From positions 138,924 through 202,923 of the IMG/VR virus record IMGVR_UViG_3300036772_000425: a DNA stretch of 64,000 nucleotides; one strand, written 5' to 3'. The DNA comes from a virus. Each line of letters begins with the position of its first letter. The first letter of the stretch is position 1. This document shows, one piece after another, positions 1 through 64,000 of this stretch. The translations under genes were made by a program, and so were the position numbers. The notes under the pieces were generated by a model, which saw nothing but the letters and a program-made list of their open reading frames with translations, was not told the origin of the DNA and did no database searches.

Positions 1-55
1 TGTTGTAAGCCCTACGTTCTGCCGGTTTCACCATCGCTCGCGGAACGCGGGCCGA

Positions 56-250
56 TCAGCTGCACGTCCGCGGGTCGAAGCCCAGGACGAGCGCGTCCCG
101 GTACCGTGCCAGGGTCCACCCGTGGGCCTCGACCAGTGCCTGTGCCAGGTCGATGCGTTCATCGATCTCCGTCTCGGTGGTGGGCCTGGGCTCGCTCAGC
201 AGGAGCGTCTCGACCTGCGACACCAGGACGGTGAACGGGATGACGATCAT
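56..250 (-). CDS. hypothetical small protein (64 aa)
   Basis: ORF track; starts 3 nt after stop of upstream minus gene; mixed composition. Confidence 0.4.
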   Translation of the reverse strand: MIVIPFTVLVSQVETLLLSEPRPTTETEIDERIDLAQALVEAHGWTLARYRDALVLGFDPRTCS

Positions 251-253
251 GGT

Positions 254-613
254 TCAGTACCCTCCGAACAGCATGCAGCTGATGTCGTGGGCCTCGTCGG
301 TGACATCGTGCGAGGAGATCGCGGACCACTCGAAGTCCGCCTCCTCAGCGGTACGACATGCGCTCTCGAAGTGCCCACCCACGCGGGCCTCGGTGAGCGG
401 GACGCGGAAGAAGCGCCCGCCGTCCATGTCGTACACCAGGACGGTCCCATCATGGCGCGGGTAGCTGACGATGACGCAGGCCTGCCCCTCGCACGAGAGG
501 ATGACGTTGCAGTGTTCCTGCGCGAAGGCGCGGCGCGCGCCCTCCGTCACCCTCTCGAACCAGTGGGTGTCCTTGCGCCAGTCCTGCGGGGCCGAGAATT
601 CGTTGGTTTCCAT
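254..613 (-). CDS. hypothetical protein (119 aa)
   Basis: ORF track; conserved promoter motif ends 6 nt upstream of ATG. Confidence 0.55.
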   Translation of the reverse strand: METNEFSAPQDWRKDTHWFERVTEGARRAFAQEHCNVILSCEGQACVIVSYPRHDGTVLVYDMDGGRFFRVPLTEARVGGHFESACRTAEEADFEWSAISSHDVTDEAHDISCMLFGGY

Positions 614-619
614 GGTTCC

Positions 620-649
620 AGTCTACCACGAACGCCCGGTTGATTTCAC
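620..649 (-). promoter_or_regulatory. phage promoter GTGAAAT-N17-TAGACT (leaderless)
   Basis: minus-strand reading GTGAAAT..17 nt..TAGACT then GGAACC ATG; same architecture repeated upstream of 8+ genes. Confidence 0.5.
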
Positions 650-655
650 CCCCGA

Positions 656-934
656 TCAGAAGCGCCCGAAGAACAGGTACTCCGGACCGCCCATGTTGAT
701 GCAACCGCACGGACCCTGCGGGTCGCTGCAGCGCCGGTCGAGCTGCTCCAGGAGTCCCTGGGCGAGCTGGACGCCGTCGACCGAGGGCTCACGGAGGATC
801 ATGGTGAAGCGTTCCTTGGAGCCCAGGTCCACGTGGCCCAGGTTCTCCCGGACCCGCTGCCGGGCCACCTCGAAGGCCGCGTGGGAGTTCCTGCCGGTGC
901 CACGGGTGAAGAAGCTGACGGGCTGTTTCTGCAC
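656..934 (-). CDS. hypothetical protein (about 92 aa), GTG start
   Basis: Frame of ORF 656..1141 has about 90% G/C at codon position 3. Its 5' part overlaps the upstream gene and is low-complexity, so the start was moved to a GTG preceded by GGAAGGAA (SD-like). The motif-associated ATG at 966 lies in a frame with A-rich third positions and was rejected. Confidence 0.45.
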   Translation of the reverse strand: MQKQPVSFFTRGTGRNSHAAFEVARQRVRENLGHVDLGSKERFTMILREPSVDGVQLAQGLLEQLDRRCSDPQGPCGCINMGGPEYLFFGRF

Positions 935-966
935 GGTGCGTTCCTTCCTGTTCGGGTTCGTGTCAT

Positions 967-996
967 GTCGTACCACACGCCATCCGCCCGTTTCAC
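967..996 (-). promoter_or_regulatory. phage promoter GTGAAAC-N17-TACGAC
   Basis: same motif/spacing; here followed by about 30-nt leader with SD. Confidence 0.4.
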
Positions 997-1439
997 CCCC
1001 GGAGGCGGGTCCGGTTGCCGTTCTCGTCCTGGTACTCGGTGGCGACCGCACCGAGCCCGCCCATCGGCACGCAGTGGTTCGGGTCCGCGTGGGCCACCAG
1101 CTTGGTCCTCGGCTCGCCCTCCTCCCTCGCGGCATGCACACGGCACGCGTACTTGCCGGGGGTCGACGGTCGGTTGCAGTCCTTGTGAGGGCATCCGAAC
1201 CGGCCGGTGGGCTTGGTCACGATGGCGATGGTCTGGTGTTTCAGGGCCTGCATCCGGCGCTCTTGGAGCTCTGGGTAGTCGGAACCCAGCATCACGTCCG
1301 CGTCGGAGACGGTGTGTTCCGTGAAGCCCTGGCTGTCCAGGAAGCGTTGCAACGCGATGGCCAGCGTCGTCTTCCCGGCGCCGGCTGCACCCGTGATGGT
1401 GATGGTGATCGCAGGGGCAGGTGACTTGGTAGATTCCAT
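993..1439 (-). CDS. P-loop NTPase, nucleotide-kinase-like (148 aa)
   Basis: Walker A ITITGAAGAGKTT resembles thymidylate/dNMP kinase P-loop; promoter motif and TAGGATAGGACCC directly before ATG. Confidence 0.6.
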   Translation of the reverse strand: MESTKSPAPAITITITGAAGAGKTTLAIALQRFLDSQGFTEHTVSDADVMLGSDYPELQERRMQALKHQTIAIVTKPTGRFGCPHKDCNRPSTPGKYACRVHAAREEGEPRTKLVAHADPNHCVPMGGLGAVATEYQDENGNRTRLRG

Positions 1440-1446
1440 GGGTCCT

Positions 1447-1476
1447 ATCCTAGGCCTGTTCGCCGTTGAGTTTCAC
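1447..1476 (-). promoter_or_regulatory. phage promoter GTGAAAC-N17-TAGGAT (leaderless)
   Basis: motif; 7 nt between -10 and ATG. Confidence 0.5.
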
Positions 1477-1737
1477 CAAGTAGGGCTCCAGGTCACGCCA
1501 GTAGCCCATCTTTTTCGTCTTTGCGTCGGTCCAATAGTCAGAGCTCGACCCCGTCGTGCATACGATCGATCGCATCGATCGAGGGTTAACGTAGACGTAT
1601 GAACGAACGAAACCGATGCCCTCTTGGGTGACAGCATCGAAACCGTTCCGCAGCATGATCGGGTAATGCCACTGGGTTTCGACCGGGTGCACCTTCTTGT
1701 CAGCTGCTTCGAAGGAGAGACGCTCTTCGTTGTTCAT
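1450..1737 (-). CDS. hypothetical protein (95 aa; start moved to internal Met MNNEERL)
   Basis: N-terminal 72 aa of track ORF are low-complexity and overlap upstream gene; promoter GTGAAGG-N17-TACAAC-AGGATC-ATG pinpoints internal ATG. Confidence 0.5.
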   Translation of the reverse strand: MNNEERLSFEAADKKVHPVETQWHYPIMLRNGFDAVTQEGIGFVRSYVYVNPRSMRSIVCTTGSSSDYWTDAKTKKMGYWRDLEPYLVKLNGEQA

Positions 1738-1743
1738 GATCCT

Positions 1744-1773
1744 GTTGTACCTCAGATCGTGTTCTGCCTTCAC
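1744..1773 (-). promoter_or_regulatory. phage promoter GTGAAGG-N17-TACAAC (leaderless)
   Basis: motif and spacing. Confidence 0.5.
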
Positions 1774-1798
1774 TCGCTGCTCGCGGAACGCGTGCGGA

Positions 1799-2029
1799 TC
1801 ACTCCGACACGCCCGGGATGCCGTTCCGGCCCAACGCGACGAGCCCCCACTCGTTGACCTCCCGGGTGATCCGTTCCTGGAGCTTGGTAAGATCCTCCAC
1901 GGTGCCGGTGCTCGACCGCACGTTAGGGAGCACGATGCAGTACCGGATGTCACCGTTCTCCAGGTAGCAGAACGACACGTCGAACTTGTGGCCGGCGAGC
2001 TTGTGCTTGGTGGTGGACTTCATGGCCAT
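1799..2029 (-). CDS. hypothetical protein (76 aa)
   Basis: ORF track; -10 element TAGATC abuts the ATG (true leaderless; second in-frame ATG at +6 may be the start). Confidence 0.5.
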   Translation of the reverse strand: MAMKSTTKHKLAGHKFDVSFCYLENGDIRYCIVLPNVRSSTGTVEDLTKLQERITREVNEWGLVALGRNGIPGVSE

Positions 2030-2059
2030 GATCTACCTCATTCGTCAGGGTGGGTTCAC
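2030..2059 (-). promoter_or_regulatory. phage promoter GTGAACC-N17-TAGATC (leaderless)
   Basis: motif and spacing. Confidence 0.5.
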
Positions 2060-2355
2060 CGGCGGATTCGGATGTAGGCCACGTAGATGCGTTCCCCGGG
2101 TCCGAGGAGCTCCAACGGGACGTACAGGATCCGACGGTCACCGTCGTCCGCGATGCGGGAACGCGTGTCCGCCTGCAGGGCGTTCAGGATCTGGCGCCGC
2201 ATGTGGTGCTTGAAGTGGTACCGTCCCCTGCAACGGCAGGATTCATGGTACATGCTGGAGCACCGGCGGGCGACGGCACCGGCACGGTCGGTGTAGACGT
2301 AGTCCACATCGCTGACCTGGTAGCGCTCCGGGTCGGTTGAGCTGGGGCTGCACAT
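2056..2355 (-). CDS. hypothetical protein (99 aa)
   Basis: ORF track; promoter motif 6 nt upstream. Confidence 0.5.
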   Translation of the reverse strand: MCSPSSTDPERYQVSDVDYVYTDRAGAVARRCSSMYHESCRCRGRYHFKHHMRRQILNALQADTRSRIADDGDRRILYVPLELLGPGERIYVAYIRIRR

Positions 2356-2361
2356 GCCCCC

Positions 2362-2391
2362 AGTTTACCACCGTCGCGATCCTGGTTTCAC
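2362..2391 (-). promoter_or_regulatory. phage promoter GTGAAAC-N17-TAAACT (leaderless)
   Basis: motif and spacing. Confidence 0.5.
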
Positions 2392-2454
2392 TCCCGAAAT
2401 GACGAAGGGTGCCGTTGGGCACCCTTCTCGGTCGATGATGCGGTGTCTCCCTCT

Positions 2455-2703
2455 CTACCAGAACTTGGAGACGAAGTGGACGATGACGCAGACGATGGCC
2501 ACCGAGGCGGCGAGGCTCAGCAGGGCCCAGACCGCCCATGCTGCGATGAAACCTTTGGCAAGCGACATGTTGCTCCTCTGCATCTCGTCCATCTGCTGGC
2601 GATGCTGGGTGAAATGATCGTTGAAGATTGGGTGCAGGGGCCCTGGCCCACCGGTGCGACCGTGCATGTTGGGATGGTATGCCATGATGGCCCCGGTGTT
2701 CAC
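2455..2703 (-). CDS. small membrane protein (82 aa, C-terminal TM helix)
   Basis: GTGA overlap with upstream gene stop; hydrophobic C-terminus AAWAVWALLSLAASVAIVCVIV. Confidence 0.45.
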   Translation of the reverse strand: MNTGAIMAYHPNMHGRTGGPGPLHPIFNDHFTQHRQQMDEMQRSNMSLAKGFIAAWAVWALLSLAASVAIVCVIVHFVSKFW

Positions 2704-3236
2704 CGGTCCATCGACTTCATGGCACGCTTGATGAGGGCGACGTCCTTCCGCATGTCACGCATGGTGTACGTGGTGGCGTAGAACTGCTTCAGCACCGTCT
2801 CCGGGACCTCCATGAGGTGCTCCTGGACGTGCGAGAAGTGGTGAGGGCGCTCGGTGCGGTACCTCATGGCATCGTCGAGGGTCATCCCACCGAGGTACTC
2901 CGCCGCCCGGAAGTAGCTGGGCGCCCAGGTGAGGGTGTTGTTGGTCATCTTCGCCGCGGCACGGGCGATCCGGCCGTCGGCAAGCATCCTGTCACCGATG
3001 ATCGGGTAGAGGGAGGCGATGTTGTAGCCCGTCTTCTTCGGGCGCTGCCAGCTGGACTCCACCCGCGGTTCACCGCCGGGGTCGAGCTGGACGTCCAGCC
3101 CGCACCAGAACTTCCAGTGTTCATGGGGTGCGCTGTTCTCCCACATCCCGTCCGAGAACTGCCCCTGCAGCTCATGGTCGAAGATCGCGACGGCGGGCAG
3201 GGTGGGCAGGAAGATGGTGCCGGTGTGGTTGCTCAT
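2700..3236 (-). CDS. hypothetical protein (178 aa)
   Basis: ORF track; promoter motif directly upstream. Confidence 0.55.
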   Translation of the reverse strand: MSNHTGTIFLPTLPAVAIFDHELQGQFSDGMWENSAPHEHWKFWCGLDVQLDPGGEPRVESSWQRPKKTGYNIASLYPIIGDRMLADGRIARAAAKMTNNTLTWAPSYFRAAEYLGGMTLDDAMRYRTERPHHFSHVQEHLMEVPETVLKQFYATTYTMRDMRKDVALIKRAMKSMDR

Positions 3237-3242
3237 GGTCCT

Positions 3243-3272
3243 AGTCTACCCCCGTCGCGGATCAGGTTTCAC
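3243..3272 (-). promoter_or_regulatory. phage promoter GTGAAAC-N17-TAGACT (leaderless)
   Basis: motif and spacing. Confidence 0.5.
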
Positions 3273-3279
3273 CGTGTTG

Positions 3280-3570
3280 TCAGACGCGTTGCTCGGGCCA
3301 CACGATGGGTTCCCCCAGGTCGTTCTGGATGCGCTGCAGGGCGCCCAGCAGGTAGCAGTGGACATCGTGCCCCACCGCGCTCTGCTCGCCGTACGCCTCC
3401 AGGGCGTGACGAAGGGCCAGCAGCTCGCCCTTGGTCAGCGCCATGTGCACGGTGAACGGGTAGGTGTCGGATGACCGCTTCCCGTTGACGAAGATGGGCT
3501 TGGCGGGAGGCCCAGCGACGATGGTGTGCTCGCGCAGCAGCTCTTCGGTGTCATTCTTCGTGATCTTCAT
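3280..3570 (-). CDS. hypothetical protein (about 96 aa; start at internal Met MKITKND)
   Basis: internal ATG preceded by GGAAGGGAA SD; upstream variant promoter. Confidence 0.5.
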   Translation of the reverse strand: MKITKNDTEELLREHTIVAGPPAKPIFVNGKRSSDTYPFTVHMALTKGELLALRHALEAYGEQSAVGHDVHCYLLGALQRIQNDLGEPIVWPEQRV

Positions 3571-3595
3571 GGTGCCGTTCCCTTCCGCAGGTGGT

Positions 3596-3627
3596 AGGAT
3601 ACCACCTTCCTGGGTCAAAAGGTTCAC
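3596..3627 (-). promoter_or_regulatory. variant promoter GTGAACC-N19-TATCCT
   Basis: same -35-like element, longer spacer, followed by SD-containing leader. Confidence 0.3.
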
Positions 3628-4244
3628 GTGGGGGCTTGGGTGGGCTTCCAGGGCCAACCCAGGTCCATGGACTCAGCCTTGGTGTGCCTGTCCCAGAGGA
3701 GCCAGGACCCGTCGTCCTGGCGAGCGTAGAGCTCGCCGTCGACCAACCGGAACTCAGTCCGGCAGTCCTCCGCGAGAAGCTCCAAATACTTCATGTACGC
3801 GGACTCCGACACCTTCCTCACCTCGTTCAGGTGCAGGGTGCCCAACGCTCGGGTCCGGACCCTCGGGCACGCTCCGCAGCATCCCGGGTTGGCCAGGCCC
3901 TTCCGGACATGGATGCACCCGTCCAGGAAGGCGCGCAGCACGTTGAGGTGTGGGACCGATCGACCGCCGATGCTCCAGCGGAAGCTGGGCAGGGCCCGAA
4001 ACTTCCGGACGCTGGGCATCGCACGGTCGTACAGCCTGGTGCTCTTGCACTCGTAGATGCTGAAGCGCTCGCCGGTGTGGGTGTCCTTCACCTCCCAGTG
4101 GGTGGAGACCTTGTTGTCGGACGTCGGCGGCAGGGACGGGCCGAAGGCCGAGCGCAGCTCGGCGTAGCTCGCGTCGAAGTCGCACACGTGGCCGCCCGTG
4201 CGGGGCCTGTCGCTGTCACCGCGGATGAACCTTGCCATGATCAT
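3624..4244 (-). CDS. hypothetical Cys-rich protein (206 aa), possible nuclease/zinc-binding
   Basis: ORF track; CCGAC and scattered Cys/His; promoter motif immediately upstream. Confidence 0.55.
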   Translation of the reverse strand: MIMARFIRGDSDRPRTGGHVCDFDASYAELRSAFGPSLPPTSDNKVSTHWEVKDTHTGERFSIYECKSTRLYDRAMPSVRKFRALPSFRWSIGGRSVPHLNVLRAFLDGCIHVRKGLANPGCCGACPRVRTRALGTLHLNEVRKVSESAYMKYLELLAEDCRTEFRLVDGELYARQDDGSWLLWDRHTKAESMDLGWPWKPTQAPT

Positions 4245-4250
4245 GGTACC

Positions 4251-4280
4251 AGTCTACCTCCGGCGTCGGATCCGTTTCAC
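4251..4280 (-). promoter_or_regulatory. phage promoter GTGAAAC-N17-TAGACT (leaderless)
   Basis: motif; abuts 3' end of tRNA. Confidence 0.5.
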
Positions 4281-4281
4281 G

Positions 4282-4356
4282 GTGGGCACGCTCGGGTTCG
4301 AACCGAGACACTCCCGCTTATGAGGCGGGTGCTCTGACCGGTTGAGCTACGGGCCC
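4282..4356 (-). tRNA. tRNA-Met: tRNA-Met (anticodon CAU; could be Ile2 if lysidinylated)
   Basis: minus-strand cloverleaf GGGCCCG-TA-GCTC-AACCGGTCA-GAGC-A-CCCGC-CTCATAA-GCGGG-AGTGT-CTCGG-TTCGAAC-CCGAG-CGTGCCC-A-CC; T-loop TTCGAAC; one C5-U68 acceptor mismatch. Confidence 0.75.
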
Positions 4357-4372
4357 AGAAATGCGGACCGGG

Positions 4373-4396
4373 CGGGAGGGACGAATCCCCCTCCCG
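4373..4396 (-). terminator. candidate hairpin terminator downstream of 4426..5166 gene
   Basis: inverted repeat CGGGAGGG-acgaatcc-CCCTCCCG; T-poor tail so weak. Confidence 0.3.
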
Positions 4397-4425
4397 GCCC
4401 GTTCTTCACACCACCACGGTGCCCG

Positions 4426-5166
4426 TCAGCCCGCGGCCGCGATCGGTTCGACCTCCTCTGCAGGGGCGGCATCGACCGGTTCCGCGGCCGGAGCAGCATC
4501 GCTCATCTCGAGGACGGGCGGGAGCTCGGCCTCCGCGGCGACCGCTTCCACGTCGCTGCAGTAGAAGTAGAAGCCGTCGCCCCCGCCCGGGACCGGGCGG
4601 TTCTTCTCGCCGGGCACGTTGACGTAGCACCGGATCCGGCTCACCTTGACGACGGTGCCCGTCGCACCCAGGATGTGCGGGTAGTCGCCGCCGCGCACCT
4701 TCACCGTCTGGCCCACCACGAGCTCGCCGCCGGCGTCCAGGGCAAGCTTCGTCGACTGTGCCCGGCAGAAGTGGATGACGTGGTCCGCGAAGTTGGCCAG
4801 GTCCGGGCCCTCCAGGTTCGTCGTCGCCTCGTTGAAGAGCAGCTGTGCCCGGTCCGACATGGGCCGCAGCTTCGCCGCAGCAGCCTCCACCTTCTTCATG
4901 TGGGCAGGCGCTGCCGCCGCCGCACGGGCCTCGGCCGCGTCCTTGCGCTCCTGCTCCTTGGCCGCCTTGCGCTCGTTGCGCTCCTGCTCGATCTTTTCCT
5001 TCGCCGCGGCGCGCTCGGCCTCGGTGAGGCGGGGCTTCGCAGGCTCGGTCGACGCAGCGGAGGCGCCGGCGGTGCCCGCCTTCTTCGCGGCCGCACGCTC
5101 CTTTGCGGCGTTGATGGCCTTGTCGATGTCGGCGGTCGAGGCGGTGACGTTCTTCGTGTCGCTCAT
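4426..5166 (-). CDS. Lys/Ala/Glu-rich (H1-like) protein with C-terminal KOW/Tudor-like barrel (247 aa)
   Basis: start at internal Met MSDTKNV preceded by AAGAAGGA SD; AAKKA/KEKIEQER low-complexity coiled region; C-term GQTVKVRGG...GATGTVVKV. Confidence 0.55.
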   Translation of the reverse strand: MSDTKNVTASTADIDKAINAAKERAAAKKAGTAGASAASTEPAKPRLTEAERAAAKEKIEQERNERKAAKEQERKDAAEARAAAAAPAHMKKVEAAAAKLRPMSDRAQLLFNEATTNLEGPDLANFADHVIHFCRAQSTKLALDAGGELVVGQTVKVRGGDYPHILGATGTVVKVSRIRCYVNVPGEKNRPVPGGGDGFYFYCSDVEAVAAEAELPPVLEMSDAAPAAEPVDAAPAEEVEPIAAAG

Positions 5167-5399
5167 GGTGATTTCGTCCTTCTTTGCCGGCCGGTCCATC
5201 GGCCGTGCTTGATGGGTCCAATCTAACATGGGGGCAGGCATGACTACACAGTCGTGCATGGAAAACCTTCAACGCTGAAGGGCCTCGGGCGATCGACGCG
5301 CGATGTAAGGATCGCGTCTGCACCCTCGCGAGGGGGAACGTCGTCGCATCTGTCGGTCTGGCGCCGATCGGCAGAAGTTCCATGCTGCCTGCTTCTACG

Positions 5400-5428
5400 G
5401 TGAAGCGCAGGTCCAGCTGTGGTAGAAC
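5400..5428 (+). promoter_or_regulatory. candidate promoter GTGAAGC-N16-TAGAAC for plus-strand module
   Basis: motif resembling minus-strand family, about 65 nt upstream of 5495 start with SD GAAAGAAGAG. Confidence 0.3.
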
Positions 5429-5494
5429 TGGACTCAAGGAAACTGACCGGCAAGCAAGCCGGCCAAGTTATCCACCCTGAAAGAAGAGTACACC

Positions 5495-5788
5495 ATGTCG
5501 ATGCGTACCAAGTCCGCTCCCCGCCGCATCTACGTCCGTGCCTCCAAGTCCCTCGTCTGCTTCGGCGGCCTGTACTTCGGCCCCTCCGAGAAGAACGGCA
5601 GCGAGCTCGACGTCGCCACCGAGGTCACCATCGAGACGCTCGCACCCGTCGGCGGTCGCAAGCGGATCAAGGTCACCCAGGTCATCGGCGACAAACGCTC
5701 CTCGGAGAACTGGGTCGAGAAGCACCTCAACTTCGCCACCCGCAAGGCGGCGACCGAGTCGGACGCGGAGCAGGAAGCCGCGCAGTAA
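5495..5788 (+). CDS. hypothetical protein (97 aa)
   Basis: ORF track; SD-like GAAAGAAGAG upstream. Confidence 0.5.
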   Translation: MSMRTKSAPRRIYVRASKSLVCFGGLYFGPSEKNGSELDVATEVTIETLAPVGGRKRIKVTQVIGDKRSSENWVEKHLNFATRKAATESDAEQEAAQ

Positions 5789-5869
5789 TCACCGGTACGC
5801 ACCGAGCGCCTTTGGGCCTGGCAGGGAACCTCCTTGCTGGGCCTGAGGCCGTGGAAGGGGCAGGCGACA

Positions 5870-6088
5870 ATGCGACCCTACGGGCTCCGGATCATCGAGC
5901 ACCCCGACGTGGCGGACCTCCAGGAGATGGGGGCGAAGACCAGTGCCGGCGGGCGCAACTACCTCCGTTCGTCGGCCCAGAAGCGGGTGACCAGGCGGCG
6001 CTGGAAGCGCCTGGCGCGAGGGCAAGGGAAGGCAGAGACGGCCGAACAGGCCGAGGAAGGTACGTATGAGGCGGTTCAAGAACCCTGA
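5870..6088 (+). CDS. hypothetical basic protein (72 aa)
   Basis: internal Met of ORF 5834..6088; Arg/Lys-rich. Confidence 0.35.
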   Translation: MRPYGLRIIEHPDVADLQEMGAKTSAGGRNYLRSSAQKRVTRRRWKRLARGQGKAETAEQAEEGTYEAVQEP

Positions 6089-6190
6089 GACGAAGCGCTG
6101 GCGTGGCCGCAGCTACAAGCGAGGCGGGCAGCGCGTTCGCATGCTCCGTGACAGCTGCACCAGGGCGACCGACGCCCGGCAGGTGGACCG

Positions 6191-6382
6191 ATGAGGGCCG
6201 GCGGGTGCCTGGGGGTGCTCGCCGCGGTGCAGTTCCTGCTGCTGCTGGTCGCGGGACTCGCCGCGGTGGGTGGGCAGTCGATCGGGTGGGGCTGGATCCT
6301 GTCGCCCGTCCTGGTCCTGGGCGGCATCAGCGTGGCCTTCTGGGCGCTGTTCCTGACGGCCTGGGCGAAGTTCGGGAAGTGA
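6191..6382 (+). CDS. small membrane protein (63 aa, 2 TM)
   Basis: ATGA overlap with preceding short ORF; two hydrophobic helices. Confidence 0.45.
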   Translation: MRAGGCLGVLAAVQFLLLLVAGLAAVGGQSIGWGWILSPVLVLGGISVAFWALFLTAWAKFGK

Positions 6383-6556
6383 ACCACGGGCGGGGATCGT
6401 AAGGGTCCCCGCCCTTCTTCACGCGTTCTTCTCCACCCCTGGGCGCCCAGCTGCGCCGGCGGGGAACCACGCAGCCTGCGCGGTCGTCGGGATCAGAACG
6501 GCGTCGCAGCACGCGTGGCGGTGCAGGCACCGAAGCACCGGTGGTAGACTGGCAGC

Positions 6557-6748
6557 ATGCTGACTGACAAGGACAGGGTACGGTTGGAGTCGGAGATCGT
6601 GGACCTCAACGCCACCCGCATCTGGGTGCGCGGGCTGAAGGAGAAGAAGGAGCAGGAGAAGAGCTCGAGCCTGGCGGTCCGCCTGTATTACGCGGAGCGC
6701 GCCCTGGAGCTCGCCATCCGGGACCTGAACTGCGTCCTGAACGGGTGA
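6557..6748 (+). CDS. hypothetical protein (63 aa)
   Basis: ORF track. Confidence 0.4.
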   Translation: MLTDKDRVRLESEIVDLNATRIWVRGLKEKKEQEKSSSLAVRLYYAERALELAIRDLNCVLNG

Positions 6749-6808
6749 ACTGCACTGATCGATCCTGGTAGAACAGGATCACCAACCGGCAACCAGGAGG
6801 AACTTCCA

Positions 6809-7603
6809 ATGAGCGGGATGCAGCTGAACGTGTCACGTGGTTTCGCGACCGGCACCATGATCAACACCATCAACGTGCCCGAGGCCCTGCGCGTCAAGCA
6901 CAGCAGCGGGATCGGGTGGTTGGACGATGCGCTGGGCGGGGAGGGCGGCTTCACCCCGACCACCACCATGATGCTGACGGGCGGCCCGGGCGCCGGTAAG
7001 AGCACCCTGCTGCGCCAGATGGCCGACACCATGACGGAGAAGGGCCACCTGGTGCTGTACAACACCGGTGAGGAGAGCCTGTTCCAGGCCAAGATGTCCT
7101 GCGAGCGCCTGGCCCTGAAGAACGACTTCCCGGTGGGTGAGGAGACCATGCTGCCCCGCCTGCTGGAGTTCATGGACAAGGTGAAGGCCGACCCGAAGCT
7201 GCGGGGCCGCCAGCTGGTGCTGCTGCAGGACTCCCTGCAGACCCTGGACGACGGCAAGTACGTGGACTCCGTGGGGCGCAGCCGGGGCACCACCAGCAAG
7301 ACGCCCACCTACTGCGCGGAGATGCTGGTGGACTGGATGCAGAAGAACTTCGGCATCTGCGTCTTCATCGGCCAGTGCACCAAGGGCGGCGAGTTCGCAG
7401 GGCAGAACACCATCAAGCACGCCATCGACACCCATGCACACATGTATTATGATGAGAAAGAGAAATCGGACACCTACGGCAACCTCCTCTTCGAGGTGCA
7501 GAAGAACCGGTGGGGCTGCAACGGGAAGACCTTCATCCTCGGCCTCACGAAAACGGGTATCGAGGAACGTGGAAGCTTCAAGAAGGCGGGTGCGGTAGAG
7601 TAA
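6809..7603 (+). CDS. RecA-superfamily ATPase (RadA/Sms- or DnaB-C-terminal-like)
   Basis: GIGWLDDALGGEGGF...TGGPGAGKSTLLRQMA Walker A and RadA-like context; AGGAGG SD 8 nt upstream. Confidence 0.8.
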   Translation: MSGMQLNVSRGFATGTMINTINVPEALRVKHSSGIGWLDDALGGEGGFTPTTTMMLTGGPGAGKSTLLRQMADTMTEKGHLVLYNTGEESLFQAKMSCERLALKNDFPVGEETMLPRLLEFMDKVKADPKLRGRQLVLLQDSLQTLDDGKYVDSVGRSRGTTSKTPTYCAEMLVDWMQKNFGICVFIGQCTKGGEFAGQNTIKHAIDTHAHMYYDEKEKSDTYGNLLFEVQKNRWGCNGKTFILGLTKTGIEERGSFKKAGAVE

Positions 7604-7726
7604 AGAAGCAGCATTCCTCACGCGTTCCGGGCTCGCCCCCTTCGTTGGGTGCGGGCCTTGGGCCGTCGGAAGCGCCAAGATGCATCGGCTGGTGGTGCAC
7701 CATCTACAACTGAGGGCGGTGACAGC

Positions 7727-7915
7727 ATGGAGCTGAAGGGCATCAAGGGTGAGGAACTCACTGTCGTCATCACGCGTGACGAGCTGAGCATGCTGCGCTT
7801 CGCGGCGGCGATGTGGTCCAGCAAGACCTCGTCTGAGACCGCCGCCGAGCGCCTTGGGAAGCTCTATGACCAGATGTCGAGGATCCTGGAGGAAAAGGAC
7901 AATGTCAAGGATTGA
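7727..7915 (+). CDS. hypothetical protein (62 aa)
   Basis: internal Met with GAGGG SD. Confidence 0.4.
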   Translation: MELKGIKGEELTVVITRDELSMLRFAAAMWSSKTSSETAAERLGKLYDQMSRILEEKDNVKD

Positions 7916-8111
7916 CGTCAAGCAGTTCACCAACCTCGTCGTCCAGCGTAGCACCGGCAGCGCGATCGACGAGGTGCAGATCACCATGCCTGCCGAGACC
8001 GCACGCATCTTCCAGCGTCGGTTGTTCATCACGTTGGCATCAGCAAAACCCGAGGATCGGAACGAAGGCCTGGTCGAGGTCATGCAGGCCCTGGACGATG
8101 TGCTCGGATGA
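7902..8111 (+). CDS. hypothetical protein (69 aa)
   Basis: ATG overlapping previous stop. Confidence 0.4.
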   Translation: MSRIDVKQFTNLVVQRSTGSAIDEVQITMPAETARIFQRRLFITLASAKPEDRNEGLVEVMQALDDVLG

Positions 8112-8121
8112 GGAGGGAGCC

Positions 8122-8340
8122 ATGAACGAGCCCAAGGTCATCGAGCGCGGAGCGCTCCACTTCAGGCGGGTGGACAGCATCGGCCACGATCGACGGTACC
8201 AGGGCGTCGTCGTGGAATGCTGGCTCGGACCCCCCGACGACCGGGAGTCGGAGCACGTCTTCACGGTCGACCAGACGTACGTCCCAGACATCATCGCCGG
8301 CCTGCGGGCCCTCGAGCCCAGGAAGATGAAACGACCATGA
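8122..8340 (+). CDS. hypothetical protein (72 aa)
   Basis: GGAGG SD; internal Met of ORF 7912..8340 (5' part low complexity). Confidence 0.45.
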   Translation: MNEPKVIERGALHFRRVDSIGHDRRYQGVVVECWLGPPDDRESEHVFTVDQTYVPDIIAGLRALEPRKMKRP

Positions 8341-8579
8341 ACACGCGTGTCCACAACCCGCACTCCCGGGCCCCCCGGCTCCACGTCAGCCTCACCGTCG
8401 AGGAGGTCCAGCAGCTGAAGGCTGCGTTGGACCACCTGGGCTCGCTTCCCGGCCCCCGGGGTGACTTCCGGGGCTGCTTCACCGGCAACATGCAGTCAGC
8501 CTTCTTCGACCTGCTCGCTGGGTTGAACCACGCGTTGGTGACCCCGCTGCCCAAGGGGATCAAGGGGGTGGCTCCGTGA
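8337..8579 (+). CDS. hypothetical protein (80 aa)
   Basis: ATGA overlap. Confidence 0.45.
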   Translation: MNTRVHNPHSRAPRLHVSLTVEEVQQLKAALDHLGSLPGPRGDFRGCFTGNMQSAFFDLLAGLNHALVTPLPKGIKGVAP

Positions 8580-8803
8580 GCGCCCGGAACGGAGGGCCCT
8601 CCCTCACGCAGGTCCGCCTGAAGCTGATGGAGCTGGACCACGAGCTCAACGCGCTCGTGGATGCGATGGCCCCGATGGTGGGGCCCGAGGAGGAACCCGG
8701 CATCGATCCGATCGGCACGGACCCGATCAGGACGGCGCAGTTCTGGTTGGAGGGTGCCGCCAACAGGACGGCCTGGGCCCTCGATGCGCTCGACAAGGGG
8801 TGA
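8576..8803 (+). CDS. hypothetical protein (75 aa)
   Basis: GTGA overlap. Confidence 0.45.
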   Translation: MSARNGGPSLTQVRLKLMELDHELNALVDAMAPMVGPEEEPGIDPIGTDPIRTAQFWLEGAANRTAWALDALDKG

Positions 8804-8829
8804 AACCACGCGTGCCGGTGTGGTACCCT
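8800..8829 (+). promoter_or_regulatory. phage promoter GTGAAAC-N17-TACCCT
   Basis: same motif on plus strand, followed by leader with CAGGAAGGTGG SD before ATG 8871. Confidence 0.45.
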
Positions 8830-8870
8830 GGAACCGGAAGAGGCAACGTCCCAACAGGAAGGTGGCTCGC

Positions 8871-9455
8871 ATGCATGCGAAGCGGTTGAAGGACGGGACC
8901 GGGAAGGTCCACGTCGGGGTGATGATGACGCTGGAGGAGGCGAAGGAGGCGGCCAGCACCCTGGGCCCGTTCACGCAGGGCAGCGGGCTGCTGCACCGGA
9001 TGGCGAGCGCCATCGCCTCCGAGCTGGAGGACCACGAGCTGTGCGCGCTGGCACCCGCCCCCACGCCGGCGACCTTCCATCGGGAACGGGTGATCACGCC
9101 CCTGCACCAGGACCTGCCGCCCATCCACGTACCGTCGATGCCGGCGAAGGCGACCCCGCAGCCCGTGGCGACCACCGAGTGGGTGGTCAGGGTGTGGCGC
9201 ACCGCGGTGGGCGGCCGCCGCGAACCGCACCACAGCATCTCCCGGCCCTTCACCACCCTGGGCGCGGCCCATGACTTCTTCGAGCGGACCCAGAACGTGC
9301 ACCGGACGAAGGCGGCACGGGGTGAGGCACCCGGCTACGACGTGGTGCTGGGCCGCCGGGACCTGCGGGGGGACACGCGTGGGAGGGAGACCGGGTGGGA
9401 GGAGCTGAAGGTTGAGAGCGTTGGGATCACCTCGTACGCGGGGCAGGAGGAGTAG
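8871..9455 (+). CDS. hypothetical protein (194 aa)
   Basis: internal Met of ORF 8661..9455; promoter and SD upstream. Confidence 0.5.
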   Translation: MHAKRLKDGTGKVHVGVMMTLEEAKEAASTLGPFTQGSGLLHRMASAIASELEDHELCALAPAPTPATFHRERVITPLHQDLPPIHVPSMPAKATPQPVATTEWVVRVWRTAVGGRREPHHSISRPFTTLGAAHDFFERTQNVHRTKAARGEAPGYDVVLGRRDLRGDTRGRETGWEELKVESVGITSYAGQEE

Positions 9456-9458
9456 AGC

Positions 9459-9800
9459 ATGGAACTGACCCTCAAACAGGTGGCACGGTTGCGGGGCCTG
9501 CAGGAACGGGTGACCGCGATCGATGCTGGTCTCGGCGTGTCGCTCCCATTCCCGGAGTACCAGCTGCCCACCGACCGCGCCAGGCACGCGTTGCTGCGGG
9601 GCCTCCGGCTGCTGCTGGTGAAGGACAGGGACCTGGAACGACCGCTCGTCTTCCCGAACGGGGAGGGCGGCTACACGGTGGAATGGCGCGCCGGAGCCAC
9701 CGGGCCCGACCTCTACGTGGACCGCCGGGGCACCTGGTCCAGCTGGGACGACCCGGACACCGAGCTGGCGCTGGACCCGACCGGGAAGCGGGTCAACTGA
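9459..9800 (+). CDS. hypothetical protein (113 aa)
   Basis: ORF track. Confidence 0.5.
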   Translation: MELTLKQVARLRGLQERVTAIDAGLGVSLPFPEYQLPTDRARHALLRGLRLLLVKDRDLERPLVFPNGEGGYTVEWRAGATGPDLYVDRRGTWSSWDDPDTELALDPTGKRVN

Positions 9801-10234
9801 TGGACGTGCTCACGCAGCGCTGCATCGCCTCCTTCCTGGGCGGTGTCATCGGAGCCGTCGCGATGGAAGCATGGAACCGGTACCGCGACCGTCCCAGGCC
9901 TGCACCGAGCGCAGCGCCCGCCCCGCAGCACCCGTACCGGACCGCAGCGGAGGATCCGGAGGCGGCGCCCTCCACCGACTGGAACTGCACCAACTGCGGG
10001 CAGGTGCACCGATGGTACCCACCCGGGTGCTCAGAATTCCCGGCACGGACAGATCCTGTCGATGCAGCACCGATCGTCCCGTCGGTCCACAGCGCGGCCG
10101 CCCTGAACGAGCTGGTGAAGCATGCCCGACGGGCGGTGACCACGCGTGACGAGGTCCTGGCCGCTGCGGACGAGGATCGCATCCCGGTCGGGTGCATATG
10201 TTCGGACTGCGCGCCCTGGGACCACACCGGTTGA
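9800..10234 (+). CDS. Cys-rich zinc-ribbon-like protein (144 aa)
   Basis: TGATG overlap; CTNCG...C and CICSDC motifs. Confidence 0.5.
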   Translation: MDVLTQRCIASFLGGVIGAVAMEAWNRYRDRPRPAPSAAPAPQHPYRTAAEDPEAAPSTDWNCTNCGQVHRWYPPGCSEFPARTDPVDAAPIVPSVHSAAALNELVKHARRAVTTRDEVLAAADEDRIPVGCICSDCAPWDHTG

Positions 10235-10537
10235 TCGACCACGATCCGTGGCGGTGGTCTGCCGCGGGCACGCGTTTCCGTCCGACCCTGCTTCGCGCGC
10301 GATACGACTAGCGTGCCCGTGCCCCTGCGGGTCGCGTTATCGACACGCCCCCGTGTGGACCCGCGACGGGCGGGATCGTGTATCGGGCGCGAGGACACCG
10401 ATCGATCGTCACGATCTTTCGGAGGTCCGTGGGCCCAACCGCACGCCTTTTCCGCCGCAAAATGTAGTCCATCAGCCACCGACATCCTCACAGCGCACAT
10501 CCGTGTACTTGGGAACGCGGGACGGTACCATGCAAGG

Positions 10538-10759
10538 ATGAAGAAGCAGCTGACCGTGTACCGACAGTGCACCGCCGCCGAGCTGGAGGGGCTGACCCGG
10601 GCGGGCTGGAAGATGTCGAAGAAGCACTTCGCACCGGAGGGCGGCTACCTGCTGTTCCAACGCTGCTCCCCGCCCGAGAAGGTGCAGAAGGACAGCGAGA
10701 AGGACTGCTGCAGCAGTCCACCGGTCGGTGCTGGTGCACGTCGGACAAGTGCACCCTGA
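10538..10759 (+). CDS. hypothetical protein (73 aa), possibly 5' part of a frameshifted gene
   Basis: internal Met MKKQLTV after 300-nt noncoding gap; continues in another frame (see 10567..11034). Confidence 0.4.
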   Translation: MKKQLTVYRQCTAAELEGLTRAGWKMSKKHFAPEGGYLLFQRCSPPEKVQKDSEKDCCSSPPVGAGARRTSAP

Positions 10760-11034
10760 AGATCCCCGCTGACATCCCGCAGCCGCAGCAGAAGGGCTTC
10801 ATCGCGGCGGTGAGGGAGGCGATGGAGGGACAGCACCCGAGCGCGGAGGTCGAGGCTGCGATGGTACGGCTGCGCTCCTGGCTCGACGTGCACCCAGGAT
10901 CCTCGCTCAGCGCCTGCGCCGGGCAGCTGGGACTCGACTACCGGTTGGTGCTGGTGTACGCGGCCGTTCTGTTCGACCAGGGCCTGATCCGCCGGACTGG
11001 GATCGGCAAAGGATCCAGGTGGTACGCGGTCTGA
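10567..11034 (+). CDS. winged-helix DNA-binding-like protein (3' portion credible; 5' limit uncertain)
   Basis: C-terminal GQLGLDYRLVLVYAAVLFDQGLIRRTGIGKGSRWY resembles wHTH; 5' half overlaps 10538..10759 in another frame. Confidence 0.4.
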   Translation: MHRRRAGGADPGGLEDVEEALRTGGRLPAVPTLLPAREGAEGQREGLLQQSTGRCWCTSDKCTLKIPADIPQPQQKGFIAAVREAMEGQHPSAEVEAAMVRLRSWLDVHPGSSLSACAGQLGLDYRLVLVYAAVLFDQGLIRRTGIGKGSRWYAV

Positions 11035-11128
11035 GGGCCCAGAAGCAGCACAGATCGTCAGGGTGTTGGACGGGATGGAGGCTGCGCGGGGTCTGACAGA
11101 TTTCAACTACGATCTGCGACGTCTGGTG

Positions 11129-11217
11129 CCCTCCCCACCTCCATCCTCACCTTCGCCCACCGCAGCAGTTCTACCCCTCCACCGCCGCCCACCCGGGCCT
11201 TCCCGCTGGCCACCTCC
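11129..11217 (+). repeat. pyrimidine-rich tract with 4x CCTCC immediately upstream of first array gene
   Basis: about 90 nt almost purine-free on plus strand: ccctccccacctccatcctcacc...ccacctcc ATG. Confidence 0.5.
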
Positions 11218-11610
11218 ATGGAACGATCGTGCATCACAGACCAGGACGTACCCTCACCGCAGGCGCTCGTGGCGGACGCGCGGGCGAGGGAGGGGCTGCC
11301 GGGCGACCTGGTCAGCATCTCCTACGGGGCCGACCTTGTCCGCATCCGGAAACGGGGCCACGATTGGACCTTCGACACCTGGCACGAGCTCACCAAGGTC
11401 CTGCGCCCCGCGCACTACCTGGTCGTCTCCGTCTGCGGGGAGCGGCTGGGGTTGCTAGGGAACGACAATGCCTTCCTGCCCAACGCCCGGTCCGACAGCA
11501 TGTTCTTCCGGCGTTGGCCGGGAGATCCGCTGGTGAGGGCACGGGCCGCCGATGTCAGGGTGGTCCTGGTCTCCCGCACCCAGGAGGTCACCACGCATGG
11601 TCCCGGTTGA
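11218..11610 (+). CDS. PGD-motif small beta-barrel (KOW/Tudor-like) paralog 1 (start may be internal)
   Basis: LPGDLVSISYG...YLVVSVCGERLGLLGNDNAF family motifs. Confidence 0.5.
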   Translation: MERSCITDQDVPSPQALVADARAREGLPGDLVSISYGADLVRIRKRGHDWTFDTWHELTKVLRPAHYLVVSVCGERLGLLGNDNAFLPNARSDSMFFRRWPGDPLVRARAADVRVVLVSRTQEVTTHGPG

Positions 11611-11938
11611 CAGAGGCCCGCAGCTCCGGCCCGGGGACATCATCACCTCCATCCTGTACTGCGGCATGCCCCAGCGCCTGGTCCCATCACCCAGTGGGCC
11701 CAACGGCACCTTGTGGCGCGAGCTCGCCGACTGCTGGATCACCTCCGCTCCCGTCTACCTCGTGGTCTCCTCCACCGGTGGCCCGCAGCCCCTCTACAAC
11801 CTGCAGGGCACCACCCTCCTGCCGCGCGTCGACCTGTGCATGTTGTGGCACTGGAAGGGATCGACGAGCGTGATGATCGCCGCGCGGGAGCTGTCCTTCA
11901 CGGTCACCCGCCCGCCGGGGGAGCACCGTGGTCCATAG
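11597..11938 (+). CDS. PGD-motif small beta-barrel paralog 2
   Basis: RPGDIITS...YLVVSSTGG; overlaps upstream stop. Confidence 0.5.
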   Translation: MVPVDRGPQLRPGDIITSILYCGMPQRLVPSPSGPNGTLWRELADCWITSAPVYLVVSSTGGPQPLYNLQGTTLLPRVDLCMLWHWKGSTSVMIAARELSFTVTRPPGEHRGP

Positions 11939-12332
11939 GGGCGATGTCACCGTGCCCGGGGACCTGATCCGGATCCTGTACGAGCGTGAGCCGGTGCAGC
12001 TCGCCCTCCTCAGCACCGGGTACCACCTGCTCGTCCCGGGCCGGGCCACCTACCTCGTCGTCTGCGCCCAGGGTGACATGTTGGGCCTGCTCGACGGGCC
12101 GGGCGGCCTGTTCCACCCGCGGGTCTTCCTCCACAGCCTGTGGATCGACCGTGGGTTGACGCGGCGTGGGCGCATCAGCATGCAGTCCCTCCGGATCCAG
12201 TCCCTGCGGATCGGTGTGGTCACCCGCCCCCAGGGGTTCCCGCCCGTCGATGCCGCTGGTCCCTGCCTCGCTGGGCCCGCGATTATTCTGCCGCCGAACG
12301 GTGCAACCCCGGGCCCATCCGGTGTACCCTGA
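11928..12332 (+). CDS. PGD-motif small beta-barrel paralog 3 (3' end uncertain)
   Basis: GTG start overlapping; VPGDLIRIL...YLVVCAQGDMLGLLDGPG. Confidence 0.45.
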   Translation: MVHRGDVTVPGDLIRILYEREPVQLALLSTGYHLLVPGRATYLVVCAQGDMLGLLDGPGGLFHPRVFLHSLWIDRGLTRRGRISMQSLRIQSLRIGVVTRPQGFPPVDAAGPCLAGPAIILPPNGATPGPSGVP

Positions 12333-12399
12333 CCCAGTTCTCCCGTCTCTCTACCCGTCCAGGAAGGATCGTGTGACCGTGACCGAACCCGAGACCACC

Positions 12400-12822
12400 A
12401 TGAAGATCGTGCAGACCCTGAAGAGCACCTACCTCGCCGCCGCCGTGGAGGAGGGCGACAACACCACGGTCCTCCGGGGCGCCGTCGTCATCGACCTGGA
12501 TCAGGACCACGAGGAGCAGGCCAAGGAGTACGTGCGGGGCACCCTGACGGGCCGGGTGAAGACCGTCCGCGTCAAGAACGCCTCCGTGGAGTCCATCGAG
12601 GACGCCGACGACGCGGGCCCGATGGTGGAGCTGATGATGAAGTACGTGCCCCTCGCCGAGAAGAACGCACGGGCCAGCTCCATCCTCAAGGAGCTCAACA
12701 CCCTGATCGGCACCGTGGCATCACCGCGCGGCCGGGGCCGCACCAGCCGGCCCAAGCCCAAGCGTGATGAGGATGAGGGGGACGACGAGGAGGAAGAGGA
12801 AGAGACGGGCCGGTACCGGTGA
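12400..12822 (+). CDS. acidic-tailed DNA-binding/chaperone-like protein (141 aa)
   Basis: SD AGGAAGGA; C-terminus PRGRGRTSRPKPKRDEDEGDDEEEEEE (basic patch followed by poly-acidic tail); GTG alternative start 20-27 nt upstream possible. Confidence 0.5.
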   Translation: MKIVQTLKSTYLAAAVEEGDNTTVLRGAVVIDLDQDHEEQAKEYVRGTLTGRVKTVRVKNASVESIEDADDAGPMVELMMKYVPLAEKNARASSILKELNTLIGTVASPRGRGRTSRPKPKRDEDEGDDEEEEEETGRYR

Positions 12823-13283
12823 GCTTCCTGCGCAGGCTGCTGGGCTGGTTCCGGCGGACGTTCGTCCGGTCGCTGCCGGCCGCCCGGGACGATGCATGGC
12901 ACGTGGTGTACGAGGGCCCGAGCCTCCCGGGCTCGCCCATGGTGGCCCGCGGCCGGAAGCTGACCTGCTGGGTCCCGTACCCGGACGCTGAGCACCCAGC
13001 GCGCTTCGTCGCTCCGGGCTCCCTGTGCCACCCGTCCTTCGTCAGCCTGCGCTCCCGGGAGACGTACCCGTGCATCCTGGAACCCAGCGCCGACGGCACG
13101 CCCTGGTCCACATGCCGCCGGCAGCCGTACCGGGATGAACCCGTGGTGCCCGCCCTGTGCCTGCACCACGGGCCCGACTGCTTCCTGATCCTCCACCGGG
13201 GCACCGTCGTCGGGTACCGCAGGCAGGACCCGGGCTGGTGCAACGACACCACCGCGGTGATCCTGGTGGACTTCCCGTGCTGA
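12819..13283 (+). CDS. tandem-duplicated PG(S)-motif beta-barrel paralog (154 aa)
   Basis: two motif copies LPGSPMVARG and APGSLCHPSFVSL; GTGA overlap. Confidence 0.5.
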   Translation: MSFLRRLLGWFRRTFVRSLPAARDDAWHVVYEGPSLPGSPMVARGRKLTCWVPYPDAEHPARFVAPGSLCHPSFVSLRSRETYPCILEPSADGTPWSTCRRQPYRDEPVVPALCLHHGPDCFLILHRGTVVGYRRQDPGWCNDTTAVILVDFPC

Positions 13284-13558
13284 TGGTACCCGGATCGCTC
13301 GTCATGCTGCACTACGCCGGCAACCCGGTGAAGGTGGTGGACTGGCACCAGACCGCGATCCAGCACATCGGCAGCACCGCACGGCCGGTGCTGTACCTGG
13401 TCGTCGGCATCAACCCGTCCACGTGCTGGTTGTGCCTGCTGGGCCAGGACGGGCGGATCCATCAGCTGTGGCAGAGCTTCCAGGCGTTCGACCGGCACGG
13501 CAACTACCTGTCGGTGGGTCACTTCGGGCAGCTGGGCCACACCACGGTGAGCGCATGA
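13283..13558 (+). CDS. PGD-motif small beta-barrel paralog
   Basis: MVPGSLVML...LYLVVGINPSTCWLCLLGQDGRIHQLW; TGATG overlap. Confidence 0.55.
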   Translation: MVPGSLVMLHYAGNPVKVVDWHQTAIQHIGSTARPVLYLVVGINPSTCWLCLLGQDGRIHQLWQSFQAFDRHGNYLSVGHFGQLGHTTVSA

Positions 13559-13836
13559 CCAACGAGAAGCACGACCCCGAAGAGGCACTGTCCCGGGCCT
13601 CGGCCAGGTCGCTGGACCCACAGGTCCGGAGCTGGGTCAGGCGGTTCGAACGGTTGATGCGGGACATGCCGCCCGACACCCGGATCTACTGGCAGGAGAG
13701 GCACATGAACCTGATGGTGCTGGGACCCGACGGGGAGGACTACGTGGGCGTCGACAACGGTTTCGGAGCGAGCAGCGACCCGAACGCCGTGATCGCGATG
13801 GTCATGGTCCCGCGTTCCGACTCGGGTGCCTGGTGA
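13555..13836 (+). CDS. hypothetical protein (93 aa, not family)
   Basis: ATGA overlap; internal Met of ORF 13423..13836. Confidence 0.45.
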   Translation: MTNEKHDPEEALSRASARSLDPQVRSWVRRFERLMRDMPPDTRIYWQERHMNLMVLGPDGEDYVGVDNGFGASSDPNAVIAMVMVPRSDSGAW

Positions 13837-14159
13837 GCACAGGGCTCGTCCCTGGCGCCTGGGGGCACCTACTGCTGGAGCAGCGACCCGCCCAGCTCCG
13901 GACGTGGATGCAGTCGGTCGGGTCGCTCGCCCGCAAGGTGACCACCCAGTGCGTGACCCTGTGGTGGGGGCCCGAATGGTTGCCGCCCTTCTACCTGGTC
14001 CTGAGCTCGTGCCCGCAGGACGTCCTGCTGCTGGGCAACGACGGCCGGATCTGGCACCTGCAGGGTCCGAGGCTGGCATGCGTGCTGAATGACAGGTTGT
14101 GCTACGACGACAGGGGGCTTGGGGCCCTGGGCTTCGAGACGTTCGGGGCACCCACCTGA
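13833..14159 (+). CDS. PGD-motif small beta-barrel paralog
   Basis: LVPGAWGHLL...PPFYLVLSSCPQDVLLLGNDGRIWHL. Confidence 0.55.
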   Translation: MSTGLVPGAWGHLLLEQRPAQLRTWMQSVGSLARKVTTQCVTLWWGPEWLPPFYLVLSSCPQDVLLLGNDGRIWHLQGPRLACVLNDRLCYDDRGLGALGFETFGAPT

Positions 14160-14476
14160 TGGTCGCCGCGCGCGGCTTCATCCCTGGTTCCTGTGGGTAC
14201 CTGCGCATGGAGACCGACGTCTCGTGGCTGTGGCAACCCTCTGCGACCAGGATCGTGGTCCGCTCGTGGCTCAACCACCGCCCGGGGAACCTCCCGGTGT
14301 GCCCGAGACCACCGTGCTACCTGGTCCTCGGTCACCTGCCCGGGAAGCGGTTGTGGTTGCTGGACACGTGGTCCAGGGTGTGGGACGTGGACCTGCAGGA
14401 ACTGAGGCTGTTCACGGTGGACGGCGCGCCGCGGCGGCTCGATGAACACGACGACCTGAACCTGAGCGCACCATGA
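14159..14476 (+). CDS. PGD-motif small beta-barrel paralog
   Basis: FIPGSCGYL...PPCYLVLGHLPGKRLWLLDTWSRVWDVDL; TGATG overlap. Confidence 0.55.
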   Translation: MVAARGFIPGSCGYLRMETDVSWLWQPSATRIVVRSWLNHRPGNLPVCPRPPCYLVLGHLPGKRLWLLDTWSRVWDVDLQELRLFTVDGAPRRLDEHDDLNLSAP

Positions 14477-14784
14477 CCAAGAAGAAACCCTGCACCTTCG
14501 TCCCTGGTTCCTGGGGGCACCTGGCCTTCTGCGATCGGATCTCATGGCTGTGGTCAGACAACATGCTCCGGTTGTGGAACGGGTCGCTGGGGAGCACCTC
14601 GAAACCGCCGCGCTACCTGGTCCTGGGCCATCAACCCGGGCTCAGGTTGATCCTGCTGGACAGCTCTGGGCACGTCTGGACGGTGGAGTTCCGGGCGCTG
14701 CGGCGCTTCGTGTCCGAGAGGGTCCAGTGCGAGATCTTCATCGATGACCTGTCGTTGCATGCTGTCCAGGGCACGGCACGTTGA
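14473..14784 (+). CDS. PGD-motif small beta-barrel paralog
   Basis: FVPGSWGHL...PRYLVLGHQPGLRLILLDSSGHVWTVEF; near-duplicate of neighbours. Confidence 0.55.
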   Translation: MTKKKPCTFVPGSWGHLAFCDRISWLWSDNMLRLWNGSLGSTSKPPRYLVLGHQPGLRLILLDSSGHVWTVEFRALRRFVSERVQCEIFIDDLSLHAVQGTAR

Positions 14785-15131
14785 ACGATTCTTTCGTCCC
14801 GGGTGCCTGGGGACGCCTGGTCCTCAACGGCCAGATCTCATGGCTGTGGGCGGGTAACGCCACGTACGATCCTGAGATCCGACGAACCTTCATCCGGACA
14901 TGGGGAGGCGTCGGGCGCGCCCTGAGCGGCATCTCGGAACCACCGTGTTACCTCGTTCTGGCCTACGATCCTCAAGGCAGGATCGTCCTGTTGGACAGCG
15001 CAGGCCATGTCTGGGATCTAAATCTCCACGATCTCTTCGGTCTATCAACGACGGATCCTCGCACGGAACGCACCATCTTCAGGGTTGATTTTTCACGGTT
15101 GATCTTCTGCGAGGTCGGAGACGTGGGATGA
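14781..15131 (+). CDS. PGD-motif small beta-barrel paralog
   Basis: FVPGAWGRL...PPCYLVLAYDPQGRIVLLDSAGHVWDLNL. Confidence 0.55.
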   Translation: MNDSFVPGAWGRLVLNGQISWLWAGNATYDPEIRRTFIRTWGGVGRALSGISEPPCYLVLAYDPQGRIVLLDSAGHVWDLNLHDLFGLSTTDPRTERTIFRVDFSRLIFCEVGDVG

Positions 15132-15415
15132 CCAGGCGCGTCAGGAGGGCCCTGCCGGGCGACATGGTGTGGTTACGGGCGGGCAAGAACGTCGGTTGGT
15201 GGCACCTCGCCGTCGACCAGATCGACGGCAGGATGATCCTGCGACCCTGCAGGCGCCGGTACCTGCTGGTCCAGTACGTGCCGAGGGCACGCCTGTGCGT
15301 GGTGTCGCCCACCCTGGGTTTCCTGGACGTGGACCTGGAGCACCTGTGGACGCCGATGGGCAACGGCCACGGTTGGGAGCGTGTCGGTCCCAACATCTGG
15401 CCGGAGGTGATCTGA
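15128..15415 (+). CDS. PGD-motif small beta-barrel paralog
   Basis: LPGDMVWLRAG...RRYLLVQYVPRARLCVV. Confidence 0.55.
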   Translation: MTRRVRRALPGDMVWLRAGKNVGWWHLAVDQIDGRMILRPCRRRYLLVQYVPRARLCVVSPTLGFLDVDLEHLWTPMGNGHGWERVGPNIWPEVI

Positions 15416-15693
15416 TGCGAGCGAGGCCCGGCGACATGGTCACCCTGCACCTGGGCACACCGTCCAGGGAGTACCGGTTGGCGTACGACGCGGGGCGGGA
15501 GCTCGTCCTGGTCCCGGGCAGGGAACCCTACCTGTACGTGCAGGCAGCCGCCGACGGATGCACGCTGTGGTTTGTGTCGTCCGGGTTGGGTCCCCTGACC
15601 GTGCACCTGAAACAACTGCTGGTCGAGGGGTACAGAGGCTGGGATGGTTGGCACCACATCGGCGACAGGGTCCAGCTGGCGGTGATCCGTTGA
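15415..15693 (+). CDS. PGD-motif small beta-barrel paralog
   Basis: MRARPGDMVTL...EPYLYVQAAADGCTLWFV; TGATG overlap. Confidence 0.55.
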   Translation: MRARPGDMVTLHLGTPSREYRLAYDAGRELVLVPGREPYLYVQAAADGCTLWFVSSGLGPLTVHLKQLLVEGYRGWDGWHHIGDRVQLAVIR

Positions 15694-15992
15694 TCGCTGT
15701 CGCCCAGCTGAACCCAGGCGACATGGTGCGCCTGATCCACCTGTGCGGTGTCTTCGGCACGTGCTACCTCAGGCTCCATGCCGGGGAGGCTCGTGACGAC
15801 AGCATCCTGCTGGTGCAGGACCAGGCGGCGCCTGCGTACCTGGTCGTCTCCTGCAACCCGAACGGTGGGCTGGTGCTGATGGGTCCGGCGGGACCCTGGG
15901 AGCTGGGACCTGAGGATTCCGCAGAGTTCCGCTTCGCCGGTGGGTGCCACATCTCGCAGAAGGCCCGATTGCGGTTCGAGAGCGTCCTGTGA
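15690..15992 (+). CDS. PGD-motif small beta-barrel paralog (TTG start; or ATG at 15723)
   Basis: LNPGDMVRLIHL...PAYLVVSCNPNGGLVLMG. Confidence 0.45.
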   Translation: MIAVAQLNPGDMVRLIHLCGVFGTCYLRLHAGEARDDSILLVQDQAAPAYLVVSCNPNGGLVLMGPAGPWELGPEDSAEFRFAGGCHISQKARLRFESVL

Positions 15993-16252
15993 TGATCCTG
16001 AACCCGGGCGATCAGGTCAGGTTGGGATGGTCAACCGCATCAAAAGCTGATCTTGCATCGTCATCCTTCTGGCTCCCGCGCCCGGGTGCGGCCGAGAGCC
16101 TCTCCTACGTGGATTTCGCCCTTGCCCTCGTCATATCCTGCGACCAGGATCGTCTGCTCGTCATGATCTCAGGTGAACTGCTCGATCTCCATCCGGACGA
16201 GGCAGCCTTCTCAGGGTTTACCATCATCGTCACCCGTGGGTGGGGACCATGA
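15992..16252 (+). CDS. PGD-motif small beta-barrel paralog
   Basis: MILNPGDQVRLGW...LALVISCDQDRLLVMISGELLDL. Confidence 0.5.
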   Translation: MILNPGDQVRLGWSTASKADLASSSFWLPRPGAAESLSYVDFALALVISCDQDRLLVMISGELLDLHPDEAAFSGFTIIVTRGWGP

Positions 16253-16497
16253 TCGTGCCGGGTGATCAGGTTATGATAACGATCATGCCTGCCCTACGCG
16301 CAACGCGGCCCGCCAGCTTCTGGCTCCCGTGCGGTTTCAACTCACGGAAGTACGAATACGGGCGGGGCCTCGTCATCTCGATGAAGGACGAACGTCTGCT
16401 TGTCCTGGTGGGCCATACCCCGTGTGAGTTCGAACACGATGCCGCGGCCTACATGGGCTCCACCGTGATCATCTACCGGGGGTGGGACCGTGCCTGA
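16240..16497 (+). CDS. PGD-motif small beta-barrel paralog
   Basis: MIVPGDQVMITI...GLVISMKDERLLVLVG. Confidence 0.5.
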   Translation: MGTMIVPGDQVMITIMPALRATRPASFWLPCGFNSRKYEYGRGLVISMKDERLLVLVGHTPCEFEHDAAAYMGSTVIIYRGWDRA

Positions 16498-16822
16498 CCG
16501 GTTGAAGCTGCTGCCCGGTGACCAGGTCCGCATGGACTGGATCTGGGTCAACTACGGGCTGCAGGCCGAGCATCCGCTGGGTTCCCTGTGGCTCCCTGTC
16601 TGGGCTCCCAATGCCAACATGACGGCCGCCCAGCGGGCGGGACAGCATGGTCTCCTCCCCCATTGGGAAATCCTTCCGTATCCCGGCATCGTGGTGTACG
16701 CCAGGAAGCTGGTCGGAGCCAGCAACCGGCTGACGATCTTCACGTCGCTCGGCCTGACCCGGTTGGAACCCTACCTGGGCACCGGCGCGGACTCAGCGGT
16801 GCGGGTGTCCCGTGGGTGGTAG
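16490..16822 (+). CDS. PGD-motif small beta-barrel paralog
   Basis: LLPGDQVRMDWI... Confidence 0.5.
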   Translation: MPDRLKLLPGDQVRMDWIWVNYGLQAEHPLGSLWLPVWAPNANMTAAQRAGQHGLLPHWEILPYPGIVVYARKLVGASNRLTIFTSLGLTRLEPYLGTGADSAVRVSRGW

Positions 16823-17072
16823 GGTCCACAGCGTGCTCCCCGGAGACCACGTGCGCCTGCTCTGGGTGTACCGGGTGCTTGAGTCGGGCGAGGTGGGTTG
16901 GTTGCCGACCCGTGAAGAGCACAACACGATGCGGTCGCTGAAATGCTCATGTCTGGTGGTCTGCGCGCTGGACGACATGCTGCTGATCCTGACGGATGAC
17001 GGCGTGAAGGCGATCGAACTTGACCCGAAGCCCTGGGTGATGCCCACCCTCATCGTCTGCCCGTTCCCATGA
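16812..17072 (+). CDS. PGD-motif small beta-barrel paralog
   Basis: VLPGDHVRLLWV...CLVVCALDDMLLILTDDGVKAIELD. Confidence 0.5.
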   Translation: MGGRVHSVLPGDHVRLLWVYRVLESGEVGWLPTREEHNTMRSLKCSCLVVCALDDMLLILTDDGVKAIELDPKPWVMPTLIVCPFP

Positions 17073-17410
17073 CGACGCACGTGGACCCTCTCCTCGACAG
17101 CACGCCGTCGTTCTGCACCCTGAGGATCGGGCTACGCATCTACTCGGATGTGGACGTGGTGCCGGGTGACTTCGTCATGTTCCGTTCGTTCAACGATAAT
17201 TTCCGCCTGGCACTGCACAAGGACGTCACACGAGATGCTCGCTGCAGGTACATGGGACACGTAGGACTTGCACCCACGGGCACCGTGCCCACCCTGCTGG
17301 TGCACGTCTCAGCGGCGCGCCTGGTCCTCCTGCAGGGTCCTGTCCTGATCGACCTGGAACCTGATGACGTGACGCTCATGTACGACGTCATGATGGTGCG
17401 TGCCAGCTGA
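17069..17410 (+). CDS. PGD-motif small beta-barrel paralog
   Basis: VVPGDFVMFRSF...TLLVHVSAARLVLLQGPVLIDLEPDDV; ATGA overlap. Confidence 0.5.
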   Translation: MTTHVDPLLDSTPSFCTLRIGLRIYSDVDVVPGDFVMFRSFNDNFRLALHKDVTRDARCRYMGHVGLAPTGTVPTLLVHVSAARLVLLQGPVLIDLEPDDVTLMYDVMMVRAS

Positions 17411-17715
17411 TGCTGTTCTGCACGTCGCAGGCTGCGAACCGCTGCTCTTCTACGATCTGGTCACGCCCCGACGTGGCACCGGGCGACCTCTTCCGGTTCT
17501 GGTCAGTGGATTCCGAACCGGTCACCCTGACGCTGTGCCAGATCCCGAACATCGACTCCCACTGGTACTTCTCGTACGGGAACCCATCGCATCGGACCAT
17601 GCTGATCCACATCAGCACGAACCGGCTGGTCTTCCTGCAGGGTTGCAGGCTCGTCGACCTCAGCTCCGACGATGTCATTGGTGGGGCCGACGTTCGGATG
17701 CTGCCCATTGGGTGA
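17410..17715 (+). CDS. PGD-motif small beta-barrel paralog
   Basis: VAPGDLFRFWSV...TMLIHISTNRLVFLQGCRLVDLSSDDV. Confidence 0.5.
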   Translation: MLFCTSQAANRCSSTIWSRPDVAPGDLFRFWSVDSEPVTLTLCQIPNIDSHWYFSYGNPSHRTMLIHISTNRLVFLQGCRLVDLSSDDVIGGADVRMLPIG

Positions 17716-17741
17716 AACCATCCGAGCGCCGGTGGTAAGAT
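17712..17741 (+). promoter_or_regulatory. phage promoter GTGAAAC-N17-TAAGAT
   Basis: motif; ATG of AT-hook gene 8 nt downstream of -10. Confidence 0.5.
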
Positions 17742-17749
17742 GGAAAGGT

Positions 17750-18553
17750 ATGGAAGAATCCGTCCCTCTGGTCCCGGGCAGCTACCGGCTCCCCGACAGC
17801 TTCGGCGATCCTGACGAGGATGGGATCCCGCTCGACAAGCGTGCCGACCTGCTGGCCCCCGTCGCGACCACCGCGGAGACCGAGGGTTGGTCCACCTCCG
17901 TCGTCGATGACGATGAGGGCATCACGGGCGACTGCACCGTGGTCCGCGTCGGCGGGCACCTGGACCTCGCGCCCGCCCAGCGCCTGGCCCGATGGCAGTC
18001 GCGCCGGCCCAGGATCGACCACCTGCCCACCGGATCCGTCCACGTGCCGGTGATGCTGGACGACGACGGTTCGGTGGAGGCGCTGGCGCAGGTCCTGCCG
18101 ATCTTCGACGTGGGTGACCGGATCGTGGTCGAGCGCCGGACCGACCTGCTGGACGGGCAGCCCTGGCTGGACACCCTGGTGGGCCGGGTCTTCAGCATCG
18201 ATGATGACACCGGTGTGGTGTGCATGCTGGACGAGGAGAGCGATCCGCGGTGCCCGGTGCGAAGGTACGTCAGCCTGCGGAACGAGCTCCACGATGTCCG
18301 GTTGGCCCCCGCCCGGGGCAACCCGTTCAACGCAGGCCTGGCCCGAGCGCAGCTGAAGGAACAGGAGCGGCAGCGCCAGGCGAAGCTGCTGCAGGAACAG
18401 GGGCTGGAGGCACCCGCGAAGCGCGGCAGGGGCCGCCCGGCGGGCAGCAAGAACCGCCCGAAGGAGGTGGTCGCCGCGGAGAAGGAGCAGTACCGGCAGG
18501 AGCAGGTGCAGAAACGTGAGGAACGCCGGAAGCGCCGGCTGGGCCTGCTGTGA
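17750..18553 (+). CDS. AT-hook DNA-binding protein (267 aa)
   Basis: C-terminal KRGRGRPAGSKNRPK (GRP AT-hook core) followed by Lys/Glu/Arg-rich tail; own promoter inside the array. Confidence 0.6.
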   Translation: MEESVPLVPGSYRLPDSFGDPDEDGIPLDKRADLLAPVATTAETEGWSTSVVDDDEGITGDCTVVRVGGHLDLAPAQRLARWQSRRPRIDHLPTGSVHVPVMLDDDGSVEALAQVLPIFDVGDRIVVERRTDLLDGQPWLDTLVGRVFSIDDDTGVVCMLDEESDPRCPVRRYVSLRNELHDVRLAPARGNPFNAGLARAQLKEQERQRQAKLLQEQGLEAPAKRGRGRPAGSKNRPKEVVAAEKEQYRQEQVQKREERRKRRLGLL

Positions 18554-18861
18554 GCCTGAATCCAGGTGACCTGGTAAGCATCAGCTTCAGCAGTGCTTGG
18601 AGAGCGCACAGCCTCGGGACACTTGACATCTCGTACCGGACCACGCAGGAAAGCCTTGAGCAGCTGCGCATGCTGGGAGCAGCTGCGGCGGCCGACGGCG
18701 CCAAGCGGTGGAGAATCGATGGGTGCCTGGTGATATCGAACACCTGGAGCGCTGCAGCAAGCACGCTGGAGCTGCGCATCCTGCACGGTCAGCAGGTGCT
18801 GCACCTGATCAGGTGCGATGACATGCGGGCCGACTGCCTGGTCATGCGGGTCGATGCATGA
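18550..18861 (+). CDS. PGD-motif small beta-barrel paralog
   Basis: GTGA overlap; MSLNPGDLVSISF... Confidence 0.5.
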   Translation: MSLNPGDLVSISFSSAWRAHSLGTLDISYRTTQESLEQLRMLGAAAAADGAKRWRIDGCLVISNTWSAAASTLELRILHGQQVLHLIRCDDMRADCLVMRVDA

Positions 18862-19148
18862 TCACCCGGATGTTCAGCCAGCACCCGTTCTCTTCCGGAG
18901 AGATCGTTGGTGAGATCCGACCCGGGCAGCTGTTCCTTTTCGTTTTCACGGGCGCGCCGGTATCCGGATCGCTCCTGGCAGAGTGCATGCCGCAGGGTTG
19001 GTACTTCGTCGAGAATCCGAGCGATTGGGTTCTCATGCTGGTCCACTTCAGCGAGGAACTGCTGGTGTTCATGAGCCCATCCGGCCCCGTCCGCATCGAA
19101 GCAGGAAGGCTGCAGACGGGCAGCAAGATCAGCATGGTGCCCGTGTGA
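18858..19148 (+). CDS. PG-motif small beta-barrel paralog
   Basis: ATGA overlap; EIRPGQLFLFVF...WVLMLVHFSEELLVFMSPSG. Confidence 0.5.
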   Translation: MITRMFSQHPFSSGEIVGEIRPGQLFLFVFTGAPVSGSLLAECMPQGWYFVENPSDWVLMLVHFSEELLVFMSPSGPVRIEAGRLQTGSKISMVPV

Positions 19149-19399
19149 AACCGGGCGACATGGTCACGCTGGCATGGGACCACGAGTGCCTGGACGACCA
19201 GTTCTGGATCGGCGTCGACCAACCGACATGTGAAGGGTTGCTGCTGAGCGCCTGGGACGCACGGACGACATGGCTGGTGCTGTCAGTCCTCCACGGAGAT
19301 CGGATCACCATCTTCTCCGATTTCGGTACCTTCAACGTGTACATGCCGCGGCTCGGGCGCGATGGCAACGTGCCGCGGATGCTCATCAAGCCACTGTGA
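19145..19399 (+). CDS. PGD-motif small beta-barrel paralog (GTG start)
   Basis: VKPGDMVTLAWD...TWLVLSVLHGDRITIFSDFG. Confidence 0.45.
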   Translation: MKPGDMVTLAWDHECLDDQFWIGVDQPTCEGLLLSAWDARTTWLVLSVLHGDRITIFSDFGTFNVYMPRLGRDGNVPRMLIKPL

Positions 19400-19410
19400 G
19401 GACATCGTCA

Positions 19411-19704
19411 ATGGACAGGAAGCAACCCTCGACGTGGGCAGAACCCGGTGAACTGTGCGTGATGCAGTACCTGATCGAGGGCGGGCAGCTGTCGCATCCC
19501 TTCCTCGTACCGGGCCAACCGGCGAACCTGCTGGTGGCGATCGGGCCGGTCCGGGACGGGGTGCCCGAGCACGTCTGGATCCTCCGGGGACACAAGCTGA
19601 AGCGGATCGGTCGGGCGATCCCGCTCCGCCTGGAGCATGCGGTGCACCGTTCAGCCTGCGCAGAACGGTACGAACCGGACGCTCCACCGCCCTGGGTCGC
19701 ATGA
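19411..19704 (+). CDS. PG-motif small beta-barrel paralog
   Basis: GAGGA SD; AEPGELCVMQYL...LLVAIGPVRDG. Confidence 0.5.
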   Translation: MDRKQPSTWAEPGELCVMQYLIEGGQLSHPFLVPGQPANLLVAIGPVRDGVPEHVWILRGHKLKRIGRAIPLRLEHAVHRSACAERYEPDAPPPWVA

Positions 19705-19755
19705 GGCCCGTCGATCCTGTGCAACGTACCGACCGAACCTGGTAAGGATAGGAAC

Positions 19756-20199
19756 ATGAGCGACATCCAGCACACCATCGACGGGCTACGACGATCGGCC
19801 GAGCAGGACACCAAGCGTGCCGACGGGCTGCAGCTGCTGCTGGCCGCGTACCCGGACCTGAAGCGCCACGTGGACAGGTGGGACAAGGAGACATTCTGCT
19901 CCCGCACCGTCAACGCGAAGGTGATCTCGTACGACATGAAGCGCAACTGCGGGTGCTGCGCAGACACCCCGGTGGAGGTGTGGCCCTACCTGGACACGAG
20001 CAACGGCAGGGTCCACAGCGATCCGCCTTGCTTCCGGGTCGGGAACCAGGACCCGGAGTCCTACACGTACGTGGCACGGTTCGGGTGGGAGGAGGGCCTA
20101 CGCAGCGCCGGCATCCCCGACGAGATGATCGGCAGGATCGGCCTGAGCCTCAGCCCGGCCGTCGAACCGGAACTGACGGCGGAGGTCGATTACCCATGA
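19756..20199 (+). CDS. hypothetical Cys-rich protein (147 aa)
   Basis: AAGGATAGGA SD; CGCCADTPVE. Confidence 0.55.
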   Translation: MSDIQHTIDGLRRSAEQDTKRADGLQLLLAAYPDLKRHVDRWDKETFCSRTVNAKVISYDMKRNCGCCADTPVEVWPYLDTSNGRVHSDPPCFRVGNQDPESYTYVARFGWEEGLRSAGIPDEMIGRIGLSLSPAVEPELTAEVDYP

Positions 20200-20642
20200 A
20201 GGAAAAATCGAGCGCGACGGCAGCACCGTTGGGCCCAGCGCTGGTCCACCGCTGGCACGACCGACGCCAGCTCAGCAAGACCCTGACGGGCATCTCAAGC
20301 AGCGACGTCCGCGTGCAGGAGGTCTACAAGCCTCTCTACGACGGCATCACCGACCCAGCGCTGCTCAAGGCAACAGATGACCTGGCGACTGAGATCCTGC
20401 TCGCGCTCGCGGATGGGAAAGTGCCGGAGGAGGGGACGAGCGCCGGATGGCGCCGGATCATCTGTGGATGGTCGCTGTTCACCCAGATCCGCTTCGTCAA
20501 TGCGGTGGTCTGCACCCTGGACTGGGGCGACAGGAAGGAGAACAGGCCGATGCTCGACCTCGCCAGGCTCGCTCACCGTGCCATCGGAGAATGCATGGTG
20601 TCCGCGCTGGACGTGCTGGCGGGCTACGGGCTCACGAAGTGA
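20196..20642 (+). CDS. hypothetical protein (148 aa)
   Basis: ATGA overlap; internal Met of ORF 19878..20642. Confidence 0.5.
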   Translation: MKEKSSATAAPLGPALVHRWHDRRQLSKTLTGISSSDVRVQEVYKPLYDGITDPALLKATDDLATEILLALADGKVPEEGTSAGWRRIICGWSLFTQIRFVNAVVCTLDWGDRKENRPMLDLARLAHRAIGECMVSALDVLAGYGLTK

Positions 20643-20950
20643 AGCCCAGCACGTTCTGGTTCTCGGGTCGGATCGGTGAACCCGGTGACATGTGCTGGCT
20701 GTGCGAACCTGCGGTCCACGATGAAAAGCTCTTCATGATGAAGGAGTGGATCGACCGGGTCGAGAGGGAGGGCGTTGAATACCCGCTGCACACGAAGTAC
20801 CTTCTGGGTTGGGGTTCCGGACAACCTGCGCCGCCGGTGCTGCTGCTGGCCCGCAGCATCGATCCACGTGACAGGAGCGTGGTCCTGATGCGGGGCTCGG
20901 TCCACGTGTTCACCCGGGTCACCCCCATCAACGTGGACAGCGTCCGGTGA
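20639..20950 (+). CDS. PGD-motif small beta-barrel paralog
   Basis: GTGA overlap; RIGEPGDMCWLC... Confidence 0.5.
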   Translation: MKPSTFWFSGRIGEPGDMCWLCEPAVHDEKLFMMKEWIDRVEREGVEYPLHTKYLLGWGSGQPAPPVLLLARSIDPRDRSVVLMRGSVHVFTRVTPINVDSVR

Positions 20951-21273
20951 GCGACATCAGGCTCCTGCATGCCCGGACCCGGCAGCGGATACCCGTGCCG
21001 GACGGCCTGGTCGCCCTGCCGGGTGACCTGTGCACGTTCGCCACGCTGGTCGACAACGCATGCATGCTGGTTCCGTGCGACTTTCGCCAGCGCTGGGACC
21101 ACACGCAGGCACGGACGGTGAAGGTGCCGGAGCTTGCCCTGCTCATCCACCTCGATTTCTTCCCGAAGCAGGCCTACAGGACGTTCGTCACCGTCCTGGT
21201 CGACGGCCGGATCATGCGCTTCATGTCGCTGGTACCCATCGTCATCCACTGGAAGAGCCTGGTGGCCGCATGA
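20947..21273 (+). CDS. PGD-motif small beta-barrel paralog
   Basis: GTGA overlap; ALPGDLCTFATL... Confidence 0.5.
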   Translation: MSDIRLLHARTRQRIPVPDGLVALPGDLCTFATLVDNACMLVPCDFRQRWDHTQARTVKVPELALLIHLDFFPKQAYRTFVTVLVDGRIMRFMSLVPIVIHWKSLVAA

Positions 21274-21560
21274 GGCCAGTACCGGGCGACCTGTTCCACT
21301 TCGTCATCACGGAGGCACGCAAGCAGAAGCTGCGGTCCACCCTGCAGGGCGCGCCCGAGGCGATCGAACGGATCATGCAGGTCAGGGCGCAGGGCTTCGG
21401 ACCCTTCGGCCCGGCCGCGGGCTCGGGCGTGCAGCACCTGGTCATCAGCATCGACGACACCGGGATCACCTGGTTCAACGTGTACGGCGTCCACACCCTG
21501 CGCTGGGCCGACCACCGGACCCTGACGGAGCAGTGGATCTACGACGTGGAGCGCCTGTGA
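21270..21560 (+). CDS. PGD-motif small beta-barrel paralog
   Basis: MRPVPGDLFHFV... Confidence 0.5.
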   Translation: MRPVPGDLFHFVITEARKQKLRSTLQGAPEAIERIMQVRAQGFGPFGPAAGSGVQHLVISIDDTGITWFNVYGVHTLRWADHRTLTEQWIYDVERL

Positions 21561-21820
21561 TCCGGCCGGGCGACATGGTGGTGTGGCGAGGGGCCCTATC
21601 GTTCGCGGTGGCACCCGAGGCGATCACCTGGTCGGAGCACGCCGGGCGCTTCGTACCGATCGGGTCGAGGATGTGCCACATGGTGGTGTCGGTGGTCGAC
21701 GGCGTGATCACATGGATCAACCCCGAAGGCTGCCACTCGTACGATACCTCCCGTCGCATGTCGAGCGACCCGTACCCGGTCGCCGTCCTGCCGGCCAGCG
21801 GCCCACCGGAGGTCGCATGA
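21557..21820 (+). CDS. PGD-motif small beta-barrel paralog
   Basis: GTGA overlap; VIRPGDMVVWRG... Confidence 0.5.
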   Translation: MIRPGDMVVWRGALSFAVAPEAITWSEHAGRFVPIGSRMCHMVVSVVDGVITWINPEGCHSYDTSRRMSSDPYPVAVLPASGPPEVA

Positions 21821-22116
21821 GGTGCTTTCAATACCCAAGTGAGGAAGCCACTGTCACAAGCGCGGTAGAATTCGTGTGGGCCGCAGACCGGTGGTACCAC
21901 CTCCAACCGGGCGACATGCTGTTCGTCGCCGCGTGCAACTTTTGGGTGCAATCGCACGGGTGCATGGTCGGTCCCATCGACCTGAGGAACGATGAGGAGC
22001 ACATCCAGTTCAAGGAGCCGATCGCGCTACTGGTGGTGGGCTGCACCAGGGCGTACGACCTGCAGAAGCGTGTCCTCGTCATGGTCCCGCACCGCGGGGT
22101 CTGGGCGCTGCCATGA
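21817..22116 (+). CDS. PGD-motif small beta-barrel paralog
   Basis: ATGA overlap; LQPGDMLFVAAC... Confidence 0.5.
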   Translation: MRCFQYPSEEATVTSAVEFVWAADRWYHLQPGDMLFVAACNFWVQSHGCMVGPIDLRNDEEHIQFKEPIALLVVGCTRAYDLQKRVLVMVPHRGVWALP

Positions 22117-22322
22117 TCGTACCTGGTGACATGGTGGTGACGAAGGAGCACCATGTCCTGTTCGTGGACAAGGAACGCATCGGACCGCAGGTCACGGTGC
22201 ACAACGTGGTCCGGACCCTGCTGGTGATCGGCACCAAGCTGTACAGAACCCAGCTGCTGGTGCTGGTCCCGGGCATGGGTGTGATGCGGATCCGGATGAA
22301 AGACGTGGAACGCGCACCATGA
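22113..22322 (+). CDS. PGD-motif small beta-barrel paralog (short, 69 aa)
   Basis: MIVPGDMVVTKE... Confidence 0.5.
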   Translation: MIVPGDMVVTKEHHVLFVDKERIGPQVTVHNVVRTLLVIGTKLYRTQLLVLVPGMGVMRIRMKDVERAP

Positions 22323-22609
22323 ACACCCTCATCAAACCTGGGACCTTGATCAGGGGCGGTGCATTGGTGCGCAAGCGCCGGGCCGGGCGTGACCTGGTGC
22401 AATCCTCAGCGATCGTCAGCGACCTGCTGGACGATGAGGGCACCACGGTGCTGGGCGTCAACATCATCGGGTACCTGGGCAAGGATGAGGTCGGAATGGT
22501 CATCACCCGTCTGCACCGTCCAAAAATGCACGGCCTGCTGCTGGTCCTGAGCCGCCATGGATTGGGCTGGACCCGAGAGGATTGGATCCGACGTGCTGGC
22601 ACCCGGTGA
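22319..22609 (+). CDS. PG-motif small beta-barrel paralog
   Basis: MNTLIKPGTLIRGG... Confidence 0.5.
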   Translation: MNTLIKPGTLIRGGALVRKRRAGRDLVQSSAIVSDLLDDEGTTVLGVNIIGYLGKDEVGMVITRLHRPKMHGLLLVLSRHGLGWTREDWIRRAGTR

Positions 22610-22838
22610 CATGGTCGTCCATCAGGTCCACAGCTTCATCGACCTGAAGCACGAGGCCGCCGACGGATCCACCCTCGGCTTCGCGCGCCTGCCGAAACGC
22701 GAGGTGTGCCTGGTGATAGCCTGGCGCTGGACGCAGCAGGACTACGGACCGCAGGTCATGCTGATCGGTTCGAGCGGTGTGATGGGCTGGTGCAGCGCGG
22801 ACGCAGTGTGCCCTCTCGAGATCATGAGGGGAGCATGA
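22593..22838 (+). CDS. PGD-motif small beta-barrel paralog (GTG start; ATG alternative at 22557)
   Basis: VLAPGDMVVHQV... Confidence 0.4.
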   Translation: MLAPGDMVVHQVHSFIDLKHEAADGSTLGFARLPKREVCLVIAWRWTQQDYGPQVMLIGSSGVMGWCSADAVCPLEIMRGA

Positions 22839-23098
22839 ACATCCGCCCGGGCGACCTGGTCCGCAGCCCGGAATCTTGCTCGGCGCCTATGTACGATGAC
22901 CCTGACAACGCCATGATCTACGACTGCAACCGGTTCGGCAACTTCGGCCAGGGCGCGAGCAGCAGGATCATGTACGGTCAGCTGGGGATCGCGGTCGACG
23001 TCAGGTTGGCGGGCAGGGAAAACCGCCCGGTGATCATGGTGATGAACCATCGGCTGCGTGTGGGCTGGGTCAAGGCAGAACTACTGCACCATGCTTGA
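22835..23098 (+). CDS. PGD-motif small beta-barrel paralog
   Basis: ATGA overlap; MNIRPGDLVRSP... Confidence 0.5.
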   Translation: MNIRPGDLVRSPESCSAPMYDDPDNAMIYDCNRFGNFGQGASSRIMYGQLGIAVDVRLAGRENRPVIMVMNHRLRVGWVKAELLHHA

Positions 23099-23387
23099 GC
23101 GGGAGGAGCACGTGGGAAGGCGTGAGATCGGTCCAGGCACCCTCGTCAGGACGCGGAGCAAGGACCACCGGATCCACATGTCCAGGACGCCGTACCTCGC
23201 CGGACCCGCGGAGATCGTCATCCTGGATCCTTACATCATGCCGACCGACATCATGATGGTGCTGGCGCTGCACCAGTCGAAGGGCATGCACGGTGAGAAG
23301 CACCAGAAGCGTCCCATCGTGGCCCTGATCCTGCTGCGGGGCGCGGTCGGATGGGTGGAGCTGAAGCGCTTGAAACCGGTGGAGTGA
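23091..23387 (+). CDS. PG-motif small beta-barrel paralog
   Basis: REIGPGTLVRTR... Confidence 0.5.
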   Translation: MLEREEHVGRREIGPGTLVRTRSKDHRIHMSRTPYLAGPAEIVILDPYIMPTDIMMVLALHQSKGMHGEKHQKRPIVALILLRGAVGWVELKRLKPVE

Positions 23388-23707
23388 TGCAGCGCAGGAA
23401 GAAGAGCTCCGCACGGATCGACCTCAATCCAGGCGACCTGATCAGGTGGTCACTGGGTTGGGACCCGTACTGCCTTGTCCTGCACCCGGACATCAAGGAG
23501 GCAAACACGTGTCCGGTGGGCTACCGCACCTGCAAACGAGGTGCCAAGGAGAACGCGCTGGGCTCTCAGCAGCTGGGCCTGGTGATCTCGCTGGACCGTG
23601 CCTGGGCTCGGGGACCCAACGTGCCGGTGTGCGCCCTGGTGTGGGTCAGGGGCGGGCTGATGGGCTGGTGCCGGGCACAGGAACTGAGGGCATGCGATCC
23701 GAGGTAG
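23387..23707 (+). CDS. PGD-motif small beta-barrel paralog
   Basis: TGATG overlap; IDLNPGDLIRWS... Confidence 0.5.
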   Translation: MQRRKKSSARIDLNPGDLIRWSLGWDPYCLVLHPDIKEANTCPVGYRTCKRGAKENALGSQQLGLVISLDRAWARGPNVPVCALVWVRGGLMGWCRAQELRACDPR

Positions 23708-24021
23708 CGCAGCTGGGCTTCGGCGACGTGGTGATGTGGCGCTGGAACTGGGAGAACTTCGTCCTGTGGGAGAGGGTGACCGTCACGGACCCGGCGGCCG
23801 TGCCGACGTACGAACGCGGTCCGATCAGGTTCCACGGTGCGCACCTGAAGGTCAGCACCGCATCGGCCCTCATCGTGTGCAGGGTGGTGACGCTGGACAG
23901 CGACGCTCCGTACGTCAAGGCGAACCCGCTGGCGTTCGTCATGGTGCTGGGCCACGGTGTCGCTGGGTGGTGCAGATACGACGATCTGGTGCCGGTGAAA
24001 AACTGCAGCACCATGTGTTAA
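23692..24021 (+). CDS. GD-motif small beta-barrel paralog
   Basis: QLGFGDVVMWRW... Confidence 0.45.
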   Translation: MRSEVAQLGFGDVVMWRWNWENFVLWERVTVTDPAAVPTYERGPIRFHGAHLKVSTASALIVCRVVTLDSDAPYVKANPLAFVMVLGHGVAGWCRYDDLVPVKNCSTMC

Positions 24022-24030
24022 CCTCCACCC

Positions 24031-24282
24031 ATGGCCAAGGAACGTATCCCCGCAAAGCTCCAGCCCAGCGTCGCCTCCACCGTGAAGGCAGCCTGGAAGA
24101 AGTCCAACTCTCACCTGTCCCTGAAGGCATGGGCCCGGTCCGGCTCCTCGGGCCTGGGTGAGGCCTCGGCAACCTGGTTCGCGAACAAGCGCTTGAACAC
24201 CTCCAAGCCCCCGCTGGGCCTCGGGAAGACGCGCCGGAAGAAGAGCAAGAACGGCGCACCCCTGAAGGACGCCAAGAAGTAG
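24031..24282 (+). CDS. small Lys-rich basic protein, putative nucleic-acid binding (83 aa)
   Basis: C-terminus GKTRRKKSKNGAPLKDAKK. Confidence 0.5.
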   Translation: MAKERIPAKLQPSVASTVKAAWKKSNSHLSLKAWARSGSSGLGEASATWFANKRLNTSKPPLGLGKTRRKKSKNGAPLKDAKK

Positions 24283-24293
24283 GACGCCGGCAG

Positions 24294-24689
24294 ATGGATG
24301 GGTTCATCACCACGTTGGGTCAGGTCGTCATCGATGCCGATTCGAAGGTGAACGTGGTGGTGGATCCGGCCATCGTGGACCTCGCGAGGGCCCTGCTGCC
24401 CAGGGCCTGGGTCCCGAACCGGCAGCGCTTCGCGCCCCACATCACGGTGGTCCGGGATGAGGAGCTGACCGTCATTCCGGCCCGGATCCCGGACGTTGTC
24501 ACCTTCATGTACGACCCATGCCCGGTGGAAGGCGAGGTCTACTGGTGGCTGCGCGTCCATTCGCCGGAACTGGTGGAGCTCAGGCGCGCCCTCGGGTTGC
24601 CCGATGGTTCCAGCATGTCGCGGCCACCGGACGGTGAACGGTGCTTCCACATCACCATCGGCAACAAGAAGCACCGTGTTCCCGGGTGA
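24294..24689 (+). CDS. 2H phosphoesterase-like protein (Acb1/LigT-like candidate, 131 aa)
   Basis: two H-x-T-x motifs (APHITVV and CFHITIG) at the spacing typical of the 2H superfamily. Confidence 0.45.
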   Translation: MDGFITTLGQVVIDADSKVNVVVDPAIVDLARALLPRAWVPNRQRFAPHITVVRDEELTVIPARIPDVVTFMYDPCPVEGEVYWWLRVHSPELVELRRALGLPDGSSMSRPPDGERCFHITIGNKKHRVPG

Positions 24690-24963
24690 CATGGTGATGG
24701 CTGCTTTCCCGGGAGCACAGCTGCACCCAAGCTGCGAGCAGGACACGTTGGGAAGATCCTACATGACAGGGCCGGGAACTGACATGGGCCGTCAGGTCGG
24801 GCTGTTGGTGGGCTACGACCCGAGCAGTTCCATCACCACTGTGCTGGTGGTTGACCAGGTCATGTACGTACATGCAGACAACCTGCTTCCGTACCCGGAC
24901 ATGCACCCAGGTACGGCACGGCGGTACCACAAGGATCACAGGTGGGACATTGAACACGGTTGA
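24676..24963 (+). CDS. PGD-motif small beta-barrel paralog (GTG start)
   Basis: VFPGDMVMAAFPG...TVLVVDQ. Confidence 0.45.
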   Translation: MFPGDMVMAAFPGAQLHPSCEQDTLGRSYMTGPGTDMGRQVGLLVGYDPSSSITTVLVVDQVMYVHADNLLPYPDMHPGTARRYHKDHRWDIEHG

Positions 24964-25038
24964 TTTCCTGCTCCGTGAGGCGCTCGTCCTGGGCCTTGCT
25001 GTCTCCAGCGTCATGGTCCTGTGTGCCCTTGTCTCCTA

Positions 25039-25053
25039 CTCCCGCTTCGGGAG
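25039..25053 (+). terminator. short hairpin in 120-nt intergenic gap (weak terminator or regulatory hairpin)
   Basis: CTCCCG-ctt-CGGGAG. Confidence 0.25.
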
Positions 25054-25082
25054 CTGAGTTGAGCAGCGGCGCAGGACCCACC

Positions 25083-25379
25083 GTGCATTTTCGACCGGGT
25101 CAGCTGGTCATGCAGTGCAGGGATGAAACACGTGCACCACGCAGGGTCGTGCTGTGGCCCAGCCTTGACCTGGGCCCGGGTCCTCCGGAGGACAAAGGAG
25201 CTGGGAATTGGCCCAGGATGACAGGTAGCATGGACGTAGTCCCACGCTGCAAAGCGATCATGCTGGTGATGGCGGTGGTGATGTGTCCTACGATCAGCGA
25301 GTACTCCTTCGTGCTGATCATGGATGATGATGGCATCATCGCATGGACGTGGAACAACATGCTGGAACCTGTGCCGTGA
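25083..25379 (+). CDS. PG-motif small beta-barrel paralog (GTG start)
   Basis: VHFRPGQLVMQCRD... Confidence 0.45.
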   Translation: MHFRPGQLVMQCRDETRAPRRVVLWPSLDLGPGPPEDKGAGNWPRMTGSMDVVPRCKAIMLVMAVVMCPTISEYSFVLIMDDDGIIAWTWNNMLEPVP

Positions 25380-25654
25380 TGGTGGGCACCCTGCGAACGG
25401 TGTTCAAGGGAGCAAGGTTGTACAGGACTCTCGTGCCAGCGAAGTGCGAGGGTGGGTTCCTGCTGCAGCACCTGCGCCACCACCCTGACGAAGATCGGGT
25501 CGGTTCCGAGCAGATGCTCGTCCTGTGCATCATCGGCTCGAGCTCGACACCCAACGAGATCGCGGGCCTCCTGAGCCCGCAGGGCGAGGTGGTGTGGTCG
25601 TTCCTGTACCACGTTCGATCGTTCTCGTACGACACCCACTCGGGTCCGTTCTGA
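25379..25654 (+). CDS. small beta-barrel paralog (divergent)
   Basis: stop-start overlap; MVGTLRTVFKGARLYRTLV...MLVLCIIG. Confidence 0.45.
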   Translation: MVGTLRTVFKGARLYRTLVPAKCEGGFLLQHLRHHPDEDRVGSEQMLVLCIIGSSSTPNEIAGLLSPQGEVVWSFLYHVRSFSYDTHSGPF

Positions 25655-35005: not shown

Positions 35006-35205
35006 GCGTCCTGTGGACCCATGCCCAGAATAACGGCTTCGAGTTCCGGACCCTGTTCGAGGCTGACGGAACTGAGGAGCCGGGGACCATGGTGCACCAC
35101 TGCTACGATCCGACCATCGCGGGCATCATCGTCTCCCGCAACTCCGATGATGACACGTTGATCCTGTGGTCCAGGCCGCCTCCCTTCCCGCCCGGCGGCT
35201 GGTGA
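35002..35205 (+). CDS. small beta-barrel paralog (67 aa)
   Basis: ATGA overlap; IAGIIVSRNSDDDTLILWSRP. Confidence 0.45.
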   Translation: MSVLWTHAQNNGFEFRTLFEADGTEEPGTMVHHCYDPTIAGIIVSRNSDDDTLILWSRPPPFPPGGW

Positions 35206-35420
35206 TGGAGATCAAGGCGTACGATGAGGACTGCTCGCCGGCCAGCATGCTGACGGCCCACGATCAGCATCGAAATGATCACGATTACGTGCCCGGCATG
35301 CTGGTCTCGCACCGGGTGTGGGACAGCGGTTCTGGGATCGCGATCGTGTTCGGGATAGTGGTGTCTGTGACGGGCGGCGGCACCGTCAACGTGCTGTGGT
35401 CGAGAGGACCGATCAAATGA
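35205..35420 (+). CDS. PG-motif small beta-barrel paralog (71 aa)
   Basis: VPGMLVSHRVWDSGSGIAIVFGIVVSVTGGGTVNVLWSRG. Confidence 0.5.
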   Translation: MEIKAYDEDCSPASMLTAHDQHRNDHDYVPGMLVSHRVWDSGSGIAIVFGIVVSVTGGGTVNVLWSRGPIK

Positions 35421-35758
35421 GTTCCCTGTGTACGTACGCTCGGGCCAACACGTTCAAGAAGGTCGAGCCAACAGAGGCGGGAGCAGCGCTCGCTCCGGGC
35501 ACCTTCGTGACTCTCAGGCAGGTTGTCGGCGGCGCATCAGGCTTCGGGACGGTAGTTTCGGCCGACGCAGTCTCCATCACCGTCCTGTGGTCCTCAGAGC
35601 CGGCGAAGGGCCCGAACTTCCAGTTCCCGAACGTGAAAAAGGTGCAGATGGGCCTGATCGCCCAGAACGTCATCGACATCCAACCGATGACCGGACCGTC
35701 GGCCAAGGTCTTCTTCATGGATTGGGACTACGCAAGCGGTTCCAAGGGCGCGCCGTGA
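35417..35758 (+). CDS. PG-motif beta-barrel paralog (113 aa)
   Basis: ATGA overlap; LAPGTFVTLRQVVGGASGFGTVVSADAVSITVLWSS. Confidence 0.5.
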   Translation: MSSLCTYARANTFKKVEPTEAGAALAPGTFVTLRQVVGGASGFGTVVSADAVSITVLWSSEPAKGPNFQFPNVKKVQMGLIAQNVIDIQPMTGPSAKVFFMDWDYASGSKGAP

Positions 35759-35802
35759 CCCACCCAAGAATTCGCAGGGTTCGGGTGCAGTAAACCACCT
35801 GA

Positions 35803-35830
35803 CCATCCTACGTAATCGTGGATAGGATGG
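35803..35830 (+). promoter_or_regulatory. palindrome CCATCCTA-N12-TAGGATGG in intergenic region (candidate operator/promoter)
   Basis: perfect 8-bp inverted arms; TAGGAT is a -10-like hexamer; lies in 80-nt gap before 35838 gene. Confidence 0.3.
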
Positions 35831-35837
35831 GATACAG

Positions 35838-36215
35838 GTGTCATCACCCCTCACATCACGCATGATGGTGGGTCTCCGGAAGCCGGGAGCAGAGCTCCGC
35901 GTGGGTGACCTGGTGATGTGGTACGGGAAGCCGAGCGACTACGCCAGCTTCCAGCGCCGCGTGGTGTACCAGGTGGTGGAACGGATCGAGCCCAGCCAGG
36001 ACGAGGGCCGGCAGGCACAGTACCGGTACCGTCCGGTGTTCGACCTAGAGAACCCGATCGGGGTGCCGACAGAACCCACCTGCCTGATGTCGAGCCGTGA
36101 GATGAAGCAGATCAGGTTGATCGACCTAGGGATGATGCGGATGCTGTTCGACAGCTTCATCCGGACGTGGATCGCCGACCAGGGCTCGCCAGAAGCAACG
36201 GACGACGGAGGGTAG
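35838..36215 (+). CDS. KOW/Tudor-like protein (125 aa; start may be ATG at 35862)
   Basis: LRVGDLVMWYGKPSDYASFQRRVVYQVVERI. Confidence 0.5.
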   Translation: MSSPLTSRMMVGLRKPGAELRVGDLVMWYGKPSDYASFQRRVVYQVVERIEPSQDEGRQAQYRYRPVFDLENPIGVPTEPTCLMSSREMKQIRLIDLGMMRMLFDSFIRTWIADQGSPEATDDGG

Positions 36216-36216
36216 C

Positions 36217-36837
36217 ATGGGCCAACGTGGACTGCTCGGAAGCTTGGTGATCGCGTTGGTGGTCGGCTGCTCCTGGACACCCCACGAACCCACGCAGCAT
36301 GCGCTGCTGAAGACCCACCACGTTCTTCGCCTGCACGGGGACGACACCTTCACCGGGCCTGAGCGTGAGATGGTGCAGGAAGCCGCGGACGACGTGTTCA
36401 TCCAGACGTCAGGCCTCCTGCAGGTCATCGTGAACTTCGATTTCGATTTCGACAGGTTGGGCCTGGACGCCTGGCTCACCCGCACCAACCTGCTGGTCCG
36501 GACACCGAAGGATGCCTCGTACGTGGTCTCACGCGAACGGACAGGGAAGGTCATGCTCGGGATGGTGGTGGGGGTGAACCTGCAGGACTACGATCAGACC
36601 GCGCCGATGCAGGTTCACCTGATCGCCGACAGGTTGACGGATCGGAAGGTCTTCATCCAGGTCGCTGAGCACGAGTTCTACCATGCCTTCGGCCTGAACC
36701 ACGTCAAGGATCCGCACAGCGTGCTGTACCCAGAGGTGTTCCTGCAGGCGCCTCGTACCTGCATCAGCGAGGCAGACGCAGCAGAGATCTGCAGGGTCTA
36801 CGGGTGTTGGACAGGCGACCTCAACACCTGCACCTGA
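36217..36837 (+). CDS. secreted zinc metalloprotease lipoprotein (metzincin-like, 206 aa)
   Basis: signal/lipobox LVIALVVGCS; HEFYHAFGLNH (HExxHxxGxxH). Confidence 0.75.
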   Translation: MGQRGLLGSLVIALVVGCSWTPHEPTQHALLKTHHVLRLHGDDTFTGPEREMVQEAADDVFIQTSGLLQVIVNFDFDFDRLGLDAWLTRTNLLVRTPKDASYVVSRERTGKVMLGMVVGVNLQDYDQTAPMQVHLIADRLTDRKVFIQVAEHEFYHAFGLNHVKDPHSVLYPEVFLQAPRTCISEADAAEICRVYGCWTGDLNTCT

Positions 36838-36849
36838 GATCAGGTCGTA

Positions 36850-37173
36850 TCATCCACGCTTGATGCCGCCGCCGTAGCTGAACGGTTGCGGCGCGGTGTC
36901 GACCTCGTACGGATCCACCTGGACGTACGGGACCTCCGCGGTCGGTGGGACAGGTCCGAAACAGTCCTCCCGATCGACGGTGGGCTCCCTGAGGTGCTCG
37001 GGCAACCCGTCCGGATCGTCGACGGTGTCCATCGCCTTGTTCGTCAAGGATCCGATCTGTTCACGGTCGTTGATGTCAGGCGACAGAGCGTTCCTGATCG
37101 GTTGGCCTGGGAACGCGGAGGCACCTGCCGCCTCACGGATCACCCTGCGCAGGTCTCCCAGCCTGATCCACAT
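36850..37173 (-). CDS. hypothetical protein (107 aa)
   Basis: ORF track. Confidence 0.4.
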   Translation of the reverse strand: MWIRLGDLRRVIREAAGASAFPGQPIRNALSPDINDREQIGSLTNKAMDTVDDPDGLPEHLREPTVDREDCFGPVPPTAEVPYVQVDPYEVDTAPQPFSYGGGIKRG

Positions 37174-37175
37174 GT

Positions 37176-37268
37176 ACTATGTAGGTCGTTCGGTGAGCCT
37201 GCGGCGCAGCAGACCGGCAGAGATCGCCAGGGAAGCAATGAACAGCACGATGATCAGACGTTCAATCA
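37176..37268 (-). CDS. tiny hydrophobic peptide (30 aa, MIERLIIVLFIASLAISAGLLRRRLTERPT)
   Basis: ATG overlapping upstream stop region; single TM helix; below track size cutoff. Confidence 0.3.
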
Positions 37269-37447
37269 TACCGTTTTCCCAAGGCCAGGTCGCGCAGGGC
37301 ACCCTGTAGCTGGTCCACCTGCCGCCGCAGCGCACGGTTATCGGTGTTCAATGCATCGCACCGCTCCTGGCATGCTCTCATGTTGGCACGCAGGTACACG
37401 ACCTCATCCAGCTCCCGCTTCAGGCGCAGCAGTTCCTCATCAGTCAT
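37262..37447 (-). CDS. small coiled-coil protein (61 aa)
   Basis: ATGA overlap with upstream gene; GGAGG SD; start moved to internal Met MTDEELL. Confidence 0.45.
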   Translation of the reverse strand: MTDEELLRLKRELDEVVYLRANMRACQERCDALNTDNRALRRQVDQLQGALRDLALGKRYD

Positions 37448-37794
37448 CCCTCCACCTCCGCAAAAACAGGTTTGATCGTGCACACCAGTCCGACCTTGCG
37501 CTCAGCGCGAGGAGGAACGCAAACGATGTAGCCCTTGATGAGATCGTTGAACAGCGGAACATGTGTCTTGAACCAGGCGGAGAGCCAGGTCCAGATCCAG
37601 TCTGATAACCGCTGTGCGCCCATCGGGACCCGGAACCATTGGTTCGCATCCGTGAGCCCAGGTTCCACCAGCAGGCTCAAGGTATCGTCCGTGAGACTGT
37701 AGCCCGTCGCTCGGTGGCGGCCCAGCACCATCAGCAGGACATCTTCCAGTTCCTTGCGGGAGCTGGCCTGCACCATCCCATTCACCAACCTCAT
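37444..37794 (-). CDS. hypothetical protein (116 aa)
   Basis: ORF track; divergent from 37839 gene. Confidence 0.5.
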   Translation of the reverse strand: MRLVNGMVQASSRKELEDVLLMVLGRHRATGYSLTDDTLSLLVEPGLTDANQWFRVPMGAQRLSDWIWTWLSAWFKTHVPLFNDLIKGYIVCVPPRAERKVGLVCTIKPVFAEVEG

Positions 37795-37838
37795 GCTCTG
37801 GTTGTAACTCGCGCACGTGTGTAGTACATCATGTTAAC

Positions 37839-38108
37839 ATGAGCTTTCCGAAGGTCAGGATCACAGCCAAGGTTCGTTGGTCCAAGCCTGAACGGATCGA
37901 GGCGGGGACGCTGATGTCCATGCTGGCCCCCGAGCTGGCGATCGGTCACAACCCGTGCACCAGCCCGGATCCGATCGACGGCACCCAGGAGCAGGTCGTC
38001 CTGGAGATCCTGGGCATCCGTCGGGCACCTCCGGGCACAGAGTTCACGCTTGAATCGTACGATGAGGTGCAGGCAGACCGGACGTTGGGGCACGGGGTGA
38101 TCCTGTGA
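37839..38108 (+). CDS. hypothetical protein (89 aa)
   Basis: ORF track; AT-richer divergent promoter region 37795..37838 (TTGTAA-N17-TACATC). Confidence 0.5.
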   Translation: MSFPKVRITAKVRWSKPERIEAGTLMSMLAPELAIGHNPCTSPDPIDGTQEQVVLEILGIRRAPPGTEFTLESYDEVQADRTLGHGVIL

Positions 38109-38380
38109 CCCGGTTCCTCGATCGGATCCACGTCGGACTGCACCGATTGGGCTGGCACAGGTTGGCCGCCGTCTTCGGGAGGATGACCGCGATGTTCTAC
38201 GGCGATCCGGGTCCGATCGTGCTGCCGCGGATGCCCGAACCCTTCCGATCATGGTCCCTCGTTGAACCACCGCCTGAGACGCTGCGCGTCCTGGAGTTCA
38301 AGCCCGGGCCGGAACAGAACCTTGGGTTCGACCCGGCGACCGAGATCATGGTCCCACAGCACCGCTTCGACATCAACTGA
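38105..38380 (+). CDS. hypothetical protein (91 aa)
   Basis: GTGA overlap. Confidence 0.45.
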   Translation: MTRFLDRIHVGLHRLGWHRLAAVFGRMTAMFYGDPGPIVLPRMPEPFRSWSLVEPPPETLRVLEFKPGPEQNLGFDPATEIMVPQHRFDIN

Positions 38381-38391
38381 GAAGGAGAAAA

Positions 38392-38694
38392 ATGGACACC
38401 GACAAGGCCCTTGAGTTCTGCATCGCCAGTTTCTTTTACGCGGCTGCCGCAGCAGTCGTCGCGATCGTGCTGTTCGGCGGCTACGCCATCGTGAGGTCAG
38501 CCAGTTCCACGGGTGAGGTTGACTATGACTACTGCTACATCGACACCCGGGCACCCGACAGGATGGCCCCGCAGTTCCTGCTGTACGGGCATCGCAACTG
38601 GCGCGCCGACAACGATATGGGCAGCTACCCCACCGCCGACAAGACGAAGGAGGCTGCTGATGCTGTCGGTTGCCGGATCGGGGTGTCCAAGTGA
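38392..38694 (+). CDS. membrane protein (100 aa)
   Basis: FFYAAAAAVVAIVLFGGYAIV TM; GGAGAAAA SD. Confidence 0.5.
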   Translation: MDTDKALEFCIASFFYAAAAAVVAIVLFGGYAIVRSASSTGEVDYDYCYIDTRAPDRMAPQFLLYGHRNWRADNDMGSYPTADKTKEAADAVGCRIGVSK

Positions 38695-38906
38695 GCGTTC
38701 CGGAAATCTTCTGCTGCATCGCAGCCGTGTTCGACATCATGATCTTCGTCTGGTTGGTGGGCACCTGGTTCTTCGAGGGCCACCACAAGCAGTGCAAGGT
38801 CGATGTGATCGCAACCTTCACCTGCGCCGAGTGCAAGAAGGAATTCGACGTAGAGACTGAGGTCGATTGCTCCGCATGTGCAGGGGGCCACGTCGAGGAA
38901 TCATGA
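38691..38906 (+). CDS. membrane protein with zinc-ribbon (71 aa)
   Basis: GTGA overlap; TM segment then CAEC...CSAC. Confidence 0.45.
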   Translation: MSVPEIFCCIAAVFDIMIFVWLVGTWFFEGHHKQCKVDVIATFTCAECKKEFDVETEVDCSACAGGHVEES

Positions 38907-39721
38907 CAGATCGGACCATCCTGATCGGCGACCTCCACGGCTGCGCCGACGAGGCGGAAGCGCTCCTCCGGAAGTTGCAGCCCACGGCGGCCGACTGGAT
39001 CGTCTGGTTGGGAGATTACGTCGATCGGGGCCCGAACAGCGTGGGCTGCGTGGACCTGGTCCGCAGGCGGGAACAGGTGCAGGGCCGCTGCGCCGGCATC
39101 CTTGGAAATCATGAAGAAAGGATGCTAGAGCATGAACAACGTGCCATGGAGCTGGGCCGTGAGCCTGAGATGCCCATGTCGCATGCCTTGACCCGTGCAC
39201 AGCTGCGGGACGAGCACTACGACTGGTTCAGGCAGCTCCCTCTCTTCCTGCGGATCCCTGAGCACAACGCGGTCGCGGTCCATGCCGGTGTCTTCCCAGG
39301 CCTGCCCATCGAACAGCAGACGCAGCGGACCCTGCTCCATGTCCAGATGCTGAAACCGTACGATGCAGAGGGCCGAGAGCTGTACAAGGACGGAAAACGA
39401 CACGATGCATCGTGCTGGGTCAGCAAGGTGCCCGCGGGTGAGGAGCACCTGTGGCGGTTCTGGACGCACTTCTACGAAGGTCCGGAAACGATCGTCTTCG
39501 GCCACAGCGTGTTCGACCGGCCCCTGATCACCCAGAACACGTTCGGGATCGACGGCGGGGTGCCCTTCGGCCTGCAGCTCCATGCGTTGGTCCTGCCCGA
39601 ACGCCGGATCGTCACCGTGAACTCTCCGAAGGACTACAGCAGGGCGACCCGCGGTAGCCGGAAGGATCCGATCCGGAACAAGCGGTTCTGGGTGCACGGC
39701 GACGTCCACACCTTCTCGTGA
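38903..39721 (+). CDS. Ser/Thr protein phosphatase, PPP family (lambda phosphatase/ApaH-like)
   Basis: ATGA overlap; metallophosphoesterase motifs GDLHG, GDYVDRG, GNHE. Confidence 0.8.
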   Translation: MTDRTILIGDLHGCADEAEALLRKLQPTAADWIVWLGDYVDRGPNSVGCVDLVRRREQVQGRCAGILGNHEERMLEHEQRAMELGREPEMPMSHALTRAQLRDEHYDWFRQLPLFLRIPEHNAVAVHAGVFPGLPIEQQTQRTLLHVQMLKPYDAEGRELYKDGKRHDASCWVSKVPAGEEHLWRFWTHFYEGPETIVFGHSVFDRPLITQNTFGIDGGVPFGLQLHALVLPERRIVTVNSPKDYSRATRGSRKDPIRNKRFWVHGDVHTFS

Positions 39722-39738
39722 ACACCCAGGAGACGACC

Positions 39739-40056
39739 ATGAAGTTTGAGTTCAGGTGCCCGAGCTGCGGTGCCCCGCCCAATGCATGCGGCAGGAAGTC
39801 GACCGACGTGTGCGAGGGCCGGCACCCCGAGGAACTGTGCATGGGTTTCATCTGCGAGTGCACCTCCGCTGAGGCCGACACCGATGGCCACGGTGAGCTG
39901 CTGAACAATCAGTGTCCTGAGGCCAGTTGCTACCATTGTGGATGGGGCGGAGTTTTTCCGAAGGCACCCAAGGGCATGCAGGCCTGGGAGAGGAAGGCTC
40001 TGGCCGCCGGATGGACGATGCCGCCGGCACGGAAGAAGGAGCTGGAGCACCGATGA
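39739..40056 (+). CDS. Cys-rich zinc-binding protein (105 aa)
   Basis: CPSCG...C..C...CEC...C..C; GGAGA SD. Confidence 0.5.
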   Translation: MKFEFRCPSCGAPPNACGRKSTDVCEGRHPEELCMGFICECTSAEADTDGHGELLNNQCPEASCYHCGWGGVFPKAPKGMQAWERKALAAGWTMPPARKKELEHR

Positions 40057-40328
40057 GGCCTGGGACACGGGTCAGGATGACCGATGACTACCGGTACCGA
40101 TCGTGGGGCCTATGCACCACGGGCATGCACACGGGTCCCATCGCCCTGAAGCATGGGAGGGTGCTGTGCACCGACTGCAACGGTGAACACATCGAAAGTT
40201 ACGGACACCTGGTGGGCACGGTGCAGGGCCCTGCTTGGGACCGCGATGACATGGTCGCCGTTGCCTGGGATCAGGGAGGTTCGGGTGCCTTCGCCTACTC
40301 GTGCTCGGACGTCATCGAGAGCTCCTGA
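40053..40328 (+). CDS. PG-motif small beta-barrel paralog
   Basis: ATGA overlap; MRPGTRVRMTDDY... Confidence 0.45.
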   Translation: MRPGTRVRMTDDYRYRSWGLCTTGMHTGPIALKHGRVLCTDCNGEHIESYGHLVGTVQGPAWDRDDMVAVAWDQGGSGAFAYSCSDVIESS

Positions 40329-40495
40329 AGGCGGGCGACCTCGTTGCCGTTCAGGCACCACATCGTCCCGATCAGCATGGTCACGATGCACAGAACCCTG
40401 TCCATCGACCCGGTTGGGACACAGTAGGCACAGCACACCGCTCCGATCAGGAGCAGCTTGCTGACCAGGTACCCCAACCGGGTCGGGCTCATCAA
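40295..40495 (-). CDS. small membrane protein (66 aa)
   Basis: ORF track; hydrophobic LLLIGAVCCAYCV. Confidence 0.4.
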   Translation of the reverse strand: MMSPTRLGYLVSKLLLIGAVCCAYCVPTGSMDRVLCIVTMLIGTMWCLNGNEVARLQELSMTSEHE

Positions 40496-40767
40496 AGCCG
40501 CCGGGTGACCCGACCTCGGGTCAGGTCGTACGGGCTCACGGCCAGCAGGATCCTGTCACCGGGCAGCAGCCTGATCCTGTGGATCCGCATCCTACCGCTC
40601 AGGGTGCAGATCACCTCGTGACCGGTGCTGCACTTGATCCGAAAGAGCGTCCCGGGTAGGGCCTCGACCACCGTCCCGTCAAGGTCGATGCGGTCCTGCC
40701 GCTCCTCCTCGTCGGTTGTCGACCCGTGCGCCCGGTTGCGTCCATTCCTGTTCTTCTTCATTCTCAT
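40492..40767 (-). CDS. infA: translation initiation factor IF-1 homologue with basic N-terminal extension
   Basis: DGTVVEALPGTLFRIKCSTGHEVICTLSGRMRIHRIRLLPGDRILLAVSPYDLTRGRVTRR aligns with bacterial IF-1 ([61 protein letters not shown]); start set to internal Met MRMKKNRNG. Confidence 0.7.
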   Translation of the reverse strand: MRMKKNRNGRNRAHGSTTDEEERQDRIDLDGTVVEALPGTLFRIKCSTGHEVICTLSGRMRIHRIRLLPGDRILLAVSPYDLTRGRVTRRL

Positions 40768-40945
40768 CTTCCTGGCTGGGTCCTCCCAAGCCTGGGGGCG
40801 GGTTGACCAGCGATGCCTCGCGGTCGGTGTTGGCCGACGATATGCCCCCGGTATCGTACATGCCAGCCTGGTGTCGCATGGTATCGTCGACACCGAACTC
40901 CTTGATCAGCAACCGTCGCAGGCGCCCCAGGGTGATCCTCATGGT

Positions 40946-41326
40946 CTAAGTACACAGGTCGACCAGGCGTCGGGCCCAACACATCACCCAATCCCTGCTG
41001 GCCTCGTGCAGGGTACCGTCAGCCCTCACGATCACAAGGCTCGCGCCGTACAATCCTGGCCGGGCCAGACCCGACGGTAGTTTCAGTGCGGATGCATCGA
41101 GCTCCAGCACCGACCCAGCTCCCGTCATGCACACGATCTGTGCGCCGTTCGGATGGTACCCTGCGGCCATGATCAGTCGGGCACGATCGGGAGACGTCGC
41201 GACGACGTGCAGCTCCGGATCCGGCAGCAGCTGCAGGTACTCCGGCAGCTCCATGGTGAGCCCTTGCGCCTGGTCGATGATGAGGTGACCGTCGAGTTCC
41301 AGCTGCACAGTGCCACTGTACGCCAC
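40946..41326 (-). CDS. hypothetical protein (126 aa)
   Basis: ORF track. Confidence 0.45.
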   Translation of the reverse strand: MAYSGTVQLELDGHLIIDQAQGLTMELPEYLQLLPDPELHVVATSPDRARLIMAAGYHPNGAQIVCMTGAGSVLELDASALKLPSGLARPGLYGASLVIVRADGTLHEASRDWVMCWARRLVDLCT

Positions 41327-41344
41327 GTGGCATCGGTGTTACAA

Positions 41345-41566
41345 TCACGCATGCCCAGGTTCGCTGAACTGCCCCTGCCGGGTGACATGCTCCTCAACAA
41401 GTCGAACGACAGGATGGTGATGGTTGTCTCGAGCAGGGCGATCGAGTACCCGGGTCCCTGGACGCAGTTCCATGTCAACGTCCTGGACAGGGACAGGGTG
41501 GTGCTCTACGATGTTGACGATATCCGGTTCACCAACATGTTCGAACAGATCCATGATTCCCGATGA
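41345..41566 (+). CDS. PGD-motif small beta-barrel paralog (73 aa)
   Basis: LPLPGDMLLNKS...; TGTTACAAT -10-like just upstream. Confidence 0.5.
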   Translation, partial: SRMPRFAELPLPGDMLLNKSNDRMVMVVSSRAIEYPGPWTQFHVNVLDRDRVVLYDVDDIRFTNMFEQIHDSR

Positions 41567-41804
41567 GCCTCGGATCATGCCGGGCGACATGGTGGTCGCC
41601 CTCAGGCCGACACGTGGGTGGGAGTCTGAACTGTCACGCGGTACCGACGGGATGATCGTCAACGTCGGGTCGGGTGGGTTGGTCCTGGAAACATGGCCGG
41701 AGGGCGGCCGGTTGCGCCTCCGGCTCCTGCTCGCAGGGAGGATCATCGTGGTCTCATGCAAGGCCCACAACGTGCTCAAGAACTGGACAATTGCCGCACG
41801 TTAG
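41553..41804 (+). CDS. PGD-motif small beta-barrel paralog
   Basis: IMPGDMVVALRP...; overlaps upstream stop. Confidence 0.5.
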   Translation: MIPDEPRIMPGDMVVALRPTRGWESELSRGTDGMIVNVGSGGLVLETWPEGGRLRLRLLLAGRIIVVSCKAHNVLKNWTIAAR

Positions 41805-41851
41805 GCTGTGGGGTGCACCGTCAGGTGCCTGCGAATAAACTCGTGAATGGT

Positions 41852-42079
41852 CTAGGTGACACCATGAGGCTCGATGGGCACCAGCTCCCACCTATCGATC
41901 GGTCCGAACGGGTTGGGTCCGGGCCAGCGCCTGTCCGATATCAGGATCCAGTACGATAGTGGCTGCAGGCCCAGGCCCCTGATCGCAGCGTCAGGGACAC
42001 TGTTGGCGTGTTGCGCACAGATGATCAGACCTGTCATCCCAGTCGACCCAACCCGAACCAGCTCGCCCGGCTGCAGCAT
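41852..42079 (-). CDS. PG-motif small beta-barrel paralog (minus-strand copy)
   Basis: MLQPGELVRVGSTGMTGLIICAQ. Confidence 0.5.
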   Translation of the reverse strand: MLQPGELVRVGSTGMTGLIICAQHANSVPDAAIRGLGLQPLSYWILISDRRWPGPNPFGPIDRWELVPIEPHGVT

Positions 42080-42085
42080 CTGTTG

Positions 42086-42340
42086 CTAGGTAGGCAACGA
42101 CACGTAGGGTTGGATCCATCGTTCCAGGATCCAACCCACCCGACCCGAGCGCATGCTCCAGATCAGGTACCTCCTGATGACAGAGGGCTGTGCCTCGTGG
42201 ATGACCATGACCTGGAGCACCGTGCACACCTCCCCGGGTACCACCCTGCCCGCCGGAGCGTACCAGCATCCGAGCAGGTAGTCTGGGTGCTGGTCCAGGA
42301 AGGAATGTTCGGAAGATACGACCAGGTCTCCCGGGACCAT
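42086..42340 (-). CDS. PGD-motif small beta-barrel paralog (minus-strand copy)
   Basis: MVPGDLVVSSEHS... Confidence 0.5.
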   Translation of the reverse strand: MVPGDLVVSSEHSFLDQHPDYLLGCWYAPAGRVVPGEVCTVLQVMVIHEAQPSVIRRYLIWSMRSGRVGWILERWIQPYVSLPT

Positions 42341-42343
42341 GTT

Positions 42344-42729
42344 TCAGACCGGGTGTGCTTCCGCGAGCGCCTGTGCCTTGACGACAGCGGCGTACTCGGC
42401 CGTCTTGAAGGAGAGCGCCGCCCGGCTGTACCGCCAGGTCAGGTAGCCCACCTGGACCAGCTGGCTGCAGACAGAAATTGTCAGGATGCCGAGCACCGGC
42501 AGGCGGAGCACGGATCCCAGGACCACCGAGAGCAGCAGCAGGATCCAACACGACGCCGATGACAGGATGGCCGCACGGGAGGTCCGAACATCACCCAGCC
42601 TTTCTCGGAACCCGTCGAGGGAGAGCGCGAAGTCCGCAGCCTCCGGGACAGAGACCTTGTTCCAGTCCACCTTCTCTGAATGGACCACGATCGCATGGTC
42701 CACCTCGTCCGAATTCAAAGGAGAGGGGT

Positions 42730-42733
<4 letters not shown>
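42344..42733 (-). CDS. membrane protein (129 aa)
   Basis: ATGA overlap with GroEL stop; CWILLLLSVVLGSVLRLPVLGILTISV TM segments. Confidence 0.5.
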
Positions 42734-44385
<1,652 letters not shown>

Positions 44386-44416
44386 GCAAGCATACTAATG
44401 CAGAACGGGACGGTGT

Positions 44417-44674
44417 TCAGGCATCCTTGGTGACACGCAGCGGTACCGGCAGCCCCCGACGCCATGCCACCGCGACCAGGCCCAACCGGTAGTCCTCCAC
44501 CAGCGCTGTCAGGACAGCACGCTGCTGCGGATCCTGTGCCTGAGACAGGTAGATCAGCAGCTTCCGTTCCGTGAAATCGATCACGTTCGTGGGTTCGGTG
44601 GTACCGCAGTGCAGCTGGAACTCGGTGCACCTCTCGGTGCTGCGCGGGAACTGAGCTGCGTTGCGGGTCGCCAT
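44417..44674 (-). CDS. hypothetical protein (about 85 aa) in GroES position but not GroES-like
   Basis: internal Met; N-terminal 59 aa of track ORF are Arg-rich low complexity. Confidence 0.35.
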   Translation of the reverse strand: MATRNAAQFPRSTERCTEFQLHCGTTEPTNVIDFTERKLLIYLSQAQDPQQRAVLTALVEDYRLGLVAVAWRRGLPVPLRVTKDA

Positions 44675-44685
44675 CGCAAGCATAG

Positions 44686-44877
44686 CTAGGTGCCTGGACG
44701 ACCTTCCCGCTGGACGCGTCTCCCGGTCCTGTACCAGGGAACGAGCGCGGCAACGACCGCGCCGATGGCGCAACCGATCAGCAGCACGCTCGTGCCATCC
44801 TGTACCATGTTCATAAGTACCGCTTCGCTCAGGTCTTGTATCCCTTCCCAAGCACCTGTTTCCGAAGGGCCTGCCAT
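44686..44877 (-). CDS. possible small membrane protein (63 aa)
   Basis: ORF track; overlaps neighbour, weak. Confidence 0.25.
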   Translation of the reverse strand: MAGPSETGAWEGIQDLSEAVLMNMVQDGTSVLLIGCAIGAVVAALVPWYRTGRRVQREGRPGT

Positions 44878-45146
44878 CGTTTGAAGCTGCGATGACCGGA
44901 AGAATTGCGAGCCTCGATGATCTTGTCTGCGCGCCGCAACGACCTGAAATGCTTCCTGACCTCTGAGATTGAATGCATGCTCAGGTTGGGATAGTTCCCA
45001 CGAACTGTTGGAATTCCTTGCTGAGCTAACATCCGATACAACTCATATTCATGTTCTCGAGCAGATCGAGAGAGTTCAACTTCGTCCGGGCTTCTTTCGG
45101 CAGGCGCAACCTCGTCCTGTTTCTCGGCGACGGGTTCTGCCTTCAC
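44829..45146 (-). CDS. hypothetical basic protein (105 aa)
   Basis: ATGA overlap with AAA+ ATPase stop. Confidence 0.5.
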   Translation of the reverse strand: MKAEPVAEKQDEVAPAERSPDEVELSRSAREHEYELYRMLAQQGIPTVRGNYPNLSMHSISEVRKHFRSLRRADKIIEARNSSGHRSFKRWQALRKQVLGKGYKT

Positions 45147-46525
45147 CCGTCGCCGGCGAGAGGGACCGGTTCGGTGTCAGGGGCATCGTCGTCCAACAGA
45201 TCGCCGATGGGCACCGAGGCGGTCGCTGCAGGAACAGCTCCGGAAGCGACAGCGGCCATCGCTTCCAGTTCACGTGCCCGTTCCAGCAAGACCATCATCC
45301 GGTTGATGTCACGATGATCTTCATCATCGTCACCGGAGAGCTCGTTGACCCTCTCCGTCAGCTCGACCATCGATCGTGAAGCTTCATCAGGGTCCATGAA
45401 CTTCCGACGCTTCACGTACTCGTTGATGAAAGCAATGGGCCAGTCCTTGACCAGCTCGAAAGCATCATCGTACTCGTCAAGGACATGGTGCACCACCTCA
45501 GCGTCCATCTTGTCGATGCAGACCAGTTCATCGATCCGGCCCGGTCGCTTCAGCGCAGTCTCCAACCGACCGCGGTTGTTGACGGTGGTGAAGATCAGCT
45601 TCACCTTCTCCTGGAAGAACTCCATGGTTTCCAGGAGGTCGCCCTGCGCATGGGCCCGATCGAAGTCGTCCATGATGACCACGTCAGGTTCGAAGATGTT
45701 GATAGCCTCGAACAGGGTCCCGTTGTCCAGACTCTGGAGGTCTGAGATCCGGATCCGGAAGCTCCGGAGGCCCATCAGCTCCACGATGGTCCGGGCCAGG
45801 GTCGATTTACCGGTCCCGGGCGGACCGTAGAACATCACGGACCTGCTGACGCCCTCAGCCAGTGGTCGCTTCAGGTACTCTGCGTAGCTGACGGCGCGGG
45901 CGGAGAGCTTCGACTGGAAATCATCGTCGATCTCGAAGATGATGTGCTCCTCGGCACGGGACGTGAACATGCCCGACCGATCGCTCTTCCGCATCAACAA
46001 CGATTTTCCAGAAAACTGCTCCCACAGCTGGGCCTTGATGTAGGCCCGGGCTGCGTCCAGGTGTTGAGCGTCCACGTAGATCCGTTCCACGTTCTGCTGG
46101 CGCCCACGGTAGGTCCAGCCGCACCGGATCCCACCGGGCAGGGTGCAGATCCGGATGAAGGTATGCTCTTCCGAGGTCTTGAAGCGCTCGTACGGATGAC
46201 GGACGAGGACGCTGAGCAAGGTTTGGGTGAAATCTGAGCTGTATGCCTCGCACCACTCACTGGTGGCGAAGTAGTCCTCCGACCACACCTCGGAATCCTC
46301 GACCATGATCTTTCCCATGCCGAAGATCGACTGGGCTCCCGCCCACCAGGTCGGCTTCTCCAGGAAGGGCGACATGGCACCGAACAGTTCGGTGCCAAGG
46401 ACGAACAACCGTTTCACGCGGGTGCTGCTCAGGTACAGCTGCACCTGTCGCAGGAAAGGCGCTTCAGTGTTCACCATGAGGTGAGGATCCTGGTTCGGAT
46501 CCATTGGAACTCGATTCTTCTTCAT
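45143..46525 (-). CDS. AAA+ ATPase (460 aa)
   Basis: Walker A FYGPPGTGKSTLARTIV, Walker B VVIMDDFDRA, sensor/Arg finger region LKRPGRIDE; large N-terminal non-ATPase domain. Confidence 0.85.
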   Translation of the reverse strand: MKKNRVPMDPNQDPHLMVNTEAPFLRQVQLYLSSTRVKRLFVLGTELFGAMSPFLEKPTWWAGAQSIFGMGKIMVEDSEVWSEDYFATSEWCEAYSSDFTQTLLSVLVRHPYERFKTSEEHTFIRICTLPGGIRCGWTYRGRQQNVERIYVDAQHLDAARAYIKAQLWEQFSGKSLLMRKSDRSGMFTSRAEEHIIFEIDDDFQSKLSARAVSYAEYLKRPLAEGVSRSVMFYGPPGTGKSTLARTIVELMGLRSFRIRISDLQSLDNGTLFEAINIFEPDVVIMDDFDRAHAQGDLLETMEFFQEKVKLIFTTVNNRGRLETALKRPGRIDELVCIDKMDAEVVHHVLDEYDDAFELVKDWPIAFINEYVKRRKFMDPDEASRSMVELTERVNELSGDDDEDHRDINRMMVLLERARELEAMAAVASGAVPAATASVPIGDLLDDDAPDTEPVPLAGDG

Positions 46526-46557
46526 CCCTTGCCTTTCGGGCAGTTGGCGACCGTGAC

Positions 46558-47238
46558 CTAGAAATCGATCGGTTGGGCATCGTACGATGCCGCACGACCC
46601 AACGAGAACTCACCGTTGCTCCTGTCGCACAGGAGCTCGACAGACTGTTCGATGATCCCTTGCCGCCGTGCAGCGAACTGCAGGCTGCGGCTCGCGGCCC
46701 ACAGGACACGTGGGTTGGGCATCTCCCCCACACGCTTCTGGCACCTGAAGAAACCCTTCTTGGCGTCCTTCACCATCCACCATCCGCCGGTGTGGTCCTG
46801 AGATTCGTATCCCTGCTTGAGGAAATCGTCCACTCCTTGGCGCAACGGTAGCGGGACGGTGAGCCACAGTTTCTCATGCTTCACGCATGTCACCACGTAG
46901 TCGATGAAATCCTTCCAGGCCCGGTGCTGGCGGTCCCACTCCCTCTCGGGATCCTCGTAGAACCCGATGCAGGATTCCATGAAGACCTTCGGCCCGCACA
47001 CGATACCAACCTCGATCCCTTCCGGGAAGGGACTGTCAGCCCTATGTGACTCATTGCGCATGTGAAGGACATGGAGGATGGGTCGTCCGCAGCAGGCACA
47101 CCTGCTGTTCCCGTAGTGGAAACCGCTGATGGTCCATGACCCAGCCTCGATCAGGGATCGAAAGTTCTTTCCAGAACCTGTGTAGTGCTTGCCCGCCGCC
47201 GCGGCGACCAGCACGTCATGCTGCTGCTTGGACTCCAT
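46558..47238 (-). CDS. hypothetical Cys/His-rich protein (226 aa)
   Basis: ORF track; CACCGRP, C..C motifs. Confidence 0.55.
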   Translation of the reverse strand: MESKQQHDVLVAAAAGKHYTGSGKNFRSLIEAGSWTISGFHYGNSRCACCGRPILHVLHMRNESHRADSPFPEGIEVGIVCGPKVFMESCIGFYEDPEREWDRQHRAWKDFIDYVVTCVKHEKLWLTVPLPLRQGVDDFLKQGYESQDHTGGWWMVKDAKKGFFRCQKRVGEMPNPRVLWAASRSLQFAARRQGIIEQSVELLCDRSNGEFSLGRAASYDAQPIDF

Positions 47239-47243
47239 GTTCT

Positions 47244-47978
47244 TTACCTCGTCTCGAAGGCGAGCGCCAACTGCAGGCCCTCACTGTTGCACGGGTGTCC
47301 CTCAGAGTACCAATACTCAATGCGGCCGCGGTTGGACACGGTGACGATCGATGATGACAAGGTGCCCGACCCACCATCGGGTTCGTGCGCGCATACCGAG
47401 TGTCGGGTACCCAGGTCATGGCCGTGCGATGCCAGGAGCTCGTAGAGCCTGTCCACGATGGGATCGATCCCATCGCTTTCAGAGACTGCACCGGCGGCGC
47501 GCCACTGCGTGTCCCAGGCCTTCTGTGAATCCGGATCGAACCGACGGTTGGTGATCACGTGGGTGCCCGGATGCAACTCCTCCTTGTACCGGTTGTCGCT
47601 CATGATGAAGCGCTCCATCCTGCACGGCATGCCGTAGATCAGCTCGAACTTGCCGAACTCCTTGGCCCCCAGGCTCGCGCAGTAGTTCTGGACTCCGTAC
47701 ACGGTGCCGATGCTGAGCACGTCGGTGATCAGTTTGCCGCGGGAGCGTTCGCCGGGCGGCGAGCTCCAATCATCCTCGACCACGTTGGTCAGGGCAGCGA
47801 AGAACCCATCCCGATTGATCGCGAACCACGTACCGTCGGCGTCCAGATCCCACGGTCTGGCGATCCCATCGACCAGGGTGGGTCGACCCGTCCGCCTGCC
47901 GAACCGTTCATCACGGTTCCCAGCGACGACGAGCGGGTACCCAGGGACGATATCGTTCAGCACGATCAGTGTGCACAT
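47244..47978 (-). CDS. TANGO2/NRDE-family protein (DUF833)
   Basis: N-terminal MCTLIV...VVAGNRDE hallmark of NRDE/TANGO2 family. Confidence 0.75.
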   Translation of the reverse strand: MCTLIVLNDIVPGYPLVVAGNRDERFGRRTGRPTLVDGIARPWDLDADGTWFAINRDGFFAALTNVVEDDWSSPPGERSRGKLITDVLSIGTVYGVQNYCASLGAKEFGKFELIYGMPCRMERFIMSDNRYKEELHPGTHVITNRRFDPDSQKAWDTQWRAAGAVSESDGIDPIVDRLYELLASHGHDLGTRHSVCAHEPDGGSGTLSSSIVTVSNRGRIEYWYSEGHPCNSEGLQLALAFETR

Positions 47979-47998
47979 GGATCACCCGTCCTCATTCC

Positions 47999-48178
47999 TT
48001 GCACAGGCACCGCCGGACAAAGATGCCCCAGAACAGGAGGACGGTGACGATGGACAGCTGGACGACGGGTCCGAACACGTCGTACGCCACGATGCTGGCG
48101 ACGGCGAGGAACGCCGCACCGCCCCACATCAGCGCCTCTGCCTGCTCGAACGTCAGCACCCGAAACCTCATGCTGTTC
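47999..48178 (-). CDS. small membrane protein (59 aa)
   Basis: manual translation MRFRVLTFEQAEALMWGGAAFLAVASIVAYDVFGPVVQLSIVTVLLFWGIFVRRCLCKE; below track cutoff. Confidence 0.3.
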
Positions 48179-48368
48179 CTCCTCGTTCTTCCAGATGTTT
48201 CAGGATGACCTTCAGCTGCTCGTGCGCCGGGTTGTGCGCCACCTCGAACTTCTCGGTGAAGCCCATGAGCACGTAGATCCGATCGATCCCACCTGCGAAC
48301 GCGTCCATCTCTGCCAGGGCCATCCTCAGCTGCGTCCGGGTGAATGCAATGCGACGTTCAGGTGTCAT
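48168..48368 (-). CDS. hypothetical protein (66 aa)
   Basis: ORF track; overlaps neighbours. Confidence 0.4.
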   Translation of the reverse strand: MTPERRIAFTRTQLRMALAEMDAFAGGIDRIYVLMGFTEKFEVAHNPAHEQLKVILKHLEERGGTA

Positions 48369-49302
48369 ACGCCTCCATCAACCGCCTGCCGAGCCTCTTC
48401 AGGTACCGTGGACCGTACTTCGGGTTGCCTTGAGCCTCCAGGTCCCGTTCCAGGAACTTGGGCAGGACCTCATCCTGGTGCCTGCATGAGGCGATACCCC
48501 AGGCGACGGCCGCAACGGAGTCAGTGTCACCGCCCCATTCGATCACCTTCCTCATGATGCCCATGAGGGACGTTTCCTGCCGCAGCAAGGTACACACTGC
48601 CCAGGCGGTGTTCATGCCCACGTCGTACCCACCTTCCTTGCTCCGATCCACCCGGCCCTCCCAGGGGGTGCTCAGGAATTCGAGCCCATGGAGGTGTTGG
48701 TTCATCCAACCCAGGCACTCCGAGAATTCGAGCGATTCGTAGAGTGCAAAGTGGCTCAGCATGGCCACGATGATGGCGCTCTCGCAGCCTTCCTGGGTGT
48801 TGTGCGTCACCGCAGCCTGCTCACGGGCCGCAGTGATCACCATGTTGGGTGAGAACAGGACGCCGAGCGGGACCGCGCGCATGGCGGCACCGTTCTTCGT
48901 GGAATTCGGGATGATCCTGCGGCGCATGTCCTCGTGCGAGGTGGACTCCTCCAGGATCTTCTGGAACCCTCGGCTGTACCCGTCGCGCGGATCCCGCTTG
49001 AAGGCGTTGAAGAAGTGCGGATAGTAGTTCTCCTTCTGCAGGAAGTACGGGTACGAATGCCTGTGCGTCTTGGTCCCCGAGCTCAGCAACAGGAGGTCAG
49101 CGATGGCCAAACTCATCTGGCAATCGTCTGTGTACATTCCGGGTCGAAGCTTCAAGTGTGTTGGATGTTGTTGGTACGAATCAAAACGTTCGACAGCTGC
49201 GAAAAGCTTTGGGTGTTCTTCACGCTTCACGTACTCAACGGCTGACGCAAAAGCGTCAGCCTGAGCGATCCTGAGCAGCATGTTGTCGTTTGGGTTCTTC
49301 AT
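48358..49302 (-). CDS. ADP-ribosylglycohydrolase (ARH/DraG family)
   Basis: N-terminal LLRIAQADAFASAVEYV and C-terminal GGDTDSVAAVAWGIA motifs typical of ARH fold. Confidence 0.8.
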   Translation of the reverse strand: MKNPNDNMLLRIAQADAFASAVEYVKREEHPKLFAAVERFDSYQQHPTHLKLRPGMYTDDCQMSLAIADLLLLSSGTKTHRHSYPYFLQKENYYPHFFNAFKRDPRDGYSRGFQKILEESTSHEDMRRRIIPNSTKNGAAMRAVPLGVLFSPNMVITAAREQAAVTHNTQEGCESAIIVAMLSHFALYESLEFSECLGWMNQHLHGLEFLSTPWEGRVDRSKEGGYDVGMNTAWAVCTLLRQETSLMGIMRKVIEWGGDTDSVAAVAWGIASCRHQDEVLPKFLERDLEAQGNPKYGPRYLKRLGRRLMEAYDT

Positions 49303-49314
49303 CTAATGCTCCAT

Positions 49315-49782
49315 TCAACGTGGCAGCTGGCGATCGTTGTACGCGTCGGCGAAATCCGCCATGGAATCGGCCGTGTCCCGGATGTCACACAGGAGTTGGA
49401 TCCCGAACCTGATGGCAGGCACGAATGGGCGCAGGACGAGCCTGACCTTGGAGCTGGATTCGACGATCCGGTCCAGGTCGTCCGAGTCCAGGTGCACCGT
49501 CCGCCGGTCGCGGTTCCGCCGGTACAGGGTGATGACCTGCGCGGTCACTGTCAACCCCTCCAGGAACCCGTAGCGTTCGTCCCACGCCTCGTTGCATGTA
49601 TCGCAGGGACTCTCGAAGACCTGTTCCGTCGGAGAGTCGAACTCGTTCTGACCGAACCGGACGGTCCCGGTGCAGGAGGTGCCGGCGCAGCACGAATCCC
49701 GTCCGCAGCAGCCCGGAAAGGACAGGTGGGTCCGGTACTGACCTGCGTAGAGCTTACGTAACTTCTGGTTTGCTGGGTCCAT
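49315..49782 (-). CDS. hypothetical Cys-rich protein (155 aa)
   Basis: ORF track; CCGRDSCCAGTSC. Confidence 0.5.
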   Translation of the reverse strand: MDPANQKLRKLYAGQYRTHLSFPGCCGRDSCCAGTSCTGTVRFGQNEFDSPTEQVFESPCDTCNEAWDERYGFLEGLTVTAQVITLYRRNRDRRTVHLDSDDLDRIVESSSKVRLVLRPFVPAIRFGIQLLCDIRDTADSMADFADAYNDRQLPR

Positions 49783-50377
49783 GTTTTTCCTTGCGCGCCC
49801 TCAGACGTGAGATGATACGATCACGGTACTTGGTCGTGGTCCGGACCTCGTTGTTGAGGACGGAAGCCTTCTCAAAGAAGTACAGCTCGTCGCGGCCTTC
49901 AGCACGGCCAGCAGCGGTGTGGTGATCCAGGGCGTAATCAGGGATGCAGAACCCGGGCCCGGTGCCCTCGATGCGCTGCAGCATGTCAGTCAGCATCTCA
50001 TCGACGAGCCGTGACTTGGAGCTGCGCGCCAGGTACACCGCCACGAAGCTGACGACCAACTTCCCACCCACGTACCCGGGCGGGAGGCTGTCGAAGAAGC
50101 GCCGGCAGTTCATCACCGTGTTGATGGCGTTCGGGTCGGCGATCCCTACGTCCTCCAGTGCACAGATCGTAAGTGATTCCCACATGAAATCCACGGCCTC
50201 GGCGCCCGACACCAGCATCTGGTTGGCCCAATGGAGCGCGTTCTCCTCGTTTCCGAGGCGAATCTCCTTGATCAGGGCTGACAGGACCTCCGCCAGGATG
50301 TAGCGCCCGTCTGGCGTGGTGCTCCTGTTCCAGTCGGGCCGTCGGGATGCCTGCGTTTTGAAGACGATGTTGTTCAT
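49754..50377 (-). CDS. MgsA/WRNIP1 C-terminal-domain-only protein (no AAA+ module)
   Basis: ALHWANQMLVSGAEAVDFMWESLTICALEDVGIADPNAINTV matches MgsA C-domain ALYWLARMLEAGEDP...ASEDIGLADPQAL; no Walker motifs. Confidence 0.55.
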   Translation of the reverse strand: MNNIVFKTQASRRPDWNRSTTPDGRYILAEVLSALIKEIRLGNEENALHWANQMLVSGAEAVDFMWESLTICALEDVGIADPNAINTVMNCRRFFDSLPPGYVGGKLVVSFVAVYLARSSKSRLVDEMLTDMLQRIEGTGPGFCIPDYALDHHTAAGRAEGRDELYFFEKASVLNNEVRTTTKYRDRIISRLRARKEKHGPSKPEVT

Positions 50378-50694
50378 AGACGACCCTTATTGCTGAAGAC
50401 GAAGAAGGGTCGGGTGCTCTCGTTGTAGGCGGGCTTGTCGTAGTCCACTTGCCAGCCCGCCGCCCTGTACAGGTCCTCCACATCGAGGAGGTGACGCTTG
50501 TAGATCTCGTCCTTGGTCAGGTGCATGCGTTCTGAGACCAGCTGTGCAGCCTCGTCCTGTTGGACGCAGGCGCTGTTGTTTGACCATTCCTTGGCGATCA
50601 GCTCGTTGAAGACCTGGATGATCTCATCCGGGATGTTCTGCGCCCTGGTCTGCTTGATCTCTGCGGGCGTGATGGGCTTGACGTTCCTGCTCAC
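50374..50694 (-). CDS. hypothetical protein (106 aa)
   Basis: ATGA overlap. Confidence 0.45.
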   Translation of the reverse strand: MSRNVKPITPAEIKQTRAQNIPDEIIQVFNELIAKEWSNNSACVQQDEAAQLVSERMHLTKDEIYKRHLLDVEDLYRAAGWQVDYDKPAYNESTRPFFVFSNKGRL

Positions 50695-50948
50695 TGTTCT
50701 GACCTTTCGTAGATGACCGCATTGTCCCAGCGCCGGATCGGGTAGCTCCGTTCCAGCCTCCCTCGGTTCCGTTCCCAGTGCCTGACGTTGTCGGGTGATA
50801 CCGGTTCCGGTTTGACCAACAACCGAGCGTCGTTCCCCTCGATCACCTGGGTGATGGTGGCGAGGCGCATGTAGGTGCTGCTCCCGTAACGTTGCGGGTA
50901 GGCAATGCGGTCACCCACCCGGAACTGCTTGCCGGTCACGTCGTTCAT
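50691..50948 (-). CDS. KOW-like small protein (85 aa)
   Basis: internal Met; KQFRVGDRIAYPQRYGSSTYMRLATITQV. Confidence 0.4.
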   Translation of the reverse strand: MNDVTGKQFRVGDRIAYPQRYGSSTYMRLATITQVIEGNDARLLVKPEPVSPDNVRHWERNRGRLERSYPIRRWDNAVIYERSEQ

Positions 50949-51056
50949 CCTCAGCCGTTCCTTGCCTGCAAGGCGATGGTCAGGACGGCGACGAAAACAG
51001 CAGGTGCCAGGCACAGCATGCCGAACCAGAAATTGCTCATCTCAGTGGATCCTCTT

Positions 51057-51371
51057 TCATCCCCAGCGTTTGTGGGGAACCCTGTTCTGCTCAACTGTGC
51101 CGGCGAGGGCTTCGTTGAGGCACTCGGCCGCACTTTCCAAGGGATCTTGGCTGCGGCTGAGACGGTTGTACTTCCAGCCCTGCGTTTTTCGATCCGCATC
51201 GTTGCAGATCGTTGCGAGCTGTTCGTCGAGCCATGCTCCGACAGACAGGGTGAGCCTCATGCTTGCACCCATGGCGTAGTTCTCAGGCCGGCCGACGAAC
51301 CAGGGCGCAAGGAGCCGATCCATGTCGGGCACGACGCTGTCGTTGACCAGGGTTCCGGTCCAGCGGATCAC
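51057..51371 (-). CDS. hypothetical protein (104 aa)
   Basis: ORF track. Confidence 0.45.
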   Translation of the reverse strand: MIRWTGTLVNDSVVPDMDRLLAPWFVGRPENYAMGASMRLTLSVGAWLDEQLATICNDADRKTQGWKYNRLSRSQDPLESAAECLNEALAGTVEQNRVPHKRWG

Positions 51372-51607
51372 TCGGGTGATTCCTCGAAGATCTCGTTGTC
51401 AACCTGCACCGCGATCGCCTGGAGCTCGTACGCCTCCAGCACGGCGATGAACCTGTTCGTCTCCGCGGAGAACGTGACGTTGCCGGTGTAACCCGTGTTC
51501 CGTTTCCACGCGATCGCAGCTCGAAGCACGTCCTTCCCAGTCACCTTCTTTTCATGGAAGAAGCTCATTTGGACGATCCGCGATCGTAGGTTTCCATCCA
51601 GTCGCAC
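51368..51607 (-). CDS. hypothetical protein (79 aa)
   Basis: ATGA overlap. Confidence 0.45.
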   Translation of the reverse strand: MRLDGNLRSRIVQMSFFHEKKVTGKDVLRAAIAWKRNTGYTGNVTFSAETNRFIAVLEAYELQAIAVQVDNEIFEESPE

Positions 51608-51792
51608 AGCCTCTGCTGATCACCGCTCTGCAGCGCATCCCGAAGCTCGTCGGCCATCTGGCGCTCCTGCTTACGTGCATCGCTGTTGAACTTTGAGAGC
51701 CATGTGACAAGCTGTACGGTGCACGTGCTGGCGCCGATCATGAGGCTCAACAGGGCGAGGAGTTTCCCAACAATCACCTGCTCATCGTCCAC
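51565..51792 (-). CDS. small membrane protein (75 aa)
   Basis: ORF track; LLALLSLMIGASTCTVQLVTWL. Confidence 0.35.
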   Translation of the reverse strand: MDDEQVIVGKLLALLSLMIGASTCTVQLVTWLSKFNSDARKQERQMADELRDALQSGDQQRLCDWMETYDRGSSK

Positions 51793-51811
51793 CGTTACAC
51801 GGTGGATGTAT

Positions 51812-52114
51812 TCACAGTGCGTTCTTGTGCTGATTCAGAAGGTCGTCGTCCTCGTCGATGACCATGTCTGCGATGCGCTCGTCGAGCCGATCCTTCAGCC
51901 CACGGTCCAGCGATCCGAGCTCAGAATCGTTGAGGAGGCGGATCCTCTGCAGCTCCGGCAGGTCACCCTCGGTGAGGGCCACGTCGATCTGTTTCTTCAG
52001 CGCGCTGAGACGGTTCCGACGCCTGCTCGCCCGTGACAGGAAGAAGATGGTTGTGAAGAGGACGATGCTCGGGACGAGCACCCCTCCGAACCCGACGATG
52101 ATCTCCCATGTCAT
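51812..52114 (-). CDS. membrane protein (100 aa, N-terminal TM)
   Basis: ATGA overlap with HEG stop; MTWEIIVGFGGVLVPSIVLFTTIFFL. Confidence 0.5.
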   Translation of the reverse strand: MTWEIIVGFGGVLVPSIVLFTTIFFLSRASRRRNRLSALKKQIDVALTEGDLPELQRIRLLNDSELGSLDRGLKDRLDERIADMVIDEDDDLLNQHKNAL

Positions 52115-52821
52115 ACCTGCACCTCCGGGACCGTTACGTGCAACCAAGTTTTGCCTTTGATGATGCCAAGCACGGTGAGATCAGTCACCCCAAATTTCGC
52201 AGCATAGAAAATGCATGCTGATTTGATCGTTGGGAACTCATTGAAGCTAGTTTTCACCTCGATGACTTGTGTTGTTGTCAACTTTGAGAGATTCGATTTT
52301 TCACCTCGATTCAAGGGAGACGAACGCAACCCTGCTGAAATTCGCTGTCTAGTGTTATCAGAAACATTCGCTCCCCATCGTGGGTTCTTCTCTCCACACA
52401 TTTTCCCCTGAAGTGAAGAACTGATATTTGCTCGTTGTTCAGGTGAACGTTTCTTCCCCCAGGATGGGTGCTTGGAACCACGATGATCGTGTTTGCCCTT
52501 GTTGGCTTCAGACAACTTCTGACGGTGTTCTAGACTTTTTGGGACGCCCGCCCTCTGACCAGCACCACCAGGGTTTTTGTTAGCGCCCCAACCCTTGCTG
52601 GCTTCTGTTTTGAAATGACTGATCAGGAACTTTTCACACCGCAATGTGGTTTCATGTTCAAAAGACTCGAACATGATTGTTCTGTGACTGCCGTACAAGT
52701 TGACGTAGTAGTCATGTAAATCACTACGATGAAGTCCGTTAACTCGACCTCGAGTGCCTTTTCCAACGTAGAAAGGTCTGGGTTCTGGTTCATCTGTCCA
52801 GTCTACGTACACGTATAGCAT
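52111..52821 (-). CDS. GIY-YIG homing endonuclease with NUMOD3 repeats (copy 1)
   Basis: YVYVDWTDEPEPRPFYVGKGTRGRV GIY-YIG core; repeated G.KHS.E..KIS motifs; start set to Met aligned with copy 2 (track ORF extends to 52950 over Fpg gene). Confidence 0.7.
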   Translation of the reverse strand: MLYVYVDWTDEPEPRPFYVGKGTRGRVNGLHRSDLHDYYVNLYGSHRTIMFESFEHETTLRCEKFLISHFKTEASKGWGANKNPGGAGQRAGVPKSLEHRQKLSEANKGKHDHRGSKHPSWGKKRSPEQRANISSSLQGKMCGEKNPRWGANVSDNTRQRISAGLRSSPLNRGEKSNLSKLTTTQVIEVKTSFNEFPTIKSACIFYAAKFGVTDLTVLGIIKGKTWLHVTVPEVQV

Positions 52822-52822
52822 G

Positions 52823-53653
52823 CTACGTTTGACAAATACGACACCAATGTGTCGTTCGTCCATCTGCCGTGATCTCTCGTTCAACAGAATGTCCTTGTGC
52901 ATCACGATCTCGATCGTACACACGGAAGCCAAATTGAGCTTGGCCAGCACTGCCGTCCACGTTCTTGTATGAACGTAGCGTGGCTCCTTTTGATTCGTAT
53001 GAAGATCGCATCACATCGATCGTATGTTCATGAAGCAAGACAATTTCAGCCGCTGTCAGGCTATTCACAATTCGATGTGGTGAAATCCCACTACGATGTA
53101 TACATTCTGCCTTCACGTAATTGCCCACGCCGCTGACCACCGACTGGTCCATCAGGGCCTCCACGACCGTCTTCCCGTCACGGTGGTACAGGCGATCCAG
53201 GAACTCCAGCACAGTGGGTGGGGAGTTCAGCATGTCGGGGCCCAGTGTGCTCAGCTTCTTCGCCAGTGCCTCCCGGCCCTTGACGAACTTCAGGGTACCG
53301 AAGTGCCGCTGGTCGTTGAAGTGCACGCTGGGCATGCAATCTTCCAGAATGCCGACCCGGTCGGTGCCGTGGGTCACCGACAGCGCCGAGTGGGGCGACC
53401 GTGTGGGTTCCCACTGCCCTGACATCCCGTAGGTGCACCACAACGACCAGTCCGGACCCAACGTCCAGTACATGAACTTGCCCTTCACGTCGATGCCGCG
53501 GACGATGCTCGCCCCACGATCCTGCCGCATCTCGTGCATGAACTGTTCCAGGCCGTCGGGCTGCCTGTCACGGTACCGCCCTCCGGGCCGATCGATCGAC
53601 ACGATGCGGCGACCGACCAGGATCCCACGTAGCTGATCGCGGCTCCTGGCCAA
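52823..53653 (-). CDS. Fpg/Nei-family DNA glycosylase (N-terminus atypical/uncertain)
   Basis: H2TH motif DQSVVSGVGNYVKAECIHRSGISP and C-terminal CRIC zinc finger; TTG start in track; in-frame upstream codons encode PEGPELARS (PELPEVE-like) without an obvious start. Confidence 0.7.
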   Translation of the reverse strand: MARSRDQLRGILVGRRIVSIDRPGGRYRDRQPDGLEQFMHEMRQDRGASIVRGIDVKGKFMYWTLGPDWSLWCTYGMSGQWEPTRSPHSALSVTHGTDRVGILEDCMPSVHFNDQRHFGTLKFVKGREALAKKLSTLGPDMLNSPPTVLEFLDRLYHRDGKTVVEALMDQSVVSGVGNYVKAECIHRSGISPHRIVNSLTAAEIVLLHEHTIDVMRSSYESKGATLRSYKNVDGSAGQAQFGFRVYDRDRDAQGHSVEREITADGRTTHWCRICQT

Positions 53654-53732
53654 CTCAGGTCCCTCAGGCGTATCGTTACCCTCCTTCCTCTGTGCAGAAA
53701 ATTGTCGAACCCATGGTTGGGTGTCCCAGGCA

Positions 53733-53762
53733 AGGGTATCATATGATTGATGGAGGTTTCAC
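53733..53762 (-). promoter_or_regulatory. phage promoter GTGAAAC-N17-TACCCT upstream of Fpg/Nei gene
   Basis: motif on minus strand in divergent intergenic region. Confidence 0.4.
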
Positions 53763-54581
53763 ATGATGAGGATGTTGACAGCGCTCACGTTCATGAGCGT
53801 CGTGGGGTCGGTGGGTTGCGCCGGGGTGCCGAAGCACCTGGACGATGCAGGTAGGGCGGAGCGGGCACGGGATTCCGCTGTCTCCCTGGTGAAGTGGGGG
53901 ATCAGGGGCGAGGACGGGTTGGTCGAGGTCCCGCGCGGCACCCGAGGCGCGAAGCTGGTGGCGCACTGTTCCGGGGTCTGGGTCTCACAGGACACCTTCC
54001 TGACGGCCGGGCACTGCGTGGAGGACACCGGAGAACCCGCGTCAGATCCGTTGGCCCGGATCCTGGAGCGGCTCAGCGGTTTCAAGGTGCACTGGGATCC
54101 GTCCGGGCAGACCGTGCACTTTGCCATGCACGGTGACATCCAGGTCGGCAGGGTGCACGACAACGAGACCGTCCGCACGGGTAGGATCATCGGTTACGAA
54201 AGGACGGCTGACCTGGCACTGGTGCAGCACCTGCCCGAGAACGCGGACCTGGCCCTGCCTGACCATACGATCGTCAGGATCGCATCCGAGGTCAGGGTTG
54301 GCGAGGAGGTCGACGTGGTCGGTAACCCGCTCGGGCTCGAATGGAGCTACACCCGTGGATGGGTCTCTGCCCTGAGGCCCCGTTCGCTCGGCCCGCGCGA
54401 CGGTCGGGTCAACGCGGTCCAGATCTCAGCTCCCGTCTGGTTCGGATCCTCCGGAGGCCCTGCCTTGAACCACGAGGGCGAGCTCGTCGGCATCGCCTCC
54501 TGGGTGCAGGATGGGCCCAGCCTGGGATTCTTCGTGGACCCGTCGACGATCAGGGGCTTCCTGGCGCGGGCAACGCACTGA
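53763..54581 (+). CDS. secreted trypsin-like serine protease (S1 family), probable lipoprotein
   Basis: signal/lipobox VVGSVGCAG; His LTAGHC, Asp, Ser GSSGGP catalytic triad motifs; GGAGG SD. Confidence 0.8.
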   Translation: MMRMLTALTFMSVVGSVGCAGVPKHLDDAGRAERARDSAVSLVKWGIRGEDGLVEVPRGTRGAKLVAHCSGVWVSQDTFLTAGHCVEDTGEPASDPLARILERLSGFKVHWDPSGQTVHFAMHGDIQVGRVHDNETVRTGRIIGYERTADLALVQHLPENADLALPDHTIVRIASEVRVGEEVDVVGNPLGLEWSYTRGWVSALRPRSLGPRDGRVNAVQISAPVWFGSSGGPALNHEGELVGIASWVQDGPSLGFFVDPSTIRGFLARATH

Positions 54582-54864
54582 TCCACAACCTGATGTCGGC
54601 GGTGCCTGCCGACTCTGGGTTGAAGGTGTACCACTGGTCGAGGGTGTCGTCCCACAGCTCCACGTAGGCAGGCGACACCCTGATCACGGTGCAATCGTGC
54701 CAGGTGGGCTTGGAACCCGACCGCTGGCGCCAGGCGTGCACCCGATCGCCTGGGTTCGCTGTGAACTTTCCACCGACGATGGCAGCTGCGTCGGCCGAAT
54801 GCCTCTCGAAGGGCACCGCCCTTTTCCTGGGCATGGTGTACCGGATATCCTTCTTCGCCTTCAT
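54550..54864 (-). CDS. KOW-like small protein with NPGDRV motif (104 aa)
   Basis: internal Met with AGGAGA SD; FTANPGDRVHAW... Confidence 0.5.
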   Translation of the reverse strand: MKAKKDIRYTMPRKRAVPFERHSADAAAIVGGKFTANPGDRVHAWRQRSGSKPTWHDCTVIRVSPAYVELWDDTLDQWYTFNPESAGTADIRLWISALPAPGSP

Positions 54865-54904
54865 CGGAATCTCCTGTGGACCCGGGTGGGCACGGCCGGC
54901 CCGT

Positions 54905-55144
54905 TCAATCCTCGCACTGCACCCAGAGGTGCCTGAACGGGTCGCCCCGTTCGCTGCTGTCCAGGTCGATGCGCCAGAGGTACCCGCGGCACGCCCTACG
55001 GGCGATGGTCGGGCAGTCACGTTCCTCGCAGAACAGCTCGTAGATCGTGTGCCCGCCCCTGCTGCCCATGTAATGGATGTTGTACGGCATGCATGCCGCA
55101 AGGGAAGAGACGAGGAGCAGGACGAAGGGAAGGTGCTTCAGCAT
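54905..55144 (-). CDS. small secreted Cys-rich protein (79 aa)
   Basis: signal peptide MLKHLPFVLLLVSSLAAC; 6 Cys. Confidence 0.5.
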   Translation of the reverse strand: MLKHLPFVLLLVSSLAACMPYNIHYMGSRGGHTIYELFCEERDCPTIARRACRGYLWRIDLDSSERGDPFRHLWVQCED

Positions 55145-55156
55145 CGTCCAAGGATA

Positions 55157-55618
55157 TCACCCCAGCGGTACGTTGGACACCTGGCCACGCTGCCTGCACC
55201 ATGCCCAGTACTTGACGAGCGCATGGTCCTTGGGTGCCTCGGTTCCGAGCTCACCCCTGCAGAAGATCTCCCAGGCACGGGCTGCGTAGATCCCCACACC
55301 CGGCAGTTCACGTGCATGCGACCAGCCTCCCGTCAGGTAGGCCTGCGTCATCTTCCTCAGGTTGGCCGCCCGACGATCGCCGAAGCCCAACGAACGGATG
55401 CAATCCACCACGTCACGGTGCTCAGAAAGGAGGAAAGAGGCCGGGTCGTTCCAGCGTGCCATGAACCCAGGCAGGGTGCGCTCGACCTGCTTCCGACGGG
55501 TGCAGTTCAGGAAGAGACAGACGACCAGGATCCACCACTCGGACGACGGATCCGCCGACCACAGGTCCTCCTGGATCAGGCTGTACGGGCTCCTGGGCGG
55601 TACCCAACCCTGTTTCAC
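55157..55618 (-). CDS. MBD4-like HhH-GPD mismatch DNA glycosylase domain protein
   Basis: WVPPRSPYSLIQEDLWSADPSSEWWILVVCLFLNCT aligns with MBD4 [33 protein letters not shown]; start set to GTG (GTGA overlap) because track ORF overlaps upstream gene by 145 nt. Confidence 0.6.
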   Translation of the reverse strand: MKQGWVPPRSPYSLIQEDLWSADPSSEWWILVVCLFLNCTRRKQVERTLPGFMARWNDPASFLLSEHRDVVDCIRSLGFGDRRAANLRKMTQAYLTGGWSHARELPGVGIYAARAWEIFCRGELGTEAPKDHALVKYWAWCRQRGQVSNVPLG

Positions 55619-56193
55619 GGCTTGAACCGGAACGTCTGCAGGACCCTGGCTGCCTCCACGAGGGCGGCATCGTCCGTCACCTTGAAGCAACGATCGTCCG
55701 GAAGGTCCACGACAAGGTCCGTCAGATCCTCCTGAAGGACGCTGAGGCTGTGGTACCACGGACCCGTAAGGGTCCCATCCGATGCCTCAAACGTCCGCAG
55801 CACCCGTGCCTCCGCGTGCATGCCCAGGATCCCTGGGTGCAGATCGGCCAGCACGTTGCTGCATTCGCACACGTACATGTGCTCGATGCTCGTGTTGGCC
55901 GCCAGCACCTCGTCCCAATCCAGGTCCGAGAACACGGAACCCTGCATGCCGGGAGGGAGACCCAATTCCAGGATGTGCGCGTGGAGCCGTTCCGTCAATT
56001 CGGCAACGGCGATCACCCAGACAGGGACGTTGCCCGCCTGCAGCAGCTTCCAACCCAACAGCGTCAACCCCATGCCGGGCAGCACCCTCAGGCTGCGTTC
56101 ATCGGCCCTGACCACGAAGACAACCTTCCCAGCCCGGATCAGCCCCTCACCCAGGAGCTGGTGTTCGGCCGTCACCTCGGTCCAATCCTTCAT
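55615..56193 (-). CDS. nucleotidyltransferase (GlmU/MocA-like NTP-transferase fold)
   Basis: VVFVVRADERSLRVLPGMGLTLLGWKLL resembles N-terminal G-rich loop of sugar-nucleotidyltransferases; ATGA overlap start. Confidence 0.45.
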   Translation of the reverse strand: MKDWTEVTAEHQLLGEGLIRAGKVVFVVRADERSLRVLPGMGLTLLGWKLLQAGNVPVWVIAVAELTERLHAHILELGLPPGMQGSVFSDLDWDEVLAANTSIEHMYVCECSNVLADLHPGILGMHAEARVLRTFEASDGTLTGPWYHSLSVLQEDLTDLVVDLPDDRCFKVTDDAALVEAARVLQTFRFKP

Positions 56194-56840
56194 GCATCCC
56201 TCGTCGGCCACCAGTCGGGAGCCGTAACCTTGGGTTTCCACCGCGCAAAGCGTGCCTTGTCGCCCACGTAGAACCGCCTGTACGCGGTGACGATGTCCAT
56301 CTCCTGGGTCGCATCCTTCCAGGGCTGCTTGATGGCCCGTGCAAAAGGGGTGAGGCCAACGTTCGGAAGTTCGGGTTCAGAGTCCAGCAGCAGCTCGACG
56401 ACAACCTGCGTTGCATGGACACGCCCGTAGCGCCGGGTGTACTCCTCGCACAGTGCGAGACCGTGCAGGACAGCCCACCGGTAGTTGGTCAACGATTCCC
56501 TGACCCACAGGGCACACGGATTGTTGGTGTGGGTGTGCCTGTACGGCATGGTACCGTTCGGGAAGGCGGTGACCAGCAGCTGCGCGGTCTCCACTGGCAT
56601 CTTCGTGATGTGGGCGTTGCACTGCATGCGTGCAGCGATGACCGGATCCTCCGACAGGATGAACAGGTTCAAGATGGTGGCATCGGATGCATGCGCTCCA
56701 CGCACCAACCGCAGATCCTGACACCGTCGACGACCTTCCATTTCTTGCGACGTACGTACTGGGCCTCCACGTCGTCGTCGGCCACGTCTCCCGGAGGGAG
56801 TCGATCCGGATCGCCACGTTTCTTCTTGCACGATGGACAA
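56190..56840 (-). CDS. pyrimidine-dimer DNA glycosylase (T4 endonuclease V/DenV-like); true start probably internal
   Basis: ATILNLFILSEDPVIAARMQ vs T4 DenV TRINLTLVSELADQHLMAE; NYRWAVLHGLALCEEYTRRYGRVHA vs [27 protein letters not shown]. Confidence 0.5.
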   Translation of the reverse strand: MSIVQEETWRSGSTPSGRRGRRRRGGPVRTSQEMEGRRRCQDLRLVRGAHASDATILNLFILSEDPVIAARMQCNAHITKMPVETAQLLVTAFPNGTMPYRHTHTNNPCALWVRESLTNYRWAVLHGLALCEEYTRRYGRVHATQVVVELLLDSEPELPNVGLTPFARAIKQPWKDATQEMDIVTAYRRFYVGDKARFARWKPKVTAPDWWPTRDA

Positions 56841-56859
56841 CGATGCTTGATGGGAGAGC

Positions 56860-57060
56860 TCAATTCGTCACCTTCATGTCAGGACGTTTGATGAACAGCA
56901 CGCAGGCACCCTCCTTGGACTCGGAGGCTCGGGCCAGCAGGTTCATCAAGGTCTGCTTGGACAGGATGATGACGTGTCCATCCGACACGGTGCTGCAGGC
57001 CACCCCTTGGGTTCGGGCCAGCTCCCACATGTACTCTGTCTCGGTTGACTTGATGGTCAT
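56860..57060 (-). CDS. hypothetical protein (66 aa)
   Basis: internal Met of ORF 56860..57276. Confidence 0.4.
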   Translation of the reverse strand: MTIKSTETEYMWELARTQGVACSTVSDGHVIILSKQTLMNLLARASESKEGACVLFIKRPDMKVTN

Positions 57061-57113
57061 GAATTCTCCTTGTTCAAGTTTACCACCAATGCAGCAGTGT
57101 ATACACTGCCCGT

Positions 57114-57887
57114 ATGTCTCAACTCTGGTACGTGTACGTTGACTGGACTCTTGAAATCGATCCAAGACGATTTTATGTCGGAAAGGGCAACAGAGGTCGG
57201 GTGTATGCAACACAAAGTGGTGCACGAAATGCACTTCATGGTCATTTCGTGCGGAAATACGGCCTTCATCGAACAATCATGTTTGAAACACTGGATGAGC
57301 ACGAAGCCTATGCAGTAGAAAGGCACCTCATCAAACTCTACAAGACTTTCGCCCATGGCGGCGAAGGTTGGTTCGGTGCGAATCTTGACATGGGCGGAAT
57401 GGGTGGTGAATCCACTCCGAAATCACTTGAACATCGACAAAAGATTCGAGAGTTCATGAAGACAAGGGTTGGTTCTAAAAACTCTTTCTACGGGAAACGA
57501 CACGACCCTGGAACTATTCAAAAGATCAGAGAATCGATGCTCGGTGAGCTTGGACCATGCTTTGGTCGCACTGGTTCGGCACATCCCATGTTTGGGACAC
57601 ACCACTCCAAAGCAGCATTGAACAAGATGTCTGTCTCTCATCTCGGTAAGAGCTTGACACCCTCACACGTAGCAGCCATCAAACTTGGACACCAAAAAAG
57701 AAATGAGCAACGTCGTCAAAGGGATGCACAGCTCATCGAACTTGTGAATTCAGGATTGAGCGTGAAGAGCGCCGCGGCCCAACTTGGCGTCGGAGTCAAT
57801 ATCGTTTACGGAGCTTTCAACCGTCTACGATCGCTTCAAAAGTCCCAAAGTTCGGAACAAGTTCTTGTTGTAGCGAACGAAGGGTGA
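57114..57887 (+). CDS. GIY-YIG homing endonuclease with NUMOD3 repeats and C-terminal HTH (copy 2)
   Basis: MSQLWYVYVDW...FYVGKGNRGRV; repeats G.KHD/S..K.S; C-terminal SVKSAAAQLGVGVNIVY HTH. Confidence 0.8.
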   Translation: MSQLWYVYVDWTLEIDPRRFYVGKGNRGRVYATQSGARNALHGHFVRKYGLHRTIMFETLDEHEAYAVERHLIKLYKTFAHGGEGWFGANLDMGGMGGESTPKSLEHRQKIREFMKTRVGSKNSFYGKRHDPGTIQKIRESMLGELGPCFGRTGSAHPMFGTHHSKAALNKMSVSHLGKSLTPSHVAAIKLGHQKRNEQRRQRDAQLIELVNSGLSVKSAAAQLGVGVNIVYGAFNRLRSLQKSQSSEQVLVVANEG

Positions 57888-58400
57888 TGTTTGATCAGAG
57901 ATCAACGTCTCTATGTCTACCCACTTCACCACCCCAGCTTCATCAGTGTTGATTTCACCCTCAACCTGGCATGCGAATGTTGTGGTCGTGAACCCATCAT
58001 CATCCTGTTGTTCAAAAACCTGGTTGAGATGCACGGCAGTCAATCCAGTTTCTTCCTTGCATTCTCGAGCAGCGGCTTCTTCAGGTGTTTCTCCCGGATC
58101 TACTTTCCCACCAATCATGCCCCACAAGGTCGGATCGTCCTTGCGTGACACTGCCAGGACCTTGCCATCATCACGCAGGACAAGGCAGCATGCGGCATGG
58201 AGACCGCTCTGCAGGTCATGCGTACGATCGTTCGTCTCATCGTCCAGCAAGTTACCTCCAGATCCCTTGACGGGGGCGTCGTTCTGCAGGTAACCCATGG
58301 TGTACAGGTTACCGCCGTGCAGGTCCTTTCCGGCAGACCAAGGGTCCGCCCCGCCCAACACCTCCATCAGGTACCGTCGCAGTGCCGGAAGTCGCATCAT
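57825..58400 (-). CDS. NUDIX hydrolase
   Basis: Nudix box GGKVDPGETPEEAAARECKEETGL; start set to internal Met (ATGA overlap); 3' end overlaps convergent HEG by 63 nt. Confidence 0.7.
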   Translation of the reverse strand: MMRLPALRRYLMEVLGGADPWSAGKDLHGGNLYTMGYLQNDAPVKGSGGNLLDDETNDRTHDLQSGLHAACCLVLRDDGKVLAVSRKDDPTLWGMIGGKVDPGETPEEAAARECKEETGLTAVHLNQVFEQQDDDGFTTTTFACQVEGEINTDEAGVVKWVDIETLISDQTSPFVRYNKNLFRTLGLLKRS

Positions 58401-58402
58401 CG

Positions 58403-58753
58403 TCACCTGGAGCTGGGTTTCAATTCGTGGAACTTCGTGTTGAGGATGTTCCACAGGGTCTGCTCTGCTGCACTCCGGTCACCCTTGAAGTGGTTCATCA
58501 GGCCCGGGAACCGTTGGGCCGCGTACCTGACGACCTGCGCTCGGATCCCGGGCCACAGCGGATGACCGATCTCTGATTCCACGTCAGTCAACCAGGACTC
58601 AGCGAAGGATGTCGCCTCCGGGAAATCAGACGATCGCAGGCCGGTGAACGGCAGCTTGACGCCGGTCGCACGCTGCAACCTGCCCAGGAACCGATGGTCG
58701 AGCCTGAGCTCGACCATGTAGTCCCTGATCAACCGCCGCTCGACCAACCTCAC
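58403..58753 (-). CDS. hypothetical protein (116 aa)
   Basis: ATGA overlap with endolysin stop. Confidence 0.5.
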   Translation of the reverse strand: MRLVERRLIRDYMVELRLDHRFLGRLQRATGVKLPFTGLRSSDFPEATSFAESWLTDVESEIGHPLWPGIRAQVVRYAAQRFPGLMNHFKGDRSAAEQTLWNILNTKFHELKPSSR

Positions 58754-59916
58754 CTACGCCCACCGAACAGGGAACCCATGAACCCAAGGATGGTGGACAG
58801 CACTGAAGAACCTGACTGCTGGGCCGTGGCTGTGACCGGTTCCGGTACGGGTTCAGTGGGCTCAGGAACGGCAGGTTCGGTGGGTGCCTCGGGTTCAACC
58901 TCGGCGGGCGCCTCGGTGACCGGCTGCGGAGGCTCGGTAAGGGCAGGCAGCAACCGGTCAGGATCGACCCACTCCACCAACGGCCTGTTCCAGTTGGTGA
59001 GCACGGCACCTGTTCCCTCGGTGATCGCATTGTCGGTTCGGCCGCCGCCTGCATGGTCAGCAGATCCATGCTCGTCCACCGGACCCATCAACCACTCCAC
59101 GTGGTCGTCGTTCTTTCCTACGGTGTTGTACCGCAGCAGGCTGCCCGGTTTCGGCAGCGTGTGACCATCGAACTTGACGAGGGCGCCCAGGTCCTGCGCG
59201 ACCTGCCGGACCCAGGCGACCGCCATCCCGTTGACGTAGGGTTTGCTGAGAAGCGGGTGCTCAACACCGATCTGCTTCATGATCCCGAGCGCGGTGGTGG
59301 CACAGTTGGTGGCGATGGTCACCACCTTCTCTGGGTCGTCCACTCCGCGGGCCACCAACCTGCCCAGGTCATCGCGGCGGGCCTTGAGGCTGCATCCCAC
59401 GTACGACCTGACTGTCTCGATGATCTCTTTGGCGGCGTGGCCAACATCGTCGGGCGACGGTGGTGCCTTCTGGACGATCACCGTTCCCTTCAGGAAGAGC
59501 TCACGTTCGGCCTGGCGCCTGTTGACCAACCCTTGGATCACCTTCCCACCACCGTGTGTCCACTTCAGGAACTCATCGGCTGCGCCCTGCAGGTCACCCG
59601 TGTTCAGCTTCTTCAGCAGAGTCGAGGTGGCGAACGCTCCCACTCCCACATTGAAAATGAAGCTGGCGATTGCATCGCCCTGATTTTGGGTCAATGACAC
59701 CTTGACATCAACATCGATCGCTTTTTCAGCGACCTGCACGTCTTGAGCAAGAATGGTGAGAGCCTGCTCTCGGCTGATCCCATTTGGAAACGATTCACCG
59801 GGCCTTACAACGTGTCCAACTCCGATGGTGGAAATTCCGACGCTGTCCAGGTAGGTGTGAAGGACACACCCTTCCATCTGCATGATGAACTCGAGACCCT
59901 CAGGTGATACTTTCAT
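58750..59916 (-). CDS. endolysin: GH24 (T4-lysozyme-like) muramidase + central Cys/His domain + Pro-rich linker + C-terminal TM anchor
   Basis: EFIMQMEGCVLHTYLDSVGISTIGVGH vs T4 e [33 protein letters not shown]-rich linker; terminal LSTILGFMGSLFGG. Confidence 0.85.
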   Translation of the reverse strand: MKVSPEGLEFIMQMEGCVLHTYLDSVGISTIGVGHVVRPGESFPNGISREQALTILAQDVQVAEKAIDVDVKVSLTQNQGDAIASFIFNVGVGAFATSTLLKKLNTGDLQGAADEFLKWTHGGGKVIQGLVNRRQAERELFLKGTVIVQKAPPSPDDVGHAAKEIIETVRSYVGCSLKARRDDLGRLVARGVDDPEKVVTIATNCATTALGIMKQIGVEHPLLSKPYVNGMAVAWVRQVAQDLGALVKFDGHTLPKPGSLLRYNTVGKNDDHVEWLMGPVDEHGSADHAGGGRTDNAITEGTGAVLTNWNRPLVEWVDPDRLLPALTEPPQPVTEAPAEVEPEAPTEPAVPEPTEPVPEPVTATAQQSGSSVLSTILGFMGSLFGGRR

Positions 59917-60694
59917 GTCAGTAAGTATGAGTTCATACGTCTACATGGTCCAGAACGTTCTGTCGGGAAAAGCCTACATCGGTGTTTCGAAAGGAAACCT
60001 GCACAGGCTCCAAGAACACAGAGAAGGGATCAAATCGAATGAACACCTGCAGAACGCAATCAGGCGATACGGAGTTGAAAACTTCAGGTTTGAATCCATC
60101 GAAGAGTGGGACACGTGCGAAGAGGCGCTGCAAGCAGAGCATGATATCATCGTGTACCTAAAAGCGATGGGAGCCGTGCTCTACAACAAGACTGACGGAG
60201 GTCGAGGTTGTTTGAACCCATCGCCTGAAACGAGAATGAAAATGCGGTTGGCAAAGCTCGGGGAGAGATCGCATCGATGGGGCAAGAAAGATTCTGAAGA
60301 AACCAAGACGAAGCGTGCCAAGAGCGTAAGCAAGGCGTTGACGGGACGAAAACGAGGTCCTCATTCACCTGAATGGAACGAGAAGATCCGTCAAAGCAAT
60401 CTCGGTCTAAAACGGATCATCACTGAAAAGATGCGTGAGGCGCACAGGCTTAACGGCGAACGGATGCGTGGGAAACCCACACCCATGAACAAATGCCCAC
60501 CCTGGAACAAGGGTAAGAAAACGGGTCCGATGGACCCTGACATGGTGCGCCGGCGGGCCGAGCGCATCAAGGATTCAAAGCGTTCCGAACACACGAAAAC
60601 GATGATGAAAGCGAGCGCTCGGCTTCGAGAAGCACGCAAACGTTTCCGAAAAATGGCCCACCGTTGGCTGGGTCGAACCCACGAGACATCCTAG
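59915..60694 (+). CDS. GIY-YIG homing endonuclease with NUMOD3 repeats (copy 3)
   Basis: SYVYMVQNVLSGKAYIGVSKGNLHRLQEHREG; AGGTGA SD before Met-12 of track ORF. Confidence 0.75.
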   Translation: MSVSMSSYVYMVQNVLSGKAYIGVSKGNLHRLQEHREGIKSNEHLQNAIRRYGVENFRFESIEEWDTCEEALQAEHDIIVYLKAMGAVLYNKTDGGRGCLNPSPETRMKMRLAKLGERSHRWGKKDSEETKTKRAKSVSKALTGRKRGPHSPEWNEKIRQSNLGLKRIITEKMREAHRLNGERMRGKPTPMNKCPPWNKGKKTGPMDPDMVRRRAERIKDSKRSEHTKTMMKASARLREARKRFRKMAHRWLGRTHETS

Positions 60695-60900
60695 TCGGGC
60701 TTCGTGGCATGTTCCACGCACACGCAGTCATGGTCCACGACCTTCGGTACCGCGCCAGCAGCGCACTGCCGGGTCGCACAGTCCTGGGCGTTGCTGCATG
60801 CCACGAAGTACAGGACGATCGCCAGGATCAGGCCGAAGATGCCTCCGATGCCGTAGATGGCGAAATCGCCGTCCGATGAATCGACCATGTAATCAGACAT
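60691..60900 (-). CDS. small membrane protein (69 aa)
   Basis: ORF track; IGGIFGLILAIVLYFVAC TM. Confidence 0.45.
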   Translation of the reverse strand: MSDYMVDSSDGDFAIYGIGGIFGLILAIVLYFVACSNAQDCATRQCAAGAVPKVVDHDCVCVEHATKPD

Positions 60901-61768
60901 CGTCAGTTCCCTTTCCGTCCACGCACCACAGGGAATCGAACGCCGCGACGAACGTCGACCAGTACGGCTCCTTGAGCATGGAGTTGAAACCCCATGCGCT
61001 GAAGCTCGCTTTCACAGCGTCCCAATCCCTCACGGGAGAGCTGGACGTCATCGCCAGCAGTTCATCCTCCGTCCACCGTGCGAACTGGATCAGCTGCACG
61101 TTCCGGTTGAAGAAGGCGGCGGCCGTTGGTTCGGCGCGCAGGCACTCCGCGAGGGCCTCCACGTCAGTCGCCATCTCTTGGGCGCGCTTGTCACCGATCC
61201 CAGGGAGCCCCGGGATGTTGTCGGATCCGTCGCCGCGCAGTGCCTTCCATGTCACGTAGTCGTAGTCCACGGGTGCCTGCAGGAAGGACTTCGCCACGGG
61301 GTTGTACAGCCTCACGTTGGCATGCTGCTGCAGGAGCTGGATGAAATCGGTGTCGGAGGAGACGACCACGAACTGGGCGGCGGAGGAGGCGTTCCCGATC
61401 ACGTTGGCGATCAGGTCGTCCGCTTCGTAGTCGGGCTGCCGCATCACGCTGACAGGGAAGTGGGCCCTCAACAGGTCCACGATCAGCCCCTGCTGGCGCC
61501 TGTAGTCATCGTCGGCGCGAGCCTTCTTCACGTCAGCCGGTTTCGCTGGGTCCAGGATCACGTGGCGGTTCGCCTTGTAGTCCTCGAACAGCTGGTGCCT
61601 GTGCTTCGGGTGACCTTCTAGCGTGAAGTACAGCCTCGTCGGCTTGAACTGGGCGACCAGGGCCTTCAGGCCCCGGAAGAAGTTGAAGATCACGTTGAAA
61701 TCGCCCAGTTGGAACCCGCTGCGGGCCCGGTACATCAGGTTGTGACCGTCGATGAAGAGGATGGTCAT
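60893..61768 (-). CDS. 5'-3' exonuclease / flap endonuclease (T4 RNase H / PolA N-terminal-domain family)
   Basis: MTILFIDGHNLMYRA and RGDGSDNIPGLPGIGDKRAQEM motifs; start at internal Met. Confidence 0.8.
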   Translation of the reverse strand: MTILFIDGHNLMYRARSGFQLGDFNVIFNFFRGLKALVAQFKPTRLYFTLEGHPKHRHQLFEDYKANRHVILDPAKPADVKKARADDDYRRQQGLIVDLLRAHFPVSVMRQPDYEADDLIANVIGNASSAAQFVVVSSDTDFIQLLQQHANVRLYNPVAKSFLQAPVDYDYVTWKALRGDGSDNIPGLPGIGDKRAQEMATDVEALAECLRAEPTAAAFFNRNVQLIQFARWTEDELLAMTSSSPVRDWDAVKASFSAWGFNSMLKEPYWSTFVAAFDSLWCVDGKGTDDV

Positions 61769-61980
61769 GGCTGGTTCTCCTGGCCCAGGGCCTCCCGCAA
61801 CCTGAACATCCGGTAGTTCCAGCTGTGACCAGGTTGCCACACCTCTTCGAGGCAGTACCAGCGGTACCTGCAAGCGTCCCAGAAAGTGCTGAAACCCTTC
61901 TTGCTCACTTGGCTAGATTTTCCTTTCGTTCCTTCTTGCGTTTCTTCAACCATCGATCGTCCAGGCAGATCACCACCCAA
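61765..61980 (-). CDS. hypothetical protein (71 aa)
   Basis: ATGA overlap. Confidence 0.45.
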   Translation of the reverse strand: MGGDLPGRSMVEETQEGTKGKSSQVSKKGFSTFWDACRYRWYCLEEVWQPGHSWNYRMFRLREALGQENQP

Positions 61981-62004
61981 ACGTTGGTTGCCATGGCAAC
62001 ATGA

Positions 62005-62286
62005 TCAGGCAATTGCTGACCAATGTACACGGTGCAACCAATCCTTGGTGCGCTGCAGCAGCCCTGCCTCACCCTCTATCTCGCCGATGAGCCGAAGGAA
62101 CCAACCGGGCGGTGTGTAGCTGCCCAGGTAGCGTGTGAGGTGACGATGGTAGTACACCGTCATGTGGTTCTCGGGTTGGTGATCGAAGTAGATCCGGTAC
62201 CGCCAGGTCCACAGACCCGGCAGCGGATGGACTACGTACCTGGCGGTGCCGATCCCGTCGCCGTTCTCGTCGAGCTGGACCTTCAC
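62005..62286 (-). CDS. hypothetical protein (93 aa)
   Basis: ORF track. Confidence 0.45.
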   Translation of the reverse strand: MKVQLDENGDGIGTARYVVHPLPGLWTWRYRIYFDHQPENHMTVYYHRHLTRYLGSYTPPGWFLRLIGEIEGEAGLLQRTKDWLHRVHWSAIA

Positions 62287-62630
62287 CTGTCCTCCGGGAA
62301 CTCCGCATCGATGATGCTGTCGAGGGCGCGCTGGACGGTGTTGATCCTGTCGTACACCCGGCCCATGCGCCTCTTCACCAGTTCCTTGACGCCCGCCATG
62401 ACGAGCCAGTCCCGATTCCGTTCCCAGATCCTGACGAAGGTTGCCAGCGGCACGTCGACACCGTTGATCCGGATCTCCACCTCGACGTGCTTCGCGGTCT
62501 CCTTCAGGTTGAAGACCTCGATCGCGTTTTGGTCACCCGCCGCCTCCGTCAGGGCGCCCAGCACCAATTGACCGGTGAAGGTCCGGTTGATGATCTCATC
62601 GGACAGGTTGAGAATTTCCTTCACTTCCAC
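62283..62630 (-). CDS. hypothetical protein (115 aa)
   Basis: ATGA overlap. Confidence 0.5.
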   Translation of the reverse strand: MEVKEILNLSDEIINRTFTGQLVLGALTEAAGDQNAIEVFNLKETAKHVEVEIRINGVDVPLATFVRIWERNRDWLVMAGVKELVKRRMGRVYDRINTVQRALDSIIDAEFPEDR

Positions 62631-63772
62631 ACCATCCTGTCCTGGTACGTTTTGCGGTTGGCAAGCACCTCTTGGGTGATCTTGATGTGGAAGTCACGCT
62701 CGACCTTCTGTTGTTTCTCGACCGACAGATCGTAGAATCGGTTCGAGTGCTGCCGACGTGGGTTCAACTCTCGAGCATGTCCGACGGCAGCCTCCCACGC
62801 ATCCTCTGCCAGGTCATCACCGTGACCGTTGACATACCTGTGCTTCGATCCTTCGTTGTTCTGCAGCGTTCGCGCGAGGTCGAGATCCTGTCCGTCGGCG
62901 GCCTCGAACTTCGGAGAACCCATCAGGACGATGTTTGCAGGGTGGTGGTAGTACCCAGGTGCAACTTCCGGGTACTCCCTGAACAGGTGCGCGTGCTTAT
63001 CGTACCACTCCCAGTGGCACCGTTCTGTCCATGACATGGTGTTCCACCGCTTGGAGACATCAGTCTCCTCCCTGTAGTGGAATTTCCATTTGTCGACCCC
63101 TTCCAGGTCGAGGTGCGACCAATCGTGGGCCGGTTCCGGGAGCTGGACGAACGCGTACTGATCTTTGGGGGCACCGGGCCACCTGACCCTTCCCAAGAAC
63201 AGGTGCAGGGTCTTGTCACGTTTCCGATAGATGGTGCCGAACCGGAGCGTGGACTCCGTCGGAAGCTCTCCAGACGCTTGCGCAGCCTTGAACGCCTCCA
63301 GTTCTGCCGCTCCTTTCACCATCGTGGTATGGAGCTCACCGCCGACCAGAACCAGGCGGACCTGGCTTCCCAGGATGCCCCAGACGAACTTCCCGGGCAC
63401 GGAACCACGAGGTTTGATGCCGACCAGCTTCATCACCTCGATGACCTGGTCCTCCCGGAGGTCGAACCTGCGCATCTCCTCGTCGATGACCTTGTAGGCC
63501 CGGCCACCCTCGCTCCGGACGTGGAGGTCGGTGATGGTGATGGAGAAGGGTTCGTTAGCCCTCACCAGCAGGTCGGGAGCACGGTCGGACTTGTTCCAGT
63601 ACGGGTTGGCCCACCGTTCGGCCGTTGCCGGAGCCGTCTTGGAGTCAGGGTTGTACGGGAAGGTGTCACGGATGGTGATCTTCTCGTCGATGATGTTGGT
63701 CGATTCTTCCGGTTCTCGGGAGCAGTACGCCACCCGATCCAACAAGCGTCCGGGTCCTGTCTGTGTCCTCAT
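62621..63772 (-). CDS. hypothetical protein (383 aa)
   Basis: ORF track; mixed composition. Confidence 0.55.
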   Translation of the reverse strand: MRTQTGPGRLLDRVAYCSREPEESTNIIDEKITIRDTFPYNPDSKTAPATAERWANPYWNKSDRAPDLLVRANEPFSITITDLHVRSEGGRAYKVIDEEMRRFDLREDQVIEVMKLVGIKPRGSVPGKFVWGILGSQVRLVLVGGELHTTMVKGAAELEAFKAAQASGELPTESTLRFGTIYRKRDKTLHLFLGRVRWPGAPKDQYAFVQLPEPAHDWSHLDLEGVDKWKFHYREETDVSKRWNTMSWTERCHWEWYDKHAHLFREYPEVAPGYYHHPANIVLMGSPKFEAADGQDLDLARTLQNNEGSKHRYVNGHGDDLAEDAWEAAVGHARELNPRRQHSNRFYDLSVEKQQKVERDFHIKITQEVLANRKTYQDRMVWK

Positions 63773-64000
63773 GCATCATCCTCTGCCTGCTGGCTCCAAC
63801 GGGGCGGCGCCGCATGCTCAAATTCCATGGTGTTCGCGTCACGGAGCTTGACCCAGAACCGGGCAAGCACCTTCTGCTTCTTCGACGGGGTGACGAGCGG
63901 GTGCAGGAGGAGCTGGAAGGTGATGGAGTCGAAGTCCTTGTCGACGGAGCACGCCTGCGCGTTGAACTTCCGGATGTAGATCCGATCGACCTTCAGGACG
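63769..64000 (-). CDS. partial CDS (3' end only; continues beyond window)
   Basis: open minus-strand frame ...FWVKLRDANTMEFEHAAPPRWSQQAEDDA* ending in ATGA overlap with next gene. Confidence 0.35.
   Translation of the reverse strand, partial: VLKVDRIYIRKFNAQACSVDKDFDSITFQLLLHPLVTPSKKQKVLARFWVKLRDANTMEFEHAAPPRWSQQAEDDA

Follow-up and report, generated by a model that had tools for sequence, protein, structure and literature searches.

Probable leaderless promoters repeated in front of dozens of small ORFans in a high-GC giant phage

Described promoters at gene starts and the window phage

In Streptomyces lividans, the mean distance between the -10 element TAnnnT and the start site is 6.3 nt, the -35 element has the form nTGACn, and 17% of the transcripts are leaderless (PMC8079986). 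The sigma-A sites of Corynebacterium glutamicum read TTGNCA/TANANT, with 33% of the transcripts being leaderless (PMC3890552), and in Deinococcus-Thermus a -10 element adjoining the open reading frame is a common route to leaderless mRNA expression (PMC12340547). The DNA analyzed here, hereafter the window, is a stretch of 64,000 nt from an uncultured virus (IMG/VR record IMGVR_UViG_3300036772_000425, positions 138,924 to 202,923). As in the leaderless promoters of Actinobacteria (S. lividans, S. coelicolor, C. glutamicum and mycobacteria) and Deinococcus-Thermus, it carries a TAnnnT (TANANT) hexamer ending about 6 nt before the start codon, which in those bacteria is the transcription start and here is a predicted one (PMC8079986, PMC3890552, PMC12340547). 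The G residues of an extended -10 and the absence of a Shine-Dalgarno (SD) site are also common to both. Whereas the bacterial -35 is weak or degenerate (nTGACn, ttgnca) and situated 16-19 nt upstream, that of the window phage is a very strongly conserved GTGAAA, i.e. neither TTGACA nor nTGACn. Unlike the bacterial promoters, those found here have a conserved G at -13 and constrained first codons, are phage-borne, and occur as one promoter per gene in arrays of 20-30.

Among phages, small ORFans clustered near a genome end are known from the terminal-redundancy module of SPO1, the immediate-early genes of T4 and the pre-early region of T5, and these modules employ numerous near-identical strong promoters read by unmodified host polymerase. 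The window phage resembles them in its many small ORFans and its numerous near-identical promoters, and the phage-specific flavour of its consensus has a precedent in the T4 early -35, GTTTAC. SPO1, T4 and T5, however, make leadered mRNAs with SD sites, often with terminators, whereas in the window phage the promoter takes up the entire space between genes and leaderless mRNAs are predicted. In phiYS40, a Thermus thermophilus phage, many transcripts reportedly begin at or beside the start codon, with a common -10-type motif used by host polymerase. That motif is said to lack a -35 box and to serve the middle and late classes, and dense one-promoter-per-gene arrays have reportedly not been described in this phage. 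Both are large phages with a -10-type motif that places the start, here a predicted one, at the start codon, but phiYS40 has low GC, a known host and reportedly no -35 box, whereas the window phage combines high GC with a conserved -35 and dense arrays.

Distribution of the motif in the window

A sequence-only reading had placed at least eight minus-strand genes in the first 4.3 kb behind one bipartite element with a 17-nt spacer. Using the relaxed pattern GTGAA-N19-TA-N4, we found ten copies on the minus strand of positions 2-4280 (Table 1), all ten with a spacer of 17 nt; for the form GTGAAnC-N17-TAnnnT, the ten copies compare with approximately 0.1 expected by chance. The relaxed search gave no copy on the antisense strand of 1-4280. 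The motif is strongly enriched relative to shuffled sequence: GTGAAAY-N16-18-TANNNT has eight matches in the whole window (dinucleotide shuffles: mean 0.12, maximum 1), and a matrix trained only on five other contigs (79 sites) recovered 15 window sites versus 0.5 in shuffles. At locus L002, 29 copies lie on the coding strand and none on the opposite one. The bipartite array is thereby confirmed as real; its copies are confined to the coding strand and keep a constant distance to the start codons. In an identical public contig (L001/L002) it runs about 7 kb past the window start, with some 20 more copies, which makes the array about three times as long as what had been seen in the first 4.3 kb. 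The motif stands ahead of the ATG in about 30 of 39 consecutive small called genes of the extended array.

Spacer sub-families (GTGAATCCGGGATCCCATC in three copies; GTGAAACCTCGGATGCGCGGA in two identical copies and one diverged) show that certain copies arose from others. It is nevertheless extremely improbable that tandem gene duplication, or chance in GC-rich DNA, accounts for the similarity as a whole. Such an origin is contradicted by the absence of paralogy (no similar pairs among the array proteins by blastp at E < 1e-3), by the shuffle counts (8-15 copies observed versus 0.1-0.5) and by the cross-contig matrix recovery, and the motif skeleton is kept in phages with unrelated early genes.

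Table 1. Motif copies and adjoining features in the window, by position
Element	Position	Strand	Distance to start	Gene and remarks
GTGAAAC-N17-TACAAC	2..31	-		Gene (begins M-T-METNTNQ) beyond window start; second in-frame ATG 6 nt downstream
GTGAAAT-N17-TAGACT	620..649	-	6 nt, ATG 613	254-613, begins METNE
GTGAAAC-N17-TACGAC	967..996	-	Leader ~32 nt, GTG 934	656-934; SD GGAAGG; TGA of GTGAA is stop codon of 993-1439
GTGAAAC-N17-TAGGAT	1447..1476	-	7 nt, ATG 1439	993-1439, P-loop protein (weak match); TAG of -10 is stop codon of 1450-1737
GTGAAGG-N17-TACAAC	1744..1773	-	6 nt, ATG 1737	1450-1737
GTGAACC-N17-TAGATC	2030..2059	-		Discriminator slot ATGGCC; TGA of GTGAA is stop of 2056-2355
GTGAAAC-N17-TAAACT	2362..2391	-	6 nt, ATG 2355	2056-2355
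GTGAACA-N17-TACCAT	2674..2703	-	6 nt, ATG 2667	TGA of GTGAA is stop of 2700-3236
GTGAAAC-N17-TAGACT	3243..3272	-	6 nt, ATG 3236	2700-3236, 178 aa
GTGAAAC-N17-TAGACT	4251..4280	-	6 nt, ATG 4244	3624-4244, 206 aa
tRNA-Met, CAT anticodon	4281..4356	-		Set at array head
GTGAAGC-N16-TAGAAC	5400..5428	+	Leader ~60 nt	5495-5788; divergent
GTGAACT-N17-TAGAAC	6745..6774	+	Leadered	6809-7603, KaiC/RadA-like ATPase; SD AGGAGG
GTGAAAC-N17-TACCCT	8800..8829	+	Leadered	8871-9455; SD GGAAGG
GTGAAAC-N17-TAAGAT	17712..17741	+	8 nt, ATG 17750	17750-18553, AT-hook KRGRGRP
GTGAAAA-N17-TAACCT	23995..24024	+	6 nt, ATG 24031	
TTGAAAA-N17-TAGGAT	26174..26203	+	6 nt, ATG 26210	Variant
TTGCAAA-N17-TACGAT	33294..33323	+	8 nt, ATG 33332	Variant; just past hairpin 3' of MVP-like (major-vault-protein) gene
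GTGAAAC-N17-TACCCT	53733..53762	-	18 nt	52823-53653, Fpg/Nei-like

The copies proposed earlier at 8800-8829, 17712-17741 and 53733-53762 are present exactly there. That at 33294-33323 is promoter-like and has the same geometry but lacks GTGAA, and a copy implied near 3627 is doubtful, with a 19-nt spacer, a 25-nt leader and an SD site. The copy at 5400..5428 marks the point where transcription diverges, and leadered genes with SD sites are also found behind this promoter type (at 5400, 6745 and 8800). The motif also bears on gene starts: the copy at 2674..2703 implies that the gene called from a GTG at 2455-2703 in fact begins at ATG 2667, and for the copy at 2030..2059 a second ATG at 2023, 6 nt downstream, is likely the true start. 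A hairpin, AAGGGTGCC-CAAC-GGCACCCTT, precedes the copy at 2362..2391 (approximately 2410-2431), and the copy at 4251..4280 directly adjoins the tRNA-Met gene.

Promoter anatomy and predicted leaderless mRNAs

A frequency matrix was built from 30 sites, with T-12 and A-11 preset by the search pattern. The -10 hexamer has A at -9 in 24 and T at -7 in 23 of these; G occupies -16, -14 and -13 in 24-26 sites, and the discriminator has G at -5 (25/30) and C at -1 (24/30). The sites show the anatomy of a sigma-70-family promoter: the -10 reads TAnAnT, G stands at -14/-13, and an nTGAAA hexamer lies 18 nt upstream. Together with the enrichment, the strand restriction, the constant distance to starts and the conservation in related phages, this supports the promoter interpretation put forward earlier, all of whose proposed computational tests turned out favourably. 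The design is best read as a -35 (G/T)TGAAA, an 18-bp spacer, an extended -10 GnGG-TAgAcT and a 6-nt G-rich discriminator with a final C. The -35 box tolerates T in its first position, as seen in the variant at 26174..26203, and window sites of the same geometry carry TTGAAA, TTGCAA, GTGCAA or CTGAAC; the box is a member of the TTGACA family.

Mycobacteriophages likewise have short conserved repeats beside many gene starts, namely the Cluster K start-associated sequences (SAS), which are contiguous 13-mers encompassing the ribosome-binding site, and the Cluster A stoperators, which are 13-bp repressor sites. That the present repeats are regulator-binding or translation-linked sites of such a kind, and not promoters, appears very unlikely. 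SAS and stoperators, unlike the window motif, are not bipartite -35/-10 elements at a fixed ATG distance. Here, conservation falls on the positions of a sigma-70 promoter (T-12, A-11, T-7, the extended -10 and, 17-18 bp upstream, a hexamer), the two parts with their variable spacer form neither a contiguous operator nor a palindrome, an SD-like core at a workable ATG distance is missing, and the fixed 6 nt suits start-site selection, not ribosome binding. In favour of such sites, the window repeats are short, conserved and situated immediately 5' of many starts, and their spacer is partly conserved (C at -21 in 26 of the 30 window-phage copies; cgcagatc recurring in 3300005529_000001), so a regulator could bind additionally.

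As to the promoters, the distance from -10 to ATG had been thought to range from 0 to 8 nt. It is 6 nt in 20 of the 30 sites and 5 or 7 nt in seven more, and the three cases of 0 nt are ATGs inside the discriminator slot, two with a second in-frame ATG 6 nt downstream and one leadered. With the -10 ending 6 nt before the ATG in a sigma-70 geometry, the A of the ATG is the predicted +1 on purely geometric grounds. The mRNAs would then be truly leaderless, beginning with 5'-AUG, and not near-leaderless as had been suggested. The gaps between the genes are too small for an SD site or a terminator, and in 12 of 29 copies the upstream gene ends within the motif itself, with a TGA stop codon in the -35 box or a TAG stop codon in the -10 box.

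The array genes are unrelated ORFans that share A/C-rich first codons (M-E/D-T-N-T); none has a Pfam family, a weak P-loop match in 993-1439 excepted. Over their first 36 nt the ORFs fold at -4.2 kcal/mol, versus -7.5 for nucleotides 25-60 of the same genes (p = 2e-13), and contain 33% A versus 17.5%. This composition and weak structure fit leaderless translation, and the non-paralogous, Pfam-less gene set fits a host-takeover module.

Related phage contigs and the polymerase reading the motif

At least five further contigs of uncultured phages, with 52-67% GC, carry GTGAA-N19-TAnnnT-N6-ATG arrays. The total over six phage contigs is 110 copies, of which 96 lie exactly 6 nt from the ATG. A promoter of the same build lies upstream of the orthologous KaiC/RadA-like ATPase gene in the window phage and three other contigs (four in all); the motif is thus conserved in related phages, including at this ortholog. 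Scattered copies occur in sigma-carrying contigs down to 46% GC, and the GC range may reflect different hosts.

One array-bearing relative, 3300035696_000017, encodes a sigma-70-like protein with regions 2 and 3, which has homologues at 67-77% identity on four other motif-bearing contigs and at least 772 homologues overall, on contigs of up to 369 kb. The leaderless promoters could therefore be real but read by a phage-directed RNA polymerase holoenzyme, with this sigma (possibly plus a separate reader of the GTGAA box) or through sigma appropriation of the T4 AsiA/MotA kind, making the array middle class and not immediate-early. We regard this, the main rival reading, as unlikely, if worth keeping in mind. 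The conservation of G at the first -35 position and of G-13 exceeds that in every primary-sigma consensus compared, and GTGAA and GG-TA are kept across the arrays of 52-67% GC and in the scattered copies, which could point to a phage-borne specificity factor. All five phage sigma copies compared end before the region 4.2 recognition helix, and, in our reading of the alignment, there are differences at the positions that correspond to E. coli T440 and E458. A sigma without this helix, however, cannot read a -35 hexamer by the known mechanism, and here the -35 is the best-conserved part, at canonical spacing and with TTGAAA and TTGCAA variants at equivalent sites. Furthermore, no sigma gene was found in the 74 kb available for the window phage, at least 150 kb lying outside, and ORFans with one promoter per gene are typical of early regions served by host polymerase. 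In contig L123, the sigma gene is preceded by a leaderless promoter of the motif type, 2.6 kb upstream and on the same strand; this fits a motif that the host enzyme reads before there is any phage sigma. The genes lying between, also on that strand, suggest that this promoter drives the sigma gene, in which case something else must read the motif first.

We consider it about 70% probable that the sites are extended -10 promoters of the sigma-70 family, which host RNA polymerase reads and which drive an early array of host-takeover genes. Each small gene of the dense array would be transcribed from its own promoter, most likely by the host primary-sigma holoenzyme immediately after infection, into an mRNA with neither 5' leader nor SD site. 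Host ribosomes would load straight onto the 5'-terminal AUG, helped by the A/C-rich, weakly structured first 20-30 nt. The ORFan array lies beside a divergent control region and most likely constitutes the early module for host takeover in an uncultured jumbo phage whose genome measures at least 230 kb, the early timing being suggested by analogy with other large phages. A high-GC giant phage would thus place the same two-part promoter right before dozens of tiny ORFans, each probably leaderless from its own ATG. As regards the host, lysozyme and endolysin similarities give conflicting hints on its envelope.

Extent and organization of the array

The bipartite element that the sequence-only reading had placed before minus-strand small ORFs, namely a GTGAA -35-like box, a 17-nt spacer and a TAnnnT -10-like hexamer, precedes almost every small ORF in window 1-4800. 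Its enrichment over shuffled sequence was likewise borne out, as the pattern GTGAAAY-N16-18-TANNNT had 8 matches in the 64-kb window, whereas dinucleotide shuffles averaged 0.12 matches and never gave more than 1. The relaxed pattern GTGAA-N19-TA-N4 gave 20 matches in the window, 10 of them on the minus strand at positions 2-4280 and all of these with a 17-nt spacer. Out of the further copies listed earlier, those at 8800, 17712 and 53733 were exact, while the copy at 33294, equal in geometry, has TTGCAAA as its -35 box.

By employing the Logan contig SRR11832861_189551 (61.8 kb), which is identical to window 1-13236 and runs 18.6 kb past the window start (about 10 kb of this was read), we found the array to be about three times longer than the window shows, which both confirms and extends the original observation. 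According to the gene calls stored with this contig, made blind to the motif, the motif lies directly before the ATG of about 30 genes in an unbroken run of 39 small ones (41-206 aa). The motif-bearing genes span from window position 4244 to about 6.5 kb past the window start, and another one lies 9 kb beyond that start. On this contig 29 motif copies were found on the coding strand and none on the other. Throughout the array the promoter fills the intergenic gap, and the stop codon of the upstream gene is supplied by the TGA within GTGAA in 9 of these 29 copies and by the -10 TAG in three others. No minus-strand terminator was found inside the array by a simple scan; the copies at 2391 and 4280 each follow a hairpin that lacks a strong T-tract. 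Among known RNA families only tRNA was identified.

No pair of array proteins was paralogous in an all-against-all blastp (E < 1e-3). A Pfam search of ten early-region and other window proteins gave nothing beyond lysozyme domains, exonuclease domains and one weak P-loop match. In two related contigs, motif-type leaderless promoters stand directly before genes for a PEPCK_ATP-domain protein and an ATP-dependent DNA ligase, so the promoter class is not restricted to small ORFans.

Features in the window and on related contigs (L002 is a public contig identical to the window start and extending the array beyond it; L015 and L123 are other phage contigs)
Feature	Location (strand)	Remark
"0-nt" copies with a second ATG	window 2030-2059; 2-31	second ATG in frame, exactly 6 nt downstream
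"0-nt" copy of a leadered gene	window 967-996	SD site GGAAGG, GTG start
Embedded stop codons	window 2700-2702; 2056-2058; 993-995; 1450-1452	further cases on L002
METNT/MDTNT openings	window 613; 1439; 2023; L002 10256-17000	on unrelated proteins
Start correction	window 2455-2703 (-)	called GTG 2703, corrected to ATG 2667
Start correction	window 1799-2029 (-)	called first of two ATGs, 2029, corrected to 2023
Start correction	gene running off window start (-)	call upstream of predicted ATG
Weak P-loop match	window 993-1439	early-region protein
GATC-containing spacer sub-motifs	window 4268-4273; 3260-3265	GGATCC at the first; cgcagatc at loci L061/L063
tRNA-Met (CAT)	window 4281-4356 (-)	3' end adjoins GTGAAAC of first array promoter; C-U mismatch in acceptor stem; of 3' CCA, CC alone encoded
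Leadered motif copies	window 5400; 6745; 8800 (+)	copy at 6745 precedes ATPase gene
KaiC/RadA-like ATPase	window 6809-7603 (+)
MVP-like protein	window 30620-33235 (+)	871 aa
GroEL	window 42730-44385 (-)	551 aa
NUMOD3-containing genes	window 52111-52863 (-); 57114-57887 (+)	about 55% GC vs 60-64% around
bL12 homologue	L002 19325-19786 (+)	about 9 kb past window start
Sigma-70-like protein	L015 7832-8692 (-)	homologues in L009, L101, L082, L058 and L123; 262-314 aa
PEPCK_ATP-domain gene	L123 1611-3161 (+)
ATP-dependent DNA ligase gene	L015 2-1279 (-)

Predicted leaderless geometry and the 5' ends of the genes

The -10 hexamer does lie close to the ATG, but the spread of 0-8 nt first attributed to this distance was not found: it is 6 nt in 20 of 30 copies, 5 nt in three and 7 nt in four. 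In the three "0-nt" cases the ATG sits in the discriminator slot; two of these have a further ATG and the third belongs to a leadered gene, i.e. one with a 5' leader before its start codon. In 96 of 110 copies over six phage contigs the distance to the ATG is precisely 6 nt, position -1 being C and +1 being A. In the mapped promoters of S. lividans, the mean distance between TAnnnT and the start site is 6.3 nt, and purines make up 97% of leaderless starts (PMC8079986); the predicted +1 is accordingly the A of the ATG. A -10 element ending 6 nt before the ATG also leaves no room for a Shine-Dalgarno (SD) site. Rather than the near-leaderless transcripts proposed from the position of the -10 next to the ATG, which itself holds, the geometry thus predicts truly leaderless array mRNAs, and leadered copies exist as well. 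The motif-linked starts called blind to the motif were all ATG, except for one miscalled start and one leadered gene, and several automatic calls in the window place starts 6-36 nt upstream of the ATG that the geometry predicts. Downstream of three plus-strand copies lie leaders of about 30-65 nt that contain SD sites, among them AGGAGG and GGAAGG, the leadered genes of the window having SD sites of the GGAGG type. The same promoter serves these leadered genes as well as the predicted leaderless ones.

Codons 2-4 are strongly biased towards GAA/GAC, ACC and AAC, giving M-E/D-T-N/T, and near-identical openings (ATG-GAA/GAC-ACC-AAC-ACC) recur on proteins that are unrelated. The 5' ends of the array genes are A/C-rich, poor in G and T, and weakly structured by prediction: for 110 motif-linked genes on six contigs, the mean predicted folding energy is -4.2 kcal/mol in the first 36 nt vs -7.5 kcal/mol in nt 25-60 (Wilcoxon p = 2e-13), and in the phage of the window it is -4.1 kcal/mol for motif-linked genes vs -7.0 kcal/mol for other genes (p = 1e-5). 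The A content at +4 to +21 is 33%, compared to 17.5% further into the genes. An open 5' end of this kind would fit ribosome loading on a terminal AUG, and the bias could also reflect promoter escape, two causes that are not separable here. With over 100 natural variations on a single promoter and 5'-coding design, the dense arrays could be used to relate leaderless initiation to the discriminator and first codons, and they could yield compact expression parts for high-GC bacteria. If the leaderless reading is true, the host must translate 5'-AUG mRNAs efficiently, which reduces the number of candidate hosts.

Promoter anatomy and the factor that reads it

The consensus of 30 sites is g-GTGAA-a-CC, n7, C-(a/g), n3, G-n-GG, TAgAcT, (a/g)GgACC, ATG, GAa-ACC-AAC. 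In the -10 hexamer, where T-12 and A-11 were fixed by the search pattern, A occupies -9 (the fourth position) in 24 of 30 sites and T occupies -7 (the sixth) in 23, the remainder being C. TAnnnT with T-12, A-11 and T-7 is a sigma-70-family -10 element, and 79 sites from five further phage contigs show it too. G is found at -16, -14 and -13 in 24-26 of 30 sites, i.e. an extended -10, at -5 G occurs in 25 of 30 and at -1 C in 24 of 30. Read as GTGAAA, the -35 box matches TTGACA in four of six positions and has an 18-bp spacer to the -10 in all 30 copies, G at the first position being atypical. A generic sigma-70 promoter scan did not call the motif sites. Window starts with TAnnnT 5-8 nt upstream carry the -35 variants GTGAAA, TTGAAA (26174), TTGCAA (33294), GTGCAA (26667), GTGCAG (6557) and CTGAAC (the GroEL gene), which makes the box nTG(A/C)AA and would place it within the TTGACA family. 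GATC-containing sub-motifs recur in the spacers, and the segment cgcagatc is nearly invariant in contig 3300005529_000001; they might act as an additional binding site or be targeted by methylation.

Several other promoter types were compared and rejected. Group 4 (ECF) sigma promoters have an invariant AAC core at -35 (GGAAC or TGAAAC) and a short CGT-type -10; here the base that follows GTGAA is not fixed (A 16, T 7, C 4, G 3) and the -10 is TAnAnT, not CGTC/CGTA. T4-type middle promoters, which work by sigma appropriation, carry in place of the -35 a MotA box near -30, about 12 bp from the -10; the upstream box of our element, at -36 to -30 with a spacer of 17-18 bp, occupies the canonical -35 position. 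The start-associated sequence of Cluster K mycobacteriophages is a contiguous conserved 13-mer that includes the SD site and lies a few bases before the start codon, unlike this bipartite element with a variable 17-nt spacer and no SD site at a workable distance. Stoperators were also rejected. Archaeal promoters of leaderless genes have an A/T-rich TATA box centered near -27, together with a BRE; no TATA box is present and positions -29 to -24 are G/C-rich and variable. The bacterial-type GroEL and ribosomal protein bL12 in the phage, and the sigma factor in its relatives, also oppose an archaeal reading. SigB/F-type promoters (GTTT...GGGTAT) do not fit because their spacing differs and position -15 is variable here, sigma-32 promoters have the wrong -10, and the Bacteroidetes type (TTTG/TAnnTTTG) is excluded by the absence of TTTG and by the SD sites of leadered genes.

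The conserved positions of the motif are those contacted by sigma-70-family proteins. Primary-sigma consensuses are TANANT and TTGNCA in C. glutamicum (PMC3890552) and TAnnnT and nTGACn in Streptomyces (PMC8079986), and in Deinococcus-Thermus the -10 is placed next to the ORF (PMC12340547). The motif resembles the primary-sigma consensus of such leaderless-rich bacteria, although the compared consensuses may not be those of the host. Given this resemblance and the ORFan array architecture, the promoter is most likely read by the host primary-sigma holoenzyme, with early timing; start sites, timing and sigma reader are put forward as proposals. The element would then work like the leaderless primary-sigma promoters of Actinobacteria and Deinococcota, and it is organized like the early or host-takeover regions of SPO1, T4 and T5, which hold multiple promoters. 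The closest phage precedent is the Thermus phage phiYS40, which reportedly makes leaderless transcripts from a common -10-type motif. Searches of the available literature on the motif and on leaderless jumbo phages or actinophages found no description of the element or of such arrays.

A serious, though rather unlikely, rival is that a phage-encoded factor reads the motif instead. In the related contig 3300035696_000017 there is a gene for a sigma-70-like protein in which Pfam recognizes regions 2 and 3. Homologues occur on four more motif-bearing contigs, and public data contain at least 772 of them, the largest contigs reaching 369 kb. Both regions are intact, but in five of five copies examined the protein ends with a conserved C-terminus (...YPITEEEAR.VM.GKGLT*) before the region 4.2 recognition helix, and a sigma factor without this helix is unable to read a -35 box in the known way. 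As the -35 box is the best conserved part of the motif, this argues against the truncated sigma as its reader. Furthermore, in L123 the sigma gene lies 2.6 kb downstream of a same-strand leaderless promoter of the motif type, and no homologue was found in 74 kb of DNA of the phage studied here. No Pfam match to a sigma or RNA polymerase gene was obtained for those larger window proteins that were searched or in the precomputed Pfam data of loci L001-L003. The motif co-occurs with this conserved phage sigma, and the potential gain is larger if the truncated protein is involved.

An even less probable reading would make GTGAA-N19-GG-TAnnnT-N6-ATG the own grammar of a widespread and wholly uncultured jumbo-phage clade (contigs of up to about 370 kb, with the sigma family of at least 772 members), used in a takeover of transcription and translation. 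The phage-made holoenzyme would combine the sigma lacking the -35-reading helix with a further protein that reads the GTGAA box, and leaderless 5'-AUG mRNAs with an A/C-rich N-terminal coding tag would channel translation to phage messages, possibly helped by the phage bL12 homologue. If true, this would be a new takeover system rather than a variant of host-type early promoters.

Conservation among phages and genome context

To find relatives, IMG/VR was scanned first with the exact pattern and then with a broader one; each contig listed below carries an array.

Array-bearing contigs related by motif
Contig	Length	GC	Copies	Form of the element
3300023179_000218	41 kb	67%	21	GTGAAAA...TAAGGT aagacc ATG
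3300005529_000001	369 kb	64%	20	GTGAAAG..cgcagatc..TAGAGT
3300035696_000017	114 kb	65%	16	GTGAAAG..gatc..GGTAGAnT
3300037010_002844	309 kb	60%	10	GTGAAyCTTCAAC...TAGAAT
3300014208_000036	89 kb	52%	12	GTGAAyCTTC...TATAAC tggatc ATG

All of them share the skeleton GTGAA-N19-TA-N3-T-N6-ATG and the C at -1, while the variable positions are phage-specific. A weight matrix built solely from the 79 sites of the five other contigs recovered 15 window sites vs 0.5 in shuffles, and eight of the 15 are array copies. Two array contigs share proteins with the phage of the window, i.e. the ATPase (63-74% identity) and a 257-aa protein (42%). Before the orthologous ATPase gene, four contigs have GTG(A/T)AA-N17-TAnnnT and then an AGGAG SD site, with diverged flanks. 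These comparisons point to a promoter grammar shared across a clade of phages. The sequence-only interpretation is supported, and refined by the predicted full leaderlessness, the leadered copies, the constrained first codons and the clade-wide grammar. For a large group of uncultured jumbo phages, the motif provides a precise, machine-searchable promoter grammar, which in annotation fixes gene starts and defines a probable host-takeover gene set.

The window has 64% GC and encodes an MVP-like (major vault protein) protein, GroEL, an ADP-ribosylglycohydrolase, an Fpg/Nei-like glycosylase, a GH24 lysozyme-domain protein and a 5'-3' exonuclease. From 43.7 kb onward it is also found on a second contig (168.7 kb) from the same sequencing run, so the combined genome is at least about 230 kb, i.e. 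that of a jumbo phage. Isolate phages gave no DNA-level match to a 12-kb megablast query, and no closely related isolate was found via the MVP-like protein, GroEL, the lysozyme domain or the ATPase. Blastn of the promoter consensus gave no matches, and bacterial genome collections held no matches to the exact motif and no relatives of the ATPase. In a separate similarity search the ATPase matched only bacterial RadA contaminants. The MVP-like protein has MVP shoulder and repeat domains and SPFH/Band-7 similarity, and its only phage matches are metagenomic huge phages of 462-735 kb (LR756500-3, about 40% identity). The best database matches of GroEL are bacterial-type (about 47% identity), and it is about equally distant (44-48%) from all among the matches listed; its gene is preceded by the leaderless-type variant CTGAAC-N17-TAGTAT-N6-ATG. 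The nearest similarity of the GH24 domain is to phages of Gram-negative hosts, that of a relative's GH25 enzyme is to Firmicutes phages, and that of the flap endonuclease, a weak one, is to M. smegmatis FenA. A WhiB-type motif, an actinophage marker, was not found. The bL12 homologue is divergent and consists of the C-terminal domain only (E = 5e-9 to T. maritima L7/L12); its gene is preceded by a motif copy, and the protein may bear on the translation of leaderless mRNA. Lastly, two low-GC patches hold NUMOD3-containing genes, which are probably homing endonucleases and whose position in such patches suggests mobile insertions.

Follow-up and report, generated by a model that had tools for sequence, protein, structure and literature searches.

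A tandem array of small, strongly diverged proteins with a predicted SH3-like barrel fold in a soil phage genome

The window analysed here is a 64,000-nt stretch of a soil phage genome of about 340 kb. GC3-based gene calling gives a near-unbroken + strand series of genes encoding 65-135 aa from 11218 to 36837; further array copies are located at 41207..41804 (+), then two inverted ones at 41852..42079 and 42086..42340 (-). The tandem layout from 11.2 to 42.3 kb given in the initial annotation, including the last two copies on the minus strand, is thus reproduced (Table 1). In the curated gene set, six start codons were reset (mostly to a GTG overlapping the preceding stop), 17410..17715 was placed on the + strand and one missed gene was added. 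The many non-ATG starts noticed earlier are found in 20 of the 67 + strand genes.

Table 1. Array members, array candidates and interspersed genes of the window, sorted by position. External HMM, profile built from relatives in other phages (see text).
Feature	Coordinates	Strand	Characteristics and evidence
Three A1-type members	11218..11610, 11597..11938, 11928..12332	+	PGDLV/PGDII/PGDLI, then YLVV...LLG core; motif, alignment; external HMM E 1e-3 for 11218..11610
A1-type member	13283..13558 (start reset to 13283)	+	MVPGSLV...; external HMM E 4e-5
Four-copy sub-array	13833..14159, 14159..14476, 14473..14784, 14781..15131	+	Variant motif FVPG(S/A)WG, alignment; period of about 296-332 nt; one phmmer cluster; DNA direct repeats D2, D5, D7, D12
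Nine successive members	15128..17715	+	PGDMV (three), PGDQV (three), motif-less 16851..17072, PGDFV, APGDLF (17410..17715)
AT-hook anchor gene, non-family	17750..18553	+	SH3-like-patterned domain plus AT-hook (KRGRGRPAGSKNRPK)
Four members	18550..18861 (GTG start), 18858..19148, 19145..19399 (GTG start), 19411..19704	+	Motifs, HMM; 19145..19399 with its GTG start reads MKPGDMV
Twelve successive members	20639..24021	+	Nearly all joined by 4-nt overlaps; subgroup B1 has its core in 22319..24021, pattern PGDLV ... EVghVIa ... hhhLh..G.hGW....L
2H phosphoesterase, non-family	24294..24689	+	Pfam PF22547 E 4.8e-7
Five B1-type members	24676..24963, 25083..25379, 25379..25654, 25654..25932, 25899..26177	+	External HMM E 2e-3 to 3e-7, except 25379..25654 (0.2)
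Two B1-type members	29035..29576	+	External HMM E 7e-11 and 7e-5
Member with N-terminal extension	30195..30548	+	PGQLV at residue 28; external HMM E 6e-5
Major-vault-protein (MVP) homolog, non-family	30620..33235	+	PF11978 MVP_shoulder E 5e-29
Eight C-type candidates	33332..35758	+	PG.hV ... G.G.VVs ... V.VLWS
Two members	41207..41566, 41577..41804	+	Motif; external HMM E 2e-3 for 41577..41804
Two inverted members	41852..42079; 42086..42340 (B1-type)	-	External HMM E 8e-12 for 42086..42340

A strict motif, defined as an N-terminal PG[D/Q/S/T/E..]-hydrophobic-hydrophobic, was found in 39 of the 146 called proteins versus 2.6 expected (500 shuffles, maximum 8); its PGD[LMIVF][VILMFC] form occurs 21 times versus 0.4 expected from shuffles. 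In the curated set, the strict motif falls in the first 75 residues of 44 genes from 11.2 to 42.3 kb, and about 11 additional genes carry variants (PGSWG, FGDVV, PGQLW, PGDAV, PGMLV, VGDLV, PGTRV), which gives about 55 array candidates. The previous figure of more than 50 copies therefore stands as a count of candidates but not as that of one homogeneous family, 23 being statistically supported; the others may belong to it, being loosely tied by motif, position and weak profile signals. The motif of 40492..40761 (-) occurs by chance in an IF-1 homolog, and this gene was rejected as an array member. Relatives had also been proposed at 4426..5199, 50691..50948 and 54550..54864. These are matched neither by the family HMM nor by Pfam, and show only a generic KOW/SH3-like pattern. 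No self-similarity was detected in 12819..13283 and 30195..30548, which had been described as internally duplicated; each gives one weak domain match.

As stated before, AT-hook, acidic-tail and Lys-rich proteins and the MVP homolog are visible in the sequences interleaved with the array. Orthologs of the AT-hook anchor, which is not matched by the family HMM, are found in 19 related loci (39-53% identity), that of the 2H phosphoesterase in a related phage (E 2e-37) and those of the MVP homolog in loci L007, L008, L014 and L017 (61-71% identity). No reverse transcriptase was noticed in the window, the larger proteins of which were not annotated systematically.

The genes were proposed to form a single translationally coupled chain; about 10 blocks, split by gaps and other genes, are found instead, the longest including 14 and 17 genes. 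Overlaps of 4 nt or 1 nt occur at 34 of the 68 array junctions (overlaps of any kind at 46) and at 19 of the 27 junctions in the array of a related phage, but such overlaps are likewise frequent in the rest of the window (22 of 77 junctions). The operon structure is deduced solely from spacing, since the search of the array for promoter and terminator signals gave nothing above chance.

The proteins, each standing alone and about 70-110 aa long, constitute a lineage-specific, tandemly amplified family, for which a predicted SH3-like small beta-barrel fold is largely established. The signature obtained from 114 relatives includes [M/L]-K-P-G-D-L-V in strand 1, followed by a variable stretch with one aromatic position; G-x-h-G-L-V-I-A in a central strand, followed by a second variable loop; and h-L-V-L-F-x-G-P-x-L-G-W-h...L..V in the last hairpin. 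The barrel strands are conserved (1.3-6.2 bits per column), and the two loop regions are hypervariable (0.2-0.5 bits) and differ in length. A quick check of family proteins revealed no long hydrophobic segment, N-terminal or internal. As already suggested, this is not a described family: searches gave no family in Pfam or PHROGs, no sequence relative in the PDB and no significant match in BFVD, and the KOW (PF00467), Hva1_TUDOR (PF11160) and PRC (PF05239) profiles put forward earlier do not match. On sequence grounds, it is a previously undescribed family of predicted SH3-like barrels. Its C-terminal '...hhLh..G.hGW....L' hairpin resembles that of the SH3b (SH3_3, PF08239) and GW (PF13457) domains of Gram-positive autolysins and InlB. 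The B1 profile matches multi-repeat GW autolysins, with an hhalign probability of 22-28% over the last two strands; the Pfam threshold was not reached (best single-member scores, SH3_3 E 0.073 and GW E 0.26). Unlike SH3b/GW, the array proteins have the particular PGDLV N-terminal motif and central GxhGLVIA strand, and stand alone instead of being secreted as tandem repeats attached to cell-wall hydrolases. Sequence identity is 5-17% to KOW, Tudor, PWWP and chromo-like SH3-fold barrels and to the N-terminal barrel of the restriction endonuclease Hpy99I. In the array family, neither the aromatic cage nor the KOW glycine pattern of KOW/Tudor-type barrels is conserved.

Arrays of this family are present in a clade of soil phages of about 340-370 kb. 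The hot spots are syntenic and are flanked by a conserved KaiC-like ATPase, the AT-hook protein and MVP; between the same anchors, relatives carry from 0 to at least 40 B1-type copies. The interspersed genes are clearly orthologous from one phage to another (E 1e-11 to 1e-120), and no match between family members of different phages is better than E 9e-6. In 74 of 110 cases (22 expected) the closest paralog is encoded by the same genome, a median of about 700 nt away, a pattern that indicates tandem duplication of the birth-and-death type. For the most part, the family is shown to evolve through copies that are duplicated locally, diverge rapidly and are lost; the divergence may stem from fast neutral drift on a scaffold that tolerates change. 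No near-identical DNA repeats were seen in the array.

The run could also be heterogeneous, with about 23 genes (B1-type plus a few) forming a real family and the others being ORFans or members of a second or third family, whose shared motif would be due to convergence or to its suitability as the start of a beta-hairpin. Pairwise phmmer among window proteins gives small clusters only, and hhalign between window subgroups aligns only the motif (10-14 columns). Once the motif is removed, hhalign P-values are significant only for B1 against the external family: A1, C and part of A2 and B2 show no significant relation to the core family. A 5-sequence HMM draws nothing above decoys, the A-group model is weak, and jackhmmer with A-, B2- or C-type seeds finds no relatives in other genomes except one B2 match. 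On the other side, an external HMM built from 114 relatives from other phages and zero window sequences ranks 23 window proteins below the E-value of the best of 1,470 decoys. They include members of A1 (11218, 13283, 15128), A2 (17069, 19145) and B2 that match over 45-65 profile positions, beyond the motif. Column-permutation controls without the motif give z of 2.9 to 10.7 for six pairs (A1-A2, A1-B2, B1-C, and A2, B2 and C each with the external family); two pairs stay below 2, with values of 0.7 and 1.9 for A1. Moreover, A-type genes fill exactly the interval between the ATPase and the AT-hook gene in which relatives have copies of the core family, the motif is always at the start of a domain of equal size, and the weak A and B2 HMM matches in other genomes are bona fide family members. 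A mixed run is considered unlikely. When B1 is aligned with the array on a related phage contig of 345,630 bp, the hhalign probability is 96.9% (E 1.4e-10, 80 columns). Jackhmmer from one window protein retrieves 153 ORFs in related loci and 0 decoys. The C-type candidates are the weakest group: phmmer links 33673..34149, 35002..35205 and 35417..35758, and the motif-removed comparison gives z of 6.1 with B1 and 4.3 with the external family. None is below the best decoy with the external HMM, 33332..33676 being exactly at the decoy threshold (E 5e-3). Mutual similarity past the motif holds for B1 against the external family and for the 23 proteins found by HMM, but not, by hhalign P-value, for most subgroup pairs. 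The window members are for the most part shown to be so diverged that the subgroups are held together only by the N-terminal motif and the pattern of strands.

The array looks like a built-in repertoire of candidate binding modules. The preferred reading, to which a probability of about 0.45 is given, is that of SH3-like putative cytoplasmic binders for host takeover or counter-defence, proposed by analogy and from the evolutionary pattern. Turnover, hypervariable loops on a conserved scaffold and mixed charge speak for diversified binders rather than for one uniform role in nucleic-acid binding or structure; in particular, the pI of family proteins spans 4.1 to 11.1, which argues for diverse targets and against uniform nucleic-acid binding. 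The genes would be co-transcribed in blocks and translationally coupled via overlapping stop and start codons, which would yield many different small cytoplasmic barrels simultaneously. SH3-type folds bind ligands through inter-strand loops. The variable loops may be the counterparts of these, and those of each barrel would bind a separate target stoichiometrically. Host proteins would be the most likely targets, among them those of defence and other targets of takeover that differ from host to host.

KOW/Tudor/Sm/CarD-type binders of nucleic acids, the ribosome or RNA polymerase, modulating host transcription, translation or phage chromatin, would suit a neighbourhood that includes an AT-hook protein, a Lys-rich protein, IF-1 and GroEL. 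This is quite unlikely, given the mixed charge (in the related phage most copies are acidic, with a median pI of 5.4 and 17 of 23 below 6), the lack of any Pfam KOW, Tudor or PRC match and the poor fit of fifty divergent copies with one conserved target. Slightly less probable again are cargo or adaptors for a putative vault shell of the neighbouring MVP homolog, whose gene lies inside the array region and is syntenic with the AT-hook anchor and family copies in the four loci with MVP orthologs. Such synteny is expected of close relatives whatever the function, and keeps the idea alive without specific support. The copies beside MVP range from 1 to many, so that MVP has no partner of fixed stoichiometry among them. 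No motif-bearing ORFs occur within 20 kb of MVP in the distant low-GC huge phages LR756500 and LR756501, and array proteins are not known to resemble vault-interaction domains. Paralogous families of packaged proteins, such as inner-body or internal proteins, are known in large phages, and the conserved N-terminus could in principle serve as a targeting tag for internal, ejected or decoration proteins. This is improbable: in the model, the N-terminus would be barrel strand 1 and not a detachable leader, the array contains no recognisable structural genes, and such extreme turnover among close relatives is unusual in structural parts. Functionless decaying duplicates or mis-called ORFs are hardly credible: spurious ORFs are numerous at high GC and several start codons needed correction, but GC3 and codon-usage signals fall in the called frame, the stop/start overlaps are precise, and invariant P, G, G and W and conserved strands are kept in 114 sequences from phages of 54-68% GC.

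If the binder reading is true, the array would be a germline-encoded repertoire of binders or inhibitors, comparable to the multigene families that large eukaryotic viruses carry. In the target proteins of phage DGRs, a conserved scaffold carries hypervariable ligand-binding positions. The array family likewise combines a conserved scaffold with hypervariable positions, but its diversity consists of many germline paralogs and not of mutagenic retrohoming. Bacillus phage G, a jumbo phage, carries a lineage-specific expansion of about 35 zinc-ribbon copies (Iyer et al. 2021, PMC7824862), i.e. also dozens of one small domain in a single very large phage genome; unlike these, the array copies have a predicted SH3-like fold, are strictly tandem in overlap-coupled blocks and syntenic hot spots, and belong to a family common to a whole clade (0 to more than 40 copies). 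Multicopy, rapidly diverging genes of Borgs and giant viruses have been read as counter-defence or 'accordion' products (10.1101/2024.11.05.622173). The array shares with them and with the genomic accordions of eukaryotic viruses tandem duplication, rapid divergence, copy-number variation between relatives and, by analogy, a presumed involvement in interaction with the host or in counter-defence; it differs in being found in bacteriophages and in its much smaller, single-domain units of about 85 aa.

The array in the window encodes small proteins, about 23 of them demonstrably of the 'PGDLV...GW' family, whose members are predicted to be stand-alone SH3-like barrels; the probability that the core family is what is described here is put at about 0.85-0.9. 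Raw ORF lists are swamped by spurious frames because the GC content of the window is about 64%. Genes were called from codon usage and GC3 (146 genes in the window). Starts were set from DNA repeats and upstream in-frame sequence, not from internal ATGs; those at 13283, 13833, 18550, 19145, 24676 and 25083 are GTG or ATG codons overlapping the preceding stop. Genes of 65-135 aa form an almost unbroken plus-strand run from 11218 to 36837. Of the 146 called proteins, 39 contain the motif PG[DQSETAN][LMIVFQ][VILMFC], against an expectation of 2.6 and a maximum of 8 in 500 residue shuffles, and its strict PGD form occurs 21 times in the same proteins (0.4 expected). Between 11218 and 42340, 44 genes carry the strict motif in their first 75 residues and about 11 more carry variants. 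The extent of the array proposed by the initial annotation, its two inverted copies and its frequent non-ATG starts (20/67) hold once starts and strands are corrected in the gene calls. Its figure of more than 50 copies stands as a count of candidates (44 strict, about 11 variant), not as a count of proven members. The IF-1 homolog carries the motif and was rejected as a family member: it is unrelated.

Features of the window, with subgroups of the family, neighbouring genes and other elements
Feature	Position	Strand	Characteristics
Promoter-like motif	613-655, 2355-2395, 3236-3279, 4244-4285	-	upstream of minus-strand genes
Promoter-like motif	6520-6556, 17713-17749	+	upstream of plus-strand genes
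tRNA-Met	4281..4356	-	
KaiC-like ATPase	6809..7603		orthologs at 50-73% identity in relatives
Subgroups A1 and A2	11.2-19.7 kb		core 'YLVVs..g.rLxLL..G'
Family gene	17410..17715	+	
AT-hook protein	17750..18553	+	SH3-like-patterned domain (FDVGDRIVV...) and AT-hook (KRGRGRPAGSKNRPK)
Subgroup B1	22.3-26.2 kb, 29.0-29.6 kb, 42.1 kb		'EVghVIa...hhhLh..G.hGW....L'
Subgroup B2			heterogeneous
2H phosphoesterase	24294..24689		
MVP (major vault protein) homolog	30620..33235	+	871 aa; PF11978 MVP_shoulder, E 5e-29; weak Vault-repeat and SPFH matches
Subgroup C	33.3-35.8 kb		'VLWS' at end
Matrixin-like metallopeptidase	36217..36837		N-terminal hydrophobic segment
Metallophosphatase-like protein	38903..39721		judged from sequence
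IF-1 homolog	40492..40761	-	PF01176, E 1.6e-21
Family gene	41852..42079	-	
GroEL-like chaperonin	42730..44385	-	judged from sequence
Apparently non-coding segments	52115-52822 (708 nt), 57061-57824 (764 nt)		GC 0.47-0.48 within a 55-65% GC region

The 68 junctions in 11218..36837 include 27 overlaps of 4 nt, 7 of 1 nt and 12 others. Gaps of more than 20 nt and unrelated interspersed genes (among them those of the acidic-tail protein, AT-hook protein, Lys-rich protein, 2H phosphoesterase and MVP) break the run into about 10 blocks, the two largest with 14 and 17 genes. Elsewhere in the window such overlaps are common as well (22 of 77). The array was earlier described as a single translationally coupled chain; the blocks, and the frequency of the same overlaps elsewhere in the window, do not support this. 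Within blocks, the tight packing suggests that the genes are probably translationally coupled. Scans of the array for sigma-70 promoters and intrinsic terminators gave chance-level results. At least six genes have a promoter-like motif, GTGAAAC-N16-TGGTA(G/A)A(C/T)T, whose end lies 7-9 nt ahead of the start codon, a spacing that suggests leaderless or near-leaderless transcripts; the motif is absent upstream of the family blocks.

Relatives were sought with a profile of subgroup B1 against 1.84 billion representative proteins. The matches are the window's own proteins and nine small metagenomic proteins of like architecture. One of the nine (P0025) is encoded by the ENA contig ZJ_forest2028851 (345,630 bp; 54-55% GC), on which at least 43 genes, each for 75-100 aa, stand in tandem across about 27 kb. 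The signature of this array, 'MKPGDLV ... GxhGhVhA ... VLFpGPxLGW', is much clearer than that of the window, and hhalign aligns it with B1 of the window at 96.9% probability (E 1.4e-10, 80 columns). The two loci are syntenic. KOW-like gene, KaiC-like ATPase, AT-hook protein and 2H phosphoesterase are orthologous (E 1e-11 to 1e-120); between family members of the two phages no match is better than 9e-6, so that orthologs are found for the neighbours only. A JGI contig (340,433 bp) also encodes one window protein. Word-index homolog searches (one protein, two alignments) returned only the same two contigs and one short ENA contig. The AT-hook gene, used as anchor, led to 18 more loci in JGI metagenomes, among them contigs of 369 kb and 361 kb, and to one IMG/VR contig; the protein occurs in each of the 19 related loci, and its gene marks the phage clade well. 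A jackhmmer search seeded with 22593..22838 collected 153 ORFs in related loci and no decoys. Megablast of 20 kb against the phages in GenBank found no match, exact-sequence look-up gave no record for the window MVP or the protein P0001, and GTDB genomes yielded nothing related to the AT-hook anchor or the protein P0014, hence no host clue. A literature search gave no description of the 'PGDLV...GW' family.

Membership within the window is graded. Sequence similarity is very low: phmmer inside the window gives small clusters only, and a 5-sequence HMM recruits no other members above decoys. A leave-one-out global HMM with the motif masked gives a modest signal (z >2 for 18/37 members). The five subgroups were drawn by eye and with MAFFT. 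Subgroup against subgroup, hhalign aligns only the 10-14-column motif (P 1e-3 to 2e-2), and with the motif cut off its P-values are no longer significant. Under a column-permutation control, also with the motif removed, z is 10.7 for A1-A2, 6.1 for B1-C and 5.5 for A1-B2. For the external family it is 4.3 against C, 3.9 against A2 and 2.9 against B2; A1 reaches 1.9 against B1 and 0.7 against the external family. The external HMM was built from 114 unique non-window members. With it, 23 window proteins score better than any of 1,470 shuffled decoys (E <5e-3), 12 of them with E <1e-4. This set takes in members of A1 (11218, 13283, 15128), A2 (17069, 19145) and B2, aligned over 45-65 profile positions; no member of C scores below the best decoy. 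The remaining motif-bearing candidates, about 30, have E 1e-2 to 1.

At the level of profile similarity, about 23 genes are thus demonstrably one family. The alternative that survives best is that the array is a heterogeneous set in which just these 23 or so are related; the loss of hhalign significance without the motif is consistent with it, and the permutation z-scores between subgroups argue for wider kinship. The further 30 or so genes are probable members or derivatives, extremely diverged; what links them is the motif, their size and position, and weak signals in profile searches. That most candidates belong in the family is considered likely, with less assurance than the identity of the core. 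Internal duplications had been proposed in two genes; neither has self-similarity, and each gives one weak domain match. P0027, an environmental relative (ENA, 926-bp contig), has two family domains in tandem in one 156-aa protein. Domain duplication does therefore occur in the family, though not in the two window genes proposed. Further copies had been placed at 4426..5199, 50691..50948 and 54550..54864: these have a generic KOW/SH3-like pattern and match neither the family profile nor Pfam. The gene 4426..5199 (-) and 273..923 (-) of the related locus L003 are orthologs (E 9e-41), Ala/Lys-rich, with a KOW-like motif at the end (GQTVKVRGG...GATGTVVKV); in each of the two phages the gene is conserved beside the array region.

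For 22593..22838, AlphaFold2 run on the B1 alignment predicts an all-beta structure with confidence (pLDDT 83.7, pTM 0.72). The model fits the class of SH3-like small beta-barrels, which is defined by 5-6 highly bent antiparallel strands in about 60-80 residues and by superposition on known SH3-like domains. The external profile has an N-terminal PGD strand, a central GxhGLVIA strand and a C-terminal LVLFxGPxLGW hairpin. In the 114-sequence alignment, barrel strands have 1.3-6.2 bits per column, with P3, G4, G65 and W66 near-invariant; between strand 1 and the central strand, and in the loop that precedes the last hairpin, information falls to 0.2-0.5 bits and length varies. Conserved strands and hypervariable loops mark the family of predicted stand-alone SH3-like barrel proteins; the A-type subgroup (11.2-19.7 kb) may have the same fold.

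No Pfam or PHROGs family was matched, the PDB profile search gave chance L35 matches only and no sequence relative, and Foldseek against BFVD gave nothing below E 0.02. The initial annotation had likened the pattern to KOW (PF00467), Hva1_TUDOR (PF11160) and PRC barrel (PF05239) domains; none was matched at E <=0.1 among 77 window proteins or at E <=1 among 26 relatives. SH3_3 (PF08239) has no match at E <=0.1 among the 77 window proteins (best E 0.073 among 26 related-phage members), and the best E for GW (PF13457) by HMM is 0.26. The B1 profile also matched multi-repeat GW-domain autolysins; in hhalign, GW repeats resemble the family at 22-28% probability over 24-37 columns, in the last hairpin only. 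Membership in GW or SH3_3 was rejected since the GW likeness is limited to this hairpin and no match reaches the HMM threshold. GW domains are typically repeated in tandem within secreted cell-wall hydrolases or internalins, whereas the members here are single-domain, and no long hydrophobic segment, N-terminal or internal, was seen in them.

For 74 of 110 members, against 22 expected, the closest paralog lies in the same genome; the median distance is about 700 nt. Between the ATPase and the AT-hook gene, B1-type copies number 0, 4 and 8 in the related loci L014, L013 and L011 and at least 40 in ZJ_forest; the window has 19-20 A-type genes there. Between the AT-hook gene and MVP, 1 (L017), 2 (L008), 3 (L014) and 4 (L007) B1-type copies are found, and about 25 candidates in the window. 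Near paralogs in the same genome, varying copy number and orthology of the neighbours alone mark a lineage-specific tandem expansion: a multigene family that evolves by birth and death, with rapid turnover, at fixed hot spots. DGR-type diversification was dropped: there are no near-identical template/variable repeats.

As to function, the family genes would be co-expressed in blocks and their barrel products would be cytoplasmic. The barrels may bind diverse targets stoichiometrically, and host factors of defence or takeover are the most plausible ones. This function is proposed tentatively, at somewhat below even odds; it draws on SH3-type folds, which generally use inter-strand loops as binding surfaces, and on analogy with multicopy families of other giant mobile elements (PMC7824862; 10.1101/2024.11.05.622173).

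A competing possibility is that the barrels are cargo or adaptors of the neighbouring MVP shell. The MVP homolog has 61-71% identity in four related loci, where synteny is kept: each time the AT-hook gene precedes it by a few kb. Copy number beside MVP is not conserved, which argues against this reading. In GenBank, tblastn finds MVP only in huge uncultured phages, at 40-42% identity (LR756500, 462 kb; LR756501 and LR756503, 735 kb); no relatives were found in IMG/VR. LR756500 and LR756501, distant low-GC phages that encode MVP, have no motif-bearing ORFs near it, which also speaks against the cargo reading. The window is part of a huge-phage genome, since its MVP matches huge phages and one of its proteins is found on the 340,433-bp contig. 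KOW/Tudor-like binding of nucleic acid, polymerase or ribosome is a further reading, disfavoured by heterogeneous charge (pI 4.1 to 11.1 among members; related-phage copies mostly acidic). The products might also be packaged virion proteins. That the ORFs are non-functional is opposed by their conservation across phages of 54-68% GC. Two apparently non-coding, lower-GC segments lie elsewhere in the window and have no Rfam or tRNA match.

The fold is common. New are the family itself (absent from Pfam, PHROGs and PDB), its scaffold-plus-variable-loop architecture, its recurrence at syntenic hot spots throughout a clade of huge soil phages that encode a vault-protein homolog as well, and its scale, estimated at about 45-55 candidate copies in about 16 kb, roughly 5% of a 340-kb genome. 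If the binder reading with its family assignment is true, this expansion of single-domain paralogs would rank with the largest yet seen in phages, and a new protein family would be defined on a very common fold. Small binder genes, amplified like an accordion at fixed hot spots, would be one way for huge phages to grow. As a natural library of stable, variable-loop barrels (about 80 aa), the family could interest as a binder scaffold and help find new inhibitors of bacterial defence or housekeeping proteins. Signature and anchor genes would identify a previously unremarked clade of vault-protein-encoding soil huge phages.

Paralog expansions in very large phages are already known: the zinc ribbon, for instance, is present in about 35 copies in Bacillus phage G (PMC7824862). 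The strongest form of the binder reading is speculative and rather unlikely as a whole. It holds that a clade of 340-370-kb soil phages keeps a germline-encoded, constantly renewed repertoire of tens of SH3-fold 'mini-binders' (conserved barrel, two hypervariable loops), made by tandem birth-and-death in fixed hot spots beside the vault-protein gene, each neutralising or recruiting a different host or competitor factor. Phages would then have an equivalent of the multigene families with which giant eukaryotic viruses evade immunity, and an alternative to DGR-based diversification.

Follow-up and report, generated by a model that had tools for sequence, protein, structure and literature searches.

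We found that the interval 24294..24689 of the window (i.e., the whole 64-kb stretch of DNA analysed here) is a real gene, which is predicted to encode a catalytically competent, stand-alone and minimal 2H phosphoesterase. The protein belongs to the 2H fold and to the Pfam family PF22547, making the gene a new member of an existing, uncharacterised family, while a general role for such enzymes in jumbo phages has already been predicted. We propose, with middling confidence, that it is an RNA/tRNA 2',3'-cyclic-phosphate end-healing enzyme put to use in counter-defence. Cleavage of tRNAs is a common last-line bacterial defence, which large phages counter with tRNAs and repair enzymes of their own, and the embedding of homologues in tRNA arrays, together with their coupling to CCA-adding enzymes, sharpens the earlier prediction for 2H proteins of jumbo phages. 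The first-pass annotation had read the gene as an Acb1-like candidate which, with an ADP-ribosylglycohydrolase (ARH) and a NUDIX hydrolase elsewhere in the window, might form a toolkit against nucleotide-based immune signals. The superfamily assignment and the presence of the two other genes stood up to analysis, but the Acb1 label and the toolkit did not.

A minimal 2H phosphoesterase gene

The gene and the features on which we draw below are the following:

24294..24689, plus strand: gene for a stand-alone, minimal 2H phosphoesterase of 131 aa (Pfam PF22547, 2H-SAK)
24438..24455, plus strand: proximal motif H49-I-T51-V-V-R54 (HxTxxR), found in the sequence, at the start of model strand 49-53
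24648..24671, plus strand: distal motif H119-I-T121-I-G-N124-K-K126, found in the sequence, at the start of model strand 118-124
24281..24284, plus strand: AGGA, a possible ribosome-binding site 9 nt 5' of the ATG

The reading frame runs for 131 codons from ATG to TGA and carries the two motifs as PH(49)ITVVR and FH(119)ITIGNKK, with the protein ending 5 residues beyond K126 and 12 beyond H119. It begins 11 nt past the stop codon of an upstream, basic 83-aa ORF, which the AGGA overlaps, and it belongs to a series of small ORFs, more than 50 in number, that share its direction and have no Pfam match. With a GC3 of 0.85 and a GC2 of 0.44 (overall GC of the window, 62.7%), its codon-position GC is that expected of a genuine gene. 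The identical protein is recorded on a 340,433-bp contig, and the same region is present in a Logan assembly. No promoter-like site and no plus-strand terminator-like site was found within 23500-25500, an Rfam scan around the gene added nothing, and the phage collection searched held no near-identical DNA.

The match to PF22547 scored 30.5 bits (E 4.8e-7), above the gathering score of 27, and extended over profile positions 34-121 of 124. The same family was matched by 91 of 115 relatives (E≤0.01) and is also assigned by the precomputed JGI/Logan annotation. Other models of the superfamily scored below threshold, namely 2_5_RNA_ligase2 (PF13563; 21.1 vs 27 bits) and LigT_PEase (15.3 vs 23.3 bits); no NCBIfam model was matched at E≤0.01, and PADLOC returned no match for the protein. 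The Pfam name 2H-SAK (Swiss Army Knife) presumably derives from multidomain RNA-repair proteins. Compared with PF22547 at large, the window protein stands alone at 131 aa, and no fused domain was found in any of the longer relatives checked.

The two HxT motifs on which the first-pass annotation had based its superfamily assignment (HITV and HITI) are indeed present as H49-I-T-V and H119-I-T-I, with hydrophobic flanks and one in each half of the protein, which is the defining pattern of the 2H superfamily. That assignment is further borne out by the PF22547 match and by the structure predicted with AlphaFold2 on a 115-sequence alignment (mean pLDDT 95.2, pTM 0.88). The model is a clean internal duplication, in which each half follows the order beta-beta-alpha-beta (strands 5-13 and 19-22, helix 25-33 and strand 49-53 in the first; strands 68-73 and 83-89, helix 91-99 and strand 118-124 in the second) and an HxT motif opens the last strand. 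This gives a pseudo-symmetric, two-lobe fold with the HxT motifs on its central beta strands, and from the match to this fold we infer that H49 and H119 would face each other across the cleft at catalytic distance. The protein is among the smallest versions of the 2H fold. A Foldseek search against the PDB returned nothing significant, and PDB sequence searches with the protein and with the family profile returned nothing meaningful; the protein is therefore equidistant from every solved 2H branch. Against BFVD, Foldseek gave weak matches only, with Acb1 placed below a ‘Swiss Army Knife 2H’ protein.

Searching 1.84 billion cluster representatives exhaustively with HMMER returned 253 relatives at E≤1e-3 (each a cluster at 50% identity), nearly all of them 125-140 residues long; we refer to them below as the mini 2H family. 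Across 115 aligned relatives H49, W85 and H119 are invariant, and G9, P36, R54, F71, Y73, Y83, R97, G101, L102, F118, T121, N124 and K126 are conserved in at least 90%. Both motifs are kept in seven homologues of 50-65% identity.

The protein lies outside the Acb1 family

The mini 2H family and Acb1 have in common a compact size and the spacing between the two catalytic-motif histidines (70 vs 69 residues). PF23474, the Pfam model of Acb1, was left unmatched by the window protein even at E≤10 and by all 115 relatives at E≤0.01, whereas it scored the positive control, T4 57B, at 202.7 bits; a BLASTP comparison with T4 Acb1 likewise gave no match (E 0.22). When the family alignment was compared with a 13-sequence Acb1 alignment using hhalign, the probability was 23.7% over 29 columns, with the second helix-loop-HxT unit of our family (motif 2) paired with the first unit of Acb1 (motif 1), meaning that the aligned unit is merely the repeat unit common to all 2H proteins.

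The regions with which Acb1 binds its ligand also differ. Specifically, a C-terminal lid of Acb1 (residues 145-152, including W147) closes over the ligand, while base stacking involves Y12, W74, F107 and W147, and a base is recognised by E141 (Hobbs et al. 2022, PMC9117128). Because the second His is followed by a median of 9 residues in the mini 2H family (range 3-18), compared with 38 in Acb1 (33-41), the family has no segment corresponding to E141 and the W147 lid. At position +5 of the motifs the family has Arg and Asn (HxTxxR and HxTxxN), where Acb1 has Tyr in both (HxTxxY). The two families also differ in isoelectric point, the mini 2H proteins being near-neutral to basic (median 7.9) and Acb1 acidic (5.8), although this contrast carries little weight given that the window protein is itself mildly acidic (pI 6.05). 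Considering the unmatched PF23474, the low hhalign probability, the missing lid segment and the HxTxxR/HxTxxN motifs, we rejected the identification as Acb1 and place the protein, as judged by its sequence, outside the Acb1 family. For annotation, this means that the presence of two HxT motifs does not make a small phage protein an Acb1, for which a dedicated Pfam model exists.

A family of jumbo and huge phages

The mini 2H family occurs almost only in jumbo or huge phages. A tblastn search of 50,697 phage records with the window protein matched only a 595-kb uncultured phage and Bacillus phage G. With a more central family member, the search matched 26 records, 25 of which were of 337-595 kb, the exception being an 86-kb Klebsiella record; every annotated match among the 26 was named ‘hypothetical protein’. 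The phages matched were RaK2-like phages of Klebsiella, Salmonella and E. coli, Pectobacterium CBB, Ralstonia RsoM2USA, Agrobacterium Atu_ph07, Bacillus G and Vibrio 2.275.O. Cultured jumbo phages with homologues span 337-498 kb, and the contigs of metagenomic relatives span a G+C content of 25%-63%. The window itself looks like part of a huge phage (contig of at least 340 kb), and homologues of its major-vault-protein-like gene were found only in uncultured phages of 462-735 kb. The broad family alignment was too diverse for pattern scans, and no relative turned up when bacterial and archaeal genomes were scanned with two narrow peptide patterns. Acb1, by contrast, was present in 1,486 records, and the phages in a sample of 60 of these were essentially all T4-like, of about 160-250 kb. 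Among the cultured-phage records listed, the two families did not overlap (T4-like phages vs jumbo phages of at least 337 kb).

Some homologues lie in tRNA arrays and near RNA-repair genes

To describe the genomic context of the family we used 40 independent loci (i.e., 2H proteins clustered at ≤85% identity) with tRNAs called by ARAGORN. A tRNA was found within 100 nt of the 2H gene in 11 of these loci, within 600 nt in 14 and within 3 kb in 16, and in about 40% of the independent loci the 2H gene was inside a same-strand tRNA array. These arrays comprise up to 20 tRNAs, all on the strand of the 2H gene, and in four cases (L031, L035, L044 and L054) tRNA genes abut or overlap the ends of the 2H ORF. 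In the published 595-kb phage LR756511, a 23-tRNA array surrounds the homologue.

Other neighbours pointed to tRNA and RNA metabolism. At two loci (L006 and L007) there is a 4-nt overlap between the 2H gene and the stop codon of an upstream gene whose product has CCA tRNA nucleotidyltransferase models as its best NCBIfam matches, and we count both loci as cases of translational coupling to a CCA-adding enzyme. In RaK2 the neighbours are a lysozyme, a tRNA nucleotidyltransferase 1.6 kb away and NudE; in Munch, an RNA ligase 2 kb upstream and a ribosome-associated inhibitor, with a nucleotidyltransferase and NUDIX downstream; in Vibrio 2.275.O, tRNAs upstream and a tRNA nucleotidyltransferase 4 kb downstream. 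Atu_ph07 has a tRNA amidotransferase two genes away and a macro domain at 5 kb, Bacillus G a macro domain at 2.7 kb, and RsoM2USA a TROVE/Ro60-vWA protein directly upstream of the 2H gene. (Munch gp210, a DUF2828/DUF7788 protein, was considered as TROVE-like but supported neither by BLASTP against the RsoM2USA TROVE protein nor by a PDB sequence search.) A gene for EF-Ts abuts the 2H gene in L004 and L013 and lies nearby in L017, and a NUDIX gene adjoins it in L051 and is 1.4 kb away in L050. Among high-GC relatives, the closest ones (L001-L003) have their 2H gene in a replication module that also encodes an NAD-dependent ligase and an AAA_33/Zeta-type P-loop kinase. In about half of the homologue loci all neighbours were small unknowns, and Tpt1/KptA was seen in none of the loci examined. 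As no neighbour family occurred in more than 5 loci, we rejected the idea of a single conserved operon partner.

We then considered how far the tRNA association departs from expectation. At a guess, a few per cent of the genes of a large phage are located in tRNA arrays. Within the loci themselves, the 11 cases of a tRNA within 100 nt are only modestly above the 6.3 expected for a random ORF of the same locus, meaning that the signal is membership of the array and not position inside it. True Acb1 genes provided a second control: in 77 IMG/VR loci a tRNA was found within 3 kb in 52 and within 100 nt in none. T4 57B lies 1.4 kb from tRNA genes, and the proximity of Acb1 to tRNAs reflects conservation of this arrangement. 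Given that Acb1 genes are also close to tRNA clusters, a tRNA neighbourhood alone is compatible with an anti-signalling role, and the 52 of 77 control loci weaken tRNA proximity as a means of telling our family from Acb1.

The window differs from the tRNA-linked loci in its content. A distance of 20 kb separates the 2H gene from the sole tRNA of the window (Met, 4281-4356, minus strand), and RNA ligase, PNK, CCA enzyme, macro and Tpt1 genes were all absent among the approximately 50 window ORFs scanned. The linkage to an RNA ligase or CCA enzyme that is seen for the homologues in L006, L007, RaK2, Munch and Vibrio 2.275.O is thus not found in the 64-kb window, which has no synteny with the homologue loci beyond the 2H gene itself. 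Four array-embedded relatives (L004, L010, L017 and L028), on the other hand, are 49-52% identical to the window protein and among its closest in the loci examined.

A proposed role in RNA end healing

We consider end healing the likeliest job of the protein because of the combination of its PF22547 membership, the tRNA, CCA-enzyme, RNA-ligase and TROVE contexts of its homologues, and an earlier proposal for jumbo phages. In the latter, 2H enzymes of jumbo phages clear 2',3'-cyclic ends for RNA ligases (Iyer, Anantharaman, Krishnan, Burroughs, Aravind 2021; PMC7824862). According to passages of the same paper, these enzymes may also serve in signal removal, and 2H, macro and NUDIX proteins are linked. 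The prediction made there is a general one for the superfamily, and the homologues reported here are likewise found in jumbo phages; the passages searched hold no description of embedding in tRNA arrays or of coupling to CCA-adding enzymes (PMC7824862).

Mechanistically, H49 and H119 would serve as general acid and general base on a phosphodiester beside a ribose hydroxyl, and the phosphate would be held in place by T51 and T121 along with three conserved residues, R54, N124 and K126. The likeliest substrate would be a 2',3'-cyclic phosphate at an RNA 3' end, and its main source may be tRNAs cut by metal-independent host RNases in anti-phage defence. Opening of the cyclic phosphate would constitute the first end-healing step, after which a phosphatase and a CCA-adding enzyme or RNA ligase, of phage or host, could restore the tRNA. 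We infer from the features listed above the substrate, the repair role and the supposition that the window copy acts like its tRNA-linked relatives.

Two known groups of 2H enzymes offer a comparison. E. coli LigT, since renamed ThpR, is a hydrolytic RNA 2',3'-cyclic phosphodiesterase without end joining, in which one His protonates the leaving ribose oxygen and the other activates water, and an essential Arg at +5 of the distal HxT motif holds the phosphate (PMC4201822). The window protein is about 45 residues shorter than E. coli ThpR, it matches the ThpR/LigT models of Pfam below threshold only and those of NCBIfam not at all, and its motifs are arranged differently. Specifically, ThpR has HxTxxF as the proximal and HxTxxR as the distal motif (PMC4201822), whereas the mini 2H family has HxTxxR in proximal position (R54 in at least 90%), HxTxGN in distal position and no HxTxxF. 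The second group comprises the CPD domains of fungal and plant tRNA ligases (Trl1, AtRNL), which are 2H modules that open the 2',3'-cyclic phosphate of tRNA in the first heal-and-seal step (see PMC7145591 and PMC3964908). The logic is the one we propose for the mini 2H family, although we saw no direct sequence or structure match. The CPD domains are, furthermore, fused to kinase and ligase modules, whereas the window protein stands alone and its partners would be loosely linked or supplied by the host.

Within our own data, the proposal is supported by the presence of array-embedded proteins among the closest relatives of the window protein and by the HxTxxR motif carried by the family. It is opposed by the distance of the window copy from any tRNA or repair gene and by the position of the Arg, which is on the proximal motif here and on the distal one in ThpR. 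If correct, end healing by the mini 2H family would fill a gap in the many jumbo phages that have an RNA ligase or CCA enzyme but no recognised end-healing phosphodiesterase, and would explain one recurrent protein-coding gene inside phage tRNA arrays. As carriers of the family can be cultured (Klebsiella RaK2, Salmonella Munch, Agrobacterium Atu_ph07, Bacillus G and Ralstonia RsoM2USA), the question is directly testable.

Alternative functions

One alternative is that the protein, while not a member of the Acb1 family, is its functional analogue, i.e., a compact, lid-less 2H nuclease with which huge phages degrade the cyclic oligonucleotide signals of CBASS or type III CRISPR. This could account for the lack of overlap between mini 2H and T4-type Acb1 phages among the cultured-phage records listed and is consistent with the similar proximity of T4-type Acb1 to tRNA clusters, and the conserved F71, Y73, Y83 and W85 could stack on bases. 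The same comparisons that separate the family from Acb1, however (PF23474 unmatched by the protein and 115 relatives, hhalign at 24%, a family-wide absence of the E141/W147 lid segment, and R and N in place of Tyr at +5), also argue against this reading, and such an analogue would leave the CCA-enzyme coupling and the RNA-ligase and TROVE neighbours unexplained. We therefore consider it unlikely. In a related and, in our estimate, comparably improbable version, this lid-less family of about 130 residues may be a new class of counter-defence proteins that target a cyclic-phosphate or cyclic-oligonucleotide signal, with an origin independent of Acb1 and another grip on the substrate, and would then be the equivalent in huge phages of T4-type Acb1; its genes are often transcribed from inside tRNA arrays. 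Signals that would suit such a class include cAn/An>p (type III CRISPR, CBASS) and the 2',3'-cNMPs released by tRNA- or RNA-cleaving effectors.

A further alternative concerns the two other genes singled out by the first-pass annotation, both of which are real:

48358..49302, minus strand: ARH gene (PF03747, E 3e-29)
57825..58454, minus strand: NUDIX gene (E 5e-23)

GroEL, an AAA+ ATPase, a TANGO2-like protein and an MgsA C-terminal domain are encoded in the same minus-strand block as the ARH protein, which is only distantly related to ARH3 and DraG. The NUDIX gene adjoins one for a phage lysozyme, and its product is closer to the Ap4A hydrolase, RppH and MutT types than to ADP-ribose pyrophosphatases. 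At 24 kb and 33 kb from the 2H gene, respectively, on the opposite strand and in other gene blocks, the two form no operon with it, and a coordinated toolkit of the three, as had been suggested, finds no support in their arrangement. Elsewhere, the NUDIX genes near homologues are co-located with CCA-adding enzymes, RNA ligase and tRNAs, which points to RNA-end metabolism more than to the degradation of signals.

The nearest workable version of the toolkit idea is that the 2H protein is a cyclic phosphodiesterase for molecules of the ADP-ribose 1'',2''-cyclic phosphate type, acting with macro, NUDIX and possibly ARH proteins. Yeast and plant 2H CPDases do act on Appr>p (discussed in PMC4201822), and the link between 2H, macro and NUDIX proteins in jumbo phages drawn in the passages of Iyer et al. 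(PMC7824862) fits with the macro genes close to the homologues of Bacillus phage G (2.7 kb) and Atu_ph07 (5 kb), with the NUDIX genes adjacent to or near the 2H gene in L051, L050 (1.4 kb), RaK2 and Munch, and with the ARH and NUDIX genes encoded in the window. We nevertheless regard it as quite unlikely, given the distance and strand of the window's ARH and NUDIX genes, the likeness of its NUDIX protein to Ap4A hydrolase, RppH and MutT more than to ADP-ribose pyrophosphatase, and the absence of Tpt1/KptA from every locus examined; macro and NUDIX neighbours are, moreover, few and would fit RNA repair as well.

The protein might instead serve in the maturation of the phage's own tRNAs, where it would trim or open the 3' ends of transcripts from the arrays ahead of CCA addition. 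Such a role would suit the coupling to CCA-adding enzymes and the same-strand embedding in arrays, where the 2H gene sometimes overlaps tRNAs and is probably part of one precursor transcript. Many homologues, however, including that of the window, are far from tRNAs. In addition, known bacterial tRNA 3' processing relies on metal-dependent enzymes that leave a 3'-OH, and hence yields no cyclic phosphate to open. We accordingly give maturation little credence as an alternative to end healing.

Finally, that the protein is a true 2'-5' RNA ligase, as suggested by the JGI name of the identical protein P0001 (‘2'-5' RNA ligase’) and by the sub-threshold match to 2_5_RNA_ligase2 (PF13563, 21.1 vs 27 bits), is highly improbable, since the LigT/ThpR models of Pfam and NCBIfam are unmatched at threshold and the name is historical, its founder, E. 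coli LigT, being the hydrolytic enzyme now called ThpR (PMC4201822).

Genomic setting of the 2H phosphoesterase gene

The gene for the 131-aa 2H phosphoesterase lies within a tandem run of small, diverged ORFs, roughly a dozen in number (approximately 70-110 aa each), whose products have in common a 'PGD[LM]V' motif at the N terminus and a 'G..GW' motif at the C terminus. BLASTP similarity among these small ORFs was detectable for only a few pairs, and none of them had a Pfam match. The run is broken by two genes, namely the 2H gene itself and an 83-aa Lys/Arg-rich ORF.

21270-26177, +, tandem run of small ORFs
24031-24282, +, Lys/Arg-rich ORF
24294-24689, +, 2H phosphoesterase

The sole tRNA of the window, a tRNA-Met (CAT) detected with both ARAGORN and Rfam (4281-4356, -), lies on the strand opposite to the 2H gene, at a distance of 20 kb from it. 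Among genuine Acb1 genes of T4-like phages, a phage tRNA cluster was found at a distance of at most 3 kb in 52 of 77 IMG/VR loci (L055-L131); in T4 itself (L046, 70000-80000), 1.4 kb separates Acb1 from the tRNA cluster, with trna.2-4 and ipI between them. Regions flanking tRNAs may be general homes of counter-defence genes. We also observed a tmRNA (tag peptide ANDNAFAMAA; L028, 3690-4050) in a metagenomic phage tRNA array that holds a 2H homologue.

Protein neighbours of 2H homologues

Proteins encoded next to 2H homologues in other loci include:

L136, 4394-5860, TROVE/Ro60-vWA protein (Ralstonia phage RsoM2USA gp57), directly upstream of the 2H homologue
L006, 6622-7941, CCA-adding enzyme without an HD domain, coupled to the 2H gene
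L007, 6481-7995, CCA-adding enzyme with an HD domain, coupled to the 2H gene

The corresponding upstream gene in Salmonella phage Munch encodes a DUF2828/DUF7788 protein, whose similarity to the RsoM2USA TROVE/Ro60-vWA protein was undetectable. The HD domain of the E. coli CCA enzyme is reported to possess cyclic phosphodiesterase activity.

Other genes of the window

The ADP-ribosylglycohydrolase (ARH) and NUDIX genes, which the first-pass annotation had placed in a possible anti-defence toolkit with the 2H gene, have their own neighbours. The ARH gene belongs to a minus-strand block (42730-50377), and its product shows only distant kinship to ARH3, DraG and Tri1; the NUDIX protein is nearest to Ap4A hydrolase, RppH and MutT.

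42730-44385, -, GroEL-type chaperonin
45143-46525, -, AAA+ ATPase
47244-47978, -, TANGO2-like protein
48358-49302, -, ARH
49754-50377, -, MgsA C-terminal domain protein
57825-58454, -, NUDIX
58750-59916, -, phage lysozyme
59882-60694, + (opposite to lysozyme and NUDIX), GIY-YIG/NUMOD3 homing-endonuclease-like ORF
60893-61873, -, 5'-3' exonuclease/FEN

Further recognisable genes were all on the plus strand:

6809-7603, +, KaiC/RecA-like P-loop ATPase
30572-33235, +, 887-aa vault-like protein (major-vault-protein shoulder domain, 101 bits)
36217-36837, +, protein with a matrixin-type metalloprotease motif
38867-39721, +, calcineurin-like metallophosphoesterase
53763-54581, +, trypsin-like serine protease

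Metallophosphoesterase genes were also found near the 2H homologues in loci L051 and L053. The 887-aa vault-like protein additionally matches Vault repeat and SPFH; tblastn against the phage collection found homologues of it only in LR756500, LR756501 and LR756503, which are huge phages of 462-735 kb, all uncultured.

Follow-up and report, generated by a model that had tools for sequence, protein, structure and literature searches.

Lysis and the competition between phages centre on phage proteins that act on the host envelope, amongst them endolysins, spanins and exclusion lipoproteins, and such proteins are also mined as antibacterials. The o-spanins (Rz1), Llp of phage T5 and Cor are small non-enzymatic proteins that act either at lysis or against superinfection. 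Linked exported proteases are found in the staphylococcal cascade, which passes from aureolysin to the V8 serine protease SspA and then to the cysteine protease SspB. A phage-derived gene pair of Listeria monocytogenes, Mtz-Tim (LMRG_00713/00714), encodes a secreted metzincin and a lipoprotein, modifies the wall and raises the level of phage-mediated lysis (PMC8235301). Literature searches on lipoprotein proteases of huge or jumbo phages yielded no account of an S1 serine protease paired with a metzincin, and the recurrent linkage of two such genes described here is a new result.

The window, that is the whole 64-kb stretch of viral DNA that was analysed, contains both genes 17 kb apart and in separate transcription units, each in a synteny that is conserved in relatives. 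In about 10 divergent viral lineages, by contrast, the S1 and metzincin genes are direct neighbours of the same orientation, with a gap of -15 to +24 bp; the adjacency was found from the S1 side at loci L003-8, L030/34, L039, L043/45, L062/68, L063 and L087 and from the metzincin side at L099, L100 and L105. Identity of the S1 proteins among nine linked lineages is 25-60% and the GC content of the loci runs from 30 to 62%, whilst within the fetched 10-kb flanks the adjacency occurs in only 7 of 45 S1 clusters. A Pfam scan of 143 neighbours revealed no recurrent partner of the cassette besides a C39 peptidase in two lineages (L006 and L030), where a C39-like cysteine peptidase gene lies directly upstream of the pair. 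An earlier note on this DNA, made from the letters alone, had missed the linkage of the two proteases.

The metzincin gene (36217-36837, + strand; GC3 0.83) has a Shine-Dalgarno sequence, GGAGGG, 5 nt ahead of its ATG and encodes a putative Zn-protease lipoprotein of 206 aa whose N-terminus reads MGQRGLLGSLVIALVVGC, residues 1-18 comprising the signal peptide and lipobox (Cys18 codon at 36268-36270). The motif HEFYHAFGLNH, from which a Zn protease had been called, is real and occupies residues 152-162 (36670-36702), with its three Zn ligands, catalytic Glu and Gly all intact. The Pfam Peptidase_M10 profile (PF00413) matches with 31.1 bits (cut-off 24) and covers residues 143-196 only, corresponding to profile positions 105-159 of 159, and phmmer matches in the PDB extend over residues 146-196 only (E about 0.003). 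An alignment-based AF2 model (pLDDT 90.7), which replaced a single-sequence model with a pLDDT of 31, has exclusively metzincins as its top fold matches, and as modelled the protein has the metzincin catalytic-domain fold, with only ~16 residues between Cys18 and the first model strand. The earlier assignment to the metzincins is borne out by zinc motif and fold, but the Met of the Met-turn is replaced by Leu170 (36724-36726), the alignment giving SVLYP against AVMYP of MMP-7, and stability or activity of the window protein may be lower as a result.

A word-indexed protein search with the metzincin returned only the protein itself, and tblastn against phages gave no match, but the appearance of an orphan was overturned by an exhaustive HMMER search, which at E<1e-3 recovered 343 representatives, some 200 aa long and aligned over their full length. 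HExxH is kept in all 153 relatives that were tallied; the third Zn ligand is His in 148 and Asp in 5, the motif Gly is present in 134, and the Met-turn residue is Met in 140 and Leu in 12, which suggests that Leu is a tolerated variant. On this alignment the family has the Met-turn Met of the metzincin clan MA(M) and the window protein is a Leu variant of it. The lipobox Cys is found in 124 of 125 relatives, and the four C-terminal cysteines (182, 192, 197 and 205 in the window protein) in 126-139 of the 153. Both flanking genes are retained at locus L012. Matrixins and MMP-like enzymes (M10A, karilysin) and snapalysin (M7) differ from the window protein, which has a lipoprotein anchor, four C-terminal cysteines and a Met-turn Leu; its sequence contains no cysteine-switch motif (PRCGxPD), the mark of the matrixin prodomain, its N-terminal two-thirds have no sequence match to matrixins, karilysin or snapalysin, and in the model no one metzincin family stands out structurally.

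The S1 gene (53763-54581, + strand; GC3 0.84) encodes a putative serine-protease lipoprotein of 272 aa, beginning MMRMLTALTFMSVVGSVGC, in which the codon of the lipobox Cys19 lies at 53817-53819 and the protease domain extends to about residue 250. The open reading frame and the LTAGHC...GSSGGP motif of the trypsin-like protease described earlier are both real (Trypsin_2 76.6 bits against a cut-off of 27.6; Trypsin 40.6 bits). The triad is made up of His84 (54012-54014), Asp150 (54210-54212) and Ser230 (54450-54452), in the His-Asp-Ser order by which the sequence is placed in family S1 of the PA clan, and the catalytic His is flanked by a conserved pair of cysteines, Cys69 and Cys85; Cys19, the triad and this pair are invariant across 20 homologues of 26-38% identity. 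In both proteases the catalytic residues are intact and proved to be conserved in alignment. The nearest solved structures are the protease domains of HtrA, DegP and DegQ (profile match, E 5e-19), with which the protein shares a PA-clan fold and a GNSGG-type serine motif and, judged from its N-terminus, would share an envelope location. Unlike these S1C enzymes it gave no match to a PDZ domain, it has a lipoprotein anchor, and its TAGHC and His-loop cysteine pair are S1A-like. No NCBIfam model came near its cut-off, the best being HtrA models with 63.6 bits against 450 and 61.7 against 416, tblastn against phages gave weak DegP-like matches only, and PADLOC reported no more than a generic trypsin-domain match. 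The two proteases represent uncharacterised families, neither of which has its own Pfam or NCBIfam model.

Transcriptionally the S1 gene is a single + strand unit amid - strand genes, separated from the Fpg/Nei gene (-) by a divergent intergenic region of 109 bp (53654-53762), which holds the ribosome-binding site GGAGG 6 nt ahead of the ATG; a scan around the gene found neither a sigma-70-like promoter nor an intrinsic terminator. Its position beside the Fpg and HhH-GPD glycosylase genes is kept in up to 20 related loci. A gene call at 55362-55625 (+) was dropped, as the minus-strand HhH-GPD glycosylase gene lies there instead. A single-protein scan of IMG/VR with the S1 sequence gave no match, but an alignment-based scan found 88 relatives, many on contigs of 100-470 kb, a number at odds, as far as this family goes, with the earlier remark that secreted proteases are rare in phages. 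The strict lipobox rule is satisfied at 39 of 64 S1-related loci, and most of the others have a hydrophobic N-terminus followed by Cys. Amongst 185,579 species genomes there was no true member of the S1 family, the one match lying outside it, and both protease families appear to be confined to viral contigs.

Lipoboxes were assessed with a PROSITE-PS51257-style rule applied from the first ATG, and four N-termini satisfy it, namely those of the two proteases and of two smaller proteins of 181 and 79 aa; each has a positively charged n-region, a hydrophobic h-region and a lipobox whose Cys falls 15-35 residues from the start. Over all six frames the rule is passed by only 17 of 2,352 potential ORF starts, and nearly all of the passing starts other than those of real genes have no hydrophobic core. 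By these sequence patterns all four are candidate Sec/SPII lipoproteins and would be lipidated. The lipobox-like cysteines that had been pointed out on the proteases thus hold up, each being conserved in its family, but they would make the enzymes membrane-anchored rather than freely secreted, and the conserved cysteine pairs of both families are in keeping with an oxidising, extracytoplasmic location. The earlier note had also reported a 181-aa lipoprotein with the sequence LAFAGC, which does exist, beginning MKMNLTVALLALAFAGC (Cys17, Asp at +2), but at 28294-28839 (+), 7.4 kb outside the interval to which it had been assigned; it falls into PHROG 24725, a group without an assigned function, and Synechococcus phage S-SRM01, Clostridium phage phi3626 (gp45) and Vibrio Thalassavirus phages have homologues of 30-45% identity. 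The 79-aa protein (54905-55144, - strand; GC3 0.86), called independently at the same length in the Logan assembly, is an ORFan for which no homologue was found across 96 related loci. It had been counted as a secreted 6-Cys protein, but there are five cysteines, four of them in the mature part, and the fifth is Cys18 of a canonical LAAC lipobox, which makes it a putative lipoprotein and not merely a secreted protein. Its gene is flanked by those of the HhH-GPD glycosylase and of a 104-aa protein that has no hydrophobic or transmembrane segment. No i-spanin-like partner was found beside any of the four lipoprotein genes, and a role of the 79-aa protein as the o-spanin of a two-component spanin was therefore rejected.

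No capsid, portal, terminase or other structural gene was found in the window or within 10 kb past either end, and we therefore infer, from other features, that the window derives from a huge-phage-like genome of ~340 kb. The description of the proteases as phage-encoded is to that extent based on indirect evidence, which is nevertheless strong: relatives in IMG/VR, the 340-kb contig, the presence of homing endonucleases and a phage lysozyme, and the density of ORFans (the 108 other proteins of the window match only 13 PHROG and 7 Pfam families). The window also encodes a phage-type GroEL, an AAA ATPase and IF-1. The lipoboxes reasonably suggest a bacterial host, rather than confirming one as had been claimed. 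Megablast of the 36-56 kb region against 50,697 phage records gave no match, and the GroEL is at most 48% identical to anything in tblastn and so offers no clue to the host. The only relative with a habitat label is the closest one, whose contig is labelled as forest (ZJ_forest).

Comparison with the described systems brings out both likenesses and differences. Judging from gene features, the S1-metzincin pair resembles Mtz-Tim as a two-gene cassette of phage origin with an exported metzincin (HExxHxxGxxH/D and Met-turn) and a lipobox lipoprotein, but the Mtz-Tim metzincin carries an SPI signal and its lipoprotein partner is a TIMP-like substrate or inhibitor, whereas here the metzincin itself would be the lipoprotein and its partner is an S1 protease (PMC8235301). 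Mtz-Tim also belongs to temperate phages of a Gram-positive pathogen (PMC8235301). With the o-spanins, Llp and Cor the pair would have in common that it is phage-encoded, carries an SPII signal and lipobox and acts on the envelope. The occasional C39-like gene next to the pair recalls, as far as gene order goes, the linked exported metallo-, serine and cysteine proteases of the staphylococcal cascade, but the families differ and no prodomains that would require activation are evident.

The reading that we prefer, at a probability of roughly 0.6, is that of an exported, coupled protease pair acting on the host envelope. Both the S1 protease and the compact metzincin would be catalytically competent, exported by Sec and lipidated at the lipobox cysteine, and in the infected bacterium they would remain tethered to a membrane, within the periplasm or the cell-wall compartment. 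They would form a functional pair, whose two genes make up a conserved cassette in numerous large viral genomes and are split here, and their proximity in the other lineages suggests that they probably act jointly on the host envelope, cutting its proteins during infection. We infer from sequence not only export, lipidation and activity but also substrates, timing and purpose. The likeliest purpose, held tentatively, would be to loosen or re-tailor the envelope and so ease the release of progeny; since no lysis gene recurs beside the cassette amongst the scanned neighbours, such a purpose is without guilt-by-association support. Receptor shedding or superinfection exclusion is a somewhat more doubtful purpose of an envelope-acting pair, envelope proteostasis an unlikely one, and other purposes make up the rest. 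Of the three roles that had been proposed earlier, remodelling of the host envelope fits best.

Taken as an explanation in its own right, exclusion would mean that the anchored proteases clip the surface or periplasmic portions of receptors such as pili, porins or TonB-dependent transporters, which would keep both other phages and progeny virions from adsorbing to the infected cell. It draws on the same structural evidence as the preferred reading, i.e. the invariant residues and lipoboxes, and T5 Llp and Cor of phi80 and N15 are classic exclusion factors that are likewise phage lipoproteins; infection cycles of huge phages are long, the cassette shifts among unrelated genomic contexts as an accessory module might, and the S1 gene forms its own transcription unit. 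However, we know of no protease-type exclusion factor, literature searches yielded none, and no receptor-binding or tail genes are linked to the pair, so this is on the unlikely side. Less likely still is a quality-control system, HtrA-like and BepA-like, that sustains the periplasm after host expression has been shut off and complements the phage GroEL, AAA ATPase and IF-1; the presence of these three in the window and the kinship to HtrA, DegP and DegQ would accord with it, but the S1 protease does not possess the PDZ domain that HtrA proteases employ in substrate sensing, it scores some 64 bits where NCBIfam HtrA models demand 416-450, and its N-terminal barrel carries S1A-like rather than HtrA features. 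It is also rather improbable that the metzincin has lost its activity and serves only to bind or regulate its S1 partner or a target in the host. Leu170 might be so read, given the Met of 140 of 153 relatives, but 12 relatives share the Leu, the Zn ligands, catalytic Glu and Gly are all present, and MMP-2 and serralysin-type enzymes remain active when this Met is replaced by Leu.

The other two roles put forward in the earlier note fare worse. Prohead proteases do occur in large phages and both proteins are proteases, but capsids assemble in the cytoplasm, from which the lipobox cysteine (invariant across the S1 homologues that were aligned, near-invariant in the metzincin family) and disulfide-type cysteines would remove both enzymes, and no structural genes lie near either; processing of virion proteins is hence extremely unlikely. 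A moron-type virulence or host-fitness factor, or a contig that is not phage at all but cellular or from another mobile element, would be compatible with the isolated S1 gene on the opposite strand and with the missing structural genes. Either is very unlikely in view of the ZJ_forest name of the sole habitat-labelled relative, the conserved S1 position and synteny, the viral-class contigs of all 88 relatives set against the family's absence from species genomes, the scarcity of family matches, and the homing endonucleases, phage lysozyme and phage-type GroEL.

Huge-phage genomes consist largely of ORFans, and both protease families are useful as annotation markers for them. If the preferred reading of an envelope-acting pair is true, the compact enzymes (roughly 190-250 aa) could be tried as envelope-sensitising agents. 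A more speculative proposal is that the S1-metzincin lipoprotein pair might be a module, hitherto unrecognised and specific to viruses, with which large phages attack the envelope; it would be a mobile cassette across the phages of very different hosts that breaches or detaches outer layers or sheds receptors, alongside or instead of spanins. Should the pair cleave envelope proteins, a proteolytic mechanism would join the known routes by which phages manipulate or breach the envelope.

The two protease genes reported in the earlier note are present as described there. That at 36217-36837(+) encodes a 206-aa protein that begins MGQRGLLGSLVIALVVGC and contains HEFYHAFGLNH, that at 53763-54581(+) encodes a 272-aa protein, here termed S1, that begins MMRMLTALTFMSVVGSVGC and contains LTAGHC and GSSGGP, and both have a canonical Shine-Dalgarno sequence 5-6 nt before the first ATG. 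S1 scores 77 bits against the Pfam Trypsin_2 model and its nearest solved structures are the protease domains of HtrA, DegP and DegQ (profile search, E 5e-19), but the PDZ domain of HtrA is absent and the score against the NCBIfam HtrA models is 64 bits, compared to cut-offs of more than 400. Thirty-seven homologues were found, many of them on contigs of 190-470 kb, and an alignment of 20 homologues (26-38% identity) revealed that the lipobox Cys19, the catalytic triad of His84, Asp150 and Ser230, and the pair Cys69/Cys85, which brackets the catalytic His and resembles the His-loop disulfide of chymotrypsin, were all invariant. There are 88 relatives in IMG/VR and a strict lipobox rule was passed by 39 of the 64 strong ones, most of the remainder having a hydrophobic N-terminus that ends in Cys (e.g. 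LPAC, VTC). When 185,579 genomes, each representing a species, were scanned with a pattern, the one match was a multidomain protein of 626 aa from a MAG contig, and this protein does not belong to the family. Within the limited sensitivity of that scan the S1 family looks to be restricted to viruses. A convergent 104-aa gene (54550-54864, minus strand) overlaps the 3' end of the S1 gene by approximately 30 nt and is kept in 14 related loci.

The 206-aa protein had been described as a metzincin-type zinc protease, and whilst the zinc-binding motif is there, the methionine of the Met-turn is replaced by Leu. Pfam recognises it only between residues 143 and 196 (Peptidase_M10, 31 bits) and a word-indexed protein search yielded nothing beyond the protein itself; an exhaustive HMMER search produced 343 cluster representatives at E<1e-3, 97 of them below 1e-10, which are around 200 aa in length and matched end to end. 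When residues were tallied in 153 of these representatives, the His, Glu and His of HExxH were found in every one, the third zinc ligand was His in 148 and Asp in 5, the motif Gly was present in 134, each of four C-terminal cysteines in 126-139, and the Met-turn position was occupied by Met in 140 and by Leu, as in the window copy, in 12. The lipobox Cys was retained by 124 of the 125 relatives aligned at that position, and the family shares a further motif, HxDxxFxxxER, in its N-terminal part. AlphaFold2, supplied with the family alignment, gave a model (pLDDT 90.7, pTM 0.83) whose top Foldseek matches were all metzincins (MMPs, karilysin, fragilysin). Since no one metzincin family stands out among these matches and a prodomain could not be fitted in, the protein represents a distinct, compact metzincin family, whose sequence resembles those of the matrixins only in the active-site helix, the turn and the last helix. 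Metzincin-fold proteins are already known from insect viruses and a few phages, so a phage metzincin as such has precedent.

When a PS51257-style lipobox rule was applied from the first ATG, it was passed by both proteases and by two further proteins. One is the 181-aa LAFAGC lipoprotein, which exists but lies at 28294-28839(+), outside the interval 36217-54581 to which it had been assigned; the other is a 79-aa protein (54905-55144, minus strand) that has five cysteines, the first being that of its LAAC lipobox, and not the six attributed to it, and for which no homologue was detectable in 96 related loci. Chance is an inadequate explanation for these signals because, of 2,352 potential ORF starts across all six frames of the window, only 17 passed, and once the four genes and the alternative starts of these are set aside, almost none of the rest has a hydrophobic core. 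Asp at position +2 is absent from every aligned member of both protease families. In E. coli, lipoproteins without Asp at +2 are sorted to the outer membrane, and by this rule, which may not be that of the host, both families would be destined for the outer membrane.

The 181-aa lipoprotein belongs to PHROG 24725, with homologues (30-45% identity) in Synechococcus phage S-SRM01, Clostridium phage phi3626 (gp45) and Vibrio Thalassavirus phages, and the lipobox Cys is kept in three of four aligned sequences. In the jumbo cyanophage S-SRM01 the homologue (locus L009, phage positions 72942-73421) adjoins an SPFH 'membrane protease subunit' gene, and in the window the lipoprotein gene is 1.7 kb upstream of a gene (30572-33235, plus strand) for an 887-aa protein with a major-vault-protein shoulder domain (PF11978, 5e-29), a Vault_3 repeat and an SPFH/Band_7 domain. 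It is possible that the lipoprotein and the SPFH protein constitute a second envelope module. Such a vault/SPFH-like protein is unusual for a phage-like genome; in another IMG/VR locus (L024), a homologue of 57% identity and the S1 gene are some 8 kb apart.

The main new result is the linkage of the S1 and metzincin genes. A survey of 64 S1 loci (HMM and jackhmmer, 10-kb range, window excluded) placed a metzincin gene within 10 kb of S1 in 18, and in L003-8, L030/34, L039, L043/45, L062/68, L063 and L087 the two genes are immediate neighbours that share a strand and are separated by -15 to +24 bp; in L003 and L006 the ORF directly downstream of S1 is a member of the window's own metzincin-lipoprotein family. 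A search seeded with the metzincin yielded 14 IMG/VR loci, eight with S1 immediately upstream, L099, L100 (340 kb) and L105 (472 kb) being new. S1 identity among the nine S1-seeded lineages with adjoining genes is only 25-60%, and the GC content of cassette loci ranges from 30 to 62%. In some lineages a third gene may belong to the cassette, as a stand-alone C39-like cysteine peptidase gene lies directly upstream in L006 (9383-9871, plus strand) and L030 (9345-9887, plus strand), and a gene for a 77-aa lipobox protein (LLVGC) lies upstream in L043 (9666-9899, plus strand). The remaining neighbours are unrelated across lineages, with no recurrent lysis gene among them. In the AT-richer relatives L003 (11353-15747, minus strand) and L006 (12197-18209, minus strand) the cassette is bordered by long tandem arrays whose ORFs are of about 110-130 aa, and the clustered paralogues are Cys-rich (e.g. 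CDYCNNPC...).

The two genes are separated in the clade of the window, the metzincin gene being 17 kb from S1, which adjoins genes for Fpg and a second glycosylase. The window metzincin keeps its own flanking genes in L012, and in L013 it is the metzincin, rather than S1, that adjoins Fpg and GroEL. The window S1 gene sits in a DNA-repair and nucleotide-hygiene cluster, all on the minus strand, of an Fpg/Nei glycosylase (52823-53653; within 5 kb of S1 in 9 loci), an HhH-GPD (MBD4-like) glycosylase (55157-55618; a neighbour of S1 in 20 related loci, within the same 5 kb), a NUDIX hydrolase (57825-58454) and a 5'-3' exonuclease (60893-61873). Three GIY-YIG/NUMOD3-type homing endonuclease genes are interspersed among the conserved genes at 52111-52950(-), which shares about 130 nt with the 3' end of the Fpg ORF, ~57114-57887(+) and 59882-60694(+).

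The window has a GC content of 62%, a strong third-position GC bias and some 120 short, tightly packed genes, and its DNA also occurs in a JGI contig of 340,433 bp and in contigs of the Logan assembly of run SRR11832861. None of 50,697 phage records was a near match, and the 108 otherwise unannotated proteins matched only 13 PHROG and 7 Pfam families. A conserved block (42730-50377, minus strand) encodes GroEL, an AAA ATPase, TANGO2/NRDE, an ADP-ribosylglycohydrolase and an MgsA_C-like protein and is syntenic with 202-6897 of L002, from ZJ_forest, a contig of 345,630 bp (GroEL 70%, AAA 58% identity), synteny with which extends across 42.7-64 kb of the window. Also recognisable are a metallophosphatase, a single tRNA-Met (CAT; 4281-4356, minus strand) and an IF-1 homologue (40492-40893, minus strand; PF01176, 2.5e-21), which has an N-terminal extension of about 70 residues under the longest-ORF call and is 89 aa in the Logan gene call; RF-1 and ribosomal protein L12 genes occur on related contigs. 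A 388-aa protein (58750-59916, minus strand) combines a phage lysozyme domain at its N-terminus (residues 13-137, 1.4e-41) with about 250 C-terminal residues without a family match; L002, which is syntenic, encodes the lysozyme as a protein of its own, 221 aa long and adjoining a C1/C39_2 peptidase. Two further genes of this genome lie just past the right end of the window, one for a Thg1-like protein of the tRNA-His guanylyltransferase family (L094, 6213-7016) and one for a second NUDIX protein. Since capsid, portal and terminase genes are absent from the window and from 10 kb past either end, we infer, with good support, rather than demonstrate that this is the genome of a huge phage.

An important consideration is what such a pair of proteases might do. 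To judge from the alignments, the catalytic machinery of both families is intact and the predicted SPII-type signals are conserved, the conserved cysteine pairs fit an oxidising compartment, the operonic linkage is recurrent and both families are apparently restricted to viral contigs. S1 and the metzincin would both leave the cytoplasm, receive a lipid and stay anchored on the side of the periplasm or cell wall, and during infection they would act together there in cutting proteins of the host envelope. The earlier note was largely right in what it observed and partly right in its interpretation. The processing of virion proteins, one of the roles it offered, is incompatible with export, and a virulence moron is unlikely because the genes are syntenically conserved and the nearest relative is on a contig labelled forest.

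The purpose of such cleavage is the weakest step of this reading. A loosening of the envelope that eases release is favoured because there is one experimental precedent, the Mtz-Tim pair of Listeria, in which a phage-derived metzincin and a lipoprotein sensitise cells to lysis (PMC8235301). Shedding of receptors or superinfection exclusion by the tethered proteases is nearly as likely, and envelope proteostasis ranks after these. What the finding amounts to is two lipoprotein proteases that form a conserved and apparently virus-specific pair, which is readily testable and would take its place among the envelope-acting accessory proteins of phages.
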